64,000 nucleotides of DNA from a virus. Its lineage: Duplodnaviria; Caudoviricetes. Below are positions 1-64,000 of this stretch, piece after piece. Position 1 is the stretch's first letter; each line of letters begins with the position of its first letter. The translations under genes and the position numbers were made by a program. The notes below the pieces were generated by a model. The model ran no database searches. It saw only the letters and a program-made list of their open reading frames with translations, and was not told the DNA's origin. The stretch spans positions 23,317 through 87,316 of IMG/VR virus record IMGVR_UViG_3300020047_004811, one strand, 5' to 3'.

Positions 1-21
1 TCCCAACAGATCAGTCGATAA

Positions 22-219
22 ATGAAGAAGGTAGGCGTATATATATTGGGACTTGTGTTAGGTGCCACTCTCTCGACCCACGTAAACAAGGATCAATTGG
101 TCCAGACTTATTTAGCACGCCGAGAGACGTTTTTAGAACGAAAGTGCCGAAGGGAGTTTATCCACTCGGGTATCGGGCAAAAAGAAATACGAAAATTATG
201 CCGAAGTTTTCTGACCTAG
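22..219 (+). CDS. hypothetical protein
   Basis: 65 aa ORF with hydrophobic N-terminus, same orientation as the early cluster. Confidence 0.45.
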   Translation: MKKVGVYILGLVLGATLSTHVNKDQLVQTYLARRETFLERKCRREFIHSGIGQKEIRKLCRSFLT

Positions 220-265
220 AAAGAAAAGTAGATTGGATATATCAATACATCCAAACCTTTAAAAA

Positions 266-274
266 TTAACAACT
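266..274 (+). promoter_or_regulatory. TTAACAACT motif (putative late promoter) upstream of HNH gene
   Basis: Exact 9-mer ending 6 nt before ATG 281; recurs genome-wide in sense orientation. Confidence 0.65.
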
Positions 275-280
275 TATAGT

Positions 281-922
281 ATGAAGATTTGTAAAAATGG
301 TCACGAAAGAGAAGATGGTATTCGTTGTTTAGTGTGTCATAGAGAAGCAGCAAACCGACGGTACCATTTGAAGAAAGAAGAAGTGGCGGAATATTCAAAA
401 GTATATAGAGTTAAAAATAAAGAATACCTTTGTTCATATAAGAAAGAATGGAGAAGATCAAACAAAAAACATCTTGATAATTATCAAAAATTAAATAAGG
501 AAAAAAGAAGAGAAACTCAACGTCTTTATGAAAAGAAAAATAAAGAGTCTATTAAGAAAAAGAAACGAATTTATGTTAAAGAAAAACATAAAACCGATCC
601 TGTTTTTAAATTAAGAAGAAATCTAAGAACAAGACTTGGTGGGATTTTAAAAAATAAAAGAAAAGTTGGATCGGCGGTTAAGGACTTGGGCTGCACAGGA
701 GAAGAACTAAAACTATATCTAGAAACTTTATTTGAACCGGGGATGTCTTGGAAAAACTACGGAAACAAAGAGGGACAATGGTCTATAGATCATATAATTC
801 CCTTAAGTAAAGTAGACCTAACCAACCGAGAAGAATTTCTAAAAGTTTGCCACTATACAAATCTTCAACCAATGTGGCACATAGATAATATAAAGAAAAG
901 CAATAAATACGAAGAAACTTGA
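281..922 (+). CDS. HNH homing endonuclease
   Basis: C-terminal WSIDHIIPLS...CHYTNLQPMWHIDNIKKSN HNH motif; Lys/Arg-rich N-terminus; AT-rich. Confidence 0.85.
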   Translation: MKICKNGHEREDGIRCLVCHREAANRRYHLKKEEVAEYSKVYRVKNKEYLCSYKKEWRRSNKKHLDNYQKLNKEKRRETQRLYEKKNKESIKKKKRIYVKEKHKTDPVFKLRRNLRTRLGGILKNKRKVGSAVKDLGCTGEELKLYLETLFEPGMSWKNYGNKEGQWSIDHIIPLSKVDLTNREEFLKVCHYTNLQPMWHIDNIKKSNKYEET

Positions 923-948
923 CAAACACTGTGGACTTCATATATAAC
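919..948 (+). promoter_or_regulatory. sigma70-type early promoter
   Basis: TTGACA (919-924), 18 nt spacer, TATAAC (943-948) at the start of an intergenic gap. Confidence 0.7.
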
Positions 949-974
949 TATATACAGAGTACAAAAAAGTAAAG

Positions 975-1085
975 TGGGACTCGGGGGTTCGATTCCCTAA
1001 GCGCTAAGATGGTTCAGAGAACTAATTGAAAGCTGAGTAAGTCGGGAGTAGGAGCAAGTAATTACTGTAATCCCTCCCGGTTCAG
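975..1085 (+). ncRNA. candidate structured leader/ncRNA (T-arm-like hairpin plus motif copy A)
   Basis: GGGG-TTCGATT-CCCT hairpin; stem CGGGAG(1043-48)/CTCCCG(1074-79); blocks shared with 18828-18891. Confidence 0.45.
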
Positions 1086-1096
1086 TGAAAGGATAT

Positions 1097-1468
1097 ATGA
1101 CAAGAATAAACGTCGTTAGAGTTGAGGAACTTAGCCGAGAGCATCTGATTGCTGAGTATCGTGAAATCATGCGCTTGCCCGGTAATCTTAAGGCTTGGCT
1201 CAACCGTAAATCAAAACCACCTAGCTTCGATGAGATTCCAACAGAGTACAAACTAGGCACTGGACATGTTAAGTTCTTCTTCAATAAGTTTTTGTTTCTA
1301 CAAATACGTTTTGAGAATCTTGTGGATGAAATGCTAAGTCGTGGATATAACCCAAGATTTACAGACTCCACTATCTTTGTGGTTGACAAACTCTACTACA
1401 ACGACTATACTCCTACTGAGACTGCGATTGAAATCAACCGAGCAAGAATTAAGGAAAGTACTAAATGA
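1097..1468 (+). CDS. denV: pyrimidine-dimer DNA glycosylase (T4 endonuclease V)
   Basis: MTRINV...HLIAEYRE...LGTGHVKFF matches T4 DenV; ATG 1097 puts the catalytic Thr at position 2. Confidence 0.95.
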   Translation: MTRINVVRVEELSREHLIAEYREIMRLPGNLKAWLNRKSKPPSFDEIPTEYKLGTGHVKFFFNKFLFLQIRFENLVDEMLSRGYNPRFTDSTIFVVDKLYYNDYTPTETAIEINRARIKESTK

Positions 1469-1704
1469 ATTTATATCTTTTAACTCAAAATGTAAATAAT
1501 AATTATGATACATATGATTCTTGTGTTGTAGCAGCTCCTTCTGAAGATGAAGCTAGACTAATTAATCCTAATTATGGTGGATTTAAACCTGATACATACT
1601 CAACGTGGGCATACCACCCAGAACAAGTTAAAGTTCAACATATTGGAATTGCTAATTCTGGTACTGTAGCCGGGATAATTCTTTCAAGTTTTAATGCGGG
1701 GTAA
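1465..1704 (+). CDS. conserved phage hypothetical protein
   Basis: ATGA overlap with denV; YDTYDSCVVAAPSEDEAR pattern typical of small phage proteins. Confidence 0.7.
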   Translation: MNLYLLTQNVNNNYDTYDSCVVAAPSEDEARLINPNYGGFKPDTYSTWAYHPEQVKVQHIGIANSGTVAGIILSSFNAG

Positions 1705-1705
1705 A

Positions 1706-2116
1706 ATGAAACTAGCATATTGTCATAATCGAGAACTAGAGATGGTTGTTAAAAAAACAAGTACTTATGATTCAGAACTTCAGTATGGGGATATTGTTAT
1801 CTCACCACGCGGAGGATCAACCGTAGCAATGGAATCAATTCCCTCTTGGCTTCTAGATCAGCTCCAACAAGGTGATACCATTGTTCGTAAGGTTGGGATT
1901 GCCCGATGCTCTACCGATGATAACTATTGCAGAAAGATCGGCCGACAACTCGCTGAGTCTAGGCTCAAACAAGTCATGCTAACAGCGGTTAACATTGTTA
2001 AGATTGGAACTGAGTATACCGTAGTATTCTTCGAGGATGAAGTCGGGAACCTATTCGAGATTAAGAAGTCGGGTGACCCTTATTGTGCGAGACTTATCAG
2101 GATGTTAGATGATTAA
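1706..2116 (+). CDS. hypothetical protein
   Basis: Packed ORF with a GIARCSTDDNYCRKIGRQLAESRL motif; ATG 1706 preferred. Confidence 0.7.
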   Translation: MKLAYCHNRELEMVVKKTSTYDSELQYGDIVISPRGGSTVAMESIPSWLLDQLQQGDTIVRKVGIARCSTDDNYCRKIGRQLAESRLKQVMLTAVNIVKIGTEYTVVFFEDEVGNLFEIKKSGDPYCARLIRMLDD

Positions 2117-2306
2117 TGAAATAGCGTTTAGATTATTTCAATTGCTTATAATTAGTTGCATTCTAATAGTAATTTTGGGAATACCATATATGATATATTC
2201 AGAAACTAATTTTAGAAATAGTTGTACAAAGCAAAACGGGTCCTATAAATCAGGAAGACCAAGTCTCTGTATTTCTAAAGATGGTAGAATATTAGGAACA
2301 TTATGA
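2109..2306 (+). CDS. small membrane protein
   Basis: One N-terminal hydrophobic helix; overlaps both neighbours. Confidence 0.6.
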   Translation: MINEIAFRLFQLLIISCILIVILGIPYMIYSETNFRNSCTKQNGSYKSGRPSLCISKDGRILGTL

Positions 2307-3064
2307 ATAGATACATTGATAAACTAGGACGTTGGCATGTTAAACCTGTCTCCGAATCTAACCCCTTCCCAACAAACAATGCCTACATCTATAGCTTCTA
2401 CGCTAGGATGGTTGGACTCCCAGTTCAGTTCTCGGAAGAAGTAACAGCAGACCTAGTAAATCTAGACCTAAAGCCTATCTCTAGGCACCCGGGAATCAAG
2501 CCCCCGACTACCCCACCGATTTCACATGACGAGTATGTAGGACTTGCTGGGCTAGATATAATGGCTGCTCAAGACATTACATTCTTCGGAGAGAGCAATT
2601 ATTGGCAGATTTGTGACGTGATCGTGGACGGTAAGGCATACGTACCTACCCCATGGAGAAAGCTTGTTATAGACGATGTTATGGCTGCATATGAGGAGTT
2701 GGCTAATGACCCTGAACCTAACCCTAGAAAAGCTAGTGTTAAATATCCAGTATTATATCCATTCGCTTTCTGGCATAGACCTGAGCAGCAATACTTCTAT
2801 TATAGATGTGCTGATAGGCCACCGGGCGCTTTTAGGACTCTGTATTTTATCATCGCTACAATTGTTTCTATCAAGAAAAATGATCCGAGAAATGTTATGC
2901 TTGGATTCAAATTCCTGAAGTTGGAACAACTGAAACTTAACTTCATCGAGAAAGCTCTTTACAAACTATACGAGAAGAAAGTAAACTTCAAACAGAACTG
3001 TAGGAATTATTTCCCAGAAGACCACCCAATATTAGAGAGAGTATTAAATGAATACAGAAACTAA
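2303..3064 (+). CDS. hypothetical protein
   Basis: 253 aa ORF with ATGA overlap. Confidence 0.75.
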   Translation: MNRYIDKLGRWHVKPVSESNPFPTNNAYIYSFYARMVGLPVQFSEEVTADLVNLDLKPISRHPGIKPPTTPPISHDEYVGLAGLDIMAAQDITFFGESNYWQICDVIVDGKAYVPTPWRKLVIDDVMAAYEELANDPEPNPRKASVKYPVLYPFAFWHRPEQQYFYYRCADRPPGAFRTLYFIIATIVSIKKNDPRNVMLGFKFLKLEQLKLNFIEKALYKLYEKKVNFKQNCRNYFPEDHPILERVLNEYRN

Positions 3065-3329
3065 ACTAATTAAAGCCGAGAACTCAGCTCTCATAGATGG
3101 ATTTCTATCTATTCCTTGTTCATGTCTAGATAATCACACAGAACACATAAAAGCACATAGCGAGCTTCTAAAAGATCGGAACATGTTTGGGCTTAAACCC
3201 CCGACTATAGTAGAACGTATTCTATATTTCTTTAAATTAAAAGAAAAACCAGAGTTAACTCAATATCAAGTAGATGCAGTTTTAAATCATATTCAAGAAC
3301 ATATAGAGTTACTCAAGAGTAATCAATGA
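3048..3329 (+). CDS. hypothetical protein
   Basis: Packed ORF with a GAGAG SD-like element. Confidence 0.65.
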   Translation: MNTETKLIKAENSALIDGFLSIPCSCLDNHTEHIKAHSELLKDRNMFGLKPPTIVERILYFFKLKEKPELTQYQVDAVLNHIQEHIELLKSNQ

Positions 3330-3700
3330 AATTAATTATAGCTGGGTCTAGAACTATAACAATGTCAAATGACTTTATTCATTCAATAGTCGAACATATT
3401 TGTTATAAGTTCTCAGAGTTGGAGATTATTTCAGGAACTGCTAAAGGAATCGACACTGTTGCAATTGAATATGCTGAGGAGTTCGGTTGGGCATTAAAGA
3501 AGTTCCCTGCCGATTGGGATAAATTCGGTAAGGCTGCTGGGCATATCCGAAATAAGCAGATGGCAGAAGAAGGTGACGCTCTACTCCTGATATGGACAGG
3601 AGATAAAGAAACTAGCCCCGGTTCATATAGTATGAAACAGGCAATGTTATTTAAGAAAAAACCAGTATATGAAGTAATACTAAAGAAGCACAATGTATGA
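3326..3700 (+). CDS. SLOG-superfamily protein (DUF2493/YspA-like)
   Basis: KLIIAGSR, ISGTAKGID, WDKFGKAAGHIRNKQMA, DALL motifs. Confidence 0.85.
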   Translation: MKLIIAGSRTITMSNDFIHSIVEHICYKFSELEIISGTAKGIDTVAIEYAEEFGWALKKFPADWDKFGKAAGHIRNKQMAEEGDALLLIWTGDKETSPGSYSMKQAMLFKKKPVYEVILKKHNV

Positions 3701-3987
3701 AGATGCCATTTGGAAAACATAAAGGATTAGAGCTAGAAGAATTAGCTGAAGACTATCCAGATTATGTGGTATGGTTGGCTGAAAAATGCGATCTACATGG
3801 AGACTTGTTTTATTTCATTGGGGAACATTACGAAGCTTGTAAAATTAAAGCTCGTAATAATAGAAGAAGAAATTACCTATGGTCATATGAAGATATTGCA
3901 AATATGGAAGCTGAGTGGGGAGCAGATTATGGAGATTACGGTTATGATGACGGAATACCAATGTGCATTCCAAACTTCGATTACTAA
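3697..3987 (+). CDS. MPFGKHKG-motif protein (DUF3820-like)
   Basis: N-terminal MPFGKHKG...DYVVWL. Confidence 0.65.
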   Translation: MKMPFGKHKGLELEELAEDYPDYVVWLAEKCDLHGDLFYFIGEHYEACKIKARNNRRRNYLWSYEDIANMEAEWGADYGDYGYDDGIPMCIPNFDY

Positions 3988-4160
3988 TGAACGATCGTAA
4001 CGGAAAATGGTCAACCTCTACCTGTCTAGTATGTGGATTCCTAGGATTCTCCGTAGGTTTCCTAGCCTGTCATAAACTATACAAGGGCATGGAAGAAAAA
4101 GACTTGACAAGCCCGCCGACTCAGATATATACTTCGTTCGTGAGGAAATTATGGAACTAA
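3987..4160 (+). CDS. small membrane protein
   Basis: TAATG overlap; one hydrophobic segment. Confidence 0.5.
   Translation: MNDRNGKWSTSTCLVCGFLGFSVGFLACHKLYKGMEEKDLTSPPTQIYTSFVRKLWN
4104..4133 (+). promoter_or_regulatory. sigma70-type early promoter
   Basis: TTGACA (4104-4109), 18 nt spacer, TATACT (4128-4133). Confidence 0.65.
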
Positions 4161-4330
4161 TTCATGCTATTGCGTTACTCTGTCAATTGAATAATGGGGA
4201 TGCCTTTATGTCCACAACTAGGATACTTCAGCTAGAGTGCCATCAATATTATGTCCATTGCGTTGCAGTAAATCGAACCAAGATTCATACTCTAGACGCA
4301 CTAGAAAAGTGTATATTGGAGAAGAAGTGA
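4151..4330 (+). CDS. hypothetical protein (59 aa, absent from ORF track)
   Basis: GAGG SD, ATG 4151, ends in a GTGA overlap with the deaminase start. Confidence 0.6.
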   Translation: MELIHAIALLCQLNNGDAFMSTTRILQLECHQYYVHCVAVNRTKIHTLDALEKCILEKK

Positions 4331-4770
4331 CCTTAGATGAGTTAGATGTTCTATTTACTAAACTAGAGGAACATAAACAATATTCTTCGGATTCTGAGAC
4401 TATGGTGGCCGCTGCGCTATATCCTCCTACCGACTTTCAGTATATTAGAAAGGCTAACACGTTTGTACTTGGAGCCTCTGGACTACCAAGTGTTCGTCCA
4501 GATAAATACGAGTATATAATCCATGCTGAACAAAACGTAGTAATAACTGCGGCAAAATACGGACATAAGACAAATGGGAAAATAATGCTTTGCACACTTT
4601 CTCCATGCCAAGCTTGTATCCGAACTATGTTTCAAGCTGGGATTAAGGAAGTTTACTACAAAGAAATATACAGAAATCATAATATATCAATGTTAGATAT
4701 AGAAGTTACAGAAACAAAGATTGGGCCGTATACGAAAATGGTCTTGAGTAATTATGAGTCACAAACATAG
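4327..4770 (+). CDS. dCMP deaminase-like zinc deaminase
   Basis: IHAEQN and SPCQAC Zn motifs; GTG 4327 with GGAG SD is likelier than the track start 4237. Confidence 0.85.
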   Translation: MTLDELDVLFTKLEEHKQYSSDSETMVAAALYPPTDFQYIRKANTFVLGASGLPSVRPDKYEYIIHAEQNVVITAAKYGHKTNGKIMLCTLSPCQACIRTMFQAGIKEVYYKEIYRNHNISMLDIEVTETKIGPYTKMVLSNYESQT

Positions 4771-5422
4771 AAAATCTATTCACTTTACATCTGACTGGCA
4801 CATTGGGCATTTCAACTCTATCAAGTTTGATGATCGTCCTTTCAAGGACCTAGATCATATGCACAGAGTTCTTGTGAATAACTACAACGCTCAAGTCCCA
4901 GAAGACGGGCTATGTTATTTCCTTGGAGATATAGGTCTAAGTAGTAGCGAGACGCTAAAGAAAGTTTTAGCCGAGCTTAATGGGACCAAGGTTCTAGTAT
5001 TAGGGAATCACGATAAGAAGTTCAATGCTATGTATGAAATCGGGTTTGATGTTGTACTTCACGGTGCAACTATCTATATCGCAGGTGAACGTGTAACTAT
5101 GACTCACTGTCCTCTGCGTGGTGTATTCCGAGAGAATACTGAACATATGCGAAGTGCCTATTCAGACCGAGATAAAGCGGAAGGTATTCCTAAGTATGAG
5201 AACTGGCACGGAGAACACAAGCACGGACCATACTCATGTACTGACGAAGGACAGTTCCATTTACATGGACACATCCATTCAGGTCCAGCTAATGATAAGC
5301 TTCGAGTAGACGGTCGACAGTTAGATGTGGGTGCTCCGGCAAATAAGTATCGTCCTGTATCAATATCAGAAGTTGAATCTTGGATAGCTAAAACTAAATT
5401 AGGCTTGACAACCCATGACTAA
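4754..5422 (+). CDS. calcineurin-like metallophosphoesterase
   Basis: SDWHIGH, LGD, LGNHD, THCP, LHGHIH motifs. Confidence 0.9.
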   Translation: MSHKHRKSIHFTSDWHIGHFNSIKFDDRPFKDLDHMHRVLVNNYNAQVPEDGLCYFLGDIGLSSSETLKKVLAELNGTKVLVLGNHDKKFNAMYEIGFDVVLHGATIYIAGERVTMTHCPLRGVFRENTEHMRSAYSDRDKAEGIPKYENWHGEHKHGPYSCTDEGQFHLHGHIHSGPANDKLRVDGRQLDVGAPANKYRPVSISEVESWIAKTKLGLTTHD

Positions 5423-5526
5423 ATCATTTAAGATCAAACTAGGAAAGGTAAAGACAAGGAAACCTGTCCATAAGAAGCCTAACACAATAATGAAGTCTAA
5501 AAAAGACTATAAGAGGAAGCCAAAAC

Positions 5527-5793
5527 ATGGCAGTATACGGTGCCCAATTTCAGAAGAATAAGAAAACAATAGCCGCGCTTAATTTTCAAAAGTATGGCAA
5601 CTTTACCTGTGAGATTTGTAAGAAGTCCCCACTCCTCCCCGGCGAAGGAAATCGCTCAGATAGAAATAAAGAAGCCTCTGGAACACTTCTAACTGTGGAT
5701 CATATCCAACCCCTAGGGAAGGGGGGGAAGAATGGATTGTATAATCTACAAGTTTGTTGTAATAAATGCAATAGAGCTAAGGGATGTAAGTGA
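5527..5793 (+). CDS. small HNH nuclease
   Basis: CEIC...LTVDHIQPLGKGG...NLQVCCNKCNRAKG. Confidence 0.85.
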   Translation: MAVYGAQFQKNKKTIAALNFQKYGNFTCEICKKSPLLPGEGNRSDRNKEASGTLLTVDHIQPLGKGGKNGLYNLQVCCNKCNRAKGCK

Positions 5794-6065
5794 AATTATA
5801 CGGAGTATTTGAAGTTTATGACCCGGGAGCTGGGGAGTATAGCGAGCAATTAATTTCATTGCATTATAATAAAAAGAATGCAGAAGACAAAGCAACTGAA
5901 TTCTTAATTATAGAAGAAGAAAACCATTTAGCGAGCTGTAACCGTTTAGAGAAGGCAGGTTATAAAAGACCTGATTATCCTAATTATTTTGAATTCTACG
6001 GAGATGGCGGAGGAAAGTGGGGATCACATTCGTGGAAAGTAAGGGAACTTGAAATTGATGAGTAA
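5790..6065 (+). CDS. hypothetical protein
   Basis: GTGA overlap, packed ORF. Confidence 0.6.
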   Translation: MKLYGVFEVYDPGAGEYSEQLISLHYNKKNAEDKATEFLIIEEENHLASCNRLEKAGYKRPDYPNYFEFYGDGGGKWGSHSWKVRELEIDE

Positions 6066-6393
6066 AAATCTACTTCTTATATTTATAATGTTATTACCAT
6101 TAAAAGGATATACTGTGACATTTGAAGAAATCACCGCCGCAGATAAAGCTGTTATTCGATTTACCGCAACATGGTGCGGACCATGCAAGTCTTTCGCTCC
6201 AATCTTCGATGAAGTCGCGGCAGAGCATCCAGAGGTTAAGACCTTTGTTGTAGATGCTGACGAGAATCCAGAGATTCTCCAGAGATTTGGAGTGAGGGGA
6301 ATACCTACGGTATTTAGAATTGAATCTGGTTCTGTGAAATTACAGCGATCCGGAGTGCTCCCGAAGCCCGAGCTTGAAAAATTCTTTGAATGA
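6049..6393 (+). CDS. thioredoxin
   Basis: FTATWCGPCK active site and VRGIPT cis-Pro motif. Confidence 0.95.
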   Translation: MKLMSKNLLLIFIMLLPLKGYTVTFEEITAADKAVIRFTATWCGPCKSFAPIFDEVAAEHPEVKTFVVDADENPEILQRFGVRGIPTVFRIESGSVKLQRSGVLPKPELEKFFE

Positions 6394-6575
6394 AATACCA
6401 CGCAACACCTAACTCATTCTATATTACAATCGACAAGATTCGATATAGTACTAACTTGTATATGAAATGCAATATATCGTATTACTATAAATGTAACAAT
6501 ATGTTGTTCCACAAAGAGAGAAGCGTAAAGATATATAAAGAAAAGGCTAGACATTGGGAGAACTGGAATGAGTAA
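6390..6575 (+). CDS. hypothetical protein
   Basis: Packed ORF overlapping both neighbours. Confidence 0.5.
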   Translation: MKYHATPNSFYITIDKIRYSTNLYMKCNISYYYKCNNMLFHKERSVKIYKEKARHWENWNE

Positions 6576-7641
6576 TCCAATAGTTCTTTCACATTCGGCT
6601 CGTGGCAAGTATGACTTATGTCCAAAGTTATATCAGCTCCATTATATAGAAAAGATTAGACCGCCGGATAATAACTCGACTCTTAGATTTGGTGGGTCGA
6701 TTGATAAGGCCGCAGAGATATATCTAAAAACTAAAGACAGAGAAGCTTGTAAACTAGCATTTGAAGAAGAATGGGGAAAATATAGCGATGATCCAACGAT
6801 TGAGTTTGCTAAGCATGATTTTGATATTGAGCTTGTCCAACAATTCCATTACGAACCTATTATCGAAACTACATCATTTAAGAACCTATCCGATTTTATC
6901 TCGGTCTACAAAGATCAAGAAGTCATAAAGAACGATGTAGAAAAAGTAGCTTGGGCTAAGCTAAACTGGCTCTCCCTTCAAACTAAGGGTAGACTCATGA
7001 TATCTGCCCTGATGGATTGGGTGGATGAAAACGTAGAGGAAGTTTTAGATACTCAAGGAAAGATCGAACTAGAAGATGGGGATGGGAATAAGGTCACGGG
7101 ACTTGCAGACTTTGTAATTAAAATATACGGATACGATAAACCTATTCTAGTAGACTTGAAAACCTCGATCATATATTATCAACGAGGCTCGGTTAAAGAA
7201 TCTGAGCAGCTCGCGCTCTATTATTTCTATCTAAAACAAACCAAGTTCCCAGATATGGAACGAGCGGCATTCCTAGTGCTGAGCAAACAGATCAAGAAGA
7301 ATCGTACTAAGACTTGTTTGAAGTGTGGACATGTAACGACCGGGAGAGAACAAACTTGTGCTGAGGGTGGCAAAGGAAAAAGTAGATGTGGTGGTGAGTT
7401 TTCTATTGACATCTATCCAGAGGCTGTGTTACAGTACATCCACGATGAGATTCCAGAGGAATTCATCCAGTCTACGATTGAGAAATTTAATATATCAGTT
7501 GCAGCAATCCACGCTGGGAAATTTGAACCATGTTGGACTAGTTGTGATAATATGTATGGTCGTAGATGTCCATACTACGACTATTGTAGGACAGGATCGA
7601 TGGTCGGGTTGATTAAGAAGGAGAAAAAAGAAGATGTTTAA
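6568..7641 (+). CDS. PD-(D/E)XK nuclease (RecB/Cas4-like exonuclease)
   Basis: LSHS..KYDLCP, GLADF, LVDLKTS, QLALY and C-terminal Cys cluster (C...CPYYDYC). Confidence 0.85.
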   Translation: MSNPIVLSHSARGKYDLCPKLYQLHYIEKIRPPDNNSTLRFGGSIDKAAEIYLKTKDREACKLAFEEEWGKYSDDPTIEFAKHDFDIELVQQFHYEPIIETTSFKNLSDFISVYKDQEVIKNDVEKVAWAKLNWLSLQTKGRLMISALMDWVDENVEEVLDTQGKIELEDGDGNKVTGLADFVIKIYGYDKPILVDLKTSIIYYQRGSVKESEQLALYYFYLKQTKFPDMERAAFLVLSKQIKKNRTKTCLKCGHVTTGREQTCAEGGKGKSRCGGEFSIDIYPEAVLQYIHDEIPEEFIQSTIEKFNISVAAIHAGKFEPCWTSCDNMYGRRCPYYDYCRTGSMVGLIKKEKKEDV

Positions 7642-7864
7642 AAAACTTAAAGCAACAACTGTTAATAGTTTCATTGGTAAATCATTTTTCTACGCTGACA
7701 ATCAAACAGGCATTGGCTGGACAAGTAAAATAGATTCTATTTCTAGTAATCCACTATCAGATTCATATACCCTAGAATTGTCATGTGGAACTTTAGTAAA
7801 AATGAATAGACTTGATTTATATAAATGTAAAGAATTATCAGAATTAACAAACTTGGAGAAATAA
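7634..7864 (+). CDS. hypothetical protein
   Basis: Packed ORF. Confidence 0.55.
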   Translation: MFKKLKATTVNSFIGKSFFYADNQTGIGWTSKIDSISSNPLSDSYTLELSCGTLVKMNRLDLYKCKELSELTNLEK

Positions 7865-8112
7865 TGGCTAAGAAGATTACCCCAGCGACAACCTCAGATG
7901 CTTTCGAGGCTGAGCTTAAAAGCGAGCCTCAAATATTTGATACAGTAACTATTGGCATTGCTAAGACAGCCACAGGATATAGCATCCTAAAGGTTTCCGT
8001 AGACTCTAAAGGTCTGGAAGCCGGGGAAGTAGTAGTTCTAGATACTGCGGAAGGTAAAGCCGAGGCTAATGAAAAGTTTAAGATTAACGTAGTTAAACAG
8101 GGGATTCTATAA
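7864..8112 (+). CDS. hypothetical protein
   Basis: GGAG SD, TAATG overlap. Confidence 0.7.
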   Translation: MAKKITPATTSDAFEAELKSEPQIFDTVTIGIAKTATGYSILKVSVDSKGLEAGEVVVLDTAEGKAEANEKFKINVVKQGIL

Positions 8113-8690
8113 TGAACGGATATATAAGCGTAGATATCGAGACTACCGGAATTGCTGACGAATCTCATATCCTACAGATTTCAGCAGTATATGACGACCT
8201 CAAATCCCCTATCTCCGAGCTTCTAACATTCGATGTTGCAGTTAAGTATGATGTAATGACTCATTGTGAACCCTATGCAATGGGCATGAACGCTAAGCTT
8301 CTAGAAAAGCTTATGAATAAAGACTACGGTTTGAACCCAAGATTTGCTGCGGTTTCTTTTATTAGTTTTCTAAATAAGGTTCATGAAAAAATTGGACACG
8401 AAGACGAAAAAGGCCGCCCGACTAAATTAGTTTTCGCTGGAAAAAACGTAGCTAGTTTCGATATCCCAAAAATTCGTAGATTCCTGCCAAATAATGAACA
8501 GGCTGCGTTCGATAAAATCATTCACTACAAAACTCTGGACGTAGGTAGTTTATATTACGACGTTTTCAAAGATAATGTGTCGCTCTCCAAAATTAATGAG
8601 TTGACAAACAGACCTCCGGTAAGCCATAATGCTTTAGATGATGCATTCGATGTAGTATACGCAGTAAGACATAAGTTGGGAATCAAGTAG
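8112..8690 (+). CDS. DEDDh 3'-5' exonuclease (DnaQ-like)
   Basis: VDIETTG, KNVASFD, HNALDDA motifs. Confidence 0.9.
   Translation: MNGYISVDIETTGIADESHILQISAVYDDLKSPISELLTFDVAVKYDVMTHCEPYAMGMNAKLLEKLMNKDYGLNPRFAAVSFISFLNKVHEKIGHEDEKGRPTKLVFAGKNVASFDIPKIRRFLPNNEQAAFDKIIHYKTLDVGSLYYDVFKDNVSLSKINELTNRPPVSHNALDDAFDVVYAVRHKLGIK
8601..8630 (+). promoter_or_regulatory. possible internal sigma70 promoter for erf
   Basis: TTGACA, 18 nt spacer, CATAAT inside the exonuclease 3' end. Confidence 0.4.
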
Positions 8691-8856
8691 TGAATTCTTG
8701 GGATTTAGAATGCTTGAGTTGTGGTGCGCACTGGATGCAAATTTGCTCCTGCACCAAAGAACAAATAACTGAAGCTGAGAATAAGTTTTTAAGAATGCAG
8801 GAACAGGTTAATGAAATGGAAACAATGACATTAGAAGAATTATTAAGGAGAATTAA

Positions 8857-9456
8857 ATGAATAGATCAGAAACAATTGGCAAAATTGCCACAGCTCTCGT
8901 TAAGGCTCAAAGTGAGATGGGTAATGCCGTAAAAGGCTCAGCTAATCCATTCTTCAAATCTAAGTTCGCAGACCTGAACTCAGTACGAGAAGCTTGTATT
9001 GGACCACTCAATGCTCAGGGTGTATCAGTTCTACAGCCTACATCAGTTCTTGACGGTAAGCTTTACGTAGAAACGCTCCTATTGCACGAATCTGGGGAAT
9101 ATATCTCAGGCTTGTATGAGGTAGTGGTCGGCAAGCAAAACGATCCACAGGCGCTAGGAGCAGCTATTAGCTATAGCCGTAGATATGGTCTACAGTCTAT
9201 GGTAAATATCGGTGCGGAGGATGACGATGCTGAGTCGGCGATGGGTCGGAATACAAAGACTGTTGTAAAAACAAACACTAATACCAAAGTAGATGGGACA
9301 GTAGAAAAAACTCAGGTTTTGTCAGACGGAACTACTGGCACCACAGTTGTAACAACAGACAGCCGCGACCTTCAAGTTAAGAAAGGTGGGTTCGGAGTTA
9401 AGAAAACAGTAGAAACTACAGTAGTAGCTAGTGGTTCAGAAGATGGATGGTCATAA
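8857..9456 (+). CDS. erf: ERF-family ssDNA annealing protein
   Basis: ALVKAQ, NPFFKSKFADL, QALGAAISYSRRYGL, EDDDAE motifs. Confidence 0.92.
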   Translation: MNRSETIGKIATALVKAQSEMGNAVKGSANPFFKSKFADLNSVREACIGPLNAQGVSVLQPTSVLDGKLYVETLLLHESGEYISGLYEVVVGKQNDPQALGAAISYSRRYGLQSMVNIGAEDDDAESAMGRNTKTVVKTNTNTKVDGTVEKTQVLSDGTTGTTVVTTDSRDLQVKKGGFGVKKTVETTVVASGSEDGWS

Positions 9457-9457
9457 T

Positions 9458-9670
9458 ATGAAATACTCAATCCTCGGGCTATTACTATTAACTAGCTGCG
9501 GTTATATTAATCGAGAAGTTCAGAGTCTTACAGGAAGACCAAGCTCTGTTTGTCATAATGGAATTTCGTATCTACAATTCGCATCTGGCGTTTCAGTAGA
9601 GTATGAAACCATAGTTCTAATCGAAGGAACCGAGCAATTAACTAATCCATCAATTAAAAAGTGTAAATAA
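9458..9670 (+). CDS. putative lipoprotein
   Basis: MKYSILGLLLLTSC lipobox-like signal. Confidence 0.6.
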   Translation: MKYSILGLLLLTSCGYINREVQSLTGRPSSVCHNGISYLQFASGVSVEYETIVLIEGTEQLTNPSIKKCK

Positions 9671-9682
9671 TAAGGGAGCAAT

Positions 9683-10198
9683 ATGTCAGAAGAAACCGTA
9701 GTTACAGAACCACAAACAGAAGAAAGCTTGAAGTTTGATCCTAAAGAAGTAGAGGCTCAGCTTGTCAAGATCGCACAGGAACGTGCAGAAGACCCAGCAG
9801 AGACAGCCGCAACTTGTTATAGAACATACCTACCGTTCTATAAAATTATGAGTAAGAATAAAAAGCTTAGCACCCGCGCATTGCGTAGGATTCTAGATTT
9901 CTTGATTCTATATCCACTAGAGTCAGATAAAGCAAACGCCACTTCAAAAGAAGAAAGAGAGATGATGGAGCTTTGCAATACTCTGATTCAGGCTAAGTTT
10001 GTTCTAATTCTAGATACATACAATAACCACGCTCAGGAACTATACGACGCAGCGAACTCTCCTCTAACTGAGGAAGAGGCGAACCAAGTAATTGCAGACC
10101 TAAAAGCAGGTGGGGCTAGTGATGAAGATATCGCAGCTATTCACAAACCAGTTGACAACCATAATGTTGAAACTGTAGTATCAGCTCAAGGAGAATAA
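9683..10198 (+). CDS. hypothetical protein
   Basis: AAGGGAG SD; acidic helical protein. Confidence 0.75.
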   Translation: MSEETVVTEPQTEESLKFDPKEVEAQLVKIAQERAEDPAETAATCYRTYLPFYKIMSKNKKLSTRALRRILDFLILYPLESDKANATSKEEREMMELCNTLIQAKFVLILDTYNNHAQELYDAANSPLTEEEANQVIADLKAGGASDEDIAAIHKPVDNHNVETVVSAQGE

Positions 10199-10199
10199 C

Positions 10200-10439
10200 A
10201 TGAGAGAATATTTCGTAGTGATGATTAAAGAAGGAAGCACAGAGAATCTCAAACTTCTAACAGAGAAGTTAAATGCAGGATTCTATATTGACAATAGATA
10301 TGACGTTGGTCGTAGTTTAATGATCACTCTTCGTAAAGATGCAAGTGAGAACGAACTCAGAGGTACTTCGATAGCCTTAGATAGTATTTCAGTTGCCGGG
10401 GCCGCCAATTTTACATACGCAGGAACAATCCCATTTTAA
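10200..10439 (+). CDS. hypothetical protein
   Basis: AGGAG SD. Confidence 0.65.
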   Translation: MREYFVVMIKEGSTENLKLLTEKLNAGFYIDNRYDVGRSLMITLRKDASENELRGTSIALDSISVAGAANFTYAGTIPF

Positions 10440-10449
10440 GGAGAATAGT

Positions 10450-10614
10450 ATGAAGAATAAAATTATTGCCGGACTTATTATAATCACAGGGATGCTATTT
10501 ACCGGAGCAGTAGTATTTAAAAGCTACCTTACAGATACAGACAGTAAACTATATGCTTTGGGAATGATTACAGGATTGTCTGCAGTTATGACCAAACTAC
10601 TAATTAAGGAATAA
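10450..10614 (+). CDS. small two-TM membrane protein
   Basis: AGGAG SD before ATG 10450; two hydrophobic helices. Confidence 0.6.
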   Translation: MKNKIIAGLIIITGMLFTGAVVFKSYLTDTDSKLYALGMITGLSAVMTKLLIKE

Positions 10615-10617
10615 ATT

Positions 10618-10938
10618 ATGGCTGGAAAATGGAATAGACAACAAATCGGTAAGATCACAAAAAAGACTCCAGATAAAGAACGATTCCCAGAAAAAAGGGA
10701 TGCCACTGGAAAAGTAATTGACCCCGGAGTAAGAGAATTCTCTTTCAAAGTTGATCAAGATATCACACTGAAGGCTGGCACCTACCTTAATCTAGAGAAT
10801 AAAGCATTTAAACTTAGGTCTCTAGAAGCTAACAAGGAAAAGATGTCAGAAGAGAATTACGAGAAAGCTCTGGAACGAATCAACAAACATCCAGATTTTG
10901 TATTCTTCGAGGTTATTAAACTAGATAAAGAATCCTAG
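10618..10938 (+). CDS. hypothetical protein in replication module
   Basis: AAGGA SD; followed by a structured intergenic region. Confidence 0.7.
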   Translation: MAGKWNRQQIGKITKKTPDKERFPEKRDATGKVIDPGVREFSFKVDQDITLKAGTYLNLENKAFKLRSLEANKEKMSEENYEKALERINKHPDFVFFEVIKLDKES

Positions 10939-11027
10939 CCCTCCTCTAGGAACCTTTCCCTAACGGGATAAGCTTTGGTTAAACAAGCCGCCACCTCCAG
11001 CGTAGACGTAATCACCGAGGTTGACAA

Positions 11028-11051
11028 GCCGGGAATAGACCGGCATTTTTT
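11028..11051 (+). terminator. rho-independent terminator-like hairpin
   Basis: GCCGG-GAATAGA-CCGGC followed by ATTTTTT. Confidence 0.65.
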
Positions 11052-11070
11052 ATAATAGGAATATAGAAAC

Positions 11071-11295
11071 ATGAAATCAACCGGCATTTATTACAATCCG
11101 CAACTTAATAAAATTATAGAAATTATTGGAACTTTCAATGTTAACATTTGTGGAGTAGACATTATTGTTTATGATGTTAATGAAACTCAGAAAACTATAT
11201 GGGTTGACCACGCTGAATATACTTATTGTCTAGGTCCTATTTTAGGATTGACAAATGAAGGACTAAAAGGTTACTATAAAATAGGGATTTTGTAA
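11071..11295 (+). CDS. hypothetical protein
   Basis: AT-rich ORF directly before the primase. Confidence 0.55.
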   Translation: MKSTGIYYNPQLNKIIEIIGTFNVNICGVDIIVYDVNETQKTIWVDHAEYTYCLGPILGLTNEGLKGYYKIGIL

Positions 11296-11296
11296 T

Positions 11297-13246
11297 ATGA
11301 AACAGGGGGATACATTGTACGTCAACGTTCGTCGAGGGCTTAATTCTAAGCCAATGCTGGTAAATATCAAAGAAGACATTAATAAGTTTATTACCAACCG
11401 AGATCAAGATTGGTATGTAAGTTTGTATAAATATACTGACGAACATCTACAAACACTAGAAGAAACTGGAACTCTAGCTGGGATTAAAAATACTACAACA
11501 AACACACTATACTTCGACTTCGATTCCAAGGCTGATCTAGCCATTGCACAGAAAGATGCTATTGAAGTAGCAAATAGGCTTATTACTCGCGGACTAGATG
11601 AAGATAATATCGGATGCTATTTTACTGGCGGAAAGGGTTTCAGCGTAGAGGTAGAGATCAATGATTACATTACTCCAGATAAGTTTAAAGCTATTACTGC
11701 TGATATTGCGGGTGACCTCGGCACTTTTGATACTGTCGTCAATGATCCTAATCGTATTGTCCGGCTGGCTAATACTAAGCATCAAAACTCTGGACTCTAC
11801 AAAATCCCGCTCACACCAGAAGAACTAGTGTCGCTTAAAATAGACGAGATCAAGCTGCTCGCCAAGAATCCTAGACAGAATAGAATGCTAAAGGTTGCGA
11901 CATTGCCTAAGAATATGAAAGATATTGAAGTCCCAAAAGTTAAAACAGTAGAGCAAATGGCGAAGGACCTAACCTTCGATACATCTACTATTGATATGAA
12001 AGCCCGCCCAAAAGGAATTGATGAGGTTAGATGGCTTCTGATTAATGGATTCTTCAGAATTGGAGAAGGGGAACGCCACTATGCCATGCTATGTCTAGCA
12101 GCGACTTATAAAAATCAGGGATATCCTAAAGAACATTGCGATGCTCTACTCAATGCAGTAGCTTTAACTCAAGCAAATCGAACTGGAGACGACATATTTC
12201 CAGATGATAAGATTGATCTAATCACAAAGCAAGTTTATGGACCGGGATGGCAGGGCGGTCAATTTACGACTCGCGACCCTAATAACTGGCTAGCAAAATA
12301 TGCTAAGAAGATGGGGATCAATGTAAAAGAAGACGAGGGTCCTGCAACCCTTGATGGTATTAGCGCGGGATTCACCCACTATATCATGAATATTGAGAAG
12401 AATACTGTAAAGACTGGAATTGACGAGCTTGACAAAGCTATGCCTATTACAGTAGGATCAAACATTGGAGTTGTAGCTGCAGCCGGAGCTGGTAAAACAG
12501 CAATGGCGCTAAAAATGTTGAGATATAACTCAGAACAAGGAATTCCTACGGTATTTGCTTCATTGGATATGCACCGTAATAGGCTTTTTGAGAAAGTTGT
12601 GTACAATGTGACGGGTCTTAGCCGAGAAGACGTATACGCCCGATTTAAAGCTGGTAAAGGCAAGGAACTTACAGACCTAGTGAAGAAACATTACGGGAAT
12701 GTGTGGTTCTATGATCGATCTAGCGCGACCGTCGAGGATATTCGTAACTATGTAGTAGATGTAGAGGCTAGAACTGGACAAAAGATTAAGATGGTCATGT
12801 TTGACTACTTCGAGCGGATTAGTTCTGACGTTTCAGACGACACGGCAAGCTCAAAAAAGGTAGCCGGACAGATTCAGGACATGATTAACGATCTAGATGT
12901 AGCTGCAGTCACGTTAGTTCAGCCAAACAAGTTCTCCCTTGGTGGAGGACCAGACACAGAGATCAAATCATATACTGCAATCAAGGGAAGTTCGTTCCTT
13001 TACCAGAGTTTTAGGGGGATTGTTAGTCTTAGTCGCCCATTTTATACGCCAGACACGGCAGAACTTGACAAATATATGGTAATCAACGTACTGAAAAACG
13101 ATTTGGGTGCTCAAGCTAGGTTTGAAATGGGTTGGCATGGTAAAACTGGTGAGATTTATACCCTCGAAGACCATGAAAGAGCAGAGCTTAAAGAACTTAT
13201 GAAGCTTAAGAATGCAACGAAAGAAAAATCTGACGGGTGGGAATGA
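11297..13246 (+). CDS. AEP primase / PriCT / DnaB-like (SF4) helicase fusion
   Basis: LYFDFD and TGGKGF primase motifs, GERHYAMLCLA PriCT-like segment, Walker A AAGAGKT, FDYFE, LVQPNK. Confidence 0.9.
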   Translation: MKQGDTLYVNVRRGLNSKPMLVNIKEDINKFITNRDQDWYVSLYKYTDEHLQTLEETGTLAGIKNTTTNTLYFDFDSKADLAIAQKDAIEVANRLITRGLDEDNIGCYFTGGKGFSVEVEINDYITPDKFKAITADIAGDLGTFDTVVNDPNRIVRLANTKHQNSGLYKIPLTPEELVSLKIDEIKLLAKNPRQNRMLKVATLPKNMKDIEVPKVKTVEQMAKDLTFDTSTIDMKARPKGIDEVRWLLINGFFRIGEGERHYAMLCLAATYKNQGYPKEHCDALLNAVALTQANRTGDDIFPDDKIDLITKQVYGPGWQGGQFTTRDPNNWLAKYAKKMGINVKEDEGPATLDGISAGFTHYIMNIEKNTVKTGIDELDKAMPITVGSNIGVVAAAGAGKTAMALKMLRYNSEQGIPTVFASLDMHRNRLFEKVVYNVTGLSREDVYARFKAGKGKELTDLVKKHYGNVWFYDRSSATVEDIRNYVVDVEARTGQKIKMVMFDYFERISSDVSDDTASSKKVAGQIQDMINDLDVAAVTLVQPNKFSLGGGPDTEIKSYTAIKGSSFLYQSFRGIVSLSRPFYTPDTAELDKYMVINVLKNDLGAQARFEMGWHGKTGEIYTLEDHERAELKELMKLKNATKEKSDGWE

Positions 13247-13548
13247 AAACAATACAAGAAATCAAGCTAGAAGCCCGGCGTAAAGCCGACCTCAAGCAGC
13301 TACATGAATTCAACGAGCTAGTTAAATGGCTAGAAGATGCCGTTATCCCGAAATATCTAGAAAAAGGTCACACTGGTTGTAGTATATTTGGTTGGGATAG
13401 AAACATAGAAAAGCACTATGACAAGCTAAAGCCAGTGTTAGAGTCCGCTGGCTAGAAAGTAAACAAGATACCGTATCAAGAAGACGTAGGACCATTCCTT
13501 CGTCCTATGTATATAACAAGATATAATATTAATATATCATGGGAGTAG
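13243..13548 (+). pseudogene. small protein interrupted by an in-frame TAG at 13453-13455
   Basis: Frame continues ...LESAG*KVNKIP...NISWE* up to the SD of the next gene. Confidence 0.5.
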
Positions 13549-13552
13549 AGTA

Positions 13553-13717
13553 ATGTGTAAGCGAAGTCCCGAAGAAGAGGAAAGAATTATAAATGAAATC
13601 CTAGAAGATATGGGATTAGAAAAATACAAGATATCTACATCTAAGCGCGGCACAAATATAATGTGGGTAAAAGAGAAGAAAGAGGTTAAAGATAATGAGC
13701 CTAGTAAAAGAGATTAA
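13553..13717 (+). CDS. hypothetical protein (54 aa, absent from ORF track)
   Basis: GGAG SD; fills the gap to the next gene. Confidence 0.5.
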   Translation: MCKRSPEEEERIINEILEDMGLEKYKISTSKRGTNIMWVKEKKEVKDNEPSKRD

Positions 13718-14054
13718 AGTTAAAGAGTTAGAACTTAAAGAACTCAAATCTAAGAAGCAAGCTATTGATAAAATTAAAGCTTCAGATTCAATTATTTGTC
13801 ACGGCTATCAAAAAGGTCGAGGTTGTGGTAAGAAAATTAAGGTTAAAGATATTGACTTAATCCAGACTCACTGGTATACTCCTCCATACGGTTGCACTGG
13901 CGGTGACTACTATAATCTAGGAGAGTCAAACTTTATCTGCCCTAAATGCAAAACAAGGAATCGTCCTTGTTGGAATAAAGAATTTAATTTAGCAGATATG
14001 GATTTTAGACAAGTTAAAGGTAAGTTTAAATCGGTTACAGATGAGTATGAATAA
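13695..14054 (+). CDS. Cys-rich, probably Zn-binding, hypothetical protein
   Basis: C...GCGK...HWYTPPYGCTGGDY...FICPKC. Confidence 0.7.
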   Translation: MSLVKEIKVKELELKELKSKKQAIDKIKASDSIICHGYQKGRGCGKKIKVKDIDLIQTHWYTPPYGCTGGDYYNLGESNFICPKCKTRNRPCWNKEFNLADMDFRQVKGKFKSVTDEYE

Positions 14055-14193
14055 TGATTTATATCTTAGCGCTTGTTTTTATGGGTAAAAATATTAATAT
14101 GGACCTTACATTCAATAACTTAAAAGATTGTGAAATAAAAGCAAAAGAATTTATGGAAGATAACTATCAATCTAAATTTATATGTATTAAAAA

Positions 14194-14403
14194 ATGAAAT
14201 ATTTATTAATTTTAGGATTAATAGTTGGTTGTGGTAAATTTAATAGAAAAGATTATGCTTGTTTAAAAGAGTCTCCAACAAAAATTAGGTATCAAGTTTG
14301 GGATAATGGGCTAACTAAGTACAAAGTTTTGCATTGGGAAGGTCTATTTTACTTAAATGCCAACATTACGGACTTTGATAATTTATACATAAGATGTCAT
14401 TAA
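14194..14403 (+). CDS. putative lipoprotein
   Basis: MKYLLILGLIVGC lipobox-like signal. Confidence 0.55.
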   Translation: MKYLLILGLIVGCGKFNRKDYACLKESPTKIRYQVWDNGLTKYKVLHWEGLFYLNANITDFDNLYIRCH

Positions 14404-14630
14404 TAGCCCCCATGGGTGTCTCTGACTACCATGAAGGACAAATTCCACATCAATTCTAGAACAAGGTGTGGCGGAGGTAGGGACGAAAATATTCCTTTTA
14501 GTGATTGGTGGTCCTTTAAATTAAGCCGACACTCCAATGGCGTCACATGCCTAAACGCTCTGAACCCCGGCTCGACTGGGTAGTAGGAGTATAGATTTGA
14601 AGTTGTGAGGTGGCGGCTCGCTTTATTTAA
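14404..14630 (+). ncRNA. candidate structured ncRNA
   Basis: GC-enriched gap with no convincing ORF and at least six complementary stem pairs. Confidence 0.45.
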
Positions 14631-14639
14631 GGAGAGTAT

Positions 14640-14822
14640 ATGAAAAAACCAACACTTGAAGAAGCTATAATAATTATTCAAAAATCACCTGAAGGTTTTG
14701 CTAAAGAGTTCTTTAGAATACATCCTCAAACATTTATCGACCTTATTCCAGACAACCTACAACTAAATAAAAAGCCACTCAGCAAATCCCAGAAACACAA
14801 AAAGCGCAAACAAAAGCCTTGA
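14640..14822 (+). CDS. hypothetical protein
   Basis: AAGGAG SD; basic C-terminus. Confidence 0.55.
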   Translation: MKKPTLEEAIIIIQKSPEGFAKEFFRIHPQTFIDLIPDNLQLNKKPLSKSQKHKKRKQKP

Positions 14823-14848
14823 CAATCCCACCCTCGTACCAGTATAGT
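14819..14848 (+). promoter_or_regulatory. sigma70-type early promoter
   Basis: TTGACA (14819-24), 18 nt spacer, TATAGT (14843-48). Confidence 0.7.
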
Positions 14849-14855
14849 ATTTATT

Positions 14856-14974
14856 GAGCCGGTCTATGGTAGATAGCGCCCGGAGCTAATACTCCCAAGG
14901 CCTAGTTGGTTCGATTCCGACAAGGAACATGGTCTAGACTGTGGAGAGGGTTTCAAGTCCCTCCCGGCTTCCCT
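14856..14974 (+). ncRNA. tRNA-like RNA with two T-loop hairpins
   Basis: 7 bp acceptor-like stem GAGCCGG/CCGGCTT stacked on GAGGG-TTTCAAGT-CCCTC; internal GTTGG-TTCGATT-CCGAC; starts 7 nt after a -10 box. Confidence 0.6.
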
Positions 14975-14988
14975 AATAAAAGGAAAAC

Positions 14989-15135
14989 ATGAAGAAAACT
15001 AAAGGACCAAACCTAATCAAAGGTCCGAAACCAAACTTAAGGAAAAAACTTAAGGGAAAGATACAAGTGTCAGTTCGCAAGACTTGGTTCTCAGACGCTA
15101 TGGATGAACTGGACAAATTGGACAAGAAACAGTAG
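14989..15135 (+). CDS. small basic protein (48 aa, absent from ORF track)
   Basis: AAGGA SD; MKKTKGPNLIKGPKPNL... Confidence 0.5.
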   Translation: MKKTKGPNLIKGPKPNLRKKLKGKIQVSVRKTWFSDAMDELDKLDKKQ

Positions 15136-15148
15136 TTGGTCATAATAT

Positions 15149-15178
15149 TTAACAACTATAGTATATAAGGAGTTGTTA
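15149..15178 (+). promoter_or_regulatory. TTAACAACT motif inside an RBS-sequestering hairpin
   Basis: TAACAACT (15150-57) pairs with AGTTGTTA (15171-78), overlapping the AAGGAG SD and the A of ATG. Confidence 0.7.
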
Positions 15179-15798
15179 TGACCGAGATTGACATTACCCA
15201 AGAACCTAGATCAAAAAACTTTAAGGATAGAAGTGGAGAAATAGTATCTAAATTAAAGATAATTAAACTCCATAAAATTGTAAAAGTGCTGGAGTATAAA
15301 AAACCGGACGGGTCTCCCAGAACTAAAGTTTATTGGGAATGTCAATGTGATTGTGGTAATATTTGTATTAAGGGGAATGACGTTCTAAATAACCGAAAAC
15401 GGAATTTCAGTTGCGGGTGTTTTAGAAAACAAAGAATTACTCAAACAAAATTAAAGCCTGAAAATCACAGAGAAAATATACTAGTCCAAACTATGGCTAG
15501 ATATAGAATTGAAGCAAAAAATAGAAACTATTCTTTTAATTTATCTAAAGATGAATTTATTGATGTAATAAACAAACCATGTTTTTATTGTGCAACAGAA
15601 AACTCACAATTTGTAACACACCCGATCACGAAAGAAAAACATTGGTTTAGTGGAATAGATCGCATTGACAACCGCGCTGGATATGAGTATAATAATATAG
15701 TCCCGTGTTGTAAGAAATGTAACACTAAGAAAAATAGTATAGACCCAGAAATGGTAGTCAAACTTTATAATTTGCTGAAAGAGAAAGGTATCATTTAA
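15178..15798 (+). CDS. HNH homing endonuclease
   Basis: WECQCDCGN N-terminal motif; CFYC...GIDRIDN...NIVPCCKKCNTKK. Confidence 0.85.
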   Translation: MTEIDITQEPRSKNFKDRSGEIVSKLKIIKLHKIVKVLEYKKPDGSPRTKVYWECQCDCGNICIKGNDVLNNRKRNFSCGCFRKQRITQTKLKPENHRENILVQTMARYRIEAKNRNYSFNLSKDEFIDVINKPCFYCATENSQFVTHPITKEKHWFSGIDRIDNRAGYEYNNIVPCCKKCNTKKNSIDPEMVVKLYNLLKEKGII

Positions 15799-17693
15799 TG
15801 TCCAAATTGATTTACGGGAAAAATGATTTAGAAAGAATCGTTTCGATTGAAATATCAGACGATACCGCTACCCTGTTTAGGGAACTAGAAGATGGCACTT
15901 TAGATATCAAAAAAGTTCCTAATAAATTTTGGATTCTTGGTTCTAGACAATTCGATAAAAGTTGGATTAGACTAGAAGGAGAACAACATTTTAAATGGGG
16001 TAAGCAATTTTCTAAATATTCCGATTGGGCAGAAACCAAAAAATCATTACCATTTCAAGAAATTTACACAGTTAGTAATCAGGTAGAAGCGTTTCAAATT
16101 AAAGACGGGTATACTTTATTTAAAGGAATGAAACACAACGAACCTAGTATTCTTTCTTTCGATATCGAGACAACCGGATTGGACCATAATGCAGATTCAA
16201 AGGTTATTCTGATTTCTAATACTTTTAGAAAATTAGGAAAAATAACAAGAAAGTTATTTTGCTATAGTGATTATTCAAATTGTGCGAAAATGATCGACGA
16301 CTGGGCTAGTTGGGTAAGAATGATGGACCCCAGCATTATGTGTTTTCATAATGGTTACGCTTACGATTTACCATATCTTAACTACTGTCACGCTAAATAT
16401 AGCGATGAGCCTATTATTCTCGGAAGATGTGACAAACCTATCTACTTCAGTAAATATGAATCTAAATATCGAGTTGATGGTAGCCGGGACCTTCATTATT
16501 TTAAATGTCAAATCTACGGACGAGAACTAGTCGATACAATGTTCCTATCCTATAAATATGATGCTGTAGAGAAGAAATACGAGTCATACGGTCTGAAAAA
16601 GATTATTGCTCAGGAAGGACTTGAGAAAGCCGGACGGACATTCTACGATGCATCGCTAATCAGAACAAACTATACAGACCCAGTTGAACTGGAAAAGATT
16701 AAACAATATGCGGAAGAAGATGGCGACGATGCTCTGGCTTTGTATGATCTTATGGTTGCTCCTACCTTTTATCTTACCCAATCAATTCCTAAACCATTCC
16801 AGCTTGTTGTTGAGTCTGCCACCGGCTCTCAGATTAACTCTCTTCTTGTCCGTGCTTATTTACAAGATAAACACAGCGTCGCAAAAGCCGACAATCTAGA
16901 TGAAGAAAAGGTTGAGGGGGGAATTTCCTTTGCAGTCCCGGGAATCTATAATAACGTATTCAAGATTGATATTAAGTCTTGTTACCCATCTCAAATTCTA
17001 AGGTTCAAACTTTATGAAGAACGTAAAGACCCAAACGCATATTACTACAAACTCGTCGAGCACTTCACCCTCCAACGATTTGAGTACAAAAAACAAATGC
17101 TCGCAACCGGCGACAACTATTGGAAAAATCTGGACGCTATGGCTAAAATCTTTATTAATAGTAGCTACGGTGTGGCTAATACCAGCGGGCTTAACTATAA
17201 CTCAGCCGCTATCGCCAGGAAAATTACCATTGAGTCTCGCGCTATTATTGACATGTCTCTTAGGTGGGCTTCTGGTAGTGGGTATAGGACTTGGGCTACT
17301 AAATTTTATGATGCTATTGGAGAAAAAGAAGAAGACCGAGTCTACTTGTCGTTGCCGGAATCGCCGCTGGCAATAAAATATCACCACGACTTCATAATCG
17401 CACCGTCAGATACAGATTCTATTTCGTTCTGTAAACCAGACATGGCTCCATTCAGCCCAGAAGAGATCAAAACTCTACTAGGAGAGATTAATGAGCAATC
17501 CCCTGACAAAGTCCTGTGGGAAGACGATGGCGTCTATAAAACGATTATAGCCCTTAAAGCTAAGAACTATGTTCTACTTAAAAACAATGGAAAATTAACA
17601 ACTAAAGGTAGTGCATTAAAGGGTGGAGTTAAGTGTCCAGCTCTTAAAAAATTCATGAAAGAGGTTGTTGATGTCTTGCTCGAAACTGAATAG
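15798..17693 (+). CDS. family B DNA polymerase, N-terminal part (exonuclease, palm, fingers)
   Basis: FDIETTG, HNGYAYD exonuclease motifs; DIKSCYPS (A), KIFINSSYG (B), SDTDS (C), KAKNY; ends early in the thumb. Confidence 0.95.
   Translation: MSKLIYGKNDLERIVSIEISDDTATLFRELEDGTLDIKKVPNKFWILGSRQFDKSWIRLEGEQHFKWGKQFSKYSDWAETKKSLPFQEIYTVSNQVEAFQIKDGYTLFKGMKHNEPSILSFDIETTGLDHNADSKVILISNTFRKLGKITRKLFCYSDYSNCAKMIDDWASWVRMMDPSIMCFHNGYAYDLPYLNYCHAKYSDEPIILGRCDKPIYFSKYESKYRVDGSRDLHYFKCQIYGRELVDTMFLSYKYDAVEKKYESYGLKKIIAQEGLEKAGRTFYDASLIRTNYTDPVELEKIKQYAEEDGDDALALYDLMVAPTFYLTQSIPKPFQLVVESATGSQINSLLVRAYLQDKHSVAKADNLDEEKVEGGISFAVPGIYNNVFKIDIKSCYPSQILRFKLYEERKDPNAYYYKLVEHFTLQRFEYKKQMLATGDNYWKNLDAMAKIFINSSYGVANTSGLNYNSAAIARKITIESRAIIDMSLRWASGSGYRTWATKFYDAIGEKEEDRVYLSLPESPLAIKYHHDFIIAPSDTDSISFCKPDMAPFSPEEIKTLLGEINEQSPDKVLWEDDGVYKTIIALKAKNYVLLKNNGKLTTKGSALKGGVKCPALKKFMKEVVDVLLETE
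17595..17603 (+). promoter_or_regulatory. TTAACAACT motif inside polB, upstream of GIY-YIG gene
   Basis: Exact 9-mer ending 67 nt before ATG 17671. Confidence 0.55.
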
Positions 17694-18450
17694 TTTTATA
17701 GTATATAAGGTTACTTCTCCAAGTGGTGGAATTTACATAGGAATTACATCTCAAGGATTAGAAAAAAGAAAACAAGATCATTTTTATGAGGCAAAAACTC
17801 ATAAAACAAACAGAAAATTCCATAATGCTTTAAATAAGTATAAAGATAAATTAATCTGGGAAATAATCAAAACTCAATTAAGTAAAAAATTAGCTCAAAA
17901 ATATGAAGAGTACTATATAAAAAAATATAACACTCAAAAATTGGGCTATAATATTACATCAGGAGGAGAATGTAATTTAGGTAGAGTAATGACTGAAGAA
18001 CAAAAATCAGTTTTATCTAGAATATCTAAAAAACAATTTAAAGATCGCCCAGAACTAAGAAAAAATATGTCTGATATTCAAAAGAAAAGACTTTCTGATC
18101 CGAATGAGAATAAAAAGCATAGACAATTGATGAAAAAGACTCATGGAACCAAGGAAGCTCGACTTAGAAATTCTAGAATTCAAGGAGGAAAACCATTCAA
18201 TGTCTATAATTTTATAACTAAAGAATTTGTCAAAACATATGAAATTATAACTGACGCTAATAATGAACTAGGTCTTCCAAATGGAAAAGTTTCATGGTGT
18301 CTATCAGGAAAGAGAAATCATTGTAAAACTTATATATTCAAATATATTGACGACCCAACAGTTGACGGTATAAAATACAATCATATCTGGGATAAAAAAA
18401 TAAAGAGGATGCCAAATGGGACTAACAGAAAAAAAGAAAGAAAAGCTTAA
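17671..18450 (+). CDS. GIY-YIG homing endonuclease (NUMOD3/NUMOD1-like tail)
   Basis: IVY..TSPSGGIYIGIT, E..YIKKYNT..LGYNITSGG; AT-rich; overlaps both polB halves; GAGG SD before ATG 17671. Confidence 0.9.
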   Translation: MSCSKLNSFIVYKVTSPSGGIYIGITSQGLEKRKQDHFYEAKTHKTNRKFHNALNKYKDKLIWEIIKTQLSKKLAQKYEEYYIKKYNTQKLGYNITSGGECNLGRVMTEEQKSVLSRISKKQFKDRPELRKNMSDIQKKRLSDPNENKKHRQLMKKTHGTKEARLRNSRIQGGKPFNVYNFITKEFVKTYEIITDANNELGLPNGKVSWCLSGKRNHCKTYIFKYIDDPTVDGIKYNHIWDKKIKRMPNGTNRKKERKA

Positions 18451-18823
18451 AGAATTATATGAGACATATGTTAATGAAATTATGACTTTGCAAGATATCA
18501 AACCATGGTGTACAAGAAAAACATTATCTAGTACTATGCAGGAATCGGATCGAACTAATGAAACTAAAGTGATGACAGCACTAGAGGGTTCTGACTATAG
18601 AGAAGGTGACAGATTTTACACTTACTACAAAGAAGACGACTCTATAGGATTAGCTGAAAACTTCAATCACGACCACAATAGAATGAGATTACTAAAGAAT
18701 CTATACGACAGCAGTGCTATTTTTTCAACTGTAATCCCATCTAAAGAACTATTCCCAAACTATAGTTTAAAAAAGAACTATAAGATTCTTCTTGACAAAT
18801 ACTCCCCATCTCCTGTAAGTTAA
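18416..18823 (+). CDS. family B DNA polymerase, C-terminal (thumb) part
   Basis: Continues the polB pattern (YETYVNEI..IKPWCTRKT..TNETKV..GDRFYTYY..LLKNLY); own AGAGG SD. Confidence 0.7.
   Translation: MGLTEKKKEKLKELYETYVNEIMTLQDIKPWCTRKTLSSTMQESDRTNETKVMTALEGSDYREGDRFYTYYKEDDSIGLAENFNHDHNRMRLLKNLYDSSAIFSTVIPSKELFPNYSLKKNYKILLDKYSPSPVS
18792..18821 (+). promoter_or_regulatory. sigma70-type early promoter
   Basis: TTGACA (18792-97), 18 nt spacer, TAAGTT (18816-21). Confidence 0.55.
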
Positions 18824-18827
18824 TCTT

Positions 18828-18891
18828 AGCCGGGGGGTAAGTCGGAAATCCCAGCAAGTGCACTGTATGGCTTTCGGTCTCCCGGCTCCCT
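18828..18891 (+). ncRNA. candidate small structured RNA (motif copy B)
   Basis: Closing stem AGCCGGGGG/CTCCCGGCT; shares GTAAGTCGG-N7-AGCAAGT..ACTGTA..CTCCCGG with 1037-1080. Confidence 0.55.
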
Positions 18892-18902
18892 ATAAGGATT
18901 AT

Positions 18903-19058
18903 ATGCAAGAAAAACTATATTACACGATCTGCGGCTGTCTTCTAAGTTTAGCAAACATAGCTCTAATCGAGACTAGGTTTAATATAGTAGGCTTGGGATT
19001 TGGTATTCTCGGGGCTATTCTTATTATCAAAGCCATATTAATCCGACCTAAAAAATAA
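18903..19058 (+). CDS. small two-TM membrane protein
   Basis: AAGGA SD before ATG 18903; two hydrophobic helices. Confidence 0.55.
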   Translation: MQEKLYYTICGCLLSLANIALIETRFNIVGLGFGILGAILIIKAILIRPKK

Positions 19059-19368
19059 TATGAGTGATAAATATTTAAATCGTAAAAAGAAAATATTTGG
19101 AAGCAAAGGTTTTTGTTGTGAAATGGATTCTGGGCCTTATAATAAATACGTAAAGAATAATAAAGGTAATAAACGACTTAGGCGACTTTTAAAACATTTA
19201 AATAGAATTGAACTAAAAGATCATGAAGATTAAAGAAGACTTTCAACAAATGACAGCATATGAACGACGAAAGTTACAAGTAGACTTTCTGCGATTTATA
19301 GCAACGCTAGGGGCTCCATTTATGATTATCCTACTCGGACATCTAGCTAAAACAATCTTGGGGTGGTA

Positions 19369-19635
19369 ATGAAGTATCTGCTAATTTTTTTTCTTTCTTT
19401 TTCAGTTCAAGCTCAAAATCTTGGAGACATTGATCCGGACTACGACACAACCAAATACGATTACATGTATAAGAATAATAACGAAACTTATATCTGTGAA
19501 ACTCTAACTAGAACTATGCACGGCGGCTACCTATTAATTGATTGTGAGCACACATTAAGTAGAAATAAAGTTCCTGAGATGATCCCAGATCACGACTCTA
19601 TACTCACTCTAGTTCCAGATAATACAAAAGGTTAA
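19369..19635 (+). CDS. putative secreted protein
   Basis: MKYLLIFFLSFSVQA signal peptide. Confidence 0.6.
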   Translation: MKYLLIFFLSFSVQAQNLGDIDPDYDTTKYDYMYKNNNETYICETLTRTMHGGYLLIDCEHTLSRNKVPEMIPDHDSILTLVPDNTKG

Positions 19636-19637
19636 TC

Positions 19638-20621
19638 ATGGGTAAGCTTCGTCTCAAATCTAAAACTAAGCTCGCTGAAATGCCTCTTGACGCCGATCTT
19701 GGGGAATCCGATTTCTCAGCCCTTACAAATGATGGTGTATTTTGCCAGTTTGAATATATCGAAGACGAGGAAGAAATCGTCGGAGAAACTGCTCGCCCGG
19801 GTATATTCAGCATTGTCAAAACTATGTCAGGACTTGCGTTAGAAAAGACGTCTTTCACCGCCGACGATGTTCTTAAAGATTTTGTAAACACTAAAGAAGT
19901 TACAGATAAGATTGAACGATTCTTCAAAGCTATCCCTAAATATGAGAAATATGGTATATTCCCAAAGCGTGGAGCCCTTTTGTTCGGACCAGCAGGAACA
20001 GGCAAGACAACTATTATAGCCGAAACCTGTCGAAAACATCAAGCAGACGGAGACACGTTTACCCTACTCTGGCATACAGATAAGATTGAAGCCGGGGATG
20101 TAAAAGACTTTATCAAGCATCTTCAGTATGAAGGCGTAAATAAAATGATCCTAGTTGCAGAAGATATCGGAGGAATTGAAATTGACCAAGCCAAAATTCG
20201 ATCTGAGTCGGCGTTACTCAGTCTACTCGACAACCAAGAACAAACCTTCAAGATTCCTACCTACATCCTTTCAACTACAAATTACCCAGAAAACTTCATG
20301 GGAAATCTAACGAATCGTCCTAATCGGTTTGATGACAAAATTAGGGTTGGATATCCCAAAGGCTCTGCTAGACAAGAACTCCTAAAGTTCTACGATAAAG
20401 AGAATTTAGTTGACGAAGCTGCTCTTACTCTGGTAGGATCAAAAAAGTGCGACGAGTTTAGTCCAGCCCACTTACGGGAAGTGATTATCCGAAGTGCAAT
20501 ATACGATCAAAAACCATCGGAAACGATCCGGGCTATGATTAAAGAGATTGAGGAATATTCCAGAGCCTTTGCTGAGAAGGGAAATCAACGCGGCGGGCTT
20601 GTACAATTTGAGGATGATTAA
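19638..20621 (+). CDS. AAA+ ATPase
   Basis: Walker A GPAGTGKT, Walker B ILVAED, TTNYPE, RPNRFD arginine-finger region. Confidence 0.9.
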   Translation: MGKLRLKSKTKLAEMPLDADLGESDFSALTNDGVFCQFEYIEDEEEIVGETARPGIFSIVKTMSGLALEKTSFTADDVLKDFVNTKEVTDKIERFFKAIPKYEKYGIFPKRGALLFGPAGTGKTTIIAETCRKHQADGDTFTLLWHTDKIEAGDVKDFIKHLQYEGVNKMILVAEDIGGIEIDQAKIRSESALLSLLDNQEQTFKIPTYILSTTNYPENFMGNLTNRPNRFDDKIRVGYPKGSARQELLKFYDKENLVDEAALTLVGSKKCDEFSPAHLREVIIRSAIYDQKPSETIRAMIKEIEEYSRAFAEKGNQRGGLVQFEDD

Positions 20622-20849
20622 ATGAAAAGAAGTGAAGCTTTTATTGCACTTGAAAAAATGATAGATGACGCGCGAAATACTGAAGAAACATCAAGACAGA
20701 TAGCAATTGATCTCATTGGCAAACTCGAAGAACTTGGAATGCAGCCACCGGCTATAAAAGAACCTTGTGAGACATTTGTCCTACATCAAGGTAGATATGT
20801 CAAAACTGAAGATAGCTTTATGTTTACACATAAATGGGATGAAGAATGA
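20622..20849 (+). CDS. hypothetical protein (paralogue of next gene)
   Basis: MKRSE...LEELGMQPP...WDEE. Confidence 0.7.
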   Translation: MKRSEAFIALEKMIDDARNTEETSRQIAIDLIGKLEELGMQPPAIKEPCETFVLHQGRYVKTEDSFMFTHKWDEE

Positions 20850-21058
20850 CGCGTAGCGAAATGCTTTATATATTATCAAATTCTGTATACAAAAACGTCG
20901 TTGGAGATAGCCACGATTTTGATACGGTTTTGCATGATTTAGAAAAAGCTGGAATGCTTCCTCCTCGCAAACCAAACGGATGCTGTTTTGAAATGATTTC
21001 AGAAGACTATGAATGGGAGCCGGAAGATGTCGCTTCTGAAGAAGGCTCCAATGAGTAA
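20846..21058 (+). CDS. hypothetical protein (paralogue of previous gene)
   Basis: MTRSE...LEKAGMLPP...WEPE. Confidence 0.7.
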   Translation: MTRSEMLYILSNSVYKNVVGDSHDFDTVLHDLEKAGMLPPRKPNGCCFEMISEDYEWEPEDVASEEGSNE

Positions 21059-21305
21059 CGTCCGGAGTATGGTCAGCCGACGTAAAATTAAGGCCTTAGA
21101 TAAAGACATCGCAGAACTTACAGAAGTAACAACTATACTTAAGACGGCCATGCAAGGCCTGAGTAAATATAATCACTATAGTAATATTAGGAACCGAGTT
21201 AACGATATGTTTGTTTTCTATAATGAAATCAAAATGAACAAAAACAAGAAACTCGAAATTTTAGAAAGGCTAAAGAATGAGCAGAATCAAGAAATGGACG
21301 ACTGA
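21051..21305 (+). CDS. coiled-coil hypothetical protein
   Basis: GAAGG SD before ATG 21051. Confidence 0.55.
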   Translation: MSNVRSMVSRRKIKALDKDIAELTEVTTILKTAMQGLSKYNHYSNIRNRVNDMFVFYNEIKMNKNKKLEILERLKNEQNQEMDD

Positions 21306-22224
21306 GGATATCGAGCGCCTTACCTCCCTAAAAATGGACGGGAAGACTTGGGCGGAGATTGCCACAGCAATGGGGCTACAAAGTGCAAATATGGCCCGTA
21401 AAGCGTTTTATCGATACAATAGAGATGATGCTAAGCCTAGAGGTCAAAAGACTGCCCCTAAGATTCTAATTCTAGATATAGAAACAGCTCCAATGGAGGT
21501 ATTTGCTTGGGGCTTATTCGACCAAAACATCGGACTAGAGATGGTCAAACAGCATACTACAGTGTTGTCTTGGTCGGCAAAGTGGCGGGGTGATGATAAG
21601 GTTATGTACCGCGATCTCCGTAACTCTAAGGATGTCCGGGACGATAAAGAACTCGTTCGAGTTATCAGGGATTTATTAGACGACGCGGATATAATCCTAA
21701 CACAAAACGGTAAAAAATTTGATGTAAAGAAACTCAATTACCGAATGCTTGTCCACGGAATTAAACCTCCTAGCTCATACCAACACATAGATACTCTTCG
21801 TATTGCTAAAAGTAAGTTTGGCTTTGATTCAAACAAACTAGCGCACATGACGGAACTGTTATGTAAAAAACATAAAAAGCTTAGCCATAAAAAGTTTCCC
21901 GGCTTTGAACTCTGGAAAGCCTGCTTGTCAGATAATCCAGAAGCTTGGAAAGAAATGCAAGAATATAATCAAGTGGATGTGCTCTCCCTAGAAGAACTAT
22001 ACTTCGATCATTTTGCAGCTTGGGATAATAGCCTAAATTTTGTAGCTTGGTCCGACGACTATAAATTCCGTTGTAACTGTGGAAACGATAAGTTTAAACC
22101 TAGCGGATTCCATGTCACAAAACGATCTAAGTTCCAGAAACATACTTGTACAGTCTGTGGAAAAGAACATAGAGACTCAGAGAATTTGTTTAGCAAAGAA
22201 CGCAAAAAGGAACTCAAGGTATAA
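21277..22224 (+). CDS. RNase H-like 3'-5' exonuclease with N-terminal HTH and C-terminal Zn ribbon
   Basis: KWTTEDIERL..WAEIATAMG HTH; ILDIETAP, QNGKKFD, YNQVDV; CNCG..CTVCG. Confidence 0.8.
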   Translation: MSRIKKWTTEDIERLTSLKMDGKTWAEIATAMGLQSANMARKAFYRYNRDDAKPRGQKTAPKILILDIETAPMEVFAWGLFDQNIGLEMVKQHTTVLSWSAKWRGDDKVMYRDLRNSKDVRDDKELVRVIRDLLDDADIILTQNGKKFDVKKLNYRMLVHGIKPPSSYQHIDTLRIAKSKFGFDSNKLAHMTELLCKKHKKLSHKKFPGFELWKACLSDNPEAWKEMQEYNQVDVLSLEELYFDHFAAWDNSLNFVAWSDDYKFRCNCGNDKFKPSGFHVTKRSKFQKHTCTVCGKEHRDSENLFSKERKKELKV

Positions 22225-22227
22225 TTC

Positions 22228-22560
22228 ATGGTTGTTACATTAAATATCAAAGGTCGTGACTGGAGCTTTCATCTCCTTACCGACCGAAGATTTGACAAAC
22301 TACACAATGAAGACGGGGCAGTTAGGGCGGCGGTAACTATGCCTAACCAGTATACTGCCCATTTTAAAAAATCAGACTGGTGTATTAAGGACATCCGTCA
22401 TGAGCTTGGACATGTTTTATATTCTATGACCTTAACGAGCACGAGTGACTTGACTCCAGATCAAGTAGAAGAAACTATGTGTGAAATTATAGCTGAGCAC
22501 TCCCCAGAAATTATACTATGGGCAGACATGATCGCAGAAAAATTCTTCGGGAGAGAGTGA
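22228..22560 (+). CDS. putative small zincin metallopeptidase
   Basis: RHELGH (HExxH) with a downstream EE. Confidence 0.6.
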   Translation: MVVTLNIKGRDWSFHLLTDRRFDKLHNEDGAVRAAVTMPNQYTAHFKKSDWCIKDIRHELGHVLYSMTLTSTSDLTPDQVEETMCEIIAEHSPEIILWADMIAEKFFGRE

Positions 22561-22646
22561 TGGAACCATGGCAAATAGTCCTGTATATTGTTGGAGTCTT
22601 AGTTGTAGTTGGAATGATCGTGGAATATCTTTTTTCAGAATAATGC

Positions 22647-22673
22647 TTGACAAATTCACAGTTTTAGTATAAT
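22647..22673 (+). promoter_or_regulatory. possible sigma70 promoter
   Basis: TTGACA and TATAAT, but the spacer is only 15 nt. Confidence 0.4.
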
Positions 22674-22694
22674 ATGTTTTCTATAGGAGAATCG

Positions 22695-23465
22695 ATGACG
22701 ATAATTGCTCTGTCGGGTAAAGCTGGATGCGGAAAAGACACGTTCTCAGATGTATTAGTGGGTAGATATGGTTTCACTAAAGTTTCAATTGCTGACCCTC
22801 TCCGTAATTTGTGCGCTCGCGTCTTTCATGTTGATCCAACAATTTTTGTGGACAGAGATAAGAAAGATGCAGACATGCAAAGAATCTACCTCGATTTTCA
22901 CGACATTGACACAATTCGCTACATTGTAGAATCTGAATGGGGCTATGAAATTAAAGAAGACGCTAGGAATGCAATGGAAGAATTCCATGGAACCGAGCTT
23001 AATACTCCACGGGACATACTCAGATGTGTAGGGAACATGCTAAGAGAAGCTGTATATGAAAACATATGGATCGAATTGGCAGCCGCGAAGATTAAAGAAT
23101 CTAAAGGTCGAATCGTAATCACAGACTGTAGGTTTGGTAATGAGCGAGACTTTTTTGGAAAGCTAGGGGCTATTCTAATCAGAATTAAGCGGAATGACAA
23201 TGGTGAGACTGCAGAGCATGAATTTAACTTAGGGGACGACGATGAATACGACGTTATCTTCACAAACGATTCCACTCTCCATGCATATAAATCATCAATT
23301 GACATGTGGTTTAGCACAAAGGAAGCCGAGTTCGCTTACTATAAAGTTTGGAAATATGATGCTACAACTATCAGTGCAAATGTTTCCCTAACGTCAGAAA
23401 TGCTAGATGAGGCTGGAGCTTTAGCCTATAATAGTTTCGGGAATACATATAAAGGAAAACTATGA
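22695..23465 (+). CDS. deoxynucleoside monophosphate kinase
   Basis: IIALSGKAGCGKDT P-loop, IADPLR, PRDILR, ITDCRF.NE; AGGAG SD before ATG 22695. Confidence 0.85.
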   Translation: MTIIALSGKAGCGKDTFSDVLVGRYGFTKVSIADPLRNLCARVFHVDPTIFVDRDKKDADMQRIYLDFHDIDTIRYIVESEWGYEIKEDARNAMEEFHGTELNTPRDILRCVGNMLREAVYENIWIELAAAKIKESKGRIVITDCRFGNERDFFGKLGAILIRIKRNDNGETAEHEFNLGDDDEYDVIFTNDSTLHAYKSSIDMWFSTKEAEFAYYKVWKYDATTISANVSLTSEMLDEAGALAYNSFGNTYKGKL

Positions 23466-23738
23466 GTAAAACATATTATGAGATTCATGCAGACGGCGTG
23501 AAAGAAATTAGTCAAGAAGAAATGGATAAACTTATAGCTATGGGAGCAGACCTGATGGTTAATGATTGTCCGTTTTGTCCTATAGATAATCCTTGTAATC
23601 AACCACATTGTCCTTATACGAAAGAGAAAAAATAATGGCTGCGCTACTCCTACATCTAAAAGTCTCCCCACTAATAGCACTATCTCTAGGATTTACAGTA
23701 GACCTACTCATTGGCTATACCATTGCAATGTCACTAAA

Positions 23739-23781
23739 GAATATCCTATAATTTAACAACTTCTAGTATAGAAGGATATTC
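23739..23781 (+). promoter_or_regulatory. TTAACAACT motif in the loop of an RBS-sequestering hairpin
   Basis: GAATATCCT (23739-47) pairs with AGGATATTC (23773-81); motif at 23753-61. Confidence 0.7.
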
Positions 23782-23782
23782 A

Positions 23783-24367
23783 ATGAAGAGAAAGACTGAC
23801 AGTTTTGATATTTCCAAGGCAATTAGACACGAATCCTACACCAGCCCATCTGGCAATAAGCAAAAAGTTTATATATTCAATTGTTTAGACTGCAAGTGTG
23901 AATTTGGTAAAACTGCATACTATGCCAAAAATTGCACAGGGTACTGTAAGTTTTGCGCACCAAAATACACTCACAGTAAGGAAGTTATAGATTTTGAAGA
24001 AAAAGAATGTAATAAATGTAATTTTATTAAGAAAAAAGAAGAGTTTTCATTCACAGCAACTAAAAAACATAAAAAACAAACCTGTATACAATGTATTAAT
24101 TTGCTTTCTAACTTTGGAATTACAAGTAAAGAATATACCGAAATGTTAGAATCTCAAAACGGAAAATGTGCAATTTGTAATAATCCTGAATCGCACACCC
24201 ACCAAAACGGAAAAATTTCAAATTTAGCGGTAGATCATTGTCATAAAACCGGCAAAATTAGAGGATTACTTTGCTCTAATTGTAATATAGGTCTAGGAAA
24301 TTTAAAAGATGACAAAAAAATACTAATTTCCGCAATTAATTATTTGGAGAAAAATAATGAAAGTTAA
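23783..24367 (+). CDS. endonuclease VII-like (His-Me finger) homing endonuclease
   Basis: QNGKCAIC...LAVDHCHKTGKIRGLLCSNCNIGLG; AT-rich. Confidence 0.9.
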   Translation: MKRKTDSFDISKAIRHESYTSPSGNKQKVYIFNCLDCKCEFGKTAYYAKNCTGYCKFCAPKYTHSKEVIDFEEKECNKCNFIKKKEEFSFTATKKHKKQTCIQCINLLSNFGITSKEYTEMLESQNGKCAICNNPESHTHQNGKISNLAVDHCHKTGKIRGLLCSNCNIGLGNLKDDKKILISAINYLEKNNES

Positions 24368-24782
24368 GATTAAAAAACTAAGCGAGAACTCTGTAATCCC
24401 CAAATATCAAACCGCCGGAGCAGCAGGCTTTGATTTTCACGCTATCGAAAAAGTATTTCTTATGCCTGGAGACTCAGCTATGGTAGGCACAGGACTCTCT
24501 GTAGAGCTTCCTGCAGGCTTTGAGCTACAGATTCGACCTAGATCAGGAATGTCTGCTAAAACCAAGATTAGAGTTAGTAATTCGCCGGGAACAATTGACG
24601 AAGATTTCAGAGGAGAAATAAAGATTTTACTTGACAACACGGGAGTTACTCCTTATACTGTCAATATTGGAGATAGAATTGCTCAAGGTGTATTGTCTCA
24701 AGTTCCTAGGGCAGAGTTTGTAGAAGGTGAGCTGACAGATACAGAGCGAGGTGCCGGTGGATTCGGATCAAGCGGAAGATAA
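24357..24782 (+). CDS. dut: trimeric dUTPase
   Basis: AGFDF, RPRSG, GTIDEDFRGEI, RIAQG, ERGAGGFGSSG motifs. Confidence 0.97.
   Translation: MKVKIKKLSENSVIPKYQTAGAAGFDFHAIEKVFLMPGDSAMVGTGLSVELPAGFELQIRPRSGMSAKTKIRVSNSPGTIDEDFRGEIKILLDNTGVTPYTVNIGDRIAQGVLSQVPRAEFVEGELTDTERGAGGFGSSGR
24631..24659 (+). promoter_or_regulatory. internal sigma70-type promoter
   Basis: TTGACA, 17 nt spacer, TATACT inside dut. Confidence 0.55.
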
Positions 24783-24898
24783 ATGTGTAAACTATGCTAC
24801 ATATAAAATATATTGTAGTGGTTGCAAAAATTGTATGCCGGATTTATATAAAAACCTAGAAAATCTTATTCTATATGGTACTAAGCTAAAGGAAATAA

Positions 24899-25165
24899 AT
24901 GGCGCGACCGAGCGACAAGGAGTACAAGCTTCTTCAAAAGGTAAAAGACTTAGAACAACAAGTCGAAAAGTTAAACAAAGAAAACGCACAACTAGAAAAG
25001 AGATTAAACAAGGAACCTAAGATAGAGAAAACAAAAGTCGTAAAACATCAGGGAGGCTGTCCATCGTGTCAAGCTCCGATTAAAGTTACTGACTTGCCGT
25101 TTGGAAAGCTTAGGATTTGTTCAGCGGCCTGTGGGTGGAAAATCGTAGATAAGGATAAAGTATGA
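24899..25165 (+). CDS. coiled-coil plus Zn-ribbon protein
   Basis: Heptad region then CPSC...CSAAC. Confidence 0.65.
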   Translation: MARPSDKEYKLLQKVKDLEQQVEKLNKENAQLEKRLNKEPKIEKTKVVKHQGGCPSCQAPIKVTDLPFGKLRICSAACGWKIVDKDKV

Positions 25166-25380
25166 CACTAATTAAATTAACAAGTATCAAAGATAGAAAA
25201 CTACTTATTGATATTAGAAGTATTGATTCTATACAAGACAACAAAGATTGTAGAGAAATAACACTACGCACAGCAACAAGTAGTCATTCATATTACGTAA
25301 AAGAAACAATCGACGAGATCGAAGCAATCCAAGCAGACCTTAGGTCTTTGAGATGCTTTCATTTCTCGCTTTTAGGATAA
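25162..25380 (+). CDS. hypothetical protein
   Basis: Packed ORF with ATGA overlap. Confidence 0.6.
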   Translation: MTLIKLTSIKDRKLLIDIRSIDSIQDNKDCREITLRTATSSHSYYVKETIDEIEAIQADLRSLRCFHFSLLG

Positions 25381-25383
25381 ACA

Positions 25384-25593
25384 ATGATAAGTGATAATGA
25401 AACAATTGAAGATCACAACGAAGGTTGGAAGATAAGACGATCGCATCTAATCGACGAGCAGTATATCTATGAATTCTGGCATAAACCACTAGATAAAGTA
25501 CTACCTTTTGGTAGATATGTAAAGTATGTTCAAGAGGGTGATGATATTATAGTAATAGAAGATGGACCTTATCTGGGGGATAGAAATGATTAA
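25384..25593 (+). CDS. hypothetical protein
   Basis: AGGA SD. Confidence 0.55.
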   Translation: MISDNETIEDHNEGWKIRRSHLIDEQYIYEFWHKPLDKVLPFGRYVKYVQEGDDIIVIEDGPYLGDRND

Positions 25594-25783
25594 ATATTTT
25601 TTGACGATGTTCAGTGTAATAACAATAGTTTATTTAATAATTAGTGGGATTGGAACATTAACTAAACCGTTTATGGAATGGACTTTTCAATTTCCAACCA
25701 TGATTGGTTGTTTTGTATGGTTATCTCCATTTATTATATTGATTTCATTAATACTAGCATATGTATTGAAAAAGAATGAATAA
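25586..25783 (+). CDS. small two-TM membrane protein
   Basis: GGGGA SD; two hydrophobic helices. Confidence 0.55.
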   Translation: MIKYFLTMFSVITIVYLIISGIGTLTKPFMEWTFQFPTMIGCFVWLSPFIILISLILAYVLKKNE

Positions 25784-26214
25784 TGGAATTTGACGAAAAT
25801 AAATCTGGCCGGGTAGTTGTAAAGAAAGCCCGGGGTAAACAAAATTTAAATACATTTATCAAAGGCCTATTGAGGCGTGGTACATTCCATTGGCGAGCCA
25901 GAACTGAAGCAATGACTGCAGCTAGGGTTGAAAGAGGTCGTTACAAGTGTGCAACCTGTGGAGATTTGTTCGGACCTAAAGAAGTGGCACTAGATCATAC
26001 TCTTCCAGTAGTTGATCCCAAGGTTGGATTCACAACTTGGGATGATTATATTAATCGTCTATTTTGTCCGGCTGAGGGATTTCAAGTATTGTGCCATGGA
26101 TGCCACGATAACAAGACTCTAATCGAGGATGCCATGCGAGAACATTACAAGACAAAACCTGAGGGTATGCCAGATTTAACTGAAGATAAGAAATATACAA
26201 AGAATAAAAAATGA
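25783..26214 (+). CDS. HNH nuclease
   Basis: YKCATC...ALDHTLPVVD...FQVLCHGCHDNKT. Confidence 0.85.
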   Translation: MEFDENKSGRVVVKKARGKQNLNTFIKGLLRRGTFHWRARTEAMTAARVERGRYKCATCGDLFGPKEVALDHTLPVVDPKVGFTTWDDYINRLFCPAEGFQVLCHGCHDNKTLIEDAMREHYKTKPEGMPDLTEDKKYTKNKK

Positions 26215-26549
26215 ATATAAAATCACTACATGATATTTTTGATTTAAAATTTCAAGATAAATATATTGATGTTGTATTGACTAATGAACCTAGATTAAGT
26301 TTTTGCGATGCTAAGGATATTTTAAAAGTAGCCGGAGTCGATTTTCATACAAAAGAAAGCGAATTGGGTATATACGTAAAAGATCGACATGGCATAACAA
26401 CTAATACTATTTTTATAGATGGTTCGAATCCTGAACGATTTAGAGGAATGACTATTAGAAAACTTTACGTTGATATAAATTTAAAGAATCTAAAAGATGT
26501 AAAAACACAATTATATCCAATTGCTAAATATATTATAGAAAAAGATTGA
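26211..26549 (+). CDS. hypothetical protein
   Basis: AT-rich packed ORF. Confidence 0.55.
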   Translation: MNIKSLHDIFDLKFQDKYIDVVLTNEPRLSFCDAKDILKVAGVDFHTKESELGIYVKDRHGITTNTIFIDGSNPERFRGMTIRKLYVDINLKNLKDVKTQLYPIAKYIIEKD

Positions 26550-26565
26550 CAAATAGGAGTAACTT

Positions 26566-26826
26566 ATGCAAGAATTGATCGTAGCCTTAGTTGGAGCTGG
26601 ACTTGGAGTAATCATCCTCCGTACATTCACTAACTGGAACGTAAACAAGAACCAGAAGAAGCTAGAGAACGTAGTAACTGAGAATGATAAGAAGCAAGCC
26701 CACTTGGAAGGCGAACAGGCTCAGGAAGACAAAGAGACAAAGGAAAAGGTAGATGAAATCACTAAAGAACAAAATGACAAGCCTACTGGTTCTGACCTTG
26801 CTTCTTGGTTCAATCGGCGTAAGTAA
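26566..26826 (+). CDS. N-terminal TM plus coiled-coil protein
   Basis: AGGAG SD; TM helix then charged coiled coil. Confidence 0.7.
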   Translation: MQELIVALVGAGLGVIILRTFTNWNVNKNQKKLENVVTENDKKQAHLEGEQAQEDKETKEKVDEITKEQNDKPTGSDLASWFNRRK

Positions 26827-27151
26827 TGCACAAGATTCTGTGTATCTTGAAAAGAGTCAGCCCGCACCCTATTCAGGTATACTTTTTACTGAGAAAAAGG
26901 CACAAGAGCTTAGGTCTGAGCTTTTGGAAAGCGATAAAACAAAGTTGCTACTTGAAACAGAAAAAAATCGAAGCGCGAGACTTCTTCAAATCGTTGACCT
27001 AAAAGACGAAGAAATTGAACTCTATAACAAACAAAACCAGCGACTCCTAAAGGCTAATAGCCAAGCAGATAATCTTCAGTATATCTGGTTTGGACTTGGA
27101 GTTCTAGCTACTGGACTTGCGGTATATGGAGCCGGAGCTTTAGCACGATGA
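26753..27151 (+). CDS. signal peptide, coiled coil and C-terminal TM protein
   Basis: LLVLTLLLGSIGVSNA signal; C-terminal IWFGLGVLATGLAVYGAG. Confidence 0.7.
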   Translation: MKSLKNKMTSLLVLTLLLGSIGVSNAQDSVYLEKSQPAPYSGILFTEKKAQELRSELLESDKTKLLLETEKNRSARLLQIVDLKDEEIELYNKQNQRLLKANSQADNLQYIWFGLGVLATGLAVYGAGALAR

Positions 27152-27349
27152 GAAAGCCAAACATTCTATTTAAGAAGAAGTCTAGTCTCAGCGGACGGCT
27201 TTTGACAGCCCCGACTTCCAGACACTATCCACAAATATATAATTCAAACTATGCAACTAAATATGAGTTCCAAAATGGAGCAGTAGATAAATATACAGTA
27301 GTTGTGGATAAAAAACGATGGGATGAAGGCTATCCCGGAGATATAGAGA

Positions 27350-28033
27350 GTGCGTAAACTCCCTTCTCAACTTACGGAACAAGAACTGCTTGATCTTCTC
27401 AATTCTGAGGATATTCCAGAAACATCTGCTCAAATTTTCGATTATGAGGACGATATCGTGCCTTTTATGGGATTTTATAACATAACCCCGGGTGAGAGCC
27501 ATGTTTCAAAGCGGTTGATATACAAGCTGTATAAAACCTATTCTAAAGACCCCCTAGATCAACATATATTTAATATCAAGATGGGTGGGTTTCTTGGCTC
27601 CAGTAATTATAATTTCAAAATAAATGTAGATCAGTTCGCAATCTCCAAACATATTTATAAAGCCGAAAAGACTATAGAGAAAACTAAGAGTCTAACATAT
27701 CAGAAACACTTTAATTGGTTTACCTCCGAGGCTAAAATTGAGCGAGGGGCAACTTGGCTCGAAGGGTTTATCCTATTCTATATCTATAAAGACTTTTGTA
27801 AGCATCGCCGGGTTAATCCAAAACTTGGATATGTTAATTTCCATAAGTTTTTAAAACTACATTATCAATATCGTCGTGTTAAAGAGAACCGCAGTTTGTG
27901 GTTTCGCGTCGATTCAAATACAGCAAATACATATACAGAAGAGGAAAAAAATGTCATCAGAAACTCAAGGAAAGAAAAGAGGGGGAGTGAGGAAGGCAAG
28001 GAGTCTAAATCAGAAGAGGCCTCGCCGAAGTGA
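27350..28033 (+). CDS. protein with two degenerate winged-helix-like repeats
   Basis: Two copies of F..I..G..(V/L)..LY..YK....F pattern resembling the D5 C-terminal/RFX winged helix. Confidence 0.55.
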   Translation: MRKLPSQLTEQELLDLLNSEDIPETSAQIFDYEDDIVPFMGFYNITPGESHVSKRLIYKLYKTYSKDPLDQHIFNIKMGGFLGSSNYNFKINVDQFAISKHIYKAEKTIEKTKSLTYQKHFNWFTSEAKIERGATWLEGFILFYIYKDFCKHRRVNPKLGYVNFHKFLKLHYQYRRVKENRSLWFRVDSNTANTYTEEEKNVIRNSRKEKRGSEEGKESKSEEASPK

Positions 28034-28406
28034 TTTTGAATTCCCATCCCTAGAACCATCTGTCGCCTTACTATCTAGACAGGAAGAGGTTAACGATGTG
28101 GCTAGTTATGCCCACAAACTTAATACTGAAGAAAAAGCTTGGCTTAATCAGTTCATGAAAGAATACAACGAGGCTAGCACAAAAGATGCAGTATTTCATA
28201 CCACAGCCGAAACTCGGAAGATATGTAATGATAAGAATAATGCTAGGAATCGCTGTGACTATACATTAGCGGCTGCAGCTAATAAACTAAATCTTGTAGA
28301 ATCGGAATATGCTATGGAACGATTAATACATGGATTTGATCCAGACTTAGAGCCTGAAACGGATATTAGCGACGATTCAGAAGTTTCTGAAGACGATCTA
28401 GTTTAG
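27951..28406 (+). CDS. hypothetical protein (last + strand gene)
   Basis: GAGG SD before ATG 27951; KLNTEEKAWLNQFMKEY; 3' end overlaps the convergent gene. Confidence 0.7.
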   Translation: MSSETQGKKRGGVRKARSLNQKRPRRSDFEFPSLEPSVALLSRQEEVNDVASYAHKLNTEEKAWLNQFMKEYNEASTKDAVFHTTAETRKICNDKNNARNRCDYTLAAAANKLNLVESEYAMERLIHGFDPDLEPETDISDDSEVSEDDLV

Positions 28407-29184
28407 CAGGAGATTTTTTATAATCTTTTCTAGCTTTATCCTCAGCAAGCATCACGCCTTCTTCTTCTCTAGATTCTCCGACATCCTCGGCTTCATTCAA
28501 GAAAGGAACGGCAGCACTCGCATCTTCTGGATTCATAAGCATAGCAGCCCCAGCGCCTAATAGAGGAAGTCCTTTAATAAGTCTAGGAAGATTAGCCTTA
28601 GCCGCTGTAGCGCCTCTTTTAAGCCCATGGTGACCCTTTAGGAGAGCTTCCTTGATCTCGTCTATGTCGGTACCTTTAATCTTAGCAAGCAAGTCTGCAG
28701 GTTTTTTAACTAGTCCAGATTCAGATATAAGGTCGGGGGCTATCTGTCTCAAACTTTTATTTACACTAGAACCACTGGTTAGGTCGTAAACATCCCCATA
28801 GTCTTTAGCTTTAAGGTCGCGAGAATGCAAACCTTCATGAGCTAAAGCAGACGTAATATTTTCAAGGGATTGATTTGGACTAACTTTAATTAGGTCACGA
28901 GAAGGAGAATATAGTCCTCCAGCTCCGGGAATATCACCAAGTTCAATTTTAGATTTTACGTCTGGTAGAAATTGTTCACGGAGACCTTCTAGAAAATCAG
29001 CGTCTGGAGTATTAGGAACTTTTCCCTTATACTGTTCAAGCATAAGTTTACCCAATGCTTTTTCTTCAAGATTTCTAGCTCGGAGTGTATCATTGGCATA
29101 GTTATCGGTACGACCAACCAGATCATCTAGTTTATACTCGTCGGATTGAATGCGCTTTAATAGCTCGTCTAGTTTATTATTCAT
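28366..29184 (-). CDS. putative virion protein with HExxH motif
   Basis: GGLYSP...ALAHEGLH; C-terminal module shared with 55485-56054. Confidence 0.65.
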   Translation of the reverse strand: MNNKLDELLKRIQSDEYKLDDLVGRTDNYANDTLRARNLEEKALGKLMLEQYKGKVPNTPDADFLEGLREQFLPDVKSKIELGDIPGAGGLYSPSRDLIKVSPNQSLENITSALAHEGLHSRDLKAKDYGDVYDLTSGSSVNKSLRQIAPDLISESGLVKKPADLLAKIKGTDIDEIKEALLKGHHGLKRGATAAKANLPRLIKGLPLLGAGAAMLMNPEDASAAVPFLNEAEDVGESREEEGVMLAEDKARKDYKKSPAKLDRLQKLLNRR

Positions 29185-29627
29185 TATAGGGATTCCCCAT
29201 CTTTCTTATCTTCTTTGACTTCTTCTGTAGCTTTTTCAGCTTCCTTATCTATATCGTTGACACTTCCGAGTTTTTTAATAAGCACAGTAAATACTGGATT
29301 ACCATTAACTGCGTCTAAATTTTCAAGGATAGATTTAAGTTCTACAACAGAAATTAGCCCGGCGGCTATTTTAGATACAGGAATAAACCCTTCAAGCATA
29401 TAGGTTTCGACTAAAAAACCAAGTAGTATTGCGGATTCATATACAAAGCATTTGGTAATTGTTCTACGGAGAGCAGCAGACTTAATCTTTTCCCCGCGTT
29501 TTCTAGCTGCCAACATTCCAGTAAATAGGTCAGCAAAGATAAGTAGCCCTGTAACTAAAATTAAGGCTTTAGCTGGAGCAAATATAGCAACCGTAGATAT
29601 TAATGTTGCAACTAACCAATCTTTCAT
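29184..29627 (-). CDS. holin (phage_holin_4_1-like)
   Basis: IFADLFTG..ARKRGEKIKSAALRRTITKC...ELKSILENL; TM helices; ATG 29627 with AAGGA SD. Confidence 0.8.
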   Translation of the reverse strand: MKDWLVATLISTVAIFAPAKALILVTGLLIFADLFTGMLAARKRGEKIKSAALRRTITKCFVYESAILLGFLVETYMLEGFIPVSKIAAGLISVVELKSILENLDAVNGNPVFTVLIKKLGSVNDIDKEAEKATEEVKEDKKDGESL

Positions 29628-29640
29628 TGTCCACGTTCCT

Positions 29641-31677
29641 TTATTCTTCTTTGTCCACATCTGGGAAATCCTCAGAGCTAATAAAAGCACGAGCATTTGG
29701 GTTCTGCATTATGGTAAATAATGCTGCGTTCTTTTTGGCTGTATCGCCGTTTTCTACTGCTTCTCTTAAAGCTTTTCCTACTTGTTGAAAATTTCCACTA
29801 GTCTCAAGTCTAGACGCGAGGTTTGAAATAGACTGAGCCGGGGCATTATAGACGACCTTAGCCATCTGCATTGTGCCTTTAACTAAAGGACCTTGTATTT
29901 TCTTTTCTAGATTTTTGGATAGTTTTCCAGCATAGTAAGCTCCAGAACTCGGGGCTTTACCAACAATCATTTCTTTAAAGTCAGGAACAATAGACCTAGA
30001 CTCGGTGGTTTGACGAACCGACCCGCGCAACACAGAGTCATCTGAGGCATTAAGTAGATACTTACGGATTGAGTCTGAAGTCGGGAGCACAGAAGGTTTA
30101 GCAACCGGACTAGATAATTCCTTAGCCTCAAATCCTTGGAGAGCATCCATAAAGTTTGTAAATGCTGTGCGATATGGTTGTGAAGATTGTCCAGTTTTCT
30201 GGACGTTCTGAATCATATCTAAAAGTTTGTCATATACTTTTTCATCTTGTTTACGAAGCTGACCATAAAAAACTTGGGTGATATCAGAAGGTTTAGCACC
30301 ACTAACTAATTGTTCAAGAACTTGGCGAAATGACTCGAATCGTTGAGCAGCTTGTGCATATTCAGGGACAGCTTTTTTAAACGTATCTGAGACAGCCTTA
30401 CGATGTCTAAAAAGTTCATTAAGAGTTCCAACAGCAGCCGGGTCTTTATTTGTTGCAGCTTTAAATGTTCCAATTGCAGCATCTAGGTCGTCAATCACAT
30501 TCTTGACTTCAGTTGGAGTGAGCTGAGGCATACCATTTAGTATTTTATCAAATGCTGCTGCTGATTTTCTAGTAGAACCCAAATCTGGAATTATAGTAGT
30601 TAAATCGTTAACTCGTTTAGCTGCTTCTTGAATATCAGAGCTAATATCAATTAGAGCCCCGCGAGCTGTGGCTTTCTCAACACTCTGACCTAACTCTACA
30701 CCAAGTGCAGTATCAGCCTCGTCTACAACATCGTGTAGACCAACCGCAGCTTTGGAATCTCTTTGAGAGAATTTCTGCCCGGCTATATCCTGACCATGAG
30801 AGCGAGGGTGAATTCCAAGTTCTTGTCCATATTCTTTGTAGGCTTTAGCCATCTGTCTAAGTTTAGGATTTCCTTCGTCTGCAAAAGCTTCAGCAACTTT
30901 ATCTGTAACCTTTCCAAGTTTTTCCCCAACTTTATCTTTCAAAATACCCGGAGCATCGGCAGCAACATTTAATCCAACCATCGCTGGCAGACCAAACGAG
31001 AGTCCAGTTCCAACATCCTCGGCAACCCCGGCTAAATCAGATTCTGGACCAATTATATCACTTTTAGAAGTCATTGCAGACTCTAATGCTAGAGCTGGAG
31101 AAGCTTGGGCAAACATTCCAGCACCGCGAGCTGCAGCATCACCAATGCGACTACCAGAAGTAGCTGTTCCTCTAAGGAGGGCAAGAGCAGCTTGCCCAGC
31201 GCCCTTATTTGAGGCAACCTGACCAAGCAACGCTTTAGGACCTTGTATTGCTGCAGGGTTTAAGCCTAAAGCTGTAGAAGAAAGGAGAGCACCACCGAGT
31301 TGACCACCAAATTCAGCATAAGGACTACGCTCTTTGGCTAGGTCCGAAGCCTGTTCTCCAGCTTCTTGATATTGTCTATAAACGTCGCCAAGGTCATTTC
31401 CTTGTATGTCAAAGCCTTGGGCTTCAAGTTGTTCGTCGATAGCACTAGGACCAAATCCAAGCTTTCCGGCCCCCTTTTCAAGGAGAGCAGCAAGTCCGCC
31501 ACCAATCTCGTCTGCAGCTCCGAGGGTTGCACCCTGAGAAGCTCCAGTAAGGAAGTCTTGACCTGTTTCAAGGGCTGTATCCATAGATGGGAGCATTGAG
31601 TCGACCTCTTGGTCTTCCCAATCATCCTGTCCCTGTTCTAAAGGGACATCTTCCCAGTCGTCTTTATTGTTTGCCAT
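29641..31677 (-). CDS. putative internal virion/ejection protein
   Basis: 678 aa, Ala/Gly-rich helical; DDWEDVP..DDWED N-terminus; follows the tail genes. Confidence 0.6.
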   Translation of the reverse strand: MANNKDDWEDVPLEQGQDDWEDQEVDSMLPSMDTALETGQDFLTGASQGATLGAADEIGGGLAALLEKGAGKLGFGPSAIDEQLEAQGFDIQGNDLGDVYRQYQEAGEQASDLAKERSPYAEFGGQLGGALLSSTALGLNPAAIQGPKALLGQVASNKGAGQAALALLRGTATSGSRIGDAAARGAGMFAQASPALALESAMTSKSDIIGPESDLAGVAEDVGTGLSFGLPAMVGLNVAADAPGILKDKVGEKLGKVTDKVAEAFADEGNPKLRQMAKAYKEYGQELGIHPRSHGQDIAGQKFSQRDSKAAVGLHDVVDEADTALGVELGQSVEKATARGALIDISSDIQEAAKRVNDLTTIIPDLGSTRKSAAAFDKILNGMPQLTPTEVKNVIDDLDAAIGTFKAATNKDPAAVGTLNELFRHRKAVSDTFKKAVPEYAQAAQRFESFRQVLEQLVSGAKPSDITQVFYGQLRKQDEKVYDKLLDMIQNVQKTGQSSQPYRTAFTNFMDALQGFEAKELSSPVAKPSVLPTSDSIRKYLLNASDDSVLRGSVRQTTESRSIVPDFKEMIVGKAPSSGAYYAGKLSKNLEKKIQGPLVKGTMQMAKVVYNAPAQSISNLASRLETSGNFQQVGKALREAVENGDTAKKNAALFTIMQNPNARAFISSEDFPDVDKEE

Positions 31678-33172
31678 CCACTACCTCTTCCGAGCCATCT
31701 GAGTAAACAAGTTTAGTTTGGTTGCGAGACGCACTATATTGTTTCTTGACAACCTGTTTATCAGAGTTGTTATCTTTAGCAGGGCTAGCAGGTTGTTCAA
31801 TACCCCTGACTTTATAGCCAGTTGCAGCGCGCTCATTAATTCGCTTTTCAAACTCATCTAGAATTGTTTTAGCTGTATTGTTTGTCATAGTCATTCTACC
31901 TAGAGTATCCTCTGGGATAAGACTTTGACGAACGAGCTGAACCTCAGCCGGACGAGCAACAGAATCAGGGTCTTGGAGCTTGGCAGTATCTACTGCAATC
32001 TCATCAAGCATACCTTGTAGTAATTCAGCCTGAGGACCAGTAGCCTCAACTGTCCCATATTTTTCTACTATGTCTCTAGCACGTTTAATGTTGTCACCAA
32101 TTGTACGTTTACGGGCTTCAATTTCTTCCGTTGTGAGTTTGCGCTTATCTTCTCTTTTCTTTCTATCTTCCTCAGCTTTAAATTCACGGGCGGTAGTTTT
32201 TTCATCTGCTCTAAGGTCCCTAGAAAGAGCCGCAGCATCTCTGCGCGCATTTCCAGCTTCGATTGTAGCAAGAAGCGTGCCAAGATTAACCCCGGCGTTT
32301 TTAAGAGACATAGCAGAAGCTGATTGCCCCGGCTTAAGAATGCCAACTTTCTGAGCAATACTAGTAACCATTTTAGATATTTCAGAGTTTGGATCACGCA
32401 TCTTAGTCTCGTCGGACAATTCATCTTTAGCTTTATTAAAAGCTTGCTGATCTTTAGCCGCTCCGATCTTAGCCTTAGTTTGTTCTACGCTCTTATCGGC
32501 GTCTTGTCTAAGTTGATCTGAGCTACTATGGTTAGGATTAATCCTAGCTAGTCCTGCCCCAAGCAATTCAGAGCCCCGAACTAACCTAGCTCCACTACGA
32601 TCCCTATTAGCTTGTTGATTAGCAGCTTCAATCATCTTAACAAAGTCCATTTCTTGAGGAACCGGGGCCTCTGGGGCCAAATCTCCACCAGTAGGAACTC
32701 CCTTAAAGTTTGCTAACACTTGTGCAGGGACTGAAAGCTCAGGTTTCTTCTGATCTTGTTCATTAGCTTCAGCCTGAGCTAGGGCGTTATAATTATCTGG
32801 AAGGATAGGTTGCGCTTGTGGACCAGATTTAGGAGCAAAAGGCGGAATAGGGGGTTGTTCGTCTCCTCCCATCATACGCCGAGCCATTTCACCAAGAGTC
32901 AAGCCTCCGACAATCTTGCCGGGGTTTTCTTTAGCGAACTTTTTAATTGAATCTAAAGAAGACATAGGCTTTGGATCACTCAAAACTGCATCTGGGATAT
33001 CTTCAGCCGCCTCTTTAGCAAGCTTAGAAGTGCCTTTCCCAATAACTTCAGGGGCAACTTCGGTAGCCTCAGTAGAAACTCTTTTAGCCAAAGGGGCAGC
33101 TTCTTCAATAAGCTCTGGAGCTGTCTGGCTTCCAAAACTTAGAAGCTTTTTAAGCAATTCTGCCTTATTCAT
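31664..33172 (-). CDS. putative internal virion/ejection protein
   Basis: 502 aa, charged helical; position in the late operon. Confidence 0.6.
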   Translation of the reverse strand: MNKAELLKKLLSFGSQTAPELIEEAAPLAKRVSTEATEVAPEVIGKGTSKLAKEAAEDIPDAVLSDPKPMSSLDSIKKFAKENPGKIVGGLTLGEMARRMMGGDEQPPIPPFAPKSGPQAQPILPDNYNALAQAEANEQDQKKPELSVPAQVLANFKGVPTGGDLAPEAPVPQEMDFVKMIEAANQQANRDRSGARLVRGSELLGAGLARINPNHSSSDQLRQDADKSVEQTKAKIGAAKDQQAFNKAKDELSDETKMRDPNSEISKMVTSIAQKVGILKPGQSASAMSLKNAGVNLGTLLATIEAGNARRDAAALSRDLRADEKTTAREFKAEEDRKKREDKRKLTTEEIEARKRTIGDNIKRARDIVEKYGTVEATGPQAELLQGMLDEIAVDTAKLQDPDSVARPAEVQLVRQSLIPEDTLGRMTMTNNTAKTILDEFEKRINERAATGYKVRGIEQPASPAKDNNSDKQVVKKQYSASRNQTKLVYSDGSEEVVDGKQ

Positions 33173-33175
33173 ATA

Positions 33176-33601
33176 CTATTTTCCTAGGTATTTTTGTTTA
33201 ATCTTTTGGATTGCAGCTTTACGAAGTTCTGTATCCATAGAAGGATCGCTAGCAGTTTCCTGAGCAACACTAGCATCCTCTGACAGAGGTTGTCCAGCCT
33301 TGAGTTTTTTAAGCTGTTCCATAATTTCAGGATCAGACCCACCAAACTTAGGTTCTTCTAGTTTCATGCGATTAGAAACTGACTCTTTTTGTATATTAGG
33401 TTCTGTATTAATATCTTTAAGGTCGTCGACTTGATCATCAACCCCTTCAGGAAGCTCATACTCACCATCGTCAGCAGCTACTTTCATAGCATCTGCGTCT
33501 TCCGTGTCTTCGTCGGCAAGTTCCATTCCTTGCATAGTCTCTGGACGAGCAATAAGTTGTTGTAAGAGTTTTTTCATTCTTGGGTCGTCTAGAGTATTCA
33601 T
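33176..33601 (-). CDS. acidic hypothetical late protein
   Basis: AAGGA SD. Confidence 0.65.
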   Translation of the reverse strand: MNTLDDPRMKKLLQQLIARPETMQGMELADEDTEDADAMKVAADDGEYELPEGVDDQVDDLKDINTEPNIQKESVSNRMKLEEPKFGGSDPEIMEQLKKLKAGQPLSEDASVAQETASDPSMDTELRKAAIQKIKQKYLGK

Positions 33602-33610
33602 ATATTCCTT

Positions 33611-34726
33611 TTAGAATTTCTTTTTAATTCGAGCGGATAGGCTATCCATCCATTTTTGTACATCTTCATCTGTATATTCAACGTCAGTTTTAAGGTTCTT
33701 GTCGGAGAACATAGCAGCCATTCCTGCCATAGAAGCCATTCCACCTCCGCCGCCCCCGCCAGACCCACCGGAACTAGTCATAGCATTATAACCCTCGTCA
33801 GCAATTGAACCGACACCTTTACCCATATTAACTTGAGCTTGGGCTTTAGCATTTGCTGTATCTCCGTAATAATTAGCAAGCTTACTTTGTTGACCAGTAA
33901 TCCCACCAGCATATGCTAACTTATCAGAATACTGCTGCTGTTCCGCCGTTCTCTGTCTAAGAAGCTCGGCATTTTTCTGTTGTGTATTATAATCAGCAAT
34001 TCTTTGTTGCTCAGCAAGATTAGCAGCTTGAGCTTGATTCACTGAACTAACATTACGTTGTTGTCTAGCAATTGTATTCTCAGCAAGGAATCTGTTACGT
34101 TCATCAATAGCCTTAGCTTTAGCTGAAGCATTATCAAAATCCTGAGTACGCACAGCCCCAGCCATATTTGCAGATTGACTGATAGCATCTAAAGCCCGTT
34201 GTTGAGCTTGAGCCATAAGAGTGTCTGAGCCAGCAGCGGCTTGATCTGCAGCACCTTGGGCTGACTGTAGTTGAGCCATAAGCTCCATACCAGACCCACC
34301 CATACCACGAGATTGCATTTGTTGTATGATTTGTTGACGCTTAGCTTCAGAATCACGTTGAACTTGGTTACGAACTTGATTAAGAGCCGCACGATCTTCG
34401 GCGGACAAACCAACCTTACCACGTTGCTGCATAGAAGAAAGAGCACCCATCTGTGCTTCTCTAAGTCCGGCATCTTCTTGAATTTGTCCCATTTGAGATT
34501 CAGCAACTGAGTCACTTAAATCTTGTTCAAGTTCTGGGGTATAAACTCCTTGACGAACAAGTTCTTGCATGATGATTTCGCGAGCATAGTCAGGCGGATA
34601 CCCGATCTTCTGATACTCCTCAACCATCTGCTTCATCATCTTTTTCTGGTTAGAACGGTCCATCTTGGCTGCATTATTACCAAGAATACCACCGACTAAA
34701 CCACCTAGAGATTCTCCGATAGCCAT
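33611..34726 (-). CDS. putative pilot/ejection protein with truncated S74 motif
   Basis: Gln/Ala-rich, LGGLVGGILG N-terminus, Gly linker, terminal FSDKNLKTDV. Confidence 0.65.
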   Translation of the reverse strand: MAIGESLGGLVGGILGNNAAKMDRSNQKKMMKQMVEEYQKIGYPPDYAREIIMQELVRQGVYTPELEQDLSDSVAESQMGQIQEDAGLREAQMGALSSMQQRGKVGLSAEDRAALNQVRNQVQRDSEAKRQQIIQQMQSRGMGGSGMELMAQLQSAQGAADQAAAGSDTLMAQAQQRALDAISQSANMAGAVRTQDFDNASAKAKAIDERNRFLAENTIARQQRNVSSVNQAQAANLAEQQRIADYNTQQKNAELLRQRTAEQQQYSDKLAYAGGITGQQSKLANYYGDTANAKAQAQVNMGKGVGSIADEGYNAMTSSGGSGGGGGGGMASMAGMAAMFSDKNLKTDVEYTDEDVQKWMDSLSARIKKKF

Positions 34727-34727
34727 A

Positions 34728-37235
34728 CTATTTCTTCCCTTCTATACGTTTAAGTCTTTCATTTAATGAAGCTAATGATGCAAGCATCTTAGGTTCAAGA
34801 TTATCATAGTCCACGATCTTACCTTTAGGGGTATCATGTACTGATTCTTTTCCAAGCTTAGATTTTTCTAAGTCTTGAGCCATAACCCCAAGCTCTCTAT
34901 TTTTAGAGGCGCGAGGGTCATTCTTAACTTCTTCTTTATAATTATAAGAAGCAGGTTTAAGTCTGTCCATAAACTTCTGGACATCTTTAGGATTATATTC
35001 GATGTCTTCTTTGAGGTCTTTATCTGAGAACATCTTCTTGATTTTCTTTTTAATACTTTTAGTAGAAACACCCTTAATACCTAAAGCGCCTCCGATATCT
35101 CCAATAGCTCTCTCTATATTCTTACCACCACCAAGTCCGTAAAAATTCTCACCTAGTGCACTAACATTGCCATGTAACAAATCATTAAGTCCATTTTTTG
35201 TAAGATCACCGAAGTTACTAGTGTAGTCTGTTAAATGAGCTTGAGTTCCTGCTATAGCTTTATTCTCATTTTTACTTAGATAATCTATAGCTTTAAGTAA
35301 TTGTTGACCGGCTTCGGTATTTGCGATTGATTTTCCACCAACATTAAGCTTCAACAGTCCTTCCATTAAAGCGTTTTGAGCCTGTGCTCCAGCTCCAGCA
35401 GCATTAAGCACCCCACTACCAACAGCTTGCCCAGTTTGAGCGAAACTATCTCCTCCTGTCAAAACATCAGCTCCTACTTGAAGTCCCGGTCCTCCGAAAA
35501 CTCCAGCAAGACCACCGGGGGTTAAATATGTATTTGCTAATACATTAGTGTAATCACCTAAAACACCCTGACCATACGCCATAGTTTGATTTAGATAACG
35601 GGCTTTTTCTGCTGCTAGTTTATCAGCATACTCTTTATCGGAAGCTGCTTTTTGATTCTCTGCTCTAGAAATATATTCTTCAAGCCCACCAATATCCAAG
35701 CCACCTTTCCCAGCTTGGAATCTACCACGACTATCTAAAAACTCAAGATCGGTTCCTGTTTTACCAGCAAGTCTGTCTAAAGCATTAATTCGGGCAACAT
35801 CTTCGTCAGATGCAACCCCAGTGCGACTTAAATTCTCAGCAGCTTTATTTGTAATTCTTTCATTAATTAGTTGATTGACATCTAAACCTAAATTCAATCC
35901 TCTTTGTAGAAGCCCGGTTTGATCTCCGGTTCCTAAAAGCATATTGATATCACCTTGATTTAAATATCCAGCATTCGCGGCTGACTGGAGTGCAATACCA
36001 GCCCTAGTTAGCTTATCCATCCCAGCAAACTTTTCGTCTTGTCCAATTAGCATATCTTGTATGCTTTTGATATTCGTTTGTCTGGCAGTTTCAGCATTTT
36101 GTAATTCAGCAAGACGAGCATCAAGTCCGCCAGAAATAGGGGTTTTAGTTTGATCTATAATCCCACGAGTTTCTGCACCAAACTCATTAGCGCGATTAAC
36201 ATATTCAGTAGCCTTACTAGCGGCTTCTCTATTAGCTTGTTGAACACCCTCTACCGCTCCCCTAGTTTGTCTAGCAGCAGCTCCAATATTAGCAGTAGGG
36301 TCTTGCCCTAGAATCAGAGAATCTAAGTTTTTCTGTCCTTGGGTATAATCTCGTCCGCCAACAAATTGTCTAAGGAGTTCTTGACGACCTCCGCTAGTTT
36401 TAGCAAGATTTCCGAGAGATTCAGCTTGCTGGGCTTGACTTAAAAGTGAGCCAGCTTCTCCAAGTTGATTAGGTCCAGTGTATGTACCAGTTCTAAATCT
36501 AGTAAAGTCTGAGATGTCTTGGTCAGTTGGGAGGTTAGCAGCAACAAGCTTAGCTCGCTCTGCCTTTTGAAAAGCATCTTGTTCTGCTTGTTTTTGTTTA
36601 TCATATTGAGACTGTAGTTCAGTCCCGCGAGTATCAAATGTAGAGAAGTCAGTTCCAACTACAGGGTTCAATGCATCAGATTGAGATTTAAGTCCCTTGA
36701 TTTGATTTTGAAGATTAGTAAACTCTTGATTCTTAATCTTTGCATCATAATACTCATTATGAGTACCAGTTCCTAATCCTAAAAAACCTTGTTGTAGCCT
36801 TGTTGTGTTGTATTCAGGAGTCTGATCTAGTTTTTGCTGAAGAGAACCGAGCTGAGTACCAAACTGAGCTTGCTGAGTCTTAGCCGCTTCGACTTCGGCC
36901 TGTTTAGCCGCTTTTTCTTGCTCTAATTTTTGCTTACTAGCATCATAGCCCTGCTGAAGTCCAGAGCTTGCTGCAAATTTTGACATGTCTGGCTGATAGT
37001 TAGACTCATCGAACTTACCAAGAACACTTTGACGCTGTTGCTTGGCTTCATCTGTATCTAAACGCTTTTTATTGGCTTCTTCTTCAAATTGTTGTTGAGC
37101 GGACTTAACTCCGGACTGAACATTCTGGACCTGCCCGGAAATACCACCAGATACAGCACCGCCCAGCTTACTACCACGGTTAGCTTGGAGGATGCGATTA
37201 ATGTTTGTAAATCCAGTACCTTGCTTGATCGCCAT
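34728..37235 (-). CDS. putative ejection protein with C-terminal peptidase S74 chaperone domain
   Basis: FSDKDLKEDI...LKPASYNYK...LGVMAQDLE...VDY...LASLNERL. Confidence 0.75.
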   Translation of the reverse strand: MAIKQGTGFTNINRILQANRGSKLGGAVSGGISGQVQNVQSGVKSAQQQFEEEANKKRLDTDEAKQQRQSVLGKFDESNYQPDMSKFAASSGLQQGYDASKQKLEQEKAAKQAEVEAAKTQQAQFGTQLGSLQQKLDQTPEYNTTRLQQGFLGLGTGTHNEYYDAKIKNQEFTNLQNQIKGLKSQSDALNPVVGTDFSTFDTRGTELQSQYDKQKQAEQDAFQKAERAKLVAANLPTDQDISDFTRFRTGTYTGPNQLGEAGSLLSQAQQAESLGNLAKTSGGRQELLRQFVGGRDYTQGQKNLDSLILGQDPTANIGAAARQTRGAVEGVQQANREAASKATEYVNRANEFGAETRGIIDQTKTPISGGLDARLAELQNAETARQTNIKSIQDMLIGQDEKFAGMDKLTRAGIALQSAANAGYLNQGDINMLLGTGDQTGLLQRGLNLGLDVNQLINERITNKAAENLSRTGVASDEDVARINALDRLAGKTGTDLEFLDSRGRFQAGKGGLDIGGLEEYISRAENQKAASDKEYADKLAAEKARYLNQTMAYGQGVLGDYTNVLANTYLTPGGLAGVFGGPGLQVGADVLTGGDSFAQTGQAVGSGVLNAAGAGAQAQNALMEGLLKLNVGGKSIANTEAGQQLLKAIDYLSKNENKAIAGTQAHLTDYTSNFGDLTKNGLNDLLHGNVSALGENFYGLGGGKNIERAIGDIGGALGIKGVSTKSIKKKIKKMFSDKDLKEDIEYNPKDVQKFMDRLKPASYNYKEEVKNDPRASKNRELGVMAQDLEKSKLGKESVHDTPKGKIVDYDNLEPKMLASLASLNERLKRIEGKK

Positions 37236-37259
37236 GTATTTTAAACCTCTTACCCCTAA

Positions 37260-37268
37260 AGTTGTTAA
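37260..37268 (-). promoter_or_regulatory. TTAACAACT motif
   Basis: Intergenic, 24 nt upstream of gene start 37235. Confidence 0.7.
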
Positions 37269-37277
37269 TTCTGCTTA

Positions 37278-37694
37278 TTAAACGTGCCAAATAATGATAT
37301 TCAGTGTATATCGATTATTAGCCTGTAACCCAGTAACATGATTCACCAGAATTCCACCACTTATAGCACTATAACTTATAAATGGTGCTCCAGTTGGGTA
37401 TAACGCGGTATTTGATTGATTGACAGCAGACACAACATTACACCCAAATACAGAGGTGGTCTTATTTGTTGTAATCGTTGTTAAATCAGTAGGAAGGCCG
37501 TTAGAATCCACTATAATATCTATAGTTCGGACTGTACAATTTAGGTTATCTACTAGGCTAAGCCTACCGTTTAATGCGAAGTAAAGCTCATTAAATGAAT
37601 CATTAATAGGCCCGGCGATCTGTTCAACAAACTTCCTCTCCTCTTTGGGATAATCGTTTGTCACAATACGTTTATAACTACTAAGTTTTGGCAT
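37278..37694 (-). CDS. small tail-associated protein
   Basis: Directly follows the nozzle gene; AGGA SD. Confidence 0.6.
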   Translation of the reverse strand: MPKLSSYKRIVTNDYPKEERKFVEQIAGPINDSFNELYFALNGRLSLVDNLNCTVRTIDIIVDSNGLPTDLTTITTNKTTSVFGCNVVSAVNQSNTALYPTGAPFISYSAISGGILVNHVTGLQANNRYTLNIIIWHV

Positions 37695-37700
37695 ATATTC

Positions 37701-40700
37701 CTATCGGAAAGCTCTGATTGATAGCCCGGTTCTACCACTAACCGTTACCCCGTTAATTCTATAATCTTCACGAGCTGTATTATGGCTAAATTTGATTAGT
37801 ATATATCTGCATTTTTGGCATTGCCTAGGAACAAAGGTTCTAAAAGGAGCCGAATTTCCCAGTCCGCCAAAAAACCCATCTCCAAACCCGTCCACATGTC
37901 CAAAAATCCCATTACCGTCCAAATTAAACTCTACATCTTTAAACTCAGGGAGTAGGTCAGTAGCGAAGGACATTGTCCCGCCAGTAAGAGTTCTCGTCTC
38001 GAACATAATAGTAGCTTCGGATAGATGCTTCAACATTAAAGGATCAGCGAACGTAATCGGAGAGTAAACAAACATACTCTCAATGGCTTTATATACTGTA
38101 ACCTCACCCACTAGATATTGCAGGGAAAGATTCAGGGTGACCTTCCGAGTCACACGATTAATATCTGTGATAATAGCTTCCTGTATTGTATTATTATCAA
38201 TCAATCTATAGTTATTAAAAGCAACACCCGGGTCATCATTTAATTTCTCAACAATCGCATTATAACATGCTTTTAAATCTTCAAAACTAGAATCCACAGT
38301 TTGCCAATTTCCTGCTGTCCCCATCTCCCTAACAGTAACGGGAATAGAGAATGTGTTAGCATCAATCACAGTAACAACGTAAGTTCCATTGATTGTAGGT
38401 TCAGAGTTAGAACTGTCGATAAGTACGACTCTTCCTGTCAATAAACCATGTGCTATGGATGTGATAACAGTAGCCGGGGCTTCTGAAATATCGGTGATTG
38501 TCCCAGACTGAGTATCGATTATTGCAGCATAATCCGTGTCTGAAACACCGAGATCGGAGTCTAATTTGTCAGCCAACGCTTCTAAAGAGGTACGTGGGTT
38601 GTCACCAGTTACCATTGTTAAGTCAGCAACATATGTATCGTCATCTACTTGGCTATCTAGATCAAGCTTGCGTAGAAGAGTATTAAACTCAAATGTTGTA
38701 ATCGTCTGGTCCTGAACAAGCACATCCCCCACATCAAAATTAGTAACAGACGGGAGAATAATTGTATTCCCAATTACTTTATTAGTAGAGATTACAGAAG
38801 TAAACTCACGATCTGCGTAATCAAGTCGACTAAATGTTTTCCGTTCCTGCTCGATATAAGCAACGTCATTTGCTGCCAGATATAATCTGTCATCTGCTGG
38901 ACTTACAACTCCAGCTAAAGGCCCCATTGTATAGTTTGTCCAGCTCTCAGTAAGAGTGCTATATCTATAGCCAATCTGTGCAGTCTCGTCATTTTCAGCC
39001 GCAACCGTAAATACTATATACGAGTTGTCTGACTCATAGCCAATTCCCCAAGTTGCAGTCTTGAAATCTGGGAAGTTAGAGGACTGAATACGGAGAATTA
39101 TATTATCAATCTGACGAGAAATAATAGACGATCCGCCCTCAGATAAACTCTGAATACCTTGAGTTGTCCAAGAATAAATTACGTTATTAGCAACAGAAAC
39201 TGAATCAGGAGCTAATGTAATAAAAGAGTTATCAAATAGTTCTAATTGGAATGGGGCTGACTCCCCAGAAATACGATATAACCCGTCTTCTTTAAATACA
39301 AAGAGGGAGTCGCGAAGGGGAACAATTCTAAGAATAGCTTTATCCTGAGCCCCAACATCGAAAAAATTCGAGATAGGCACAGCTTCTGGTTGTTGAAACT
39401 TAGAAAAATATACCCGGTTAGCCCGAGTTTCATTTTCTGAAAAAAGAGCTGAGGTTGCCCTAATAAATGAACCTTCAGTTCCGACAACAGTGACTTGTTT
39501 ATCTATTGAAAATGTAGTATCTGAGATTCTTGTAATTGTCCAGAGTCCGTCAACTACTGGCTGACTATCCGTGCTAGACATAACTACTTGGTCGCCGGTT
39601 ATCATCCCGTGGGCAGTTCCGGTTGTTATAACTGTAGGATTAGCCACGGATATATTGGTTATTGTTCCTTCTGGACCAATATCAGGGTTAAAAGAAGCCC
39701 CAGTTGTATCGTTATTTCCTAGTATATAGAATGGTTCCTCATCAGCTAAGTCTCGAGCTTCTAAAAGCATTTTGCCGGGGACATCAAAAGCTGAAGAGAG
39801 GTAATACGCGTAAACATTACCCTCTGGATTTTTATTTATAATGCGAATAAAACTACGGGCTGTCTCATCTACAGCTCTGGCTGGTGAAACTAATGGAGAA
39901 AGAAGAACATCCAGTGCCCCAACTTGAGAAACTGTAGTATTTACATATCCGTTATCTGTGGGTGCTCCGGCATAACCATATGCATTATTTGTAATATCTA
40001 GGTTTGTTCCATTATTCACAACTGTAAATTGTGTAGTTGGAATAGCCGCAGCGGTCAGAGTTGCAAGCTGTGTTTGAGTTTCAGCCCCAGTTATAGTGAT
40101 CTCAATTCCAATTCCCGGAAGGACAGGCTCTGTTGAAGCACCGCGCTGATACCAGAAATAGTAAAGATTCTCATCGTTTGTTGTATTGAGTGTGAAATAA
40201 GCAGAGGTTCCTGCCGCAGGCATACCAGCCCCGGCTGTAGTAATATCTACATTTACAATTTGCGGCTGAACTCGCTCGCCTTGTCCTGAATCTGTCTGGG
40301 AAACACTAAATCCTGAAGTTCCAGCAGTAACTGGGGCTACATAACCAACATCAACATTTGTTATAATAACTTTATTTGTTGCTCCGGTGATAATAAAATC
40401 ATCTAGATATGTAGAAAGTTTGTCCCGAGTTTTAAGAGCCACGTTATTAGCAGAGTCGCCAGTTGTAATACTAACTTTAATTCCGTCGGCTGAGGTATAT
40501 CCAGCAGGAATAGGATCAACAGTTGAACCGTTAGTTGAATACCAAATATAGTAACTATCTAGCGGAGAGGTCGCCGTGAAATACGTTCCGTCGAGCGAAT
40601 CAGCAACATCTGCAACTGTCGTGACTTCTGTAACTTCTTGTACACCAACAATAAAGCTATATGTACTAGAAGAGAAGCCGTTAGCAATTGTAACCCTAGG

Positions 40701-42347
40701 AGTTGTTCCATTATCATAGTCCTCAATCATTTGGATAACCCCGAGCAAGTTCAAAGTTGCCCGTTGGAGAGTCCGAGTGTTAGCATAAAATACAGAATTT
40801 CTATATCTATTAATATCTTTAGCAAAAGGAGGAATATCGTTAGCTTGGAGAATACCTTCACCAGTTCCGGCGTTCGTATAAAGGTTTGCTCCACGAAATT
40901 CATCTGGAGTTACATCCTCTACAACAACCTCACGAGCGGTTAATTCAGCCGGAGTTGGGTATGCTTCATAAACAAGCTGAAGTTCATCAGATGGAACTAC
41001 ATCCTCAAAACTAGCAGCCCCGGTAGCTTGAGCTACAGAAGAACGATATACTTGGAAGAAATAGTTAGAGTCTATCCCATCGGGAATTGTAATCGTAAGT
41101 TCCACAGTTGCGGTTGTTGTAATATCTAACAAGGACAATGTTGCATTATCTGTTGCAGAAACAATTGTGGTCGGCTCGTCAGTAAGAAGAGTTAGAATCT
41201 CTACAAAGTAGTCTTGGAGGCTAACCAATTCGCTATTTGTAGGAGGGCTACTAATCGTATCAGGTTCAGTAAGAGATCGAAATTCATTGGAATATACTGT
41301 TGGAGAGGCTAAAACCACAGCTCCGTTTGTTGCAGTTACATTTATAGTAATTGTGTTTCCTATAACAGAAACGATTGTCTGAGCACCACCGAGAACCTCA
41401 GCCCCAGCTCCTGTCCAAGTTCCACCTAGGAATATTTTATCACCCGGAAATAAATATGTAGCCGGAGAAGCTGAAAAAGTTACAGTCAGTATATTTGAGG
41501 AAACGGCAGCAGAAGAAATTTGAAGTGGAGCAACTGCAGCATTGTCGGCAATGAATATATCATTGTCGATTTTAGCAGCAAGAGCTATTAGATTGGTTCT
41601 AAGAGTTGAGGCACTGTCAGATAATGATAGCCCAAGAGTTGAAACGTAGTTATCGTCAGCAATTCTAGCGGTAGTAAGGGGGGTATTTTGGAGATTATCT
41701 AGAGTATCTAGAAGTCTCATGTAGTCGCGGACAAGCAAATCCTTCATAGGATTACTTACAACCACACGCTGAGAAGGAGCGCCCAGTAGTAGATTATTAT
41801 TTAGGTCTTTATAGCCCCAAACAATACGATAAGAAACAGCCCCATCCTGCGGAAGAAATCCACTCTGAAGATTAGGAGTATATACCGCGCGACCTGTAAA
41901 ATCTACAGCTTTGATAGCCCCGGCGTTTGTAGGCTGAACGGTTAGAAGATCAGTAGCATTGCGAGCTGAAATCTTCTTAATACCGTCAGATGTTGTGAAA
42001 TAGAAGTTACCATTAGATTCAATAAACTTCATACGAAGCCCGGCTTGGGTTTCAGTATACGAACCTTCGAAGTCTAGAAAAGTTCCATTACCATTTGAAT
42101 CAAATTGAAGTTGATCCTCAAAGTGCCGAATAATACGGGTACGGTATGATGTAAGTTGTTTGACTCTATCGCTAGGAGAAGGGAGAGCATCTCCGTATAA
42201 CTGGAATCCGCGACGTTGTTCAATAATCCCGTCTCGTCTAATTAATACGTTATTAGCTATGATTAGAGAGCCGTCTGGACGCTCTAATTCATTTGGTGAG
42301 GTATGTAGTCCCACAGCTTTAAGTAGAACTGTGCTATTAGCAGGCAT
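37701..42347 (-). CDS. tail tubular B / nozzle (P22 gp10-like) with large insertions
   Basis: 1548 aa; ENETRANRVYFSKFQQPEAVP..GAQDKAILRIVPLRDSLFVFKEDG propeller-like segment; follows the adaptor gene. Confidence 0.75.
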   Translation of the reverse strand: MPANSTVLLKAVGLHTSPNELERPDGSLIIANNVLIRRDGIIEQRRGFQLYGDALPSPSDRVKQLTSYRTRIIRHFEDQLQFDSNGNGTFLDFEGSYTETQAGLRMKFIESNGNFYFTTSDGIKKISARNATDLLTVQPTNAGAIKAVDFTGRAVYTPNLQSGFLPQDGAVSYRIVWGYKDLNNNLLLGAPSQRVVVSNPMKDLLVRDYMRLLDTLDNLQNTPLTTARIADDNYVSTLGLSLSDSASTLRTNLIALAAKIDNDIFIADNAAVAPLQISSAAVSSNILTVTFSASPATYLFPGDKIFLGGTWTGAGAEVLGGAQTIVSVIGNTITINVTATNGAVVLASPTVYSNEFRSLTEPDTISSPPTNSELVSLQDYFVEILTLLTDEPTTIVSATDNATLSLLDITTTATVELTITIPDGIDSNYFFQVYRSSVAQATGAASFEDVVPSDELQLVYEAYPTPAELTAREVVVEDVTPDEFRGANLYTNAGTGEGILQANDIPPFAKDINRYRNSVFYANTRTLQRATLNLLGVIQMIEDYDNGTTPRVTIANGFSSSTYSFIVGVQEVTEVTTVADVADSLDGTYFTATSPLDSYYIWYSTNGSTVDPIPAGYTSADGIKVSITTGDSANNVALKTRDKLSTYLDDFIITGATNKVIITNVDVGYVAPVTAGTSGFSVSQTDSGQGERVQPQIVNVDITTAGAGMPAAGTSAYFTLNTTNDENLYYFWYQRGASTEPVLPGIGIEITITGAETQTQLATLTAAAIPTTQFTVVNNGTNLDITNNAYGYAGAPTDNGYVNTTVSQVGALDVLLSPLVSPARAVDETARSFIRIINKNPEGNVYAYYLSSAFDVPGKMLLEARDLADEEPFYILGNNDTTGASFNPDIGPEGTITNISVANPTVITTGTAHGMITGDQVVMSSTDSQPVVDGLWTITRISDTTFSIDKQVTVVGTEGSFIRATSALFSENETRANRVYFSKFQQPEAVPISNFFDVGAQDKAILRIVPLRDSLFVFKEDGLYRISGESAPFQLELFDNSFITLAPDSVSVANNVIYSWTTQGIQSLSEGGSSIISRQIDNIILRIQSSNFPDFKTATWGIGYESDNSYIVFTVAAENDETAQIGYRYSTLTESWTNYTMGPLAGVVSPADDRLYLAANDVAYIEQERKTFSRLDYADREFTSVISTNKVIGNTIILPSVTNFDVGDVLVQDQTITTFEFNTLLRKLDLDSQVDDDTYVADLTMVTGDNPRTSLEALADKLDSDLGVSDTDYAAIIDTQSGTITDISEAPATVITSIAHGLLTGRVVLIDSSNSEPTINGTYVVTVIDANTFSIPVTVREMGTAGNWQTVDSSFEDLKACYNAIVEKLNDDPGVAFNNYRLIDNNTIQEAIITDINRVTRKVTLNLSLQYLVGEVTVYKAIESMFVYSPITFADPLMLKHLSEATIMFETRTLTGGTMSFATDLLPEFKDVEFNLDGNGIFGHVDGFGDGFFGGLGNSAPFRTFVPRQCQKCRYILIKFSHNTAREDYRINGVTVSGRTGLSIRAFR

Positions 42348-42359
42348 TGTATACCTTTA

Positions 42360-43565
42360 TTACCAACCTCGGCGACGGGATGACTTTCCGTACCGAAGAT
42401 GACTATGGAGATTTAATACTTTTTGAGGACTTCCATCAACTCTATTGTCAATAAGAATAGATTGTCGTGATTCCAAGTCCTGTATTTTAAGATTGGCAGC
42501 TTTTAATCCTTCTTCGTCACGCTGAGCTTCAAGGATTCTTGCAATCGTTCTTTCAACCACTATATTATGAAGATCAGTAGGGACCTGAGGAACAATACAC
42601 TCATATTGTAGGCAGATATAATCTCCTACTACAAAATCTTCTGGAATTTGATCGGCACTGAATGTAACAGATGTTTGTGAAACAGCGTTAGTTCCAACTA
42701 ATACATCGAAAGAATATGTTGAGTGACCACCGTCTGTTTGAAGGAAGTCAACGAGCACGCCATCTACGAAGCCTTCTGGAACATCGGCGGTAGAATTTAC
42801 TGTAATTGAAGAACTAATAGTAAAAGCTGCAGTATTTGAAGTACTAAATTCGATTGTATGATCGAAATAAGAAACTGTAACTATTGAACTATTAGCAGAA
42901 GCTGTGTATCCAATGGTTGCTAAGTATGAAGAGAGGTTCGTTGCTGTGGTTGCAGTATTTACACCCTTGGCAAACTCGGTTCCTACAGTCATAACAGAAC
43001 CGTTGATCGTTAACGTGTCTCCGTTAGCCATAGTTGTATTATCAAGTGTTATAGTCTTCGAGAATGAAGCACAAATAACCGCTTCTTCATTCGGAACTAG
43101 GGAGTTCGGGCGAAGAAAGTATGAGAATACTAGGCTTCCAGTCGGGCTAACCCCAACTTCGGGAGTAATAACTATAGAATTGTTCTGAACATAATAATGA
43201 ATTGGAGAACGGACGGTGCCAGTAGCGCCACTATTAAAGAAAGCCTTGTCATCTGGGTTAATTTTAGACATTTCTATAAGATTACCCTGTTGGTCTTTAT
43301 AGAAAAGGTCGCGGAGTTTCATCCCAACCGCACGATTTGGAATCGGGTAACGAGATTTGTTAGTTTCTAGGGTAATTTCTTGAGTATAGACATAATATTC
43401 CTCGTGATATTGAAGAATACTGGGCATTTGGGATGAAAATATCTCAGCGTTAGCAAATGCAAGGATGTCAGCAGGTAAAAATGTTACCTGAGTTAAAGGC
43501 ATCGCCATGCCGCGTTCAACCGCTTCAATAAGCGTATTTGAAGTATAATATGGTTTGATTGACAT
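42360..43565 (-). CDS. head-tail adaptor / tail tubular A-like protein
   Basis: LIEAVER..DILAFANAEI...YPIP..LRDL...VPQVPTDLHNIV; position downstream of the capsid genes. Confidence 0.65.
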   Translation of the reverse strand: MSIKPYYTSNTLIEAVERGMAMPLTQVTFLPADILAFANAEIFSSQMPSILQYHEEYYVYTQEITLETNKSRYPIPNRAVGMKLRDLFYKDQQGNLIEMSKINPDDKAFFNSGATGTVRSPIHYYVQNNSIVITPEVGVSPTGSLVFSYFLRPNSLVPNEEAVICASFSKTITLDNTTMANGDTLTINGSVMTVGTEFAKGVNTATTATNLSSYLATIGYTASANSSIVTVSYFDHTIEFSTSNTAAFTISSSITVNSTADVPEGFVDGVLVDFLQTDGGHSTYSFDVLVGTNAVSQTSVTFSADQIPEDFVVGDYICLQYECIVPQVPTDLHNIVVERTIARILEAQRDEEGLKAANLKIQDLESRQSILIDNRVDGSPQKVLNLHSHLRYGKSSRRRGW

Positions 43566-43578
43566 TAGAGGCTCCTAC

Positions 43579-43953
43579 TTACTTCTGGAGCTTCTCTTTA
43601 AGTTTCAAAAGCTCTTGTATTTTTGCGTCGAGTTCTTCTTCATCCATGGGCTCAGATTCGTCTTGTTGGTCTTCAAAACCTTCAGATTGATCTTCTTTAG
43701 ACTCGTCGGCTTCGTCATATGCACGTTTTTCGCCTAACTCCGACTCTTCGTCCTCACCTTCCATCCCAAGCATCTCCTCAGCCTTATCTAGACCTTCTTT
43801 GAGGCCAGATTTGGAGTCGGCGGCGACCGTAACCTTCTTCATACCTTGGAGGTCACCCTTCATAGCATCTGAAGCTTGTTTATGGAGGTCTTTAAGCACT
43901 GAAAGCTTAGACTTTTTTTCCATGTCGGACATTTTTTCTTTCTTAAACATCAT
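43579..43953 (-). CDS. acidic late protein (paralogue of next gene)
   Basis: EKKSKLSVLKDLHKQASDAM...ELDAKIQELL. Confidence 0.7.
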   Translation of the reverse strand: MMFKKEKMSDMEKKSKLSVLKDLHKQASDAMKGDLQGMKKVTVAADSKSGLKEGLDKAEEMLGMEGEDEESELGEKRAYDEADESKEDQSEGFEDQQDESEPMDEEELDAKIQELLKLKEKLQK

Positions 43954-43962
43954 ATAGGTTCC

Positions 43963-44307
43963 TTATTTCTTGTACTTAGCTTTCTGTTCTAAAAGATGCT
44001 TAAGCTGAGCATCGATTTCATTAATGTCATAAACAGACTCGGTTTCACAATGATCGATATTTTCGTCAGAAATATGACGCCCGACCACATCACCGTCCAT
44101 ACCGGGGTCCACGATATTATCTGAGTCGTTCTTAAAGTCAATTTTCGTGTCATCTGACATTTCCTTAACATGTGATTTCAATGCTTTGGAGTCTTTGTAA
44201 TCAGAATAGCCTTTCTTCATAGCCTCAGAAGCCATAGAATGGGCTCCTTTAAGTGCCGTGAGCTTAGCTTTCTTCTCTGTTTCGGTCATTTTCTTACCGT
44301 ATGCCAT
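43963..44307 (-). CDS. late protein (paralogue of previous gene)
   Basis: EKKAKLTALKGAHSMASEAM...EIDAQLKHLL. Confidence 0.7.
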   Translation of the reverse strand: MAYGKKMTETEKKAKLTALKGAHSMASEAMKKGYSDYKDSKALKSHVKEMSDDTKIDFKNDSDNIVDPGMDGDVVGRHISDENIDHCETESVYDINEIDAQLKHLLEQKAKYKK

Positions 44308-44330
44308 CTTTCTACCCCTTATTCCTTATA

Positions 44331-44339
44331 AGTTGTTAA
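44331..44339 (-). promoter_or_regulatory. TTAACAACT motif
   Basis: Intergenic, 23 nt upstream of gene start 44307. Confidence 0.7.
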
Positions 44340-44759
44340 CTAATTAATTGCCTCGCGGGCGGTTTGTCGTTGTTGTTCTAGCTCGAAATATTCTTGCGCC
44401 GTTAAACTAGTTGCCAGCCCCAAAGCCTGTTGTCCAACGTGACGAAGTACCATAAAATCGGTGGAATCAAGAAAAGCTAAGGCTTCAGCATTAATTTCAT
44501 CTTGTGATTTTGGAATAGAAGCCGAATCAACAAACTCAATACTAAAAGCAGCAGGAATTTCTTCTGTTACATAAGCTGGGGAAATTTCAATCCCCTGTTC
44601 GTCTAAAACAGCGGGAATTTCTTGAGCTGCGACATATTTTTGTCCGTACACACCTTTGTCGATAAAAGGCTGAAACCAAGCAATAGCTGCTTCTTCTGAA
44701 GCAAACTTGCCGTGGTCGAGTTCAGTTCCATCTAACTTTTTAATTGTTGCAATAATCAT
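44340..44759 (-). CDS. tail fibre assembly chaperone-like protein
   Basis: Follows the fibre gene; INAEALAFLDSTDFMVLR...RQTAREAI pattern. Confidence 0.6.
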   Translation of the reverse strand: MIIATIKKLDGTELDHGKFASEEAAIAWFQPFIDKGVYGQKYVAAQEIPAVLDEQGIEISPAYVTEEIPAAFSIEFVDSASIPKSQDEINAEALAFLDSTDFMVLRHVGQQALGLATSLTAQEYFELEQQRQTAREAIN

Positions 44760-44760
44760 G

Positions 44761-47700
44761 TTATTTTACCTTAGTAATTTTGACAACAGAATACACTTCA
44801 GAATCACCAAATCCAGCATTAGAGCCAAATCCGTTTGCTGACTTAGTTGTTGTTCCTCTATGTTGCAATTCAAATACTTTAGCTGCTGTAATTACAATAG
44901 TGCCTGATATAAATGAGGAATTAACAATAACATCGGCAGAACCGGCTGCTTCAACTGATCCAATAAGAGAATCCGTTGAGTCTGTGATATTTCTAATTTT
45001 AGCTTTATGAGAGTTAACTTGAAATGCTGGGGCTTTAGCTTCAATATAGTATTCTCCTGCTGGTAACGTGAATTGGTTACTAGCTAAGCTTGTTACAATT
45101 CCAGTACTATCAACTAAAGTATTTAGTGTTCTTGTTTGATAAGCACCTGAGGTAAATGTTCCTCCGTCTGTTGTAGCCGCTTTCACATCACTAATCGTAG
45201 CAAATCTTGGCTGAACTTGTGGAACGCCGACAAGAGCTGGGGATTTAGATGCGTCGATAAATATATAAACATCAGTAGCTGATGTTGATCCATCTTCTGC
45301 TGAGAAGGTTCTATTTGTGGATGATCCGCTTGGGTCTAGGGCAGCATCTAAAGTTAAAATACCCGTGAGTTCGTTATAATCCTTAACAGATAAACCTTTA
45401 AGGTTATTACTACCATTAAGTCCGGTATTATCTAAGGCGGCGGCGTTGGATTTTCCTGTAGCCGTATATCCCTTAACTGATACACCTTTAAATCCTTTAC
45501 CAATTTGAATCTGAACTACGGCGGGACTGGCTGCTGTACTAGTTGATGCAAAAACTCTTCCGAAGATACGGATACCATTCGTATTCATGTCTGAAGTTGT
45601 CTGGGTTGGGGCTGAGTTTGTTTGCGTCCTTACGTTTCCACCAGAAGCAACAGTATGAGTAATGAATGTACCGACCGGAGCATTGGATAATGTGGCAGGG
45701 GTATAGCTTCCAGAACCAGCATAGACTAGAGAAGCTGTATCTGTGCTAAAGCTTTCTGGGGCAGTTATAATAGCGGCGGAAGTCTTACCGACTCTAGATA
45801 TAGTAAACTGTGCCCGAGATGACACCGCGTTTGTCCCAGATGAGTGTGGACGAACAACATCCCTAGCATTTAAGTAACCCTGCCAAGAAGTTACTAGTAT
45901 ATTCTCGTCTGACCCTGATCCAATTTGACCAATTGCTAAGACTTCAGATTGGGTTAATGCTTCTATAGCAGTAGTTAAACTTGCTGAGTTTAGAGAAATA
46001 CCAGAAGTTGAAGATGTTGTTGCTTGGGAATCAGTAAAACTAATGTTATAGATTCCGGGGGTTTGAATTGTAAATGATGCACCGTTTGTTGCAGAGTCGG
46101 CGTACACTATATCAGAACCGATACTAGCTAATGTGGTTGTGAACCGTCTAATTTTAGTGGCAGTAGAACCATACCCATTTGCGGTGTTAACTCTAACCAT
46201 TGAATCGGTTTCAAATACGTTAGCGTAGAACGTAACATCGGAAGTAACTTGAACATCGTCAAACTGGAGTATCTTTCCAGAGTTAAGAGCTTTAACTTGA
46301 AAGCCAACTCTAATCTGGGTACAAGTGCTAGGAATAGAAATGTTGGCTCTATATACAGTAGAATTTGTTCCAGTAGATGGTAGTAAATTTGTGCTAGTTG
46401 TGAGTTTAGCAGAGTTTGTTACGTCCCAAACAATAGGTTCAATATCAGAACTAGTTCCATCGTATAGATAAGGAAATACTAAAGTCGCTTGGTTGCCCCG
46501 GAAGCGAATTGGAACTGACTGAACCGGAGAAGCGATATAATCATCTAGAGATGAAGCGGCTTGTGTATATTTATAAGAAGCGGTTCCATTAAGAGGAGAG
46601 CTTGTTTCTTTAACAAACGTACCGGCTAGTGTTCCGCCGCCGAGGAAAGTTGCGTTGTCACCAGTTGCCCAAGTAGATATAAGCTCAGAAGCATCAAGTT
46701 GAACAAATACATCGGGGGTTTGAGAGCCAGTTCCTGCTCCTGAACCACCAATTACTCTCCAACGAGAAGATGTTGCGTCATAGGATAGGAATAAAGATGC
46801 TTTGTCGGCAAGGTTAATACCAGCAGTTGTTCCAGTGTAGAAACGATTAGCTGCCGTAGCTCCAGTATCTTCGTTGATTGCAACCGTTGTACCAGTTGCG
46901 TTCTCAAGGATAAGCTCGCGGGCTGCGGTTCCAGAAGGAATGCCGTCAATAGATACTAGAGAAGCGTTTGTAAGACGAATTACTTTTGTTGTAGGAGCTG
47001 TAAGAGTTACGTTGGAGCCGGTTGCTGCATCGTTTGTGGATGCAAAGTTAATCAAAGCATCAAATTGTGCGTTCTTTGTTGACTGGAAAGAGCCTGTACC
47101 ATCTGGAGTAACAATTACATTACCGTTTGTATCAGTAGAAGAAATTGTATTACCATCAAGTCTAAGATTATCAGAATCAAGCTGAGTTAGCCCCGAAAGA
47201 GCACCAGCGTCAGAAAGAACGGCTGGAGAGCCATCTTGAATGACCTTACCTGTTGTACCATCGAATCGAACTATGTGGTTATCAGTAGAAGAAGCAGCTC
47301 CTGTAGCTTTTGTTTCAACTGAAGTTTCTAAAGCTTGAAAAGCTTCCTTATTATCGGAATTATCAGGAATTATAGAACCTGTAAAAGTGCCAAGGTCTGT
47401 AGCATTAGCAGCAACCCCGGACAGAGTAACTAGATCGTCGATGTCATCTTGATGTTCAGCAAATGCAGCCTGAGCTTCTGTAGCTGTTAGGTTTGCGATA
47501 GCTGCAACAGATATAGCAGAAGCATCATGGGCATCGATTGGGTCTGCAATATGGAAATATAGATCAGTGCCTACCATTTCAAGACTAGTTTCTAACGCTT
47601 GAAAGGCTTCTTTATTGTCCGAACCGTCTGGAATTGTGGTTCCTGTGAAGGTTCCTAGTGTTGTAGAGTTAGCTGGAACCCCAGATAGGGTAATTAGGTC

Positions 47701-48036
47701 GTCTACGTCAGTTTGAACTGCCCCAGAGGAATTATCTACATAGGTTTTTACAGCAAGAGCTGATGGAACTTTAGTGTTAGAGGCAGTTGCAAGAGTACCG
47801 TCGGTATCAATTGCAGTACCAGAGACTCCAGTATTAATGACTGGAGAAGTTAAGGTCTTATTTGTAAGTGTGGCAGTATGTGATTCAGTAACTACCGGAG
47901 AATTTGATGTTCCGTTATGAAATGAAAGTTTGCTTGTTGAGCTTGAAACCTCCATATCACCTAGACTATCAGAGGTTGAGGTAGCTTTTGCTACAATCTT
48001 TAAGCCCGCCCAGAATTTTTTGAAGTTGAGAGCCAT
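44761..48036 (-). CDS. tail fibre protein
   Basis: 1091 aa Thr/Ser/Ala-rich; TLTNKTLTSP, HIAD..AHDASAIS motifs; internal 44 aa duplication. Confidence 0.8.
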   Translation of the reverse strand: MALNFKKFWAGLKIVAKATSTSDSLGDMEVSSSTSKLSFHNGTSNSPVVTESHTATLTNKTLTSPVINTGVSGTAIDTDGTLATASNTKVPSALAVKTYVDNSSGAVQTDVDDLITLSGVPANSTTLGTFTGTTIPDGSDNKEAFQALETSLEMVGTDLYFHIADPIDAHDASAISVAAIANLTATEAQAAFAEHQDDIDDLVTLSGVAANATDLGTFTGSIIPDNSDNKEAFQALETSVETKATGAASSTDNHIVRFDGTTGKVIQDGSPAVLSDAGALSGLTQLDSDNLRLDGNTISSTDTNGNVIVTPDGTGSFQSTKNAQFDALINFASTNDAATGSNVTLTAPTTKVIRLTNASLVSIDGIPSGTAARELILENATGTTVAINEDTGATAANRFYTGTTAGINLADKASLFLSYDATSSRWRVIGGSGAGTGSQTPDVFVQLDASELISTWATGDNATFLGGGTLAGTFVKETSSPLNGTASYKYTQAASSLDDYIASPVQSVPIRFRGNQATLVFPYLYDGTSSDIEPIVWDVTNSAKLTTSTNLLPSTGTNSTVYRANISIPSTCTQIRVGFQVKALNSGKILQFDDVQVTSDVTFYANVFETDSMVRVNTANGYGSTATKIRRFTTTLASIGSDIVYADSATNGASFTIQTPGIYNISFTDSQATTSSTSGISLNSASLTTAIEALTQSEVLAIGQIGSGSDENILVTSWQGYLNARDVVRPHSSGTNAVSSRAQFTISRVGKTSAAIITAPESFSTDTASLVYAGSGSYTPATLSNAPVGTFITHTVASGGNVRTQTNSAPTQTTSDMNTNGIRIFGRVFASTSTAASPAVVQIQIGKGFKGVSVKGYTATGKSNAAALDNTGLNGSNNLKGLSVKDYNELTGILTLDAALDPSGSSTNRTFSAEDGSTSATDVYIFIDASKSPALVGVPQVQPRFATISDVKAATTDGGTFTSGAYQTRTLNTLVDSTGIVTSLASNQFTLPAGEYYIEAKAPAFQVNSHKAKIRNITDSTDSLIGSVEAAGSADVIVNSSFISGTIVITAAKVFELQHRGTTTKSANGFGSNAGFGDSEVYSVVKITKVK

Positions 48037-48051
48037 TATAAGTCCTTGTAA

Positions 48052-48552
48052 TTACGAATTTAAAACTGAAATAGCTCTATAAGAGACAATCCCGGTGTGG
48101 TTTGTTCCAGTTAGAGCTGTGGTACTAAACCTAATCTGCCCAGCATCTGTGATATTAAAATCAATAGATGCATCACTTGCCCCACTTCTAACTAGCTCCC
48201 ACTTTTCAGTTACAGCTCGATCATCGTTGAAATTAATTTCCAGAGTTCCGGCTTCGACTACTTCCTGACCATCAGGAGGACCAGAGTTGTCTGTTTTACG
48301 ATAAACAGTATAATATACAGTGGCAGCACGAACATCTGAGCTTGGAAATGATAGATTGTTAATGTCGACGTTGGTAGATGAGTTATTTGCGTCGATGTTT
48401 TGGACCTGTGGGGCAACATCAAATGTTGCTGTAACTGAGTTTACGGCGTCTGCAAGAGCTTGAAAGGCTTCTATGATAGCCGGGGCCCAGTTTGGGCTTG
48501 CACCAGAGTTAGGGATGTTGATTTCCGTCCCTTTAATAGTAATAATCGGCAT
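48052..48552 (-). CDS. virion structural protein
   Basis: GGAG SD; between capsid and fibre genes. Confidence 0.65.
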   Translation of the reverse strand: MPIITIKGTEINIPNSGASPNWAPAIIEAFQALADAVNSVTATFDVAPQVQNIDANNSSTNVDINNLSFPSSDVRAATVYYTVYRKTDNSGPPDGQEVVEAGTLEINFNDDRAVTEKWELVRSGASDASIDFNITDAGQIRFSTTALTGTNHTGIVSYRAISVLNS

Positions 48553-48585
48553 ATGTCTCCGGATTAGGTAGAATAATACATACAG

Positions 48586-48594
48586 AGTTGTTAA
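48586..48594 (-). promoter_or_regulatory. TTAACAACT motif
   Basis: Just downstream of the capsid terminator, 33 nt upstream of gene start 48552. Confidence 0.75.
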
Positions 48595-48613
48595 TATCTA
48601 TATCTAAACCAAT

Positions 48614-48644
48614 AAAAAAAGGGCCCCCAGAACGGGAGCCCCTT
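48614..48644 (-). terminator. rho-independent terminator after major capsid gene
   Basis: Minus strand AAGGGGCTCCC-GTTCT-GGGGGCCC followed by T7. Confidence 0.85.
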
Positions 48645-48668
48645 GTGTAGGATAACTACTAGGAATCA

Positions 48669-49913
48669 TTAAGCAGCGTTTACGATACCAGAGATGAGGA
48701 CGTTCTTACCCGGAGCCATACAGAATACAGCTTGATCAGTGTAAAGACGAAGCTCATAAGCAGCAGCATTCTCAAGGTCACGGAAGAACTCGTCTCCGTA
48801 GCCCGGACGTTTGAAGCTGATATCAGAAGAACCAACACGCATAAACTCTTCAAGAGCGAGACCGTAAGCATAACCTTCTTTGATATAGATCGAAGGAATG
48901 ATTTCAAGCTCACCGTTCTGAGAGTGGAACTTCAGAGACTTAGCGCCGTTTTGGAGTTGAGCAGAAGTATACGATTGATCATACATACGGAGAGCAGCTT
49001 GATCATTAAGAAGATCAGCCCAACCACGAGGGTTTACGAAGTATGTAAGTTTGCTATCGAGACCTTTCTCAACAGGGCGAGAAGAAGCTTTTGTAAGCTT
49101 AGCGAAAGAAAGAGCACCTGCAGCTCCGTAAGTGTTACCTTTCCAGAGGTTATAAGTACCAGCGTTGATATTGAACAGTGTACCAGTGTTTGTAAGAATC
49201 TTGTGGATACCAGCAAACTCGTTACCGTAAGCACCTTTATGGTAGATTACGTCTGTAGCAACAACACCAGCAGCTTGAGCTGAAGCGTTAAGAGTCAGAG
49301 TACGAGCGTCCATATCAACAGAAGCGATAGTGAACTCACCGCGTGAAGTTGCGCCTGTTACGTCGCGAATTTCAATTGGCATACCTTCTCCGCCTGCCCA
49401 AATTCCCGGAGCCCATTCAGCAGTAGTAATTGTAACTACAGTTGTAACGGCAGCAGAAACAGTACCGTAACCAACCTGACCATAAAGGAGGTGGATTTCG
49501 AGTTTCTTAGACATAGAGCGAAGCATGTTAGCAACGATATATTTCGTAGCGTCCATGAAAGCGTTTTTTCCGCCAACAGAGCGAGAAGCAGCAGAATAGC
49601 CGAGAAGTGAACGCATAACCATTGGGTTACCGCGAACTTGGGCGTCTCTGATTTGTCCAGCGACTGGTGGGTTAAGGTTGAAGGCGTCATCGTCAGAAGA
49701 AGCGAAAGTAACACCGTGCTCCATACCGAGAATAACTGGTTGGTGGAACAGGTTTCCGCCTTGCTTGTCTTTCCCGATGAATTTAATCATATTAACGAGT
49801 TTAAGACCTTCAGGGATAAGTTCTTGAAGTTTGTCGGCATATACTTCTTTGAAGAAACCATTTAGGTTTCCAACGGTATTGTCCGGAGTTGAAAATTTGT
49901 TAGCAGTAGCCAT
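48669..49913 (-). CDS. major capsid protein
   Basis: 414 aa; follows scaffold; strong terminator; biased codons (GCT, TTC, TAC). Confidence 0.8.
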   Translation of the reverse strand: MATANKFSTPDNTVGNLNGFFKEVYADKLQELIPEGLKLVNMIKFIGKDKQGGNLFHQPVILGMEHGVTFASSDDDAFNLNPPVAGQIRDAQVRGNPMVMRSLLGYSAASRSVGGKNAFMDATKYIVANMLRSMSKKLEIHLLYGQVGYGTVSAAVTTVVTITTAEWAPGIWAGGEGMPIEIRDVTGATSRGEFTIASVDMDARTLTLNASAQAAGVVATDVIYHKGAYGNEFAGIHKILTNTGTLFNINAGTYNLWKGNTYGAAGALSFAKLTKASSRPVEKGLDSKLTYFVNPRGWADLLNDQAALRMYDQSYTSAQLQNGAKSLKFHSQNGELEIIPSIYIKEGYAYGLALEEFMRVGSSDISFKRPGYGDEFFRDLENAAAYELRLYTDQAVFCMAPGKNVLISGIVNAA

Positions 49914-49943
49914 AAAAATTGATCCTTTTTAGTTTTGTTAAAA

Positions 49944-50276
49944 TTATTCAGCGACTTTATAACGGAAGATAACAACGTGGTCAGCAGCACCAGTTCCGTT
50001 TACTGTTACAGAAATTTTCTGAGCAACAGCAAGGGATGGGGCAGCAGCCGTAGCAAGAATTGCTCCGGTAGCACGGTTACGAACTTCACATAATGAAGCA
50101 GATGAAACGGTTTCGCCAACAGTAAGAGTAATTACTGAAGATGCGATTGTTGAGTTGTCGATAGCGATGATGCCGGGAGCGTCAGACGTTCCTGCTGCGA
50201 TATTGACTGTGGCACAGACTTCTTGAATTTCAAGCTGGCGGCCAAGAACCAGTGAATCTTTTGCTTGGTAAGACAT
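49944..50276 (-). CDS. small head (decoration-like) protein
   Basis: AAGGA SD; between scaffold and capsid genes; beta-rich. Confidence 0.6.
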   Translation of the reverse strand: MSYQAKDSLVLGRQLEIQEVCATVNIAAGTSDAPGIIAIDNSTIASSVITLTVGETVSSASLCEVRNRATGAILATAAAPSLAVAQKISVTVNGTGAADHVVIFRYKVAE

Positions 50277-50425
50277 ATTTATCCTTTTTTGTTTATATTA
50301 TTTGAACGAATCTATCTTCTTTTGCCAGTCCGATATGTTGGTACAGTCAAATTCTTCCTTGGTTTAGGTCGAACGGCACTGATCTAATATCATTTCAGCT
50401 AAATACAATAGCTTAGTACACACAA

Positions 50426-50434
50426 AGTTGTTAA
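50426..50434 (-). promoter_or_regulatory. TTAACAACT motif
   Basis: Intergenic, about 150 nt upstream of gene start 50276. Confidence 0.7.
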
Positions 50435-50486
50435 AAAACTAGGGATATACATAAATAAATTACATATATCCCATAAAATCAGTTAG

Positions 50487-51398
50487 TTAAACACCAAAGA
50501 AGTCGCGCATTGTTTGTTTTTTAGCTTCTTCTTTCTTTTGTTCGGTGGTTTTTGCCACATCCTTAACTGCAGTTTTCAGAGGAATCGGAGCTTTAGCTGT
50601 AGCCTTGCGGTGAGTTCTAAGTTTACCAAGGGTATCCTTCCCGAGAATCTGTTCGATAACCTCAGCAGGCATCGCCCCAAACATTTCTGAGATATCTGCA
50701 TGGATTTCTTGACGAATCAGAGGAATTACATCCTTAGGATCAACATCAATTCCATTTTCCACAGCCATAAGCATATATTCTGTCATCTTTTTAACAACAT
50801 ATGGAGATTTAGGTAGGTCAGATGTCTCGATTGCTGAAGACATAAGACTATCGTAACGCTCATATTCCCGTTCTGTGAGTCTTTCAAGCTCACGAGCTTC
50901 GGCAGTTTTCTTTTCTTGTTCTCTTTCCGACATCATTTCCTGAAGTTTAGCCTCAGCCTCTTCAGCTCTGAGCTGTTCAGGACTCTTTTGTGACCTTTCG
51001 ATCTCTTCTTGAAGGATAGAAGCGGCTAACTCTTTAATATCTAGCCCAATTGCTGGATTTTGCAGAGCTTTTTTAGGATTTTTGCGCAATTCTTGAATAA
51101 AAGCACCAACCTCATTCTCTAACTGGGCATATTCCCGAGATTTGTGGTCAGCAAGCATTGCTTTTTGACGTTGGGCAGCTATCCAACCTGCGTGTTCTTC
51201 ATCAATTTCAAACGGTAGGTCTTCAACGAAATCTTTTCCGTTAAATTTACCCTTAATTTGCTTGACTTTTTTCTTGACAGGGGCAACTTCTACTTGGGAG
51301 GGACTTTCTTCTCCGTCTTCAGACCCGAGAACCTCGGAACTAGAGACTTCTTCTGACGCAGATGCATTGGAGCCTTCGGCTCCTGATTCAATAGACAT
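50487..51398 (-). CDS. capsid scaffolding protein
   Basis: Acidic N-terminus and long coiled coil; upstream of the capsid gene. Confidence 0.75.
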   Translation of the reverse strand: MSIESGAEGSNASASEEVSSSEVLGSEDGEESPSQVEVAPVKKKVKQIKGKFNGKDFVEDLPFEIDEEHAGWIAAQRQKAMLADHKSREYAQLENEVGAFIQELRKNPKKALQNPAIGLDIKELAASILQEEIERSQKSPEQLRAEEAEAKLQEMMSEREQEKKTAEARELERLTEREYERYDSLMSSAIETSDLPKSPYVVKKMTEYMLMAVENGIDVDPKDVIPLIRQEIHADISEMFGAMPAEVIEQILGKDTLGKLRTHRKATAKAPIPLKTAVKDVAKTTEQKKEEAKKQTMRDFFGV

Positions 51399-51408
51399 AA
51401 ATTTCCTT

Positions 51409-51465
51409 TTCTCCGTCCCTAAAATGGGATGGGAAATAAGCTAACCGTCCGTAATTGGATGGGTT
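51409..51465 (-). promoter_or_regulatory. tandem hairpin pair in scaffold 5' UTR
   Basis: CCCATCC..GGACGG occurs twice, each copy self-pairing. Confidence 0.55.
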
Positions 51466-51673
51466 ATTGTATTAAGTTGTTAATCCAAGCTAAAGCTTGT
51501 TCGAATGTACCCGGTCTCTTCATTTCTACGATATAAGCACCGGCTGATAAATTAAGAATAGTAGAAATACTAAACGCAATTCTATATCTTTTTAGCTTTT
51601 TACGCCCGGGCAACATCTTTTTAGGGACGCGATTATCGGGTAAATTCTTATCTCGAACTCTAAGTTTAGCCAT
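51464..51673 (-). CDS. small basic protein with one TM segment
   Basis: Packed ORF. Confidence 0.55.
   Translation of the reverse strand: MAKLRVRDKNLPDNRVPKKMLPGRKKLKRYRIAFSISTILNLSAGAYIVEMKRPGTFEQALAWINNLIQ
51475..51483 (-). promoter_or_regulatory. TTAACAACT motif
   Basis: 76 nt upstream of the scaffold start. Confidence 0.7.
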
Positions 51674-51676
51674 ATA

Positions 51677-54511
51677 TTACAACGCCGCTGGTATTAGGTT
51701 GGTATTCACTTTAATCTCTTCTAAAGTATCCTCTTTTGCTATCTCTGTAGATGCTTCTATCTCAATGAGAGTAGGTAGATCGTTAAGTGTGGCTCCGGTA
51801 CTTCCTGCCGTTAAATGGCCTGAAATAGCTTCATCCCATACTGCATCGGCAATCTGTGAAGTAGTTGGAACACTATCAAGACCAATAACATAAACTTGGT
51901 TTCGCCAAACTATATCTATCCCGCCGCCCCCACTCGTTGGGTTACGAACCGGATACGCATCGTCATCTCTAAAAATCCTCACGTTATCGTTTTGGAATAC
52001 GTTGTCTGTTGTTGTGTTATCAAAATACAAATCAACAACCGAACTATTTATAATAATATTTCCAGCATCAATAGCCTCAATAGCTCCGTAAAATTCTCTA
52101 ACTCCGCCTTCGGTTGTTAGATTGTAGTTGAACCAATTGTAAAATTCGGCAGCAGAGAAGTTAGTAGCGACAATCAAATCAACTTCATCGTCTGCGTAAT
52201 CTGCTGTAAATTTAGTAACGGTTGCACCGTCTACTCCATAAGTTGTATAAACTGGGTCAACGGTTTGAGGCGCAAGGAAACTAATACCTCCGGTAGTAAA
52301 AATAGCAGAAGTTTCAAAAGGTAAATAACCCTTTTTACACACTCTAATTCTTATCGTGTCTCCCGGTGTTGCTTCGGTAGTTACTCCGTACGAGTAGGAA
52401 GTGCCAGTTTCGAATACATTCTCTATCTCTGTTGTAGTCGTTACGTTATATAGTTGAATCCTTGAGTTTGCTAAAACTGTTGCCGTGACAGGTATGGGTG
52501 ATGTATTAATTACCGTGGATGCTCCTGTCCCGTTTCTATAAGTAGGAATTGAATCCCCAGCCCCTAGATTTAAAGTAACAAGCCCACCTGAGTTATTATA
52601 AATCGCTGCGTCTGTAGTGGTATCTGCACCATAACCAGAGAAGCTATTCCCTTCAAAACTAAATGTACCTATATCGGTTATTTCAATAGCGTGACCTGTG
52701 CCGGGACTAGTGAATGATGAATCAGTAATATTTGACGGGTCGTCAGTTACCATCGGTTCGCAATCAATAATCTGACAAGCGTCCACTCCACCACCATTGA
52801 GAATAAAAGCACAGTTTTTAAATGTTGCTTCATTGAAATTCATTACATCGTTTTTCACAAGCCAATTAATGAGAGAACTTCCTGAAAAGTTATAAGTAGC
52901 ACTCGGGTCACTTGATGGATAAATGATAAAAATTTGCCTTGTATCCGTAGCAAGAACACATGATGTGAAATTAATTGTATCGTTAGCACTTGCTAAAATA
53001 TCAAACTCACATGAATCGCTTTCTGGGTTTACTTTCCAGAATCTTCTTGCCATAGATGAGTTATATGACAGTGGGGTTTCAAGAGAGTTTGCTGAGTAAT
53101 CTAGATAGCTTTTTTGTGATCCGTTTCCATATCTAATACCAGCACGAACTAAAGCCTGTCCTTTACCTTGAACTGTTGCTGATTGGTATGGTCCATGTCC
53201 TGTAAAGAAGTTTTGGAGCTTCCCAGCGGTCAGAGGGTCCCCAGGACAACCACCAGCTACTTGCACTTTATCGTAAAGTAAAAAGTTTTGAACCCTTAAT
53301 ATCATTGCCGTCGCATCTGTAGTGATACGATGGTACATGAAGGCAACTCTCGTAATGTCGGTTAAATCAATCGTGCCGCCGCTGTCGAAAGGTGTATAAG
53401 CAGTATCTAGGTGAAAAACCCCATGTACGTTTGCTATAAGTCCTTGTCTTTGAGTTACTTGGTGGGCTACCCAGTTACCGCTACTGTCTTCTAGATATAG
53501 TATTACCCCTTTAATTCCGAAACGTGCGGTTGTTACCGTGTTCATATTAAATTCAAGGTGAATTGTTCTTCCTAAAAAACTAGTTGATGTTATTGTGTGT
53601 GTAGCACCTACCCATCTACCTGATGCATCTATAGCAGATTCAGCTACAGAGATACCAGTCATAGTACCCCAAGGTTGCTGAGTAGACTGAGAATTGACTT
53701 CAGTAAAAGCATTATTTAAAACCGTAGTTCCATTGATACTTGTTGCTGAGATATTAGATAGTGTTTGCCAAGTAATACCGTCATGGCGGATAAAAGCTGC
53801 ATCAGTAGAAATGAATCCGGTTGTACCACCATATCTTTTTACGACTTCATAGGCATATTGAACCGTCGGACTTAATTCAGCGGTAGTCGGGCTTGCATCT
53901 GCAATTGCTACTGTCCAAACAGTTCCACCTTCGGAAGCTGATTCCGATAAGTACTGTACGGCAGTTGATGTACTTGCTGAAAGTTGATTCCAGAATGTTA
54001 AAAGTCCTACTGTGTTTGATCTATCTTTAAAGATTGGGGTCACCTGCGAAGGGTCTTGTGGGGTAAGTTTAAAAGTCCCATCAAAATGAATAAAACTAAA
54101 TACTAAACACCCATCTACCGTTGTTGTAACTGTTCCAGAGGTTAATGAACTACTTGTTGAGTTGGCTGAATCGGTTTTATTATAAGCATTTATAGGGGTT
54201 GTCTGGTCAGCACCGCGAACTACGGTGGTAAACACAAGCCAAGCGTTATTTGCTCCTGTGAATGTCACGTCAGGTTCGGCACTTGAAGTAGCAAGTCTCC
54301 AATAAACAACGGCTCTTTGTGCCTGTGCTGCCGCCTGAGCACCACTCACTAAATTCCATCCGCTTGCTGCGGTTGTAATGTTTGTTGCTCCTGTATCTTG
54401 ACCGATAAACATGAGAATCAGATCGTTCGCTTGGTGACCGGGCGGTATGGAAACATCTACCGTTGTTTGTGCAGCTTCAATGGTTGTATCTTGCGCGACT
54501 ATGTATGCCAT
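51677..54511 (-). CDS. large beta-rich virion fibre/adhesin-like protein
   Basis: 944 aa Thr/Ser-rich multidomain protein; AGGA SD. Confidence 0.65.
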   Translation of the reverse strand: MAYIVAQDTTIEAAQTTVDVSIPPGHQANDLILMFIGQDTGATNITTAASGWNLVSGAQAAAQAQRAVVYWRLATSSAEPDVTFTGANNAWLVFTTVVRGADQTTPINAYNKTDSANSTSSSLTSGTVTTTVDGCLVFSFIHFDGTFKLTPQDPSQVTPIFKDRSNTVGLLTFWNQLSASTSTAVQYLSESASEGGTVWTVAIADASPTTAELSPTVQYAYEVVKRYGGTTGFISTDAAFIRHDGITWQTLSNISATSINGTTVLNNAFTEVNSQSTQQPWGTMTGISVAESAIDASGRWVGATHTITSTSFLGRTIHLEFNMNTVTTARFGIKGVILYLEDSSGNWVAHQVTQRQGLIANVHGVFHLDTAYTPFDSGGTIDLTDITRVAFMYHRITTDATAMILRVQNFLLYDKVQVAGGCPGDPLTAGKLQNFFTGHGPYQSATVQGKGQALVRAGIRYGNGSQKSYLDYSANSLETPLSYNSSMARRFWKVNPESDSCEFDILASANDTINFTSCVLATDTRQIFIIYPSSDPSATYNFSGSSLINWLVKNDVMNFNEATFKNCAFILNGGGVDACQIIDCEPMVTDDPSNITDSSFTSPGTGHAIEITDIGTFSFEGNSFSGYGADTTTDAAIYNNSGGLVTLNLGAGDSIPTYRNGTGASTVINTSPIPVTATVLANSRIQLYNVTTTTEIENVFETGTSYSYGVTTEATPGDTIRIRVCKKGYLPFETSAIFTTGGISFLAPQTVDPVYTTYGVDGATVTKFTADYADDEVDLIVATNFSAAEFYNWFNYNLTTEGGVREFYGAIEAIDAGNIIINSSVVDLYFDNTTTDNVFQNDNVRIFRDDDAYPVRNPTSGGGGIDIVWRNQVYVIGLDSVPTTSQIADAVWDEAISGHLTAGSTGATLNDLPTLIEIEASTEIAKEDTLEEIKVNTNLIPAAL

Positions 54512-54518
54512 GTTTTTC

Positions 54519-54815
54519 CTATGAGTAAGTAATCGAAGTTAGTTTTGGGCCTGTGTATACTAGGGTCTTAACAAGGTTGATCCCTCCGGGCGTATTACCG
54601 CTCAACGTAACAGATGTTAGTTGGTCGCCGGTATAAGCCAGAGTTTTTACGATAGTATCAACACCGTCGGTGTATGAAATAGAAGTTAGCTTATCTCCGG
54701 TATAAGTAAGAGTGTAGTTCCATGCTTTTAAATTTTTATTAACACTTTCAAAGCTTACAGTATCATCCCCGACAACATCAAGTTTTCCTGTAAACACATT
54801 GAATTTATATGGCAT
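54519..54815 (-). CDS. small virion protein with beta-hairpin repeats
   Basis: Repeated (L/Y)xYTGDxLTS(I/V). Confidence 0.6.
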   Translation of the reverse strand: MPYKFNVFTGKLDVVGDDTVSFESVNKNLKAWNYTLTYTGDKLTSISYTDGVDTIVKTLAYTGDQLTSVTLSGNTPGGINLVKTLVYTGPKLTSITYS

Positions 54816-55342
54816 TATATTCTCCTAGCGCGCAATAAAATCTTTTTAGCTGTATCTTGATATGTTATCTCAACAGTAGCTACAAGACCTGCGGACAGAT
54901 AATATGAGTAGTTCTCAATAAGACTTGTTGGGTATGTAACTTGGACATCATCATAATTAACATTGGATAACAGCCCGAGATCACTAACCGGAAGAGAATT
55001 AGCAGTATCTACATCGTCATTATTAACTTGTAGATTGGCCGCTGTCCTTAGAGTTTGAGCATTTGTGGCCCCGCTACCAAAACTAGCTGCTCCGGTTGCA
55101 TTTCCTATCTGCGCTGCAGTCCTAAGAGCATCTGCCGGGGTGCCAAAATTGCTATCTATAGGGTTTCCATCGCCATCTGCAGTCCAACTTGCGACACTAT
55201 CCTCGTCGGCATTAATGGAAACATCAATGTCAGCGTTAACAATTGTAGCCTCGGCATCGGTCCGAATCCTACCATTATCTTCATCGTAAGCACCTTGAAG
55301 TACTTGGTTTGCATCTAATCTACTAGGAGCAGGAGCAGCCAC
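54815..55342 (-). CDS. virion structural protein
   Basis: GTG start with AGGA SD; TAATG overlap with the next gene. Confidence 0.6.
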   Translation of the reverse strand: MAAPAPSRLDANQVLQGAYDEDNGRIRTDAEATIVNADIDVSINADEDSVASWTADGDGNPIDSNFGTPADALRTAAQIGNATGAASFGSGATNAQTLRTAANLQVNNDDVDTANSLPVSDLGLLSNVNYDDVQVTYPTSLIENYSYYLSAGLVATVEITYQDTAKKILLRARRI

Positions 55343-55350
55343 GATTTATC

Positions 55351-55488
55351 CTATTTTTTATTCTTTAAATGTTTAAAATACTCAATTTGTTGAAGACGTT
55401 TCTCGGCTGCACTTTTAGAAGTCGCTGAGCCTAAGTTTTTACCCTTTTTACTCATAACTTTATATAGTTTTCCGAATTTCTTAATCAT
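55351..55488 (-). CDS. small basic conserved phage protein (45 aa, absent from ORF track)
   Basis: MIKKFGKLYKVMSKKGKNLG..SKSAAEKRLQQIEYFKH; ATGA overlap. Confidence 0.65.
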   Translation of the reverse strand: MIKKFGKLYKVMSKKGKNLGSATSKSAAEKRLQQIEYFKHLKNKK

Positions 55489-56054
55489 TTCTTACCCATC
55501 ATTCTACCAAGTTTGGAAAACATCCCTGCTTTTCTTTCTTGTTTAATTTGTTCTGGAAGTTCTTCTTCCTCTGAGATATCTCGTCGATCTCTATAAGCAG
55601 GAGAATCCTTATAATCTTTTCTAGCTCTATCTTCAACTCTCAGTTGTCTGTCTTCTTCTGCATTTCCTGCAGCTTCAGGCTTAAAAGCTTCATATATTTG
55701 CCCAGCAACTGGGATATCTCCGGCTAATTCTTCTGCAGCCATTGCGGGGTCACCTTGTAAAGCAGCAATTGTAGCTCCAGCAAATGGGAGAGCACTTAAA
55801 GCTTTTTTTCCTGCTCGGAGTGCAGCAATTTTCTCCATGAAATCTTTTCCAGAAGAGAGTTTAGTTATACCTTTTGTATCTATTTTCTCTGTTGTATTCT
55901 TAATACGAAGCGGTTCTACTATTTCTTTAGGTCCAGCTTTGATTTTCATAACATCTTGGTCAAGGGGGGAAGTATAGTCCTCACCTTTAACACCAGATGC
56001 CTTCAGTTTTTCAAGATTGCGTAAATATTCTAAAGCTTTATCTTTCTTATCCAT
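55485..56054 (-). CDS. putative internal virion protein
   Basis: C-terminal module shared with 28366-29184. Confidence 0.65.
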   Translation of the reverse strand: MDKKDKALEYLRNLEKLKASGVKGEDYTSPLDQDVMKIKAGPKEIVEPLRIKNTTEKIDTKGITKLSSGKDFMEKIAALRAGKKALSALPFAGATIAALQGDPAMAAEELAGDIPVAGQIYEAFKPEAAGNAEEDRQLRVEDRARKDYKDSPAYRDRRDISEEEELPEQIKQERKAGMFSKLGRMMGKK

Positions 56055-56673
56055 CTTTTTCCTTAAATAAATCTAAAAAATTAGGGCGAACTTTGGAAGA
56101 TTCCTGCCCTTCTTGTAATTTGTTCTTAATTTTCTCTTTTGCTTCTCCAACAGTCTCTACATCATAGAGTCCGGGATTAGAATTAATCACTCGACTAGAT
56201 ATAACATCTCGAACTTTAGTCTCGTCCGGTGCTGCCAAAAACTTACTGGCTCCGGCTTTTCCTAAATTATGTTTTATATATGCTTCTTCAGCATTGTTTA
56301 CTTTGTTTTTTTCAAGATAAAGTTTCATTAGTTCACCTTGAGTATTCATATCACCCAAACTATCCGAGCTTCCAGACTTCAATCCTTCGGCAGTCTTAGG
56401 TTGGAACTGGAACAGTCCTCGGGCAGACCCCCCTTGTAATGGTTTATTGAATTCCCCATGTTGAGATTCAAGTCCGCCAATAGCAGCAACCTCGTCGGCG
56501 GTCAAATTAGAGCCATGTGCTACGTCTCTATAGATATCATTCGGAGTTCTCTCCACGTAAGTTTTTTTGCGGCTCTGCATGAGTTGACGCAACTTTTCCA
56601 TCATAGTTCCCCCGTAGGAGTCTGTTGAGATTAATAAACCGGCGATTATTCCTAGTATTATCTTCGTTTTCAC
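56047..56673 (-). CDS. lytic transglycosylase-like (lysozyme fold) protein
   Basis: AIGGLES catalytic Glu, SARGLFQF, AYIKHNLG; N-terminal signal-like segment. Confidence 0.75.
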   Translation of the reverse strand: MKTKIILGIIAGLLISTDSYGGTMMEKLRQLMQSRKKTYVERTPNDIYRDVAHGSNLTADEVAAIGGLESQHGEFNKPLQGGSARGLFQFQPKTAEGLKSGSSDSLGDMNTQGELMKLYLEKNKVNNAEEAYIKHNLGKAGASKFLAAPDETKVRDVISSRVINSNPGLYDVETVGEAKEKIKNKLQEGQESSKVRPNFLDLFKEKDG

Positions 56674-56830
56674 CGTCGAGCCCTTTTAAATAATTATACC
56701 CAAGATGTGTAGACCTTCCAGCCAACATACTCGGGTTCACTTCTTGCTGCAATTCAATTTGTGGAACTGCAGACTTGATATCATCAGTTACTGTCTTGTC
56801 TTTTAACAAAGACAGTAGTTTGTTCCACAT
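56537..56830 (-). CDS. hypothetical protein
   Basis: TAATG overlap with portal; 3' part overlaps the next gene. Confidence 0.45.
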   Translation of the reverse strand: MWNKLLSLLKDKTVTDDIKSAVPQIELQQEVNPSMLAGRSTHLGYNYLKGLDGENEDNTRNNRRFINLNRLLRGNYDGKVASTHAEPQKNLRGENSE

Positions 56831-58899
56831 TATGTAGACCTCGGCTCCAATGCTGGATTAGGAAGTAATTCTTGTGGTACGTCTGGTTGATTAGGCATAG
56901 CTGCAGCATTAGCCTGAGGTCCTAGTTGACTAGGGTCCATGGGAGCTGCGTTAACTGGTCCCATATTTGGTCCTCCAGCCGGGGGAGGAGAGCTTGGAGG
57001 TGATCCCCCTGATCCATTTCCACCTTGTGGTCCGGGAGGCAATGCCCCACCAGCAGCCGGAGCTTGGGCTGGCTGAAGCGGCTGAATCTTAAGAATCTGT
57101 AGAACGTCAGGAGCAACAGTCCTCATCATATCAATATGTTCTTGCATATGATCGTGAACTATTCGCATAAACTCTGGATTCTGTCTAATTTCTGGATCAG
57201 AGATAACTGATCTATGTTCTTTCAAATGTAGATCATGATTGTCGAATACATCAGCATAAACCGGACGACCCTCCATAAACCACTCATTCTCAGCTTGGAT
57301 AAGGAGAAGGTCCATCATATCTGATTGAACAAGCGACTCTAGTTCGCCGGTTTCAAGAACTTGAATATACTGTTTAGCATCGATCTGTCCATTCTGTAGA
57401 AGATTATTAGCGATCTCAACTTTACCCGCGAGAGTCCGCGACAATGGATTACCAACACTTACTTTAACTCGCTTGATGTCTCCAATCATATCACCCGTAA
57501 ATTCTTTAAGATACGGGCGTTTATTCTTACCAACAAGGGTAATCATCTTAGGTGTTGTTGCGTAGTCTTTTAGAATATCAAGTAGGGTCGTCCCGACCTT
57601 TTCTAAAAATTTAACATATTGTTGTTGAAATGGCGACTGAAACTGTAGAGACATAGATTGAACTAGAGCGAGTGCGTTGCCTGAACGTAAAGAAGCTTCT
57701 GGAGCACCCTTTGTCACAGCAGACACACCAACCTGAGTATCAGCGAGATGACTCAATATTTCAACAAACTTATAGGTTTCAGGGGCGGTGGCTGTAAGAT
57801 TAACAGCTTCTGGCTTAGAGTTACCTTCGATAACATTTAGACCACCGGCGAGCTGAGAAACATTTAGATTAGCCCCGGACTGCACAAATAAATTCTGAGT
57901 CATGAACGCATTATTGTTTGTCATAATTGCGCTGTATATAGAATTAATTGCTTCTTGAATTGGGAATACGTCATACATATCTGTATAACCATATGGAGTT
58001 CCCATTATCTTCGAAGGACAGAGTCTAAATACCGGAATAGATCGGTATGGTAGCGGTAGGTCTAAGAGAACGATGTCAGAAGAAAGGAATAACATATATC
58101 GACCATTCGGCATAGCCTCGGTCTTTTTATGAAAAAATTCGTATACAGGAATGTTGTCAGTGTCATCGTTGGAGAATATAGAAAGTCTATAACTCTGTAA
58201 AGCATTCTTTGTCTCAATATTCATAATCTTATCAGCTTTTTCTGGATATTTAGCGATGAGATTATATCTGTTAATATAGCTTCTAGTAACAACCCATTCT
58301 GACTTTTCCCAAGTATCCAATGTTCCATCAACCACAACATCAAGCGGACTTAGAACACTAAATTCGAGTTCACCTTCATACTCAGCTTCCCCGGTTTCAG
58401 GATCGGCGTCATGTATTTCTCCAGCCATAGCATTCCATTCCATCTTAACGAAGGAACTACCTAATACTATAGACATTTCAGCAGCATCAACCACACATTC
58501 TTCCAGACCCTTCTGACGCATATAGTATTCAAGAATACCATTGGCTAGATAAGTTTGAGAAAGAGATTTGTAGTCGCCGTTGATAGATTGAGCTTCGAGG
58601 ATCGGCCGGTTAGCCGTAATCATACTATGGATATGTCGAGCTAGGTTACGGAAAATATTAATAGGAAGCTGAACCAGCTCCCCTTGTTCTCCAGTAAATG
58701 TAATCTCATGGGCGTTAGAATCGTCGTTGAAATTACCATAATAGTATCTAAACATATCCCGAATTTTATCAAGATATTGATTTGTTTCAAGAGTATTAAA
58801 ATAAGTATTACTCTTCTTCATTAGGTCAGCCGCAGTCTGTTCAGGACTACGGGCTGCAAAATACATCAACGATTCATCGGATTTAGTATCTTCTGACAT
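56830..58899 (-). CDS. portal protein (P22-like)
   Basis: 689 aa after TerL; portal-like helical organisation with a Pro/Gly-rich C-terminal tail. Confidence 0.85.
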   Translation of the reverse strand: MSEDTKSDESLMYFAARSPEQTAADLMKKSNTYFNTLETNQYLDKIRDMFRYYYGNFNDDSNAHEITFTGEQGELVQLPINIFRNLARHIHSMITANRPILEAQSINGDYKSLSQTYLANGILEYYMRQKGLEECVVDAAEMSIVLGSSFVKMEWNAMAGEIHDADPETGEAEYEGELEFSVLSPLDVVVDGTLDTWEKSEWVVTRSYINRYNLIAKYPEKADKIMNIETKNALQSYRLSIFSNDDTDNIPVYEFFHKKTEAMPNGRYMLFLSSDIVLLDLPLPYRSIPVFRLCPSKIMGTPYGYTDMYDVFPIQEAINSIYSAIMTNNNAFMTQNLFVQSGANLNVSQLAGGLNVIEGNSKPEAVNLTATAPETYKFVEILSHLADTQVGVSAVTKGAPEASLRSGNALALVQSMSLQFQSPFQQQYVKFLEKVGTTLLDILKDYATTPKMITLVGKNKRPYLKEFTGDMIGDIKRVKVSVGNPLSRTLAGKVEIANNLLQNGQIDAKQYIQVLETGELESLVQSDMMDLLLIQAENEWFMEGRPVYADVFDNHDLHLKEHRSVISDPEIRQNPEFMRIVHDHMQEHIDMMRTVAPDVLQILKIQPLQPAQAPAAGGALPPGPQGGNGSGGSPPSSPPPAGGPNMGPVNAAPMDPSQLGPQANAAAMPNQPDVPQELLPNPALEPRST

Positions 58900-58906
58900 A
58901 GGAACC

Positions 58907-59653
58907 TTAGAATTTATTTAGGACGTTTTTTACATACTTTAATGGAACATAGAACGTATTGTGCTCTTGTTCTGTATTTCCAGCAAACGCAACTCCAACT
59001 AGATGTCCCCATTTGTTTACAGCCGGGCTACCAGAATTACCACCATATATCACGGTTGTACTTTCTAGTGACTCATAGCTTTTTGTGCAAACCCAGCTCC
59101 TACCAAAAATCTCGCTCCAAGGGTATGGAATGTCATATATTTTGCCGGGGCAATCTTCTTTTTTCTCAACACTAAACTCAAGCTCTATATCTGTACGACC
59201 AATGTATTCACCAAATGAAGTTGTGAGTGATCTTAACCCGGGGTGTCCAACAACATATAAAGTGTCACCTTTAGTCTGATCTGAACCTAGAGTCAACGGC
59301 TTAAAATCTAAATCTTTAGCATCAACTAGACAAAGATCATGAGTTCCGTCTTCATATATAACCTTACGAAAAACATCTATTTTGAGGGATGGATGCTTAA
59401 TCCGGACATATCCATCCTTATCCTTTACACCACACACATGTTTATTAGTCATGATGAAATGTTTGCCAGATTTGGCTTCAACCATGAATCCGGTTCCGCC
59501 TCCGTTCCTATCGGCCAAGAGGACTTGAACAACTGAACCGCCGACTGAATACCTTAAATAGTGGTTATGGAGTTCCGGGGTGATGAAGGCTCCGTAGATG
59601 ACCGTCGCAGCCAAACTAACAGATTTAATAAACTTCTTAACAGATTGTAGCAT
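58907..59653 (-). CDS. trypsin-like (S1) serine protease
   Basis: Triad motifs MTNKHVC, HDLCL, GGNSGSP. Confidence 0.9.
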   Translation of the reverse strand: MLQSVKKFIKSVSLAATVIYGAFITPELHNHYLRYSVGGSVVQVLLADRNGGGTGFMVEAKSGKHFIMTNKHVCGVKDKDGYVRIKHPSLKIDVFRKVIYEDGTHDLCLVDAKDLDFKPLTLGSDQTKGDTLYVVGHPGLRSLTTSFGEYIGRTDIELEFSVEKKEDCPGKIYDIPYPWSEIFGRSWVCTKSYESLESTTVIYGGNSGSPAVNKWGHLVGVAFAGNTEQEHNTFYVPLKYVKNVLNKF

Positions 59654-59677
59654 TATTCCTCTTTTGTTTCTATTCTA

Positions 59678-59686
59678 AGTTGTTAA
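59678..59686 (-). promoter_or_regulatory. TTAACAACT motif
   Basis: Intergenic, 24 nt upstream of the protease start. Confidence 0.7.
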
Positions 59687-59688
59687 TT

Positions 59689-61155
59689 CTAGCGCCGCTT
59701 GGTTCGACTTCCAAATATAGTCTTGTAGACTTCTTTTGGGTCTAGCCTGTCGTAACCCTGTGTATTCTGGACGTGAAGATCGCGCGGGTTAAATCCGTAT
59801 GTAGCAGGGTAAGGGTTTTTGTTGAAATTAACAGCTCGGACAAAGTAAAGAAGTGCATCGACTGCATCGTAGTGTCCGTCGTCCCCGACCGACCTAGCGA
59901 AGTCATCCTTGGATGATTTATCCTTCCATCTACAATGTTTAAGATGTCTGGCTAAGGTTGTACACCTAGGATCAATAATGATCTTTTCGTTTGCTAGCAT
60001 AACTCGCAACTTATTAATGTGAGCGAGCTTGTCATGTTTGGTTGCTATTGAAAAATCAATAGGATGGGAAGGATCGTTCTTCTTAGCATAGATTCCAATC
60101 TCTTGGATTACAAATGGATTAATGTCGGAAGCACGAACATCTGGCTTGATTAATTCGTGAGTTAGATGGTTATTCCAAAGTTCTTTTTCTTTATCTTGTA
60201 GTTGTTTAGTAAAATCAGGCAGATGAATATCTTTACCTTGTTTTACAATCTCGTCCTGTATTACAATCCTATTCTCTCGGAAATCGTAATACCCATATAG
60301 AACTACAGTTAAGTCTTTAAACCCGATATCCATAGCAACATACCGAGTATAGAAAGGTGGAAGAGGGTGATTTCTAACAATCTTAGAAAGAAGTTCATCG
60401 TCTACCTCAGGAAGAACTGATAGGTTCTCATCCTTAATCATTTCGCACATATACTCCCGGCGGAACTGGGAGTTTAGAACTCCACCCTTAAACTTAGAAA
60501 TAATATTCTCTATCTTTTCTGGAGTAAGAAGGGGGTTATCATATAAAGTTTTTTTAGTTAGAAGACCATTAGCCTCTGCCAATTCCACAAACTGATTAAA
60601 CTCGTGATCTGGTTCCGGGCTTGGGGTAGAAGCAATTACAATCCGACCGCCGGTATGTGTTGTAGTTGGGAATAAAATAGAGTTAATATTATAGTCTAGG
60701 TTGTCGCAGAACCCACCCTCGTCAACAAGGATCAAATCAGATTTCTGACCACGGAGTCGTTCACAGTGTCCACCGTCTGACCCTGCGAGCTGAATCTGAC
60801 TACCATTACTAAAAACATATACATAACTAGAAGCTATATATTCAGGCTTTAAATCTTCCGGACAATCCTCGAAGATTTCTCTAAATATAGGTTCAAATAT
60901 TGTACGAGCGTGGAGCTTAGTATCTGTAAGTAGTTTAATAATAGAATTAGGTTTAGCCTGAGCTTGGATAACAGCAAATAATCCTAAGCAAAATGATTTA
61001 CCTGTTTGTCGAGAAAGAAGCCAGACTAAAGTTGAACCTTCTGGAGAGTTACTATATAAGTCCCATAGCTCTTTTTGTACGGAGTGAAACTTATATTGAA
61101 TTAGGTTTCTTCTCCATAATTCATGTTTAATCGCTAACTTACGATCTATAGACAT
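59689..61155 (-). CDS. terL: terminase large subunit
   Basis: LSRQTGKS Walker A, LILVDEGG Walker B, ASTP, MDIGFKD and HYDAVDAL nuclease acids. Confidence 0.92.
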   Translation of the reverse strand: MSIDRKLAIKHELWRRNLIQYKFHSVQKELWDLYSNSPEGSTLVWLLSRQTGKSFCLGLFAVIQAQAKPNSIIKLLTDTKLHARTIFEPIFREIFEDCPEDLKPEYIASSYVYVFSNGSQIQLAGSDGGHCERLRGQKSDLILVDEGGFCDNLDYNINSILFPTTTHTGGRIVIASTPSPEPDHEFNQFVELAEANGLLTKKTLYDNPLLTPEKIENIISKFKGGVLNSQFRREYMCEMIKDENLSVLPEVDDELLSKIVRNHPLPPFYTRYVAMDIGFKDLTVVLYGYYDFRENRIVIQDEIVKQGKDIHLPDFTKQLQDKEKELWNNHLTHELIKPDVRASDINPFVIQEIGIYAKKNDPSHPIDFSIATKHDKLAHINKLRVMLANEKIIIDPRCTTLARHLKHCRWKDKSSKDDFARSVGDDGHYDAVDALLYFVRAVNFNKNPYPATYGFNPRDLHVQNTQGYDRLDPKEVYKTIFGSRTKRR

Positions 61156-61586
61156 TAGGCACCCATTTCTTTAAGGGCTGCCATAAGTTCTTCATCGCTA
61201 ATTTTAGGTGACTCGTCTTTCTTTTCTTGTTTTCCACGAATAAGAAGAAGTGTCTTAGCGTATATTTCGCTTTTTTTACATTCTTCTAGAGTGAGTTCTC
61301 GCTGCATACTATAGTTATTAATCAATGCTAATTGAACCAAACAAATGGTCTCCGCATCGTTCCCCGGCTCGATTCCGGGAGTATCAGCACCCAAAGCTTT
61401 GAGTCTAGTATTCTCAATCGTTAGTTTCTCAAGCTGTCCGGAGAGTTCCTCCATCTTCTTTCTAAGCTCATTATTCTGTCTAGTTAAACTTACTACAACA
61501 GAAGCTTGTGCTTTCTGATAAGCTTTAGCGTCATCCTCATCTCCAGAATAGACCTCGGCGAGCTTATCAATGCTATCGTTACTCAT
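61155..61586 (-). CDS. coiled-coil protein (terminase small subunit candidate)
   Basis: Directly upstream of terL with TAATG overlap. Confidence 0.45.
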   Translation of the reverse strand: MSNDSIDKLAEVYSGDEDDAKAYQKAQASVVVSLTRQNNELRKKMEELSGQLEKLTIENTRLKALGADTPGIEPGNDAETICLVQLALINNYSMQRELTLEECKKSEIYAKTLLLIRGKQEKKDESPKISDEELMAALKEMGA

Positions 61587-61876
61587 TACCTGTCTCTCCT
61601 AAAAGTATTAGCAATTTTCCCAATACTAACATCATCTTTCATTTCTTTAATATGTTGGGCAGTCTCAGCAACCTTATCTGAAAGTTCCTTGACTTCAGAA
61701 CCGTAGTCCTTAACTTCAGACTTTTGTCTAAGCAGACAAACAACGTCATAGCAAATAACCCCGATAAGGGCTAGGGCTGCAGTTTTAAAAACATGGGGGT
61801 TGATTAGGGAGTATGTCCCGGCTAGAGTAAACAAAGCGAGGCAGATGCCCCGGTGTAATTTGTGGTACTTAGGCAC
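61586..61876 (-). CDS. two-TM membrane protein (holin/antiholin candidate)
   Basis: Two hydrophobic helices plus coiled-coil tail; downstream of the endolysin. Confidence 0.5.
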   Translation of the reverse strand: MPKYHKLHRGICLALFTLAGTYSLINPHVFKTAALALIGVICYDVVCLLRQKSEVKDYGSEVKELSDKVAETAQHIKEMKDDVSIGKIANTFRRDR

Positions 61877-61970
61877 TATAAACCTGCTTGTTAAAAAATT
61901 GAAGATATACGTTAGCTGCTTGTTTATAACGGTCGCTAGACCTGTTCAGACTTGTTTCATCTTCACAAGT

Positions 61971-61979
61971 AGTTGTTAA
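61971..61979 (-). promoter_or_regulatory. TTAACAACT motif
   Basis: At the endolysin stop, upstream of the terminase operon; variant TTAACAAGC at 61886-61894. Confidence 0.65.
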
Positions 61980-62548
61980 TAGTTCCATCTTCTTTTTCCT
62001 TTTCTGGTATCTACATGTAGGAAGTTCTTAGCCAATCCAATACTATCAAATTGTTTCGCACAAACATCCTCAAACCCCTCCATCTTCCCATCCTTAGGAA
62101 CTACGTCAACTGCGTCTCCTAATTCGTGGGTAGACTTCTTAGCTACCACGGTATTAACCCCGGAAGACCTAAGATACGCTTGGTACTGAGAACAGCGGTA
62201 TGCTGATGTAATAATCAGAGGCTGACCTTTCTCAGTTCGAACCTCTTCTAGACTATCAATTAAGTTCTTGGAAATACGTTGATCGTAGCAGTCAGGGAAA
62301 GAACATTTGCAAGTCATTTCCTTAGTGGAGAAGTGGTCACTAATCCGTCCAATATACCCCTTATTCCAATGATAGTACCCATCCTTTTCTAGATAGTAGG
62401 GCATTTTATCTGGAACATGACTATCCACACGATCAGGTCTATCCGTTGGGGATGAGGGAGAAGGTTGACTCTTCGAGCTGTTTTTGGATGCGGTGGTATG
62501 AAATGTCAATAGGCTCATGATTAATTCGACAATTTTGCTTATATTCAT
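61976..62548 (-). CDS. peptidase M15 endolysin
   Basis: HFSTKEMTCKC, ITSAYRC, STHELGDAVD, FLHVDTR Zn motifs. Confidence 0.9.
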   Translation of the reverse strand: MNISKIVELIMSLLTFHTTASKNSSKSQPSPSSPTDRPDRVDSHVPDKMPYYLEKDGYYHWNKGYIGRISDHFSTKEMTCKCSFPDCYDQRISKNLIDSLEEVRTEKGQPLIITSAYRCSQYQAYLRSSGVNTVVAKKSTHELGDAVDVVPKDGKMEGFEDVCAKQFDSIGLAKNFLHVDTRKGKRRWNY

Positions 62549-62732
62549 TTAGTTCCTCTAGTAGTATTTCTCGCATATCTCGGACTGCCGCCAACGTATC
62601 GGTAAACATCTGTTCTGCATATTCAAAGGAATTCTCATTCTCTTCATGCTCGGTAATATAATGCCAGTAATTGAGTTCCTCGATAAGGTTCCCAAACATC
62701 TCAATTTTAAGAGTTAGCTCAGGTGTTTGCAT
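62439..62732 (-). CDS. hypothetical protein
   Basis: Packed ORF overlapping the endolysin 5' region. Confidence 0.5.
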   Translation of the reverse strand: MQTPELTLKIEMFGNLIEELNYWHYITEHEENENSFEYAEQMFTDTLAAVRDMREILLEELNEYKQNCRINHEPIDISYHRIQKQLEESTFSLIPNG

Positions 62733-62931
62733 TCTTATCTCTCTTTCTTTTTTCTTTTATTTGGGTTTTAACCCGACTCCGAACGCAGCTAGGACAAGCC
62801 CTGCCGCTCCATTGAGCCCCCTCAGCATTAACAAACCGCTTGTTCCGACCGTCTGGGAAGTACCCATCCTGCTTCCGCACTTCGAGCCCCCCACACTTCC
62901 TACACTGACTTACATTGATTTCATCTTCCAT
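62719..62931 (-). CDS. C4 Zn-finger protein
   Basis: CRKC...CPSC followed by a basic tail. Confidence 0.65.
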   Translation of the reverse strand: MEDEINVSQCRKCGGLEVRKQDGYFPDGRNKRFVNAEGAQWSGRACPSCVRSRVKTQIKEKRKRDKNANT

Positions 62932-62939
62932 ATAGAAAC

Positions 62940-62948
62940 AGTTGTTAA
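62940..62948 (-). promoter_or_regulatory. TTAACAACT motif
   Basis: 8 nt upstream of ATG 62931. Confidence 0.7.
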
Positions 62949-62978
62949 AGGAGCGAAGCTCCTCTTTATATAGTATAT

Positions 62979-63485
62979 CTATTTAATATCTAGTAACTCC
63001 GTCTGCATGTCTAGTAAGAACGCCTTAGTGTCGGCGTTAACAGAATACACAGGCAATCGAAATGGATTGTCCTCTCCATAGTACATATCAATAAAATCAC
63101 TTGCCTCCCTAGCAGTCTTGAACCTACCCACAACCCTTTCCTCGCCTCTAGCAGATACCAACCTTACATCCATCATCTTAAACCCAGAACTCGGGACTAC
63201 CCTAACTCTGTAAACTAGAGCCTTTCTCTTGTAGATATGCTTGCTATACATGTTTCTATAATACTCAGTATGGAGCTTCAAAGTTTCCAAATCTGAGCCA
63301 GTAGACTCAACTCTCAGAGTTAGTCCGGACTGCCCTCCAAACTCTGTATATAGCCTCAATAGCTCAGCCCCCATGCTAGTTGTATAGTTTACAATAACAT
63401 CGTCCCCGACTGTCAAAATAACTACCCCTGACCGGGGCAACCCAAGTACCTCGTCAAGTATCATTTGGTTTCTCCACATGCCCAA
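62979..63485 (-). CDS. hypothetical protein (possibly degenerate GIY-YIG plus AP2-like)
   Basis: SGVVIL..VIVNYT and VGRFKTAREA patterns; weak. Confidence 0.5.
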   Translation of the reverse strand: MGMWRNQMILDEVLGLPRSGVVILTVGDDVIVNYTTSMGAELLRLYTEFGGQSGLTLRVESTGSDLETLKLHTEYYRNMYSKHIYKRKALVYRVRVVPSSGFKMMDVRLVSARGEERVVGRFKTAREASDFIDMYYGEDNPFRLPVYSVNADTKAFLLDMQTELLDIK

Positions 63486-63645
63486 TCCGACTCCTCCGTC
63501 TTTTATTTACCCGACTACCAAGCTCGTTCAGCAAATCTTCCGATAAGTCCCAGTTCCTTACTTTCCTTATCCGCTTCCTAGCTACCCATTGTTGGGACTT
63601 TACGGACTCGTAGGAATCATAATAGCGCCTTTTCTTCTTTGCCAT
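63454..63645 (-). CDS. small basic protein
   Basis: GGGGA SD; Arg/Lys-rich. Confidence 0.55.
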   Translation of the reverse strand: MAKKKRRYYDSYESVKSQQWVARKRIRKVRNWDLSEDLLNELGSRVNKRRRSRIGHVEKPNDT

Positions 63646-63700
63646 AGTCCCCGATGTTTCTAGAAAACAAACATTGTATTAGTATGTTGAACTCATGTAA

Positions 63701-63709
63701 AGTTGTTAA
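63701..63709 (-). promoter_or_regulatory. TTAACAACT motif
   Basis: Intergenic, 55 nt upstream of gene start 63645. Confidence 0.7.
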
Positions 63710-63768
63710 GGTTATCCACACCTTAACCCACCCAAAAAACCAATGTTTCTATACCCACCCAATCACCC

Positions 63769-63798
63769 ATCATACTGAAAACACTAGGACCTTGTCAA
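63769..63798 (-). promoter_or_regulatory. sigma70-type promoter, minus strand
   Basis: TTGACA (63798-93), 18 nt spacer, TATGAT (63774-69). Confidence 0.6.
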
Positions 63799-64000
63799 GA
63801 ACTATATCTGTCCTTATATATGTACGTATTTCCCCAACTCAAAATTGGGGACCTCCGCGACCACTTTCCGAACCTGGACCACCCAACCCCGACACCCTCT
63901 AATTGGATCAAAACACTATCTAAAAGGGATTTATATCCCCGAGTCCTTGCTACCATAGCTCCATACCCCCTAACCTAGCTTAAAAGGCATTTAAACACTT

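Follow-up and report, generated by a model that had tools for sequence, protein, structure and literature searches.

In this work we analysed a 64,000-nt stretch of DNA (the window) from the 87-kb genome of an uncultured phage. Two diverged stretches within it, copies A and B, are best explained as paralogous copies of a single structured RNA module specific to this lineage, an irregular hairpin of ~55-60 nt located in a 5' untranslated leader. The hairpin is real, and its fold is kept across both copies.

Results

Sequence relationship between the two copies

The first-pass annotation had placed copy A at 1037-1080 and copy B at 18837-18885 and had described four identical blocks (GTAAGTCGG, AGCAAGT, ACTGTA and CTCCCGG), the first two exactly 7 nt apart, with unrelated linkers in between; all of this was reproduced, both copies lying on the + strand. 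Blocks 1 and 2 with the fixed gap occur exactly only at A and B in the whole genome. The local alignment of A with B reached a z of 6.1-6.8 and was equalled by 0 of 300 shuffles, and when both strands of the window were searched with a covariance model built from A alone, the sole other match was B, at 24.8 bits and E 5e-5. The copies have diverged by ~40%, their G+C content is 49-60% against 39.6% for the genome, and their similarity extends past the ends first assigned to them, with AAGGAT(T)ATATG running up to the start codon. Their non-coding nature was likewise confirmed, as the block-spacing differences are not multiples of 3 and the downstream reading frames start at conserved ATGs (1097 and 18903), and so was the unrelatedness of the genes that follow, a DenV-like glycosylase after A and a 51-aa hydrophobic protein after B.

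Predicted fold and covariation

For A and B independently, RNAfold predicted one architecture (Table 1), which consists of an outer stem, a 4-nt UAAG bulge, a second stem, a 3-bp stem, a GCA/GUA internal loop and a short capped stem. Bulge and internal loop apart, the helix of A totals 19 bp and that of B 21-22 bp. In the alignment of these two sequences, the only ones in existence, fitted to the structure of A, 37 of the 38 pair cells are paired, compared with 37-55% when the partners are slid out of register, and B accommodates 18 of the 19 pairs of the A structure. Six of the 19 pairs carry compensatory changes on both sides. Copy A (-19.9 kcal/mol, z -3.9) was matched in stability by none of 200 shuffles, whereas copy B (-24.5 kcal/mol, z -1.35 to -1.8) did not rise above shuffles of its own G+C-rich sequence. 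The hairpin of B is followed by CCC and closes with 7 bp resembling an acceptor stem. Block 4, though identical in sequence, occupies a different structural place in each copy: in A it supplies the 3' side of stem 2, in B the 3' side of the outer stem.

Two earlier proposals fared less well. The suggested pairing of AAGTC with a downstream GG(C/T)TT is not part of the supported fold, in which AAG sits in the bulge and TC opens the second stem. The view that conserved blocks with diverged linkers indicate selection rather than recent duplication is only suggestive, given that identity at internal unpaired positions (11 of 13) against paired positions (22 of 38) yields a Fisher p of 0.10 from two sequences.

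Table 1. Positions of the hairpins, their parts and the neighbouring features in the window.
Feature	Position	Strand	Basis or details
Copy A hairpin	1032..1086	+	RNAfold; covariance-model alignment
Copy A outer stem	1032-1037/1081-1086		UAAG bulge 1038-1041
Copy A stem 2	1042-1048/1074-1080		2-nt bulge 1049-1050
Copy A stem 3	1051-1053/1071-1073		internal loop GCA 1054-1056 / GUAA 1067-1070
Copy A stem 4	1057-1059/1064-1066		loop AAUU 1060-1063
Copy B hairpin	18828..18887	+	RNAfold; fit to A structure
Copy B outer stem	18828-18837/18878-18887		10 bp; UAAG bulge 18838-18841
Copy B stem 2	18842-18847/18872-18877
Copy B stem 3	18851-18853/18868-18870		internal loop GCA 18854-18856 / GUA 18865-18867
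Copy B stem 4	18857-18858(9)/(18862)18863-18864
HNH homing-endonuclease-type gene	281..922	+	motif WSIDH...NLQPMWHIDNIKKSNK in translation
Promoter-like sequence ahead of A	919..972	+	TTGACA 919-924, 18-nt spacer, TATAAC 943-948
Non-coding insert, 124 nt	973..1096	+	remnant stop codon to DenV start; T-loop-like-word hairpin 976-998, small hairpin 1010-1024, copy A, Shine-Dalgarno (SD) AAGGA 1089-1093
Pyrimidine-dimer DNA glycosylase (DenV-like), downstream of A	1097..1468	+	Pfam PF03013, E 6e-15
Element C, third leader element, tRNA-like	14857..14970	+	7-bp acceptor-like stem, two T-loop-type hairpins, tail CCC
GIY-YIG endonuclease gene just upstream of B	17665..18450	+	Pfam PF01541, PF22083
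Sigma-70-type promoter ahead of B	18792..18821	+	TTGACA 18792, 18-nt spacer, TAAGTT
SD and 51-aa hydrophobic protein gene, downstream of B	18894..19058	+	AAGGA 18894-18898; ATG 18903

Genomic setting of the two copies

The sigma70 promoters assigned upstream of both copies stand unequally. The one ahead of B is good and kept in relatives: its -35 box lies within the last codons (LLDK) of the ORF for the DNA-polymerase C-terminus, and CTTGACAA together with a -10-like box is retained at the polymerase gene end in all 9 closer relatives examined. The site ahead of A, in contrast, has an imperfect -10 box, TATAAC lacking the final T. It is embedded in a 17-codon remnant duplicated from the 3' end of a cytochrome-c-like gene; translated, this remnant reads LTNTVDFIYNYIQSTKK* and matches the C-termini that the intact gene has in relatives. 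In this phage the intact gene copy stops near 266, with the HNH gene located between it and the remnant; the HNH assignment rests on a motif read by eye, because the gene has no Pfam match at E 1e-3. Copy A starts ~78 nt past the predicted transcript start and ends 2 nt before AAGGA, while the first paired base of B is the 7th after the -10 box, approximately at the predicted transcript start, and its hairpin ends 6 nt before AAGGA. On the B side, the family-B DNA polymerase is split by the GIY-YIG gene into 15798-17693 and 18416-18823, the polymerase being unsplit (~765 aa) in most relatives, and tblastn recovered homologues of the 51-aa protein from the corresponding position in six relatives.

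Leader slots in related phages and element C

A and B each occupy a leader slot, reaching from a promoter-like site to the Shine-Dalgarno sequence, and all three slots of this kind in the phage adjoin homing-endonuclease genes. The third holds element C, which starts ~8 nt past the -10 box of a promoter at 14819-14848. Neither ARAGORN nor Rfam at E<=10 calls element C a tRNA. Its local alignment gave z values of 4.1 with B, 3.3 with the A insert and 12 with its counterpart in relative L004, and it has in common with the A insert the 11-mer GGTTCGATTCC, which is a T-loop word, as well as a 3' stretch.

Across relatives, the B-slot contains unrelated closed structures in L004, L005, L031, L032, L034 and L063 (that of L032 being an acceptor/T-arm look-alike with a T-loop and a terminal CCA), an Rfam tRNA (45 bits) in L006, a 30-nt hairpin in L007/L008, and nothing in L009 and L064/L065. 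In the A-slot, L060 and L062, whose DenV is 85-91% identical, have a spacer of 0 nt, and L059 and L061 have other sequence; L061 presents a real tRNA-Tyr in the order promoter, tRNA, CCA, SD, ATG. The first paired base falls 5-9 nt after the -10 box in 8 of the 9 element-bearing B-slot leaders of relatives, and likewise in the small hairpins of the C-slot (n=3). In this clade the slots are filled interchangeably by nothing, small hairpins, closed structures ending in (N)CC or genuine tRNAs.

Search for known families and further copies

With permissive filters, cmscan found no Rfam family around A or B even at E<=10, and the element hence stays unassigned. This covers the known ribozymes (hammerhead, twister, twister-sister, pistol, hatchet, hairpin and HDV-like; both regions, E<=10) and the tRNA model (RF00005, E<=10). 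ARAGORN reported no tRNA in the window or genome, even with lowered thresholds, and aligning A and B with the tRNA-Tyr of L061 gave no signal (z -0.4 and -0.6). A loose echo of RNase P words noted earlier found no support: tRNA and tmRNA gave no match, and neither did RNase P, whether at the gathering threshold or at E<=10; RNase P RNA was rejected on these grounds and on length (55-60 nt against >300 nt). Further copies were absent from the rest of the genome and from ~35 loci of related phages, and none came up when IMG/VR, JGI metagenomes and 185,000 prokaryote genomes were scanned for the pattern. The first-pass annotation had held that missing homologues together with missing covariation or transcription would speak against the motif: no further homologues appeared in any collection scanned, yet covariation is present. 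As for its proposed class of cis-regulatory RNA, small ribozyme or protein-decoy RNA, a structured, cis-located and unassigned leader RNA is what stands, and we found no evidence for a ribozyme or decoy.

Several known element types do not describe the copies. Neither A (1032-1086) nor B contains a T-loop word, and only B has an acceptor-like stem plus CCC, which sets both apart from tRNA-like t-elements and acceptor-T-arm minihelices. The tails UUCAGUGAAAGG and CCCUAUAAGG carry no U tract, and neither copy was listed by the intrinsic terminator scans, which across the genome predicted only one strong + strand terminator, at 11028. PeSL cassettes were set aside on the position of the hairpin downstream of the promoter, the missing U tract and the two copies only, and the put-type antiterminator fold of HK022 on the single hairpin in place of two stem-loops.

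Discussion

We tentatively read A and B as a lineage-specific, duplicated structural module of the 5' untranslated region that may stabilise or insulate the message. The fold with its compensatory changes, the location of the copies, the variation in slot content and the lack of the motif elsewhere were observed, whereas transcription of the leaders, a stabilising or insulating effect and the route of duplication are inferred. The function would most likely be generic and exerted in cis on the mRNA. A stable closed structure at the 5' end of an mRNA, or one cut so as to become that end, would shield the message from 5'-end-dependent decay, and the hairpin could in addition insulate the ribosome-binding site from the sequence upstream of it. 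For A, end protection would need prior cleavage, because this copy is not 5'-terminal and its -10 box is imperfect. One copy probably derives from the other, with ectopic recombination or repair having acted between slots beside homing-endonuclease genes, and the copied stretch would comprise the hairpin, the SD and the spacer up to the start codon; the similarity of A and B through SD and spacer to the ATG, and the HNH and GIY-YIG genes and gene remnant flanking the slots, argue for such a duplication. The module is dispensable, since slots are empty in some close relatives. Against a stabilising module speaks the stability of B, which does not exceed that of its own shuffles. Moreover, a generic hairpin role does not explain the identity of the UAAG bulge and the GCA/GUA loop amid changed stems, a combination that hints at specific recognition.

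Such recognition would be central if the hairpin were a processing site for RNase III, or for RNase P/Z/E, or else the operator of an RNA-binding translational repressor co-regulating both genes, a reading that we regard as possible though somewhat doubtful. The conserved bulge and internal loop (11 of 13 identical) within covarying stems, and an irregular helix of 19-22 bp with internal loops right before the SD, are in line with it, and so are the terminal stem plus CCC of B and the tRNAs and tRNA-like elements with (A)CC(A) ends that fill the slots of relatives and are predicted substrates of tRNA-processing enzymes. However, the excess of loop conservation is not significant (p 0.10), the copies without a T-loop are without the elbow used by RNase P and RNase Z, and relatives with both genes lack the motif and thus show no conserved regulator-operator pair. 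Rather unlikely, in our estimate, is that A and B are harmless remnants of an older tRNA-like leader element, now in decay, that endonuclease-provoked repair had spread. A motif private to one phage in two copies, the presence/absence polymorphism of the slots, the T-loop 11-mer and 3' stretch common to the A insert and element C, and the duplicated gene remnant and endonuclease genes beside the copies would all suit such remnants; but drift would be expected to break stems, whereas pairing persists in 37 of 38 cells with six double changes after ~40% divergence, A is far more stable than its shuffles, and the G+C content clearly exceeds the genome value. The alignments to the tRNA-Tyr of a relative carried no signal and so lend no support to descent from a tRNA.

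Conserved unpaired nucleotides with covarying stems are also the pattern of small ribozymes, and new classes have historically been found near hammerhead or twister loci (PMC6154101). A new small self-cleaving ribozyme freeing the downstream cistron is nevertheless very improbable here, considering that no Rfam ribozyme family matched even at E<=10, that no homologues exist in any collection scanned while known classes are widespread, that a catalytic pocket could hardly be accommodated in a single unbranched hairpin, and that the putative hammerheads of this genome are more than 10 kb away from copy A. Two diverged copies, each after a promoter, in which loops are conserved and stems covary, form the pattern of HK022 putL/putR. 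By analogy, A and B, each located soon after a host-type promoter and ahead of unrelated genes, might act as nascent-RNA antiterminators that remain bound to RNA polymerase and let it read through terminators further downstream; we consider this hardly credible, as a single hairpin contrasts with the two-stem put fold, only the terminator at 11028 would be there to be read through, and the same slot holds tRNAs or nothing in relatives. A broader proposal, which we judge improbable, would be that tRNAs, tRNA look-alikes, hammerheads and the A/B fold are interchangeable "cistron-liberating" modules swapped in slots, the A/B fold being a new RNase-recruiting or self-cleaving motif recognised via its bulge and internal loop.

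A leader hairpin present in two copies and confined to one uncultured phage, the motif has a small reach. Its setting is of greater interest, for the stretch from promoter to ribosome-binding site acts as an evolutionarily refillable slot beside homing-endonuclease genes. We hypothesise that, if the fillings were functionally equivalent, there would be natural selection for RNA "insulator" or processing parts, the counterpart of the ribozymes or tRNAs placed by hand before the ribosome-binding site in synthetic biology, and that endonuclease-provoked repair would be the way such parts move.

Comparison with known systems

Stem-loops at the 5' terminus of bacterial mRNAs (ompA-type) were reportedly found to be stabilising by Emory, Bouvet and Belasco in 1992. 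A stable hairpin a few bases from the transcript start and upstream of the ribosome-binding site is likewise predicted for B and most slot elements of relatives, whereas A is internal to its leader, and the conserved bulge and loop nucleotides of A and B would be superfluous for pure end protection. Plant mitochondria possess tRNA-like "t-elements", and tRNAs serve as mRNA punctuation (PMC1920247). The slots of this clade similarly hold tRNAs (L006, L061) and a CCA-ended look-alike (L032) directly before the SD, which would define mRNA ends if cut by RNase P/Z; A and B, however, have neither T-loop nor cloverleaf and gave no match to tRNA models. In T4-type phages, PeSL cassettes consist of a sigma-70-like early promoter preceded by a stem-loop that acts as a terminator; they flank ORFans and number in the dozens (PMC2839356). 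They resemble our case as repeated short promoter-and-hairpin cassettes beside accessory genes, linked to recombination and varying in presence between close relatives, and differ from it in the order of hairpin and promoter, the U tract and the copy number.

Hammerheads before the ribosome-binding sites of phage operons are also compact folded RNAs immediately 5' of the SD, but their core is absent from A and B: CUGA-GUAAG in A is merely similar and is paired in the fold, B has nothing of the kind, and no Rfam match was obtained. Hammerhead core motifs were seen only in part in the early region of the genome. Phage T7 carries RNase III processing hairpins (R1.1 and relatives) between its early genes. 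These have no sequence likeness to A and B, which moreover number only two. They are similar in being dispersed, related hairpins before ribosome-binding sites, with conserved blocks and diverged remainders, and structurally A and B agree with a T7-type RNase III site, each being an irregular helix of ~20 bp with an internal loop between genes.

The two copies and their fold

The first-pass annotation had reported two copies of a short RNA motif, here A (before the DenV gene) and B, that share four identical blocks, with 7 nt separating blocks 1 and 2 and with unrelated linkers. Both were found as claimed on the + strand (see table), and the observation stands as a whole, its interpretation being supported in part. 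Within the phage's own genome (source record of 87,316 bases, rated complete by CheckV, of which the window is bases 23317-87316), a gapped pattern of blocks 1 and 2 with the fixed gap matched exactly at A and B only. Local alignment of the two regions gave z scores of 6.1-6.8, with no shuffle as good, and R1, a covariance model from A alone, retrieved copy B as its sole other match on both strands of the window (24.8 bits, E 5e-5). Because the exact pattern is unique, the alignment scores are this high and R1 finds B, the likeness is real. It continues 3' of the originally claimed ends, through the Shine-Dalgarno sequence (SD) and spacer, up to the start codon; with such block spacings the copies cannot share a reading frame.

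Folded separately with RNAfold, both copies adopted one architecture. Its outer stem measures 6 bp in A and 10 bp in B, and beyond it a bulge of 4 nt, UAAG, interrupts the 5' strand alone. The second stem begins with UCGG and leads through a short bulge to a stem of 3 bp, which is GGA/UCC in A and CCA/UGG in B. Above this come an internal loop, in which GCA faces GUA(A), and a short terminal stem, AGU/ACU, closed by a small cap. In an Infernal pair-count alignment, which is fitted to A's structure and favours it, B's fold being also predicted independently, standard pairs occupied 37 of 38 pair cells and both sides had changed in 6 of the 19 pairs; when partners were slid by 1-3 columns, the paired fraction dropped to 37-55%. 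Copy A was far more stable than its shuffles (z -3.9) and copy B not clearly above them (z -1.35 to -1.8), the latter because B is G+C-rich; the G+C content of both copies lies well over the genome's 39.6%. Identity between A and B was 11/13 at internal unpaired positions and 22/38 at paired ones, a trend only (p 0.10). The pairing of AAGTC with GGYTT that had been proposed is absent from the fold. Block 4 (CTCCCGG), taken at first as a matching element, supplies the 3' side of different stems, stem 2 in A and the outer stem in B, and its identity is therefore not positional homology.

Leader slots in this phage and its relatives

Copy B is located between the polymerase end and the gene of a conserved 51-aa hydrophobic protein. 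A sigma70 promoter had been assigned to each copy. The one before B is good; its -35 box CTTGACAA lies within the polymerase's last codons and is retained, along with a -10-like box, in each of the nine closer relatives looked at. The "promoter" before A is imperfect, with a -10 box (TATAAC) that lacks the final T, and it lies in a remnant of 17 codons duplicated from the 3' end of the cytochrome-c-like gene. The leader after the polymerase-end promoter is different in nearly every one of the nine relatives. This stretch up to the SD, which we call the slot, holds unrelated closed structures of 70-110 nt in L004, L005, L031, L032, L034 and L063 (related-phage loci, as are the others named here) and a 30-nt hairpin in L007 and L008, and it is empty in L009 and L064/L065. 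In L006 the polymerase-end promoter and the small membrane-protein gene's SD flank an Rfam tRNA (45 bits) with a CCA end, in which an extended hairpin of about 35 nt replaces the anticodon loop and which ARAGORN missed; L032 carries a tRNA-like cloverleaf with an ACCA end. The first paired base lies 5-9 nt past the -10 box, approximately at the predicted transcript start, in 8/9 filled leaders, most of which end in (N)CC(A/C), followed by a U-rich stretch and AAGGA. The slot fillings have little in common beyond where they lie, from the predicted 5' end of the transcript to a point shortly before the ribosome-binding site. This slot polymorphism, more than the motif itself, is the main source of interest. 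In more distant relatives, whose polymerase is 45-52% identical, promoter and leader are both missing from the polymerase end, and a degenerate pattern for this promoter matched only unrelated AT-rich phages in IMG/VR.

Copy A lies within a 124-nt insert between the cytochrome-c-like gene and DenV. The equivalent spacer is 0 nt in L060 and L062 (DenV 85-91% identical) and holds other sequence in L059 and L061. As the upstream cytochrome-c-like gene is complete, the remnant is a duplication and not an exon.

A third, tRNA-like leader element, C, has an acceptor-like stem of 7 bp and two hairpins of T-loop type, one of them a terminal T arm and the other internal, and it ends in CCC. Its similarity to B is weak but significant (z 4.1; z 3.3 against the A insert), and it is kept in L004 (z 12); neither ARAGORN nor Rfam recognises it. 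Its slot is filled in some relatives only. A genuine tRNA-Tyr (GTA) is present in L061 (Rfam 54.5 bits, ARAGORN-confirmed), in the order promoter (TTGACA, 18-nt spacer, TATACT), tRNA-Tyr, CCA, SD, ATG; the window's counterpart of that slot is a short leader only, in a phage without any tRNA. Homing-endonuclease genes adjoin all three slots of this phage.

Positions of the features discussed, in the window or in loci of related phages
Feature	Sequence	Position	Remark
TTAACAACT then TATAGT	window	266-280	directly before HNH gene
HNH endonuclease-type gene	window	281-922	adjoins A-slot
Cytochrome-c-like remnant	window	919-972	
Insert	window	973-1096	
Copy A	window	1037-1080	+ strand
Promoter, counterpart of L061 slot	window	4104	
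Intrinsic-terminator-like site	window	11028-11053	+ strand
Promoter before C	window	14819	
Element C	window	14857-14970	
HNH-like ORF	window	15178-15798	adjoins C-slot
TTGACA, 17-nt spacer, TATAAT	window	15665	within HNH-like ORF
Family-B DNA polymerase	window	15798-18823	
GIY-YIG gene	window	17665-18450	splits polymerase
Copy B	window	18837-18885	+ strand
Element C	L004	9092-9180	
tRNA-Tyr	L061	5140-5280 (stretch with promoter, tRNA, SD)	
tRNA in B-slot	L006	12299-12402	
tRNA-like cloverleaf in B-slot	L032	12313-12396	
Conserved non-coding stretch	L031	8395-8687	
Conserved non-coding stretch	L032	7814-8114	
Conserved non-coding stretch	L034	about 8900-9190	
Conserved non-coding stretch	L064	4382-4669	

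Distribution and known RNA families

With R2, a later covariance model, no third copy was found at E<=10 in the phage's own genome plus 33 related-phage loci (607 kb in total) or in five whole IMG/VR relatives, and a relaxed core descriptor had no match over the loci. Pattern scans gave one match in IMG/VR, coding and by chance, six in JGI metagenomes and 24 in GTDB (one genome per prokaryote species), the last number being at or below chance; none of these matches is able to fold, and none exceeds 13 bits by the model. The search for homologues that the first-pass annotation had in mind thus yielded no further copy in the own genome, the related loci, IMG/VR, JGI or GTDB, and on this coverage the motif is confined to this phage or its very closest kin. 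Megablast and tblastn against cultured phages retrieved no close relative; metagenomes hold many relatives, with DNA polymerase 75-84% identical and contigs up to 90 kb.

With Rfam release 15, the whole window had no match at gathering score, and the surroundings of A, B and C had no relevant one at E<=10, so that tRNA, tmRNA, RNase P RNA and all curated ribozyme and phage leader families are without a match; the echo of RNase P noted at first had no counterpart at E<=10 around either copy. ARAGORN found no tRNA in the genome, relaxed settings included. The hammerhead reading of A (CUGA...GAAA) was rejected, since the motif spacing does not fit, the bases concerned are paired and they are absent from B. 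An eroded tRNA-Tyr, an idea prompted by ACUGUAA, by AGUCGG, which resembles a D-loop, and by the real tRNA-Tyr of L061, is unsupported, alignment to the latter giving z below 0. A group I intron at the endonuclease genes was discarded, since the overlapping ORFs leave it no room, Rfam gives no match and the cytochrome-c-like remnant is no exon; so was a replication-origin role, because GC skew merely tracks gene direction. No antisense partner for the blocks was found elsewhere in the genome.

Possible functions of the hairpin

The most fitting description of A/B is a structured 5'-UTR module, specific to this lineage and duplicated, in a polymorphic leader slot. Structured cis-acting leader hairpins are already known as a kind, and A/B is a further one. 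Its function may well be generic, a reading we hold tentatively: the hairpin would protect the 5' end and keep the ribosome-binding site clear of upstream context. This is the simplest proposal because unrelated structures, or none, fill the same slot. Specific recognition, by RNase III-type processing or as a translational operator, is suggested by the UAAG bulge and internal loop, which are identical while the stems covary, and seems rather unlikely. Hairpins of this sort between T7 cistrons are RNase III-type processing sites, and these, with 5'-terminal stabilising stem-loops, are the nearest mechanistic analogues.

That the hairpin is a harmless remnant of repair-driven shuffling is slightly less probable still, pairing having been preserved despite roughly 40% divergence between A and B. 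A new self-cleaving ribozyme, to which the hammerhead core motifs seen in part in this genome might point, is improbable given a single unbranched hairpin with no family match and no homologue, and a put-like antiterminator is very unlikely indeed, because a single strong + strand terminator is predicted genome-wide. Among known systems, the nearest evolutionary analogue of the duplicated module is the PeSL cassettes of T4-type phages, repeated promoter-plus-hairpin units tied to accessory-gene shuffling, in which, unlike in A/B, the hairpin precedes the promoter and serves as a terminator (PMC2839356). The tRNA-like slot fillings most resemble plant-mitochondrial t-elements, from which A and B differ in having no T-loop (PMC1920247).

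Neighbouring genes and other non-coding stretches

The terminator-like site was the sole strong one that a strict scan of the entire 87-kb genome gave for the + strand. G+C-rich conserved non-coding stretches of about 290 nt follow the primase-helicase gene in relatives, each ending before an SD; Rfam had no match for them at gathering score, and the window showed nothing equivalent. The intact cytochrome-c-like gene ends near 266 and is separated from its remnant by the HNH endonuclease-type gene; in sequence the remnant resembles the relatives more than the end of the intact gene does, and the arrangement of window 1-972 looks like the scar of an endonuclease-linked cassette replacement. The HNH-like ORF, directly upstream of the polymerase, has the C-terminal motif CCKKCNTKKNS and contains a perfect promoter-like sequence, likewise arranged in L005 and L006. 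The polymerase itself is split into ORFs of 631 aa and 135 aa by the GIY-YIG gene, which overlaps each of them; it is split also in L005 and, in most relatives, unsplit at about 765 aa.

Follow-up and report, generated by a model that had tools for sequence, protein, structure and literature searches.

An early message of an uncultured phage appears to begin with a patchwork of tRNA parts that would be unable to decode. The element in question occupies 119 nt from position 14856 of the window (the whole stretch of 64,000 nt that was analysed, which corresponds to bases 23317-87316 of an 87,316-bp uncultured phage record rated complete), and it is predicted to form the 5′ leader of the message for a 48-aa lysine-rich protein. 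The explanation favoured here, to which we give a nearly even chance of being right, is that of a tRNA-derived, non-decoding leader domain with a role in cis, either as a 5′-end structure or as a processing signal. It should probably be seen as a tRNA relic put to new use and not as a proven decoy RNA of a new kind.

From one end of its closing helix to the other, the element measures 115 nt; inside it are five inner hairpins, all of them on the plus strand. The closing, acceptor-like helix begins at the predicted +1 position with its 5′ strand at 14856-14862, which pairs with the 3′ strand at 14964-14970 to give seven pairs in all, the first being G-U. It is followed by a small D-arm-like hairpin (14863-14873; 4 bp and a 3-nt loop with GG) and by a hairpin with a 6-nt loop (14882-14895; 4-bp stem, loop 14886-91), which takes the anticodon-arm position of one possible cloverleaf. 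The inner T-arm hairpin (14901-14925) has a 5-bp stem (14905-09/14917-21) and a canonical 7-nt T-loop (14910-16), and it is extended by 3 bp across an A-A mismatch. Next come the so-called amber-like hairpin (14928-14943; five pairs, two of them G-U, with a 6-nt loop at 14933-38) and the outer T-arm (14946-14963), whose 5-bp stem (14946-50/14959-63) adjoins the closing helix and stacks on it. The loop of the outer T-arm has 8 nt instead of the canonical 7 and reads as the T-loop consensus with one extra T. The tail that follows the closing helix reads C-CCT-A, not NCCA. Every helix listed in the original prediction was found in its place, and the minimum-free-energy fold (-40.8 kcal/mol) is exactly the model proposed there.

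Statistics drawn from the single sequence are weak. The fold has a z-score of -1.06, with 32 of 200 shuffles folding at least as well, and a descriptor of a T-arm followed by a 7-bp closing helix has one match in the genome, against a mean of 0.5 in 40 dinucleotide shuffles. Such values would suit chance complementarity in a GC-rich intergenic spacer, but this reading is barely credible: it is refuted by the architecture that the window has in common with the related genome L075 and by the roughly 30 nt of the element that match real tRNAs exactly or nearly so. Comparison thus indicates that the element is more than chance, since there is a homologue in L075 and since the closing helix and T-arm are nearly identical to those of real tRNA genes.

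The likeness to tRNA extends to the letters themselves. The 7-mer at 14856-14862 is the acceptor 5′ strand of real tRNAs, and the closing helix with its T-arm is identical, or nearly so, to those of real tRNA-Lys(UUU) and tRNA-Cys genes in viral contigs; the pattern searched for consisted of the outer T-arm and the 3′ closing strand, and the genes that it matched also carry the same 5′ acceptor strand. The full combination of closing helix and T-arm occurs in tRNAs of 96 prokaryote genomes belonging to many phyla, and the long form (closing helix, 55-75 nt, T-arm) had no match in prokaryote genomes. The inner T-arm and the four bases that follow it make up a 21-mer that recurs unchanged as the 3′ part of tRNA-Thr genes of phages. 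The element shares with the tRNA family (RF00005; tRNA-Lys UUU, tRNA-Cys, class II) a 7-bp acceptor set on a 5-bp T-arm, written in the same letters as in real tRNAs. Both helices and the closing G-C pair are present in the window, with the 8-nt outer loop and the G-U first pair as departures, and in L075 the arrangement is complete. The element also has a GG-containing D-like segment and adjoins an ORF, as do real tRNAs of related phages.

The original prediction had described the element as tRNA-like yet neither tRNA nor tmRNA, and the negative outcome of both ARAGORN and Rfam bears this out. ARAGORN, applied to the window and to the whole genome with default settings, with introns allowed (-i) and in mitochondrial mode, returned no usable tRNA and no tmRNA; with relaxed thresholds, two overlapping weak tRNA remnants were called at the element, among hundreds of false calls. 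Rfam gave nothing at the gathering score in the whole window, and by E-value up to 10 it gave no tRNA match between 14700 and 15100, only noise. The noise obtained for the element, the upstream island and two other leaders consisted of Plastid-ycf2, NPPA-AS1, sau-13, sRNA-Xcc1 and a 13-nt tmRNA T-arm. Unlike a tRNA, which would be a four-arm cloverleaf of 70-95 nt, the element has a length of 115-119 nt, five hairpins, a second, inner T-arm and an 8-nt outer T-loop, and it has no valid anticodon loop, no CCA and no match to the tRNA model or ARAGORN. In addition, an RNA that begins at the predicted transcription start would carry no 5′ leader for RNase P. None of the hairpin loops of the element combines a length of 7 nt with U33 and a purine at position 37, as an anticodon loop would; the only candidate of 7 nt (14910-16) is the T-loop sequence, with a pyrimidine at 37, and the other candidates have 6 nt. 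Nor does the element contain a tag reading frame such as that of tmRNA, and its pair 3-70 is G-C, not G3-U70. The YrlA Y RNAs and the tRNA-like domain of tmRNA resemble the element as non-decoding RNAs with a T-arm and an acceptor-like helix, but they differ from it on these same points of tag frame and G3-U70 pair, and in that the element has no Rfam match and the phage genome no Ro/TROVE gene, grounds on which a bacterial Y RNA was rejected.

A working tRNA is largely refuted and very improbable, whether it is conceived as an amber suppressor (loop 14933-38), as a class II tRNA with an insertion or as a 6-nt-loop reader of two-base codons. The idea draws on the finding that a tRNA-Ser-like class II shape is called by ARAGORN once 28 nt (element positions 21-48) have been artificially deleted, and in this shape the inner T-arm becomes the anticodon arm (CGA) and the hairpin at 14928-43 the long variable arm; L075 with one internal deletion is likewise called as a class II tRNA shape. 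It is also favoured by the fact that SerRS, LeuRS and AlaRS do not need the anticodon, and by the recurrence of 6-nt loops in the window, L075, L110 and L116. The failure of ARAGORN and Rfam to find a tRNA and the want of a loop with both U33 and a purine at 37 count against it, as does the absence of an intron-type insertion (ARAGORN -i). The amber-like anticodon that had been suggested for the loop at 14933-38 does not hold up: the loop has 6 nt, and the hairpin that bears it is lineage-specific, being absent from L110, L112 and L075, the last of which is the only close homologue. Moreover, TAG is an ordinary stop codon which ends 15 of the 79 long ORFs of the phage, all frames being intact under the standard code, so that an amber suppressor would have no role here. 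ARAGORN found no working tRNA in the whole phage genome.

The position of the element points to a role as the leader of a message. It lies directly behind a strong sigma-70-type early promoter on the plus strand (-35 box 14819-14824, 18-nt spacer, -10 box 14843-14848) that agrees with the consensus at 11 of 12 positions and is nearly unchanged in L075, L112 and L109. A start 7 nt past the -10 box had been noted beforehand and was confirmed: G14856, the first paired base, stands 7 nt after the box at 14843-14848, and the same distance separates the -10 box from the first paired base in L075, L112 and L114. Transcription is accordingly placed, by prediction, at G14856. On the 3′ side, the tail and ribosome-binding region (14971-14988, plus strand) consists of a discriminator-like C, CCT, an A-rich spacer and the SD sequence AAGGA (14980-84), a layout which is common to L075, L110, L112, L109 and L111. 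The SD and ATG lie 10-18 nt 3′ of the closing helix, and no terminator was found between the element and the 48-aa ORF. That ORF (14989-15135, plus strand) codes for a basic, lysine-rich protein whose C-terminal half is conserved; the protein has no match among Pfam or PHROG families, and its own family consists of 13 protein clusters. Promoter, leader slot, SD and small ORF form a conserved unit.

The unit is situated between a DnaB-like helicase gene (11297-13246) and an HNH endonuclease gene (15178-15798), which is followed by a family B DNA polymerase gene (polB; 15798-18823) split by a GIY-YIG endonuclease gene. By tblastn, members of the 48-aa family were found between the helicase and polB genes in L006-L008, L010, L070-L079 and L109-L112. 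The phage has no close cultured relative, the best polB identity to a cultured phage being 27% (tblastn), and neither megablast nor blastn matched it to a cultured phage. Its metagenomic relatives number in the hundreds, on contigs of 85-95 kb. No related loci were returned for polB alone, nor for the small ORF when viral or metagenome contigs were searched, and a promoter-plus-start pattern had four chance matches in metagenome contigs, all inside unrelated coding sequence.

The leader slot was read upstream of the 48-aa gene in the cassettes of eleven relatives. The promoter and the SD region are conserved across these cassettes, and the stretch between them varies. In seven (L070, L071, L072, L078, L109, L111 and L010) the slot is a short hairpin of 6-7 pairs. 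In L110 it contains the closing helix of the window, with an identical 5′ strand and a 3′ strand that is its perfect complement, and a hairpin with the 6-nt loop of L075, without a T-arm. In L112 it matches the tRNA covariance model at 37.5 bits, for which the RF00005 cut-off is 29 bits, and a 6-bp stem with a tetraloop stands where the anticodon loop would be; the first 74 nt of the element resemble this tRNA shape (alignment z = 3.3). The double T-loop form occupies the slot in the window and in L075, two of about 12 cassettes examined. The constant feature of the slot is a helix that would reach from the 5′ end of the transcript to about 10 nt before the ribosome-binding site, and the tRNA-derived content is a lineage-specific filling of the slot. 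Since the slot always holds some 5′-terminal helix, at least the end pairing is probably under selection.

The closest counterpart of the element is an 85-nt homologue in L075, whose polB is 80% identical, where it stands behind a nearly identical promoter (alignment z = 7.3). The closing helix has the same 5′ strand, with a perfect complement, and the outer T-arm has a canonical 7-nt loop. In the inner T-loop hairpin the loop is identical and the stem has changed with its pairing kept, which is to say in a compensatory manner. The hairpin at 14863-73 is missing from L075, only a GGTAG string being common to both, and the counterpart of 14882-95 is a different hairpin that also has a 6-nt loop. 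The minimum-free-energy fold of L075 is a four-way cloverleaf. Across three sequences all pairs of the inner T-arm are kept (100%), two of them with both bases changed, and the same 100% holds for the 6-nt-loop hairpin of the window, L075 and L110 (n=3), where both bases differ in each of the four pairs; these pair counts are indicative only, as the hairpins were aligned by position, which favours pairing, and each helix has 2-3 homologues. Five closer relatives with polB identities of 79-84% (L070, L071, L072, L076 and L078) do not carry the element, and a BLAST search of the cassette against 50 further related viral records produced noise only, with no double T-loop form. The expectation of a double T-loop conserved in relatives was thus answered in part: both T-loop hairpins are present in L075, and the other relatives examined do not have the two together. 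The same division applies to the outcome that the original prediction had named as its own refutation, an ordinary or decayed tRNA whose relatives show no conserved double T-loop, since the element does appear to be a derived or decayed tRNA, but one relative has kept the double T-loop.

These comparisons bear directly on the alternative that the element is a tRNA pseudogene in decay, or arose when two tRNA fragments fused, and that nothing in it has been selected except what any leader would provide. According to this scenario, the tRNA genes of the clade adjoin ORFs, and the present copy has lost decoding and erodes by insertions and deletions. The large indels relative to L075 are what such erosion would leave behind, and the damage is widespread, as seen in the 8-nt T-loop, the G1-U72 pair, the tiny D-like hairpin and the 6-nt loops. 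Decay is also consistent with the element going unrecognised by ARAGORN and Rfam, with the two overlapping remnants called at relaxed thresholds, with its absence from most close relatives, with a fold energy no better than that of shuffles and with a genome that has no working tRNA. Simple erosion does not, however, readily account for a closing helix that is unchanged in three lineages with greatly different interiors, for the compensatory changes that keep two inner hairpins paired, or for a slot that invariably has a 5′-terminal helix of some kind. We regard decay as unlikely, though far from negligible.

The tRNA theme is not confined to this slot. When 38 related records were searched with the tRNA model, 20 matches resulted, five of them aberrant. 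In L101 (38 bits) the anticodon arm is odd, and the start codon of a lysine-rich ORF follows 15 nt after the end of the match; L114 (31 bits) starts 7 nt after the same -10 context, the -35 box being perfect; the anticodon loop of L116 is 6 nt long; the anticodon arm of L120 (47 bits) is expanded; and L122 (23 bits) is without an anticodon arm. The real tRNA-His and tRNA-Asn of the clade end 8-19 nt before a start codon, and together with the five aberrant shapes the range is 8-31 nt, while the real tRNA-Cys (L119) has no SD or ATG that near. The clade thus habitually puts tRNA genes directly before ORFs, a good share of them apparently non-decoding with the tRNA frame kept. The distance from the -10 box to the first acceptor base is exactly 7 nt in the window, L075, L112 and L114, four leaders that between them have three different acceptor sequences; the transcript would then start at tRNA position 1 with no need of RNase P. 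Integration at the tRNA-like sequence as an attP site was also considered and rejected, because the element retains the two strands of the acceptor and the phage appears to be lytic. Separately, 3′ tRNA halves in L081, L084 and L088 are of the attP kind.

A recurrent start at acceptor position 1 could suit an RNA that acts in trans, namely a non-decoding tRNA mimic that is released from the leader and serves as a decoy or sponge for host tRNA-binding factors. Its proposed targets are defence toxins that recognise the acceptor end or elbow, or tRNA-modifying or processing enzymes, for which the two T-loops would offer a recognition surface. Several features of the clade speak for such a mimic. 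The T-loop is invariant while its stem co-varies; L112 keeps the acceptor, D and T arms with only the anticodon loop replaced, a lesion confined to the anticodon which looks selected rather than the product of random decay; several other tRNA shapes of the clade also have spoiled anticodon loops; and the content of the slot is patchy and fast-changing, as is typical of conflict loci. On the other hand, the element has no terminator or 3′ end of its own, and the slot is that of an mRNA leader, filled in most relatives by a plain short hairpin. The double T-loop form is restricted to two genomes, and in the window itself the outer T-loop is one base too long and a G-U pair opens the closing helix. 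The phage also lacks genes that would hint at a tRNA conflict: no Ro gene and no gene for a CCA-adding enzyme, Rnl1 or RtcB was found in its genome, and a phage tRNA-repair context was rejected for want of the last three. The tRNA-mimic interpretation in the original prediction is partly supported, and taken for this element, action in trans is unlikely. The broader proposal, that the clade makes a family of non-decoding tRNA-shaped RNAs which are transcribed from acceptor position 1 by strong early promoters, have closed, shortened or expanded anticodon loops, have gained a second T-loop arm in this phage and L075, and are released to soak up host tRNA-binding factors, is rather improbable.

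Under the favoured explanation of a leader domain acting in cis, a tRNA acceptor stem and T-arm would close the RNA from its first transcribed base, around an interior made up of a second T-arm hairpin, a 6-nt-loop hairpin and two lineage-specific hairpins. This composite leader would take the place of the short 5′-terminal hairpin usual in relatives. The 5′ end would then be enclosed by a compact and stable fold that finishes a few bases short of the ribosome-binding site, and the message may be stabilised, punctuated or both as a result. Since the acceptor/T-arm minihelix is the minimal substrate of tRNA end-processing enzymes, a cut on the 3′ side may also free the leader as a stable tRNA-like RNA. 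The two halves of this explanation, stabiliser and processing signal, may conflict, in that a cut by RNase Z leaves a 5′-monophosphate on the message, which is normally destabilising. The plain hairpin found in most relatives fits a generic cis role. Such a generic role leaves unexplained the T-loops and stems kept with compensatory changes, as well as the near-perfect cloverleaf of L112.

Each half of the cis explanation has its parallel among known systems. The 5′ hairpin of ompA is an example of a 5′-terminal stem-loop that stabilises an mRNA, and the element would resemble such stabilisers in having a helix that runs from within a few bases of the predicted 5′ end to shortly before the SD; a short hairpin of just this kind fills the slot in most relatives. 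Unlike these stabilisers, the element is far larger than needed and contains tRNA parts with conserved T-loops. tRNA-like processing signals are found in the tRNA-mRNA co-transcripts of E. coli thrU-tufB, in the tRNA punctuation of mitochondria and in the mascRNA at the 3′ end of MALAT1, and in such modules the acceptor/T-arm is the part that counts for processing enzymes. The element is similar as a tRNA-shaped module inside a transcript, beside a functional RNA, and in L075 and L113 weak, sub-threshold matches to the mascRNA model fall exactly on the acceptor/T-arm minihelix. It differs from them in lying at the extreme 5′ end (+1) with an interior that is not tRNA-shaped, and cleavage is only hypothetical here. 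A self-cleaving ribozyme in the leader was rejected, as neither core motifs nor an Rfam match were found.

The cassette as a whole recalls the PeSL (promoter-early stem-loop) cassettes of T4-type phages, in which an early promoter and a stem-loop accompany small variable ORFs (PMC2839356, PMC4122927). In the clade studied here, a conserved unit of early sigma-70 promoter, stem-loop and SD similarly stands beside small variable ORFs in a hyperplastic region, and the contents of the cassettes are shuffled between close relatives. In L075, L109, L112, L078 and L008, moreover, a terminator-like stem with a T-run lies directly before the -35 box, which is a further point of likeness. According to the legend of figure 3 in PMC4122927, the PeSL stem-loop lies upstream of the promoter; compared with the arrangement given in that legend, the variable structured RNA here is downstream of the promoter and would be inside the transcript. 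The T4-type phages are also unrelated to this clade, whose polB reaches no more than 27% identity with that of a cultured phage.

The pair of T-loops has parallels of a different kind. In T-box stem I, RNase P and the L1 stalk, two pentanucleotide T-loops dock head-to-tail and provide a flat surface for the tRNA elbow. The element has two T-loop hairpins (14905-21 and 14946-63), both of which occur in L075, and they would resemble interdigitated double T-loops if the two touch. A limited literature search found no paper on a tRNA-derived leader with a double T-loop.

If the role in cis is the true one, the phage would have put a dead tRNA gene to new use, capping a message structurally or marking it for processing, and close relatives would fill one and the same leader slot with very different RNA modules. 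If the RNA instead acts in trans, it would add to the hints of non-decoding tRNA look-alikes in phages, with a bearing on the contest between phages and tRNA-targeting bacterial defences, and the double T-loop form would be a new architecture for a tRNA mimic. The single locus is weakly conserved, and the theme of a tRNA shape at the predicted +1 of an early promoter recurs in the clade. Either way, several such RNAs are found in this clade of uncultured phages of 85-95 kb, each beginning 7 nt after a -10 box, and they represent an easily cloned set for asking what a tRNA shape at the 5′ end does on a bacterial message.

In a related phage record (L112), the small ORF homologous to the window's gene for a 48-aa lysine-rich protein is likewise preceded by a leader RNA, at 530-601, which passes the Rfam tRNA model with 37.5 bits. 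It carries a 6-bp stem capped by a tetraloop in place of the anticodon loop, as well as an additional G-C pair at position -1/73, a feature shared with tRNA-His, and it starts 7 nt downstream of a -10 box. This leader is a clean tRNA shape without an anticodon. Five more aberrant tRNA-like RNAs occur among the related phages (L101 1494-1570, L114 151-219 and L116 155-226, all three on the minus strand, and L120 153-232 and L122 153-212), whose anticodon arms are variously odd, 6-nt, expanded or missing. A start codon lies 10-31 nt beyond the end of each, and the RNA of L114 is preceded by a perfect -35 box and by the same -10 context as that of the main tRNA-like element (14856-14974).

A second leader RNA close to a promoter is found within the window at 18828-18892. 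Its closing helix is nearly the same as that of the main element and its CCCTA tail is identical, while the fold inside the helix differs; a Shine-Dalgarno sequence and an ATG (18905) follow directly. The sole Rfam match of this leader is to sRNA-Xcc1, weak and below threshold at 15 bits. A third leader, at 960-1100, retains a remnant of a T-arm (985-997), whose loop matches the main element's inner T-loop exactly. Further along, it has short blocks in common with the RNA at 18837-18885, and 9 consecutive nt of it recur at the 3' end of the main element.

Elsewhere in the same genome, outside the window, a hammerhead-like RNA occupies positions ~6458-6553 of G000:C1 (L113 259-354). The Rfam model of the type II hammerhead ribozyme matches it below threshold (17 bits, E = 1.2), and it exhibits a complete catalytic core, made up of three helices and two sequence boxes, CUGAUGAG and CGAAAC. 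Stem III is enlarged by 42 inserted nt, which include a T-arm-like hairpin. A -10 box lies 5' of the RNA and a Shine-Dalgarno sequence and ATG ~12 nt 3' of it. This RNA may be a self-cleaving leader.

The family B DNA polymerase of the window (15798-18823) is split into ORFs of 631 aa and 135 aa, with a GIY-YIG endonuclease gene between them. Most relatives code for an intact single polymerase of 760-772 aa, and a few (P0011, P0020) also have it split. Between the cassette and the polymerase lies an HNH/EndoVII-like endonuclease gene (15178-15798). Some relatives have this gene too (L070, L072 and L074; DNA identity of 73%), and others lack it. This patchy presence would fit a mobile gene sitting within a hyperplastic region.

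Upstream of the cassette is a GC-rich, non-coding island of ~225 nt (14404-14630), whose identity in the related loci L070-L079 is 76-92%, higher than that of the nearby HNH gene (73%). At its end stands a hairpin resembling a terminator (14605-21), with a run of T after it, and in relatives these terminal elements lie directly 5' of the cassette promoter. No Rfam family fits the island, and it probably represents a phage small RNA that has yet to be described.
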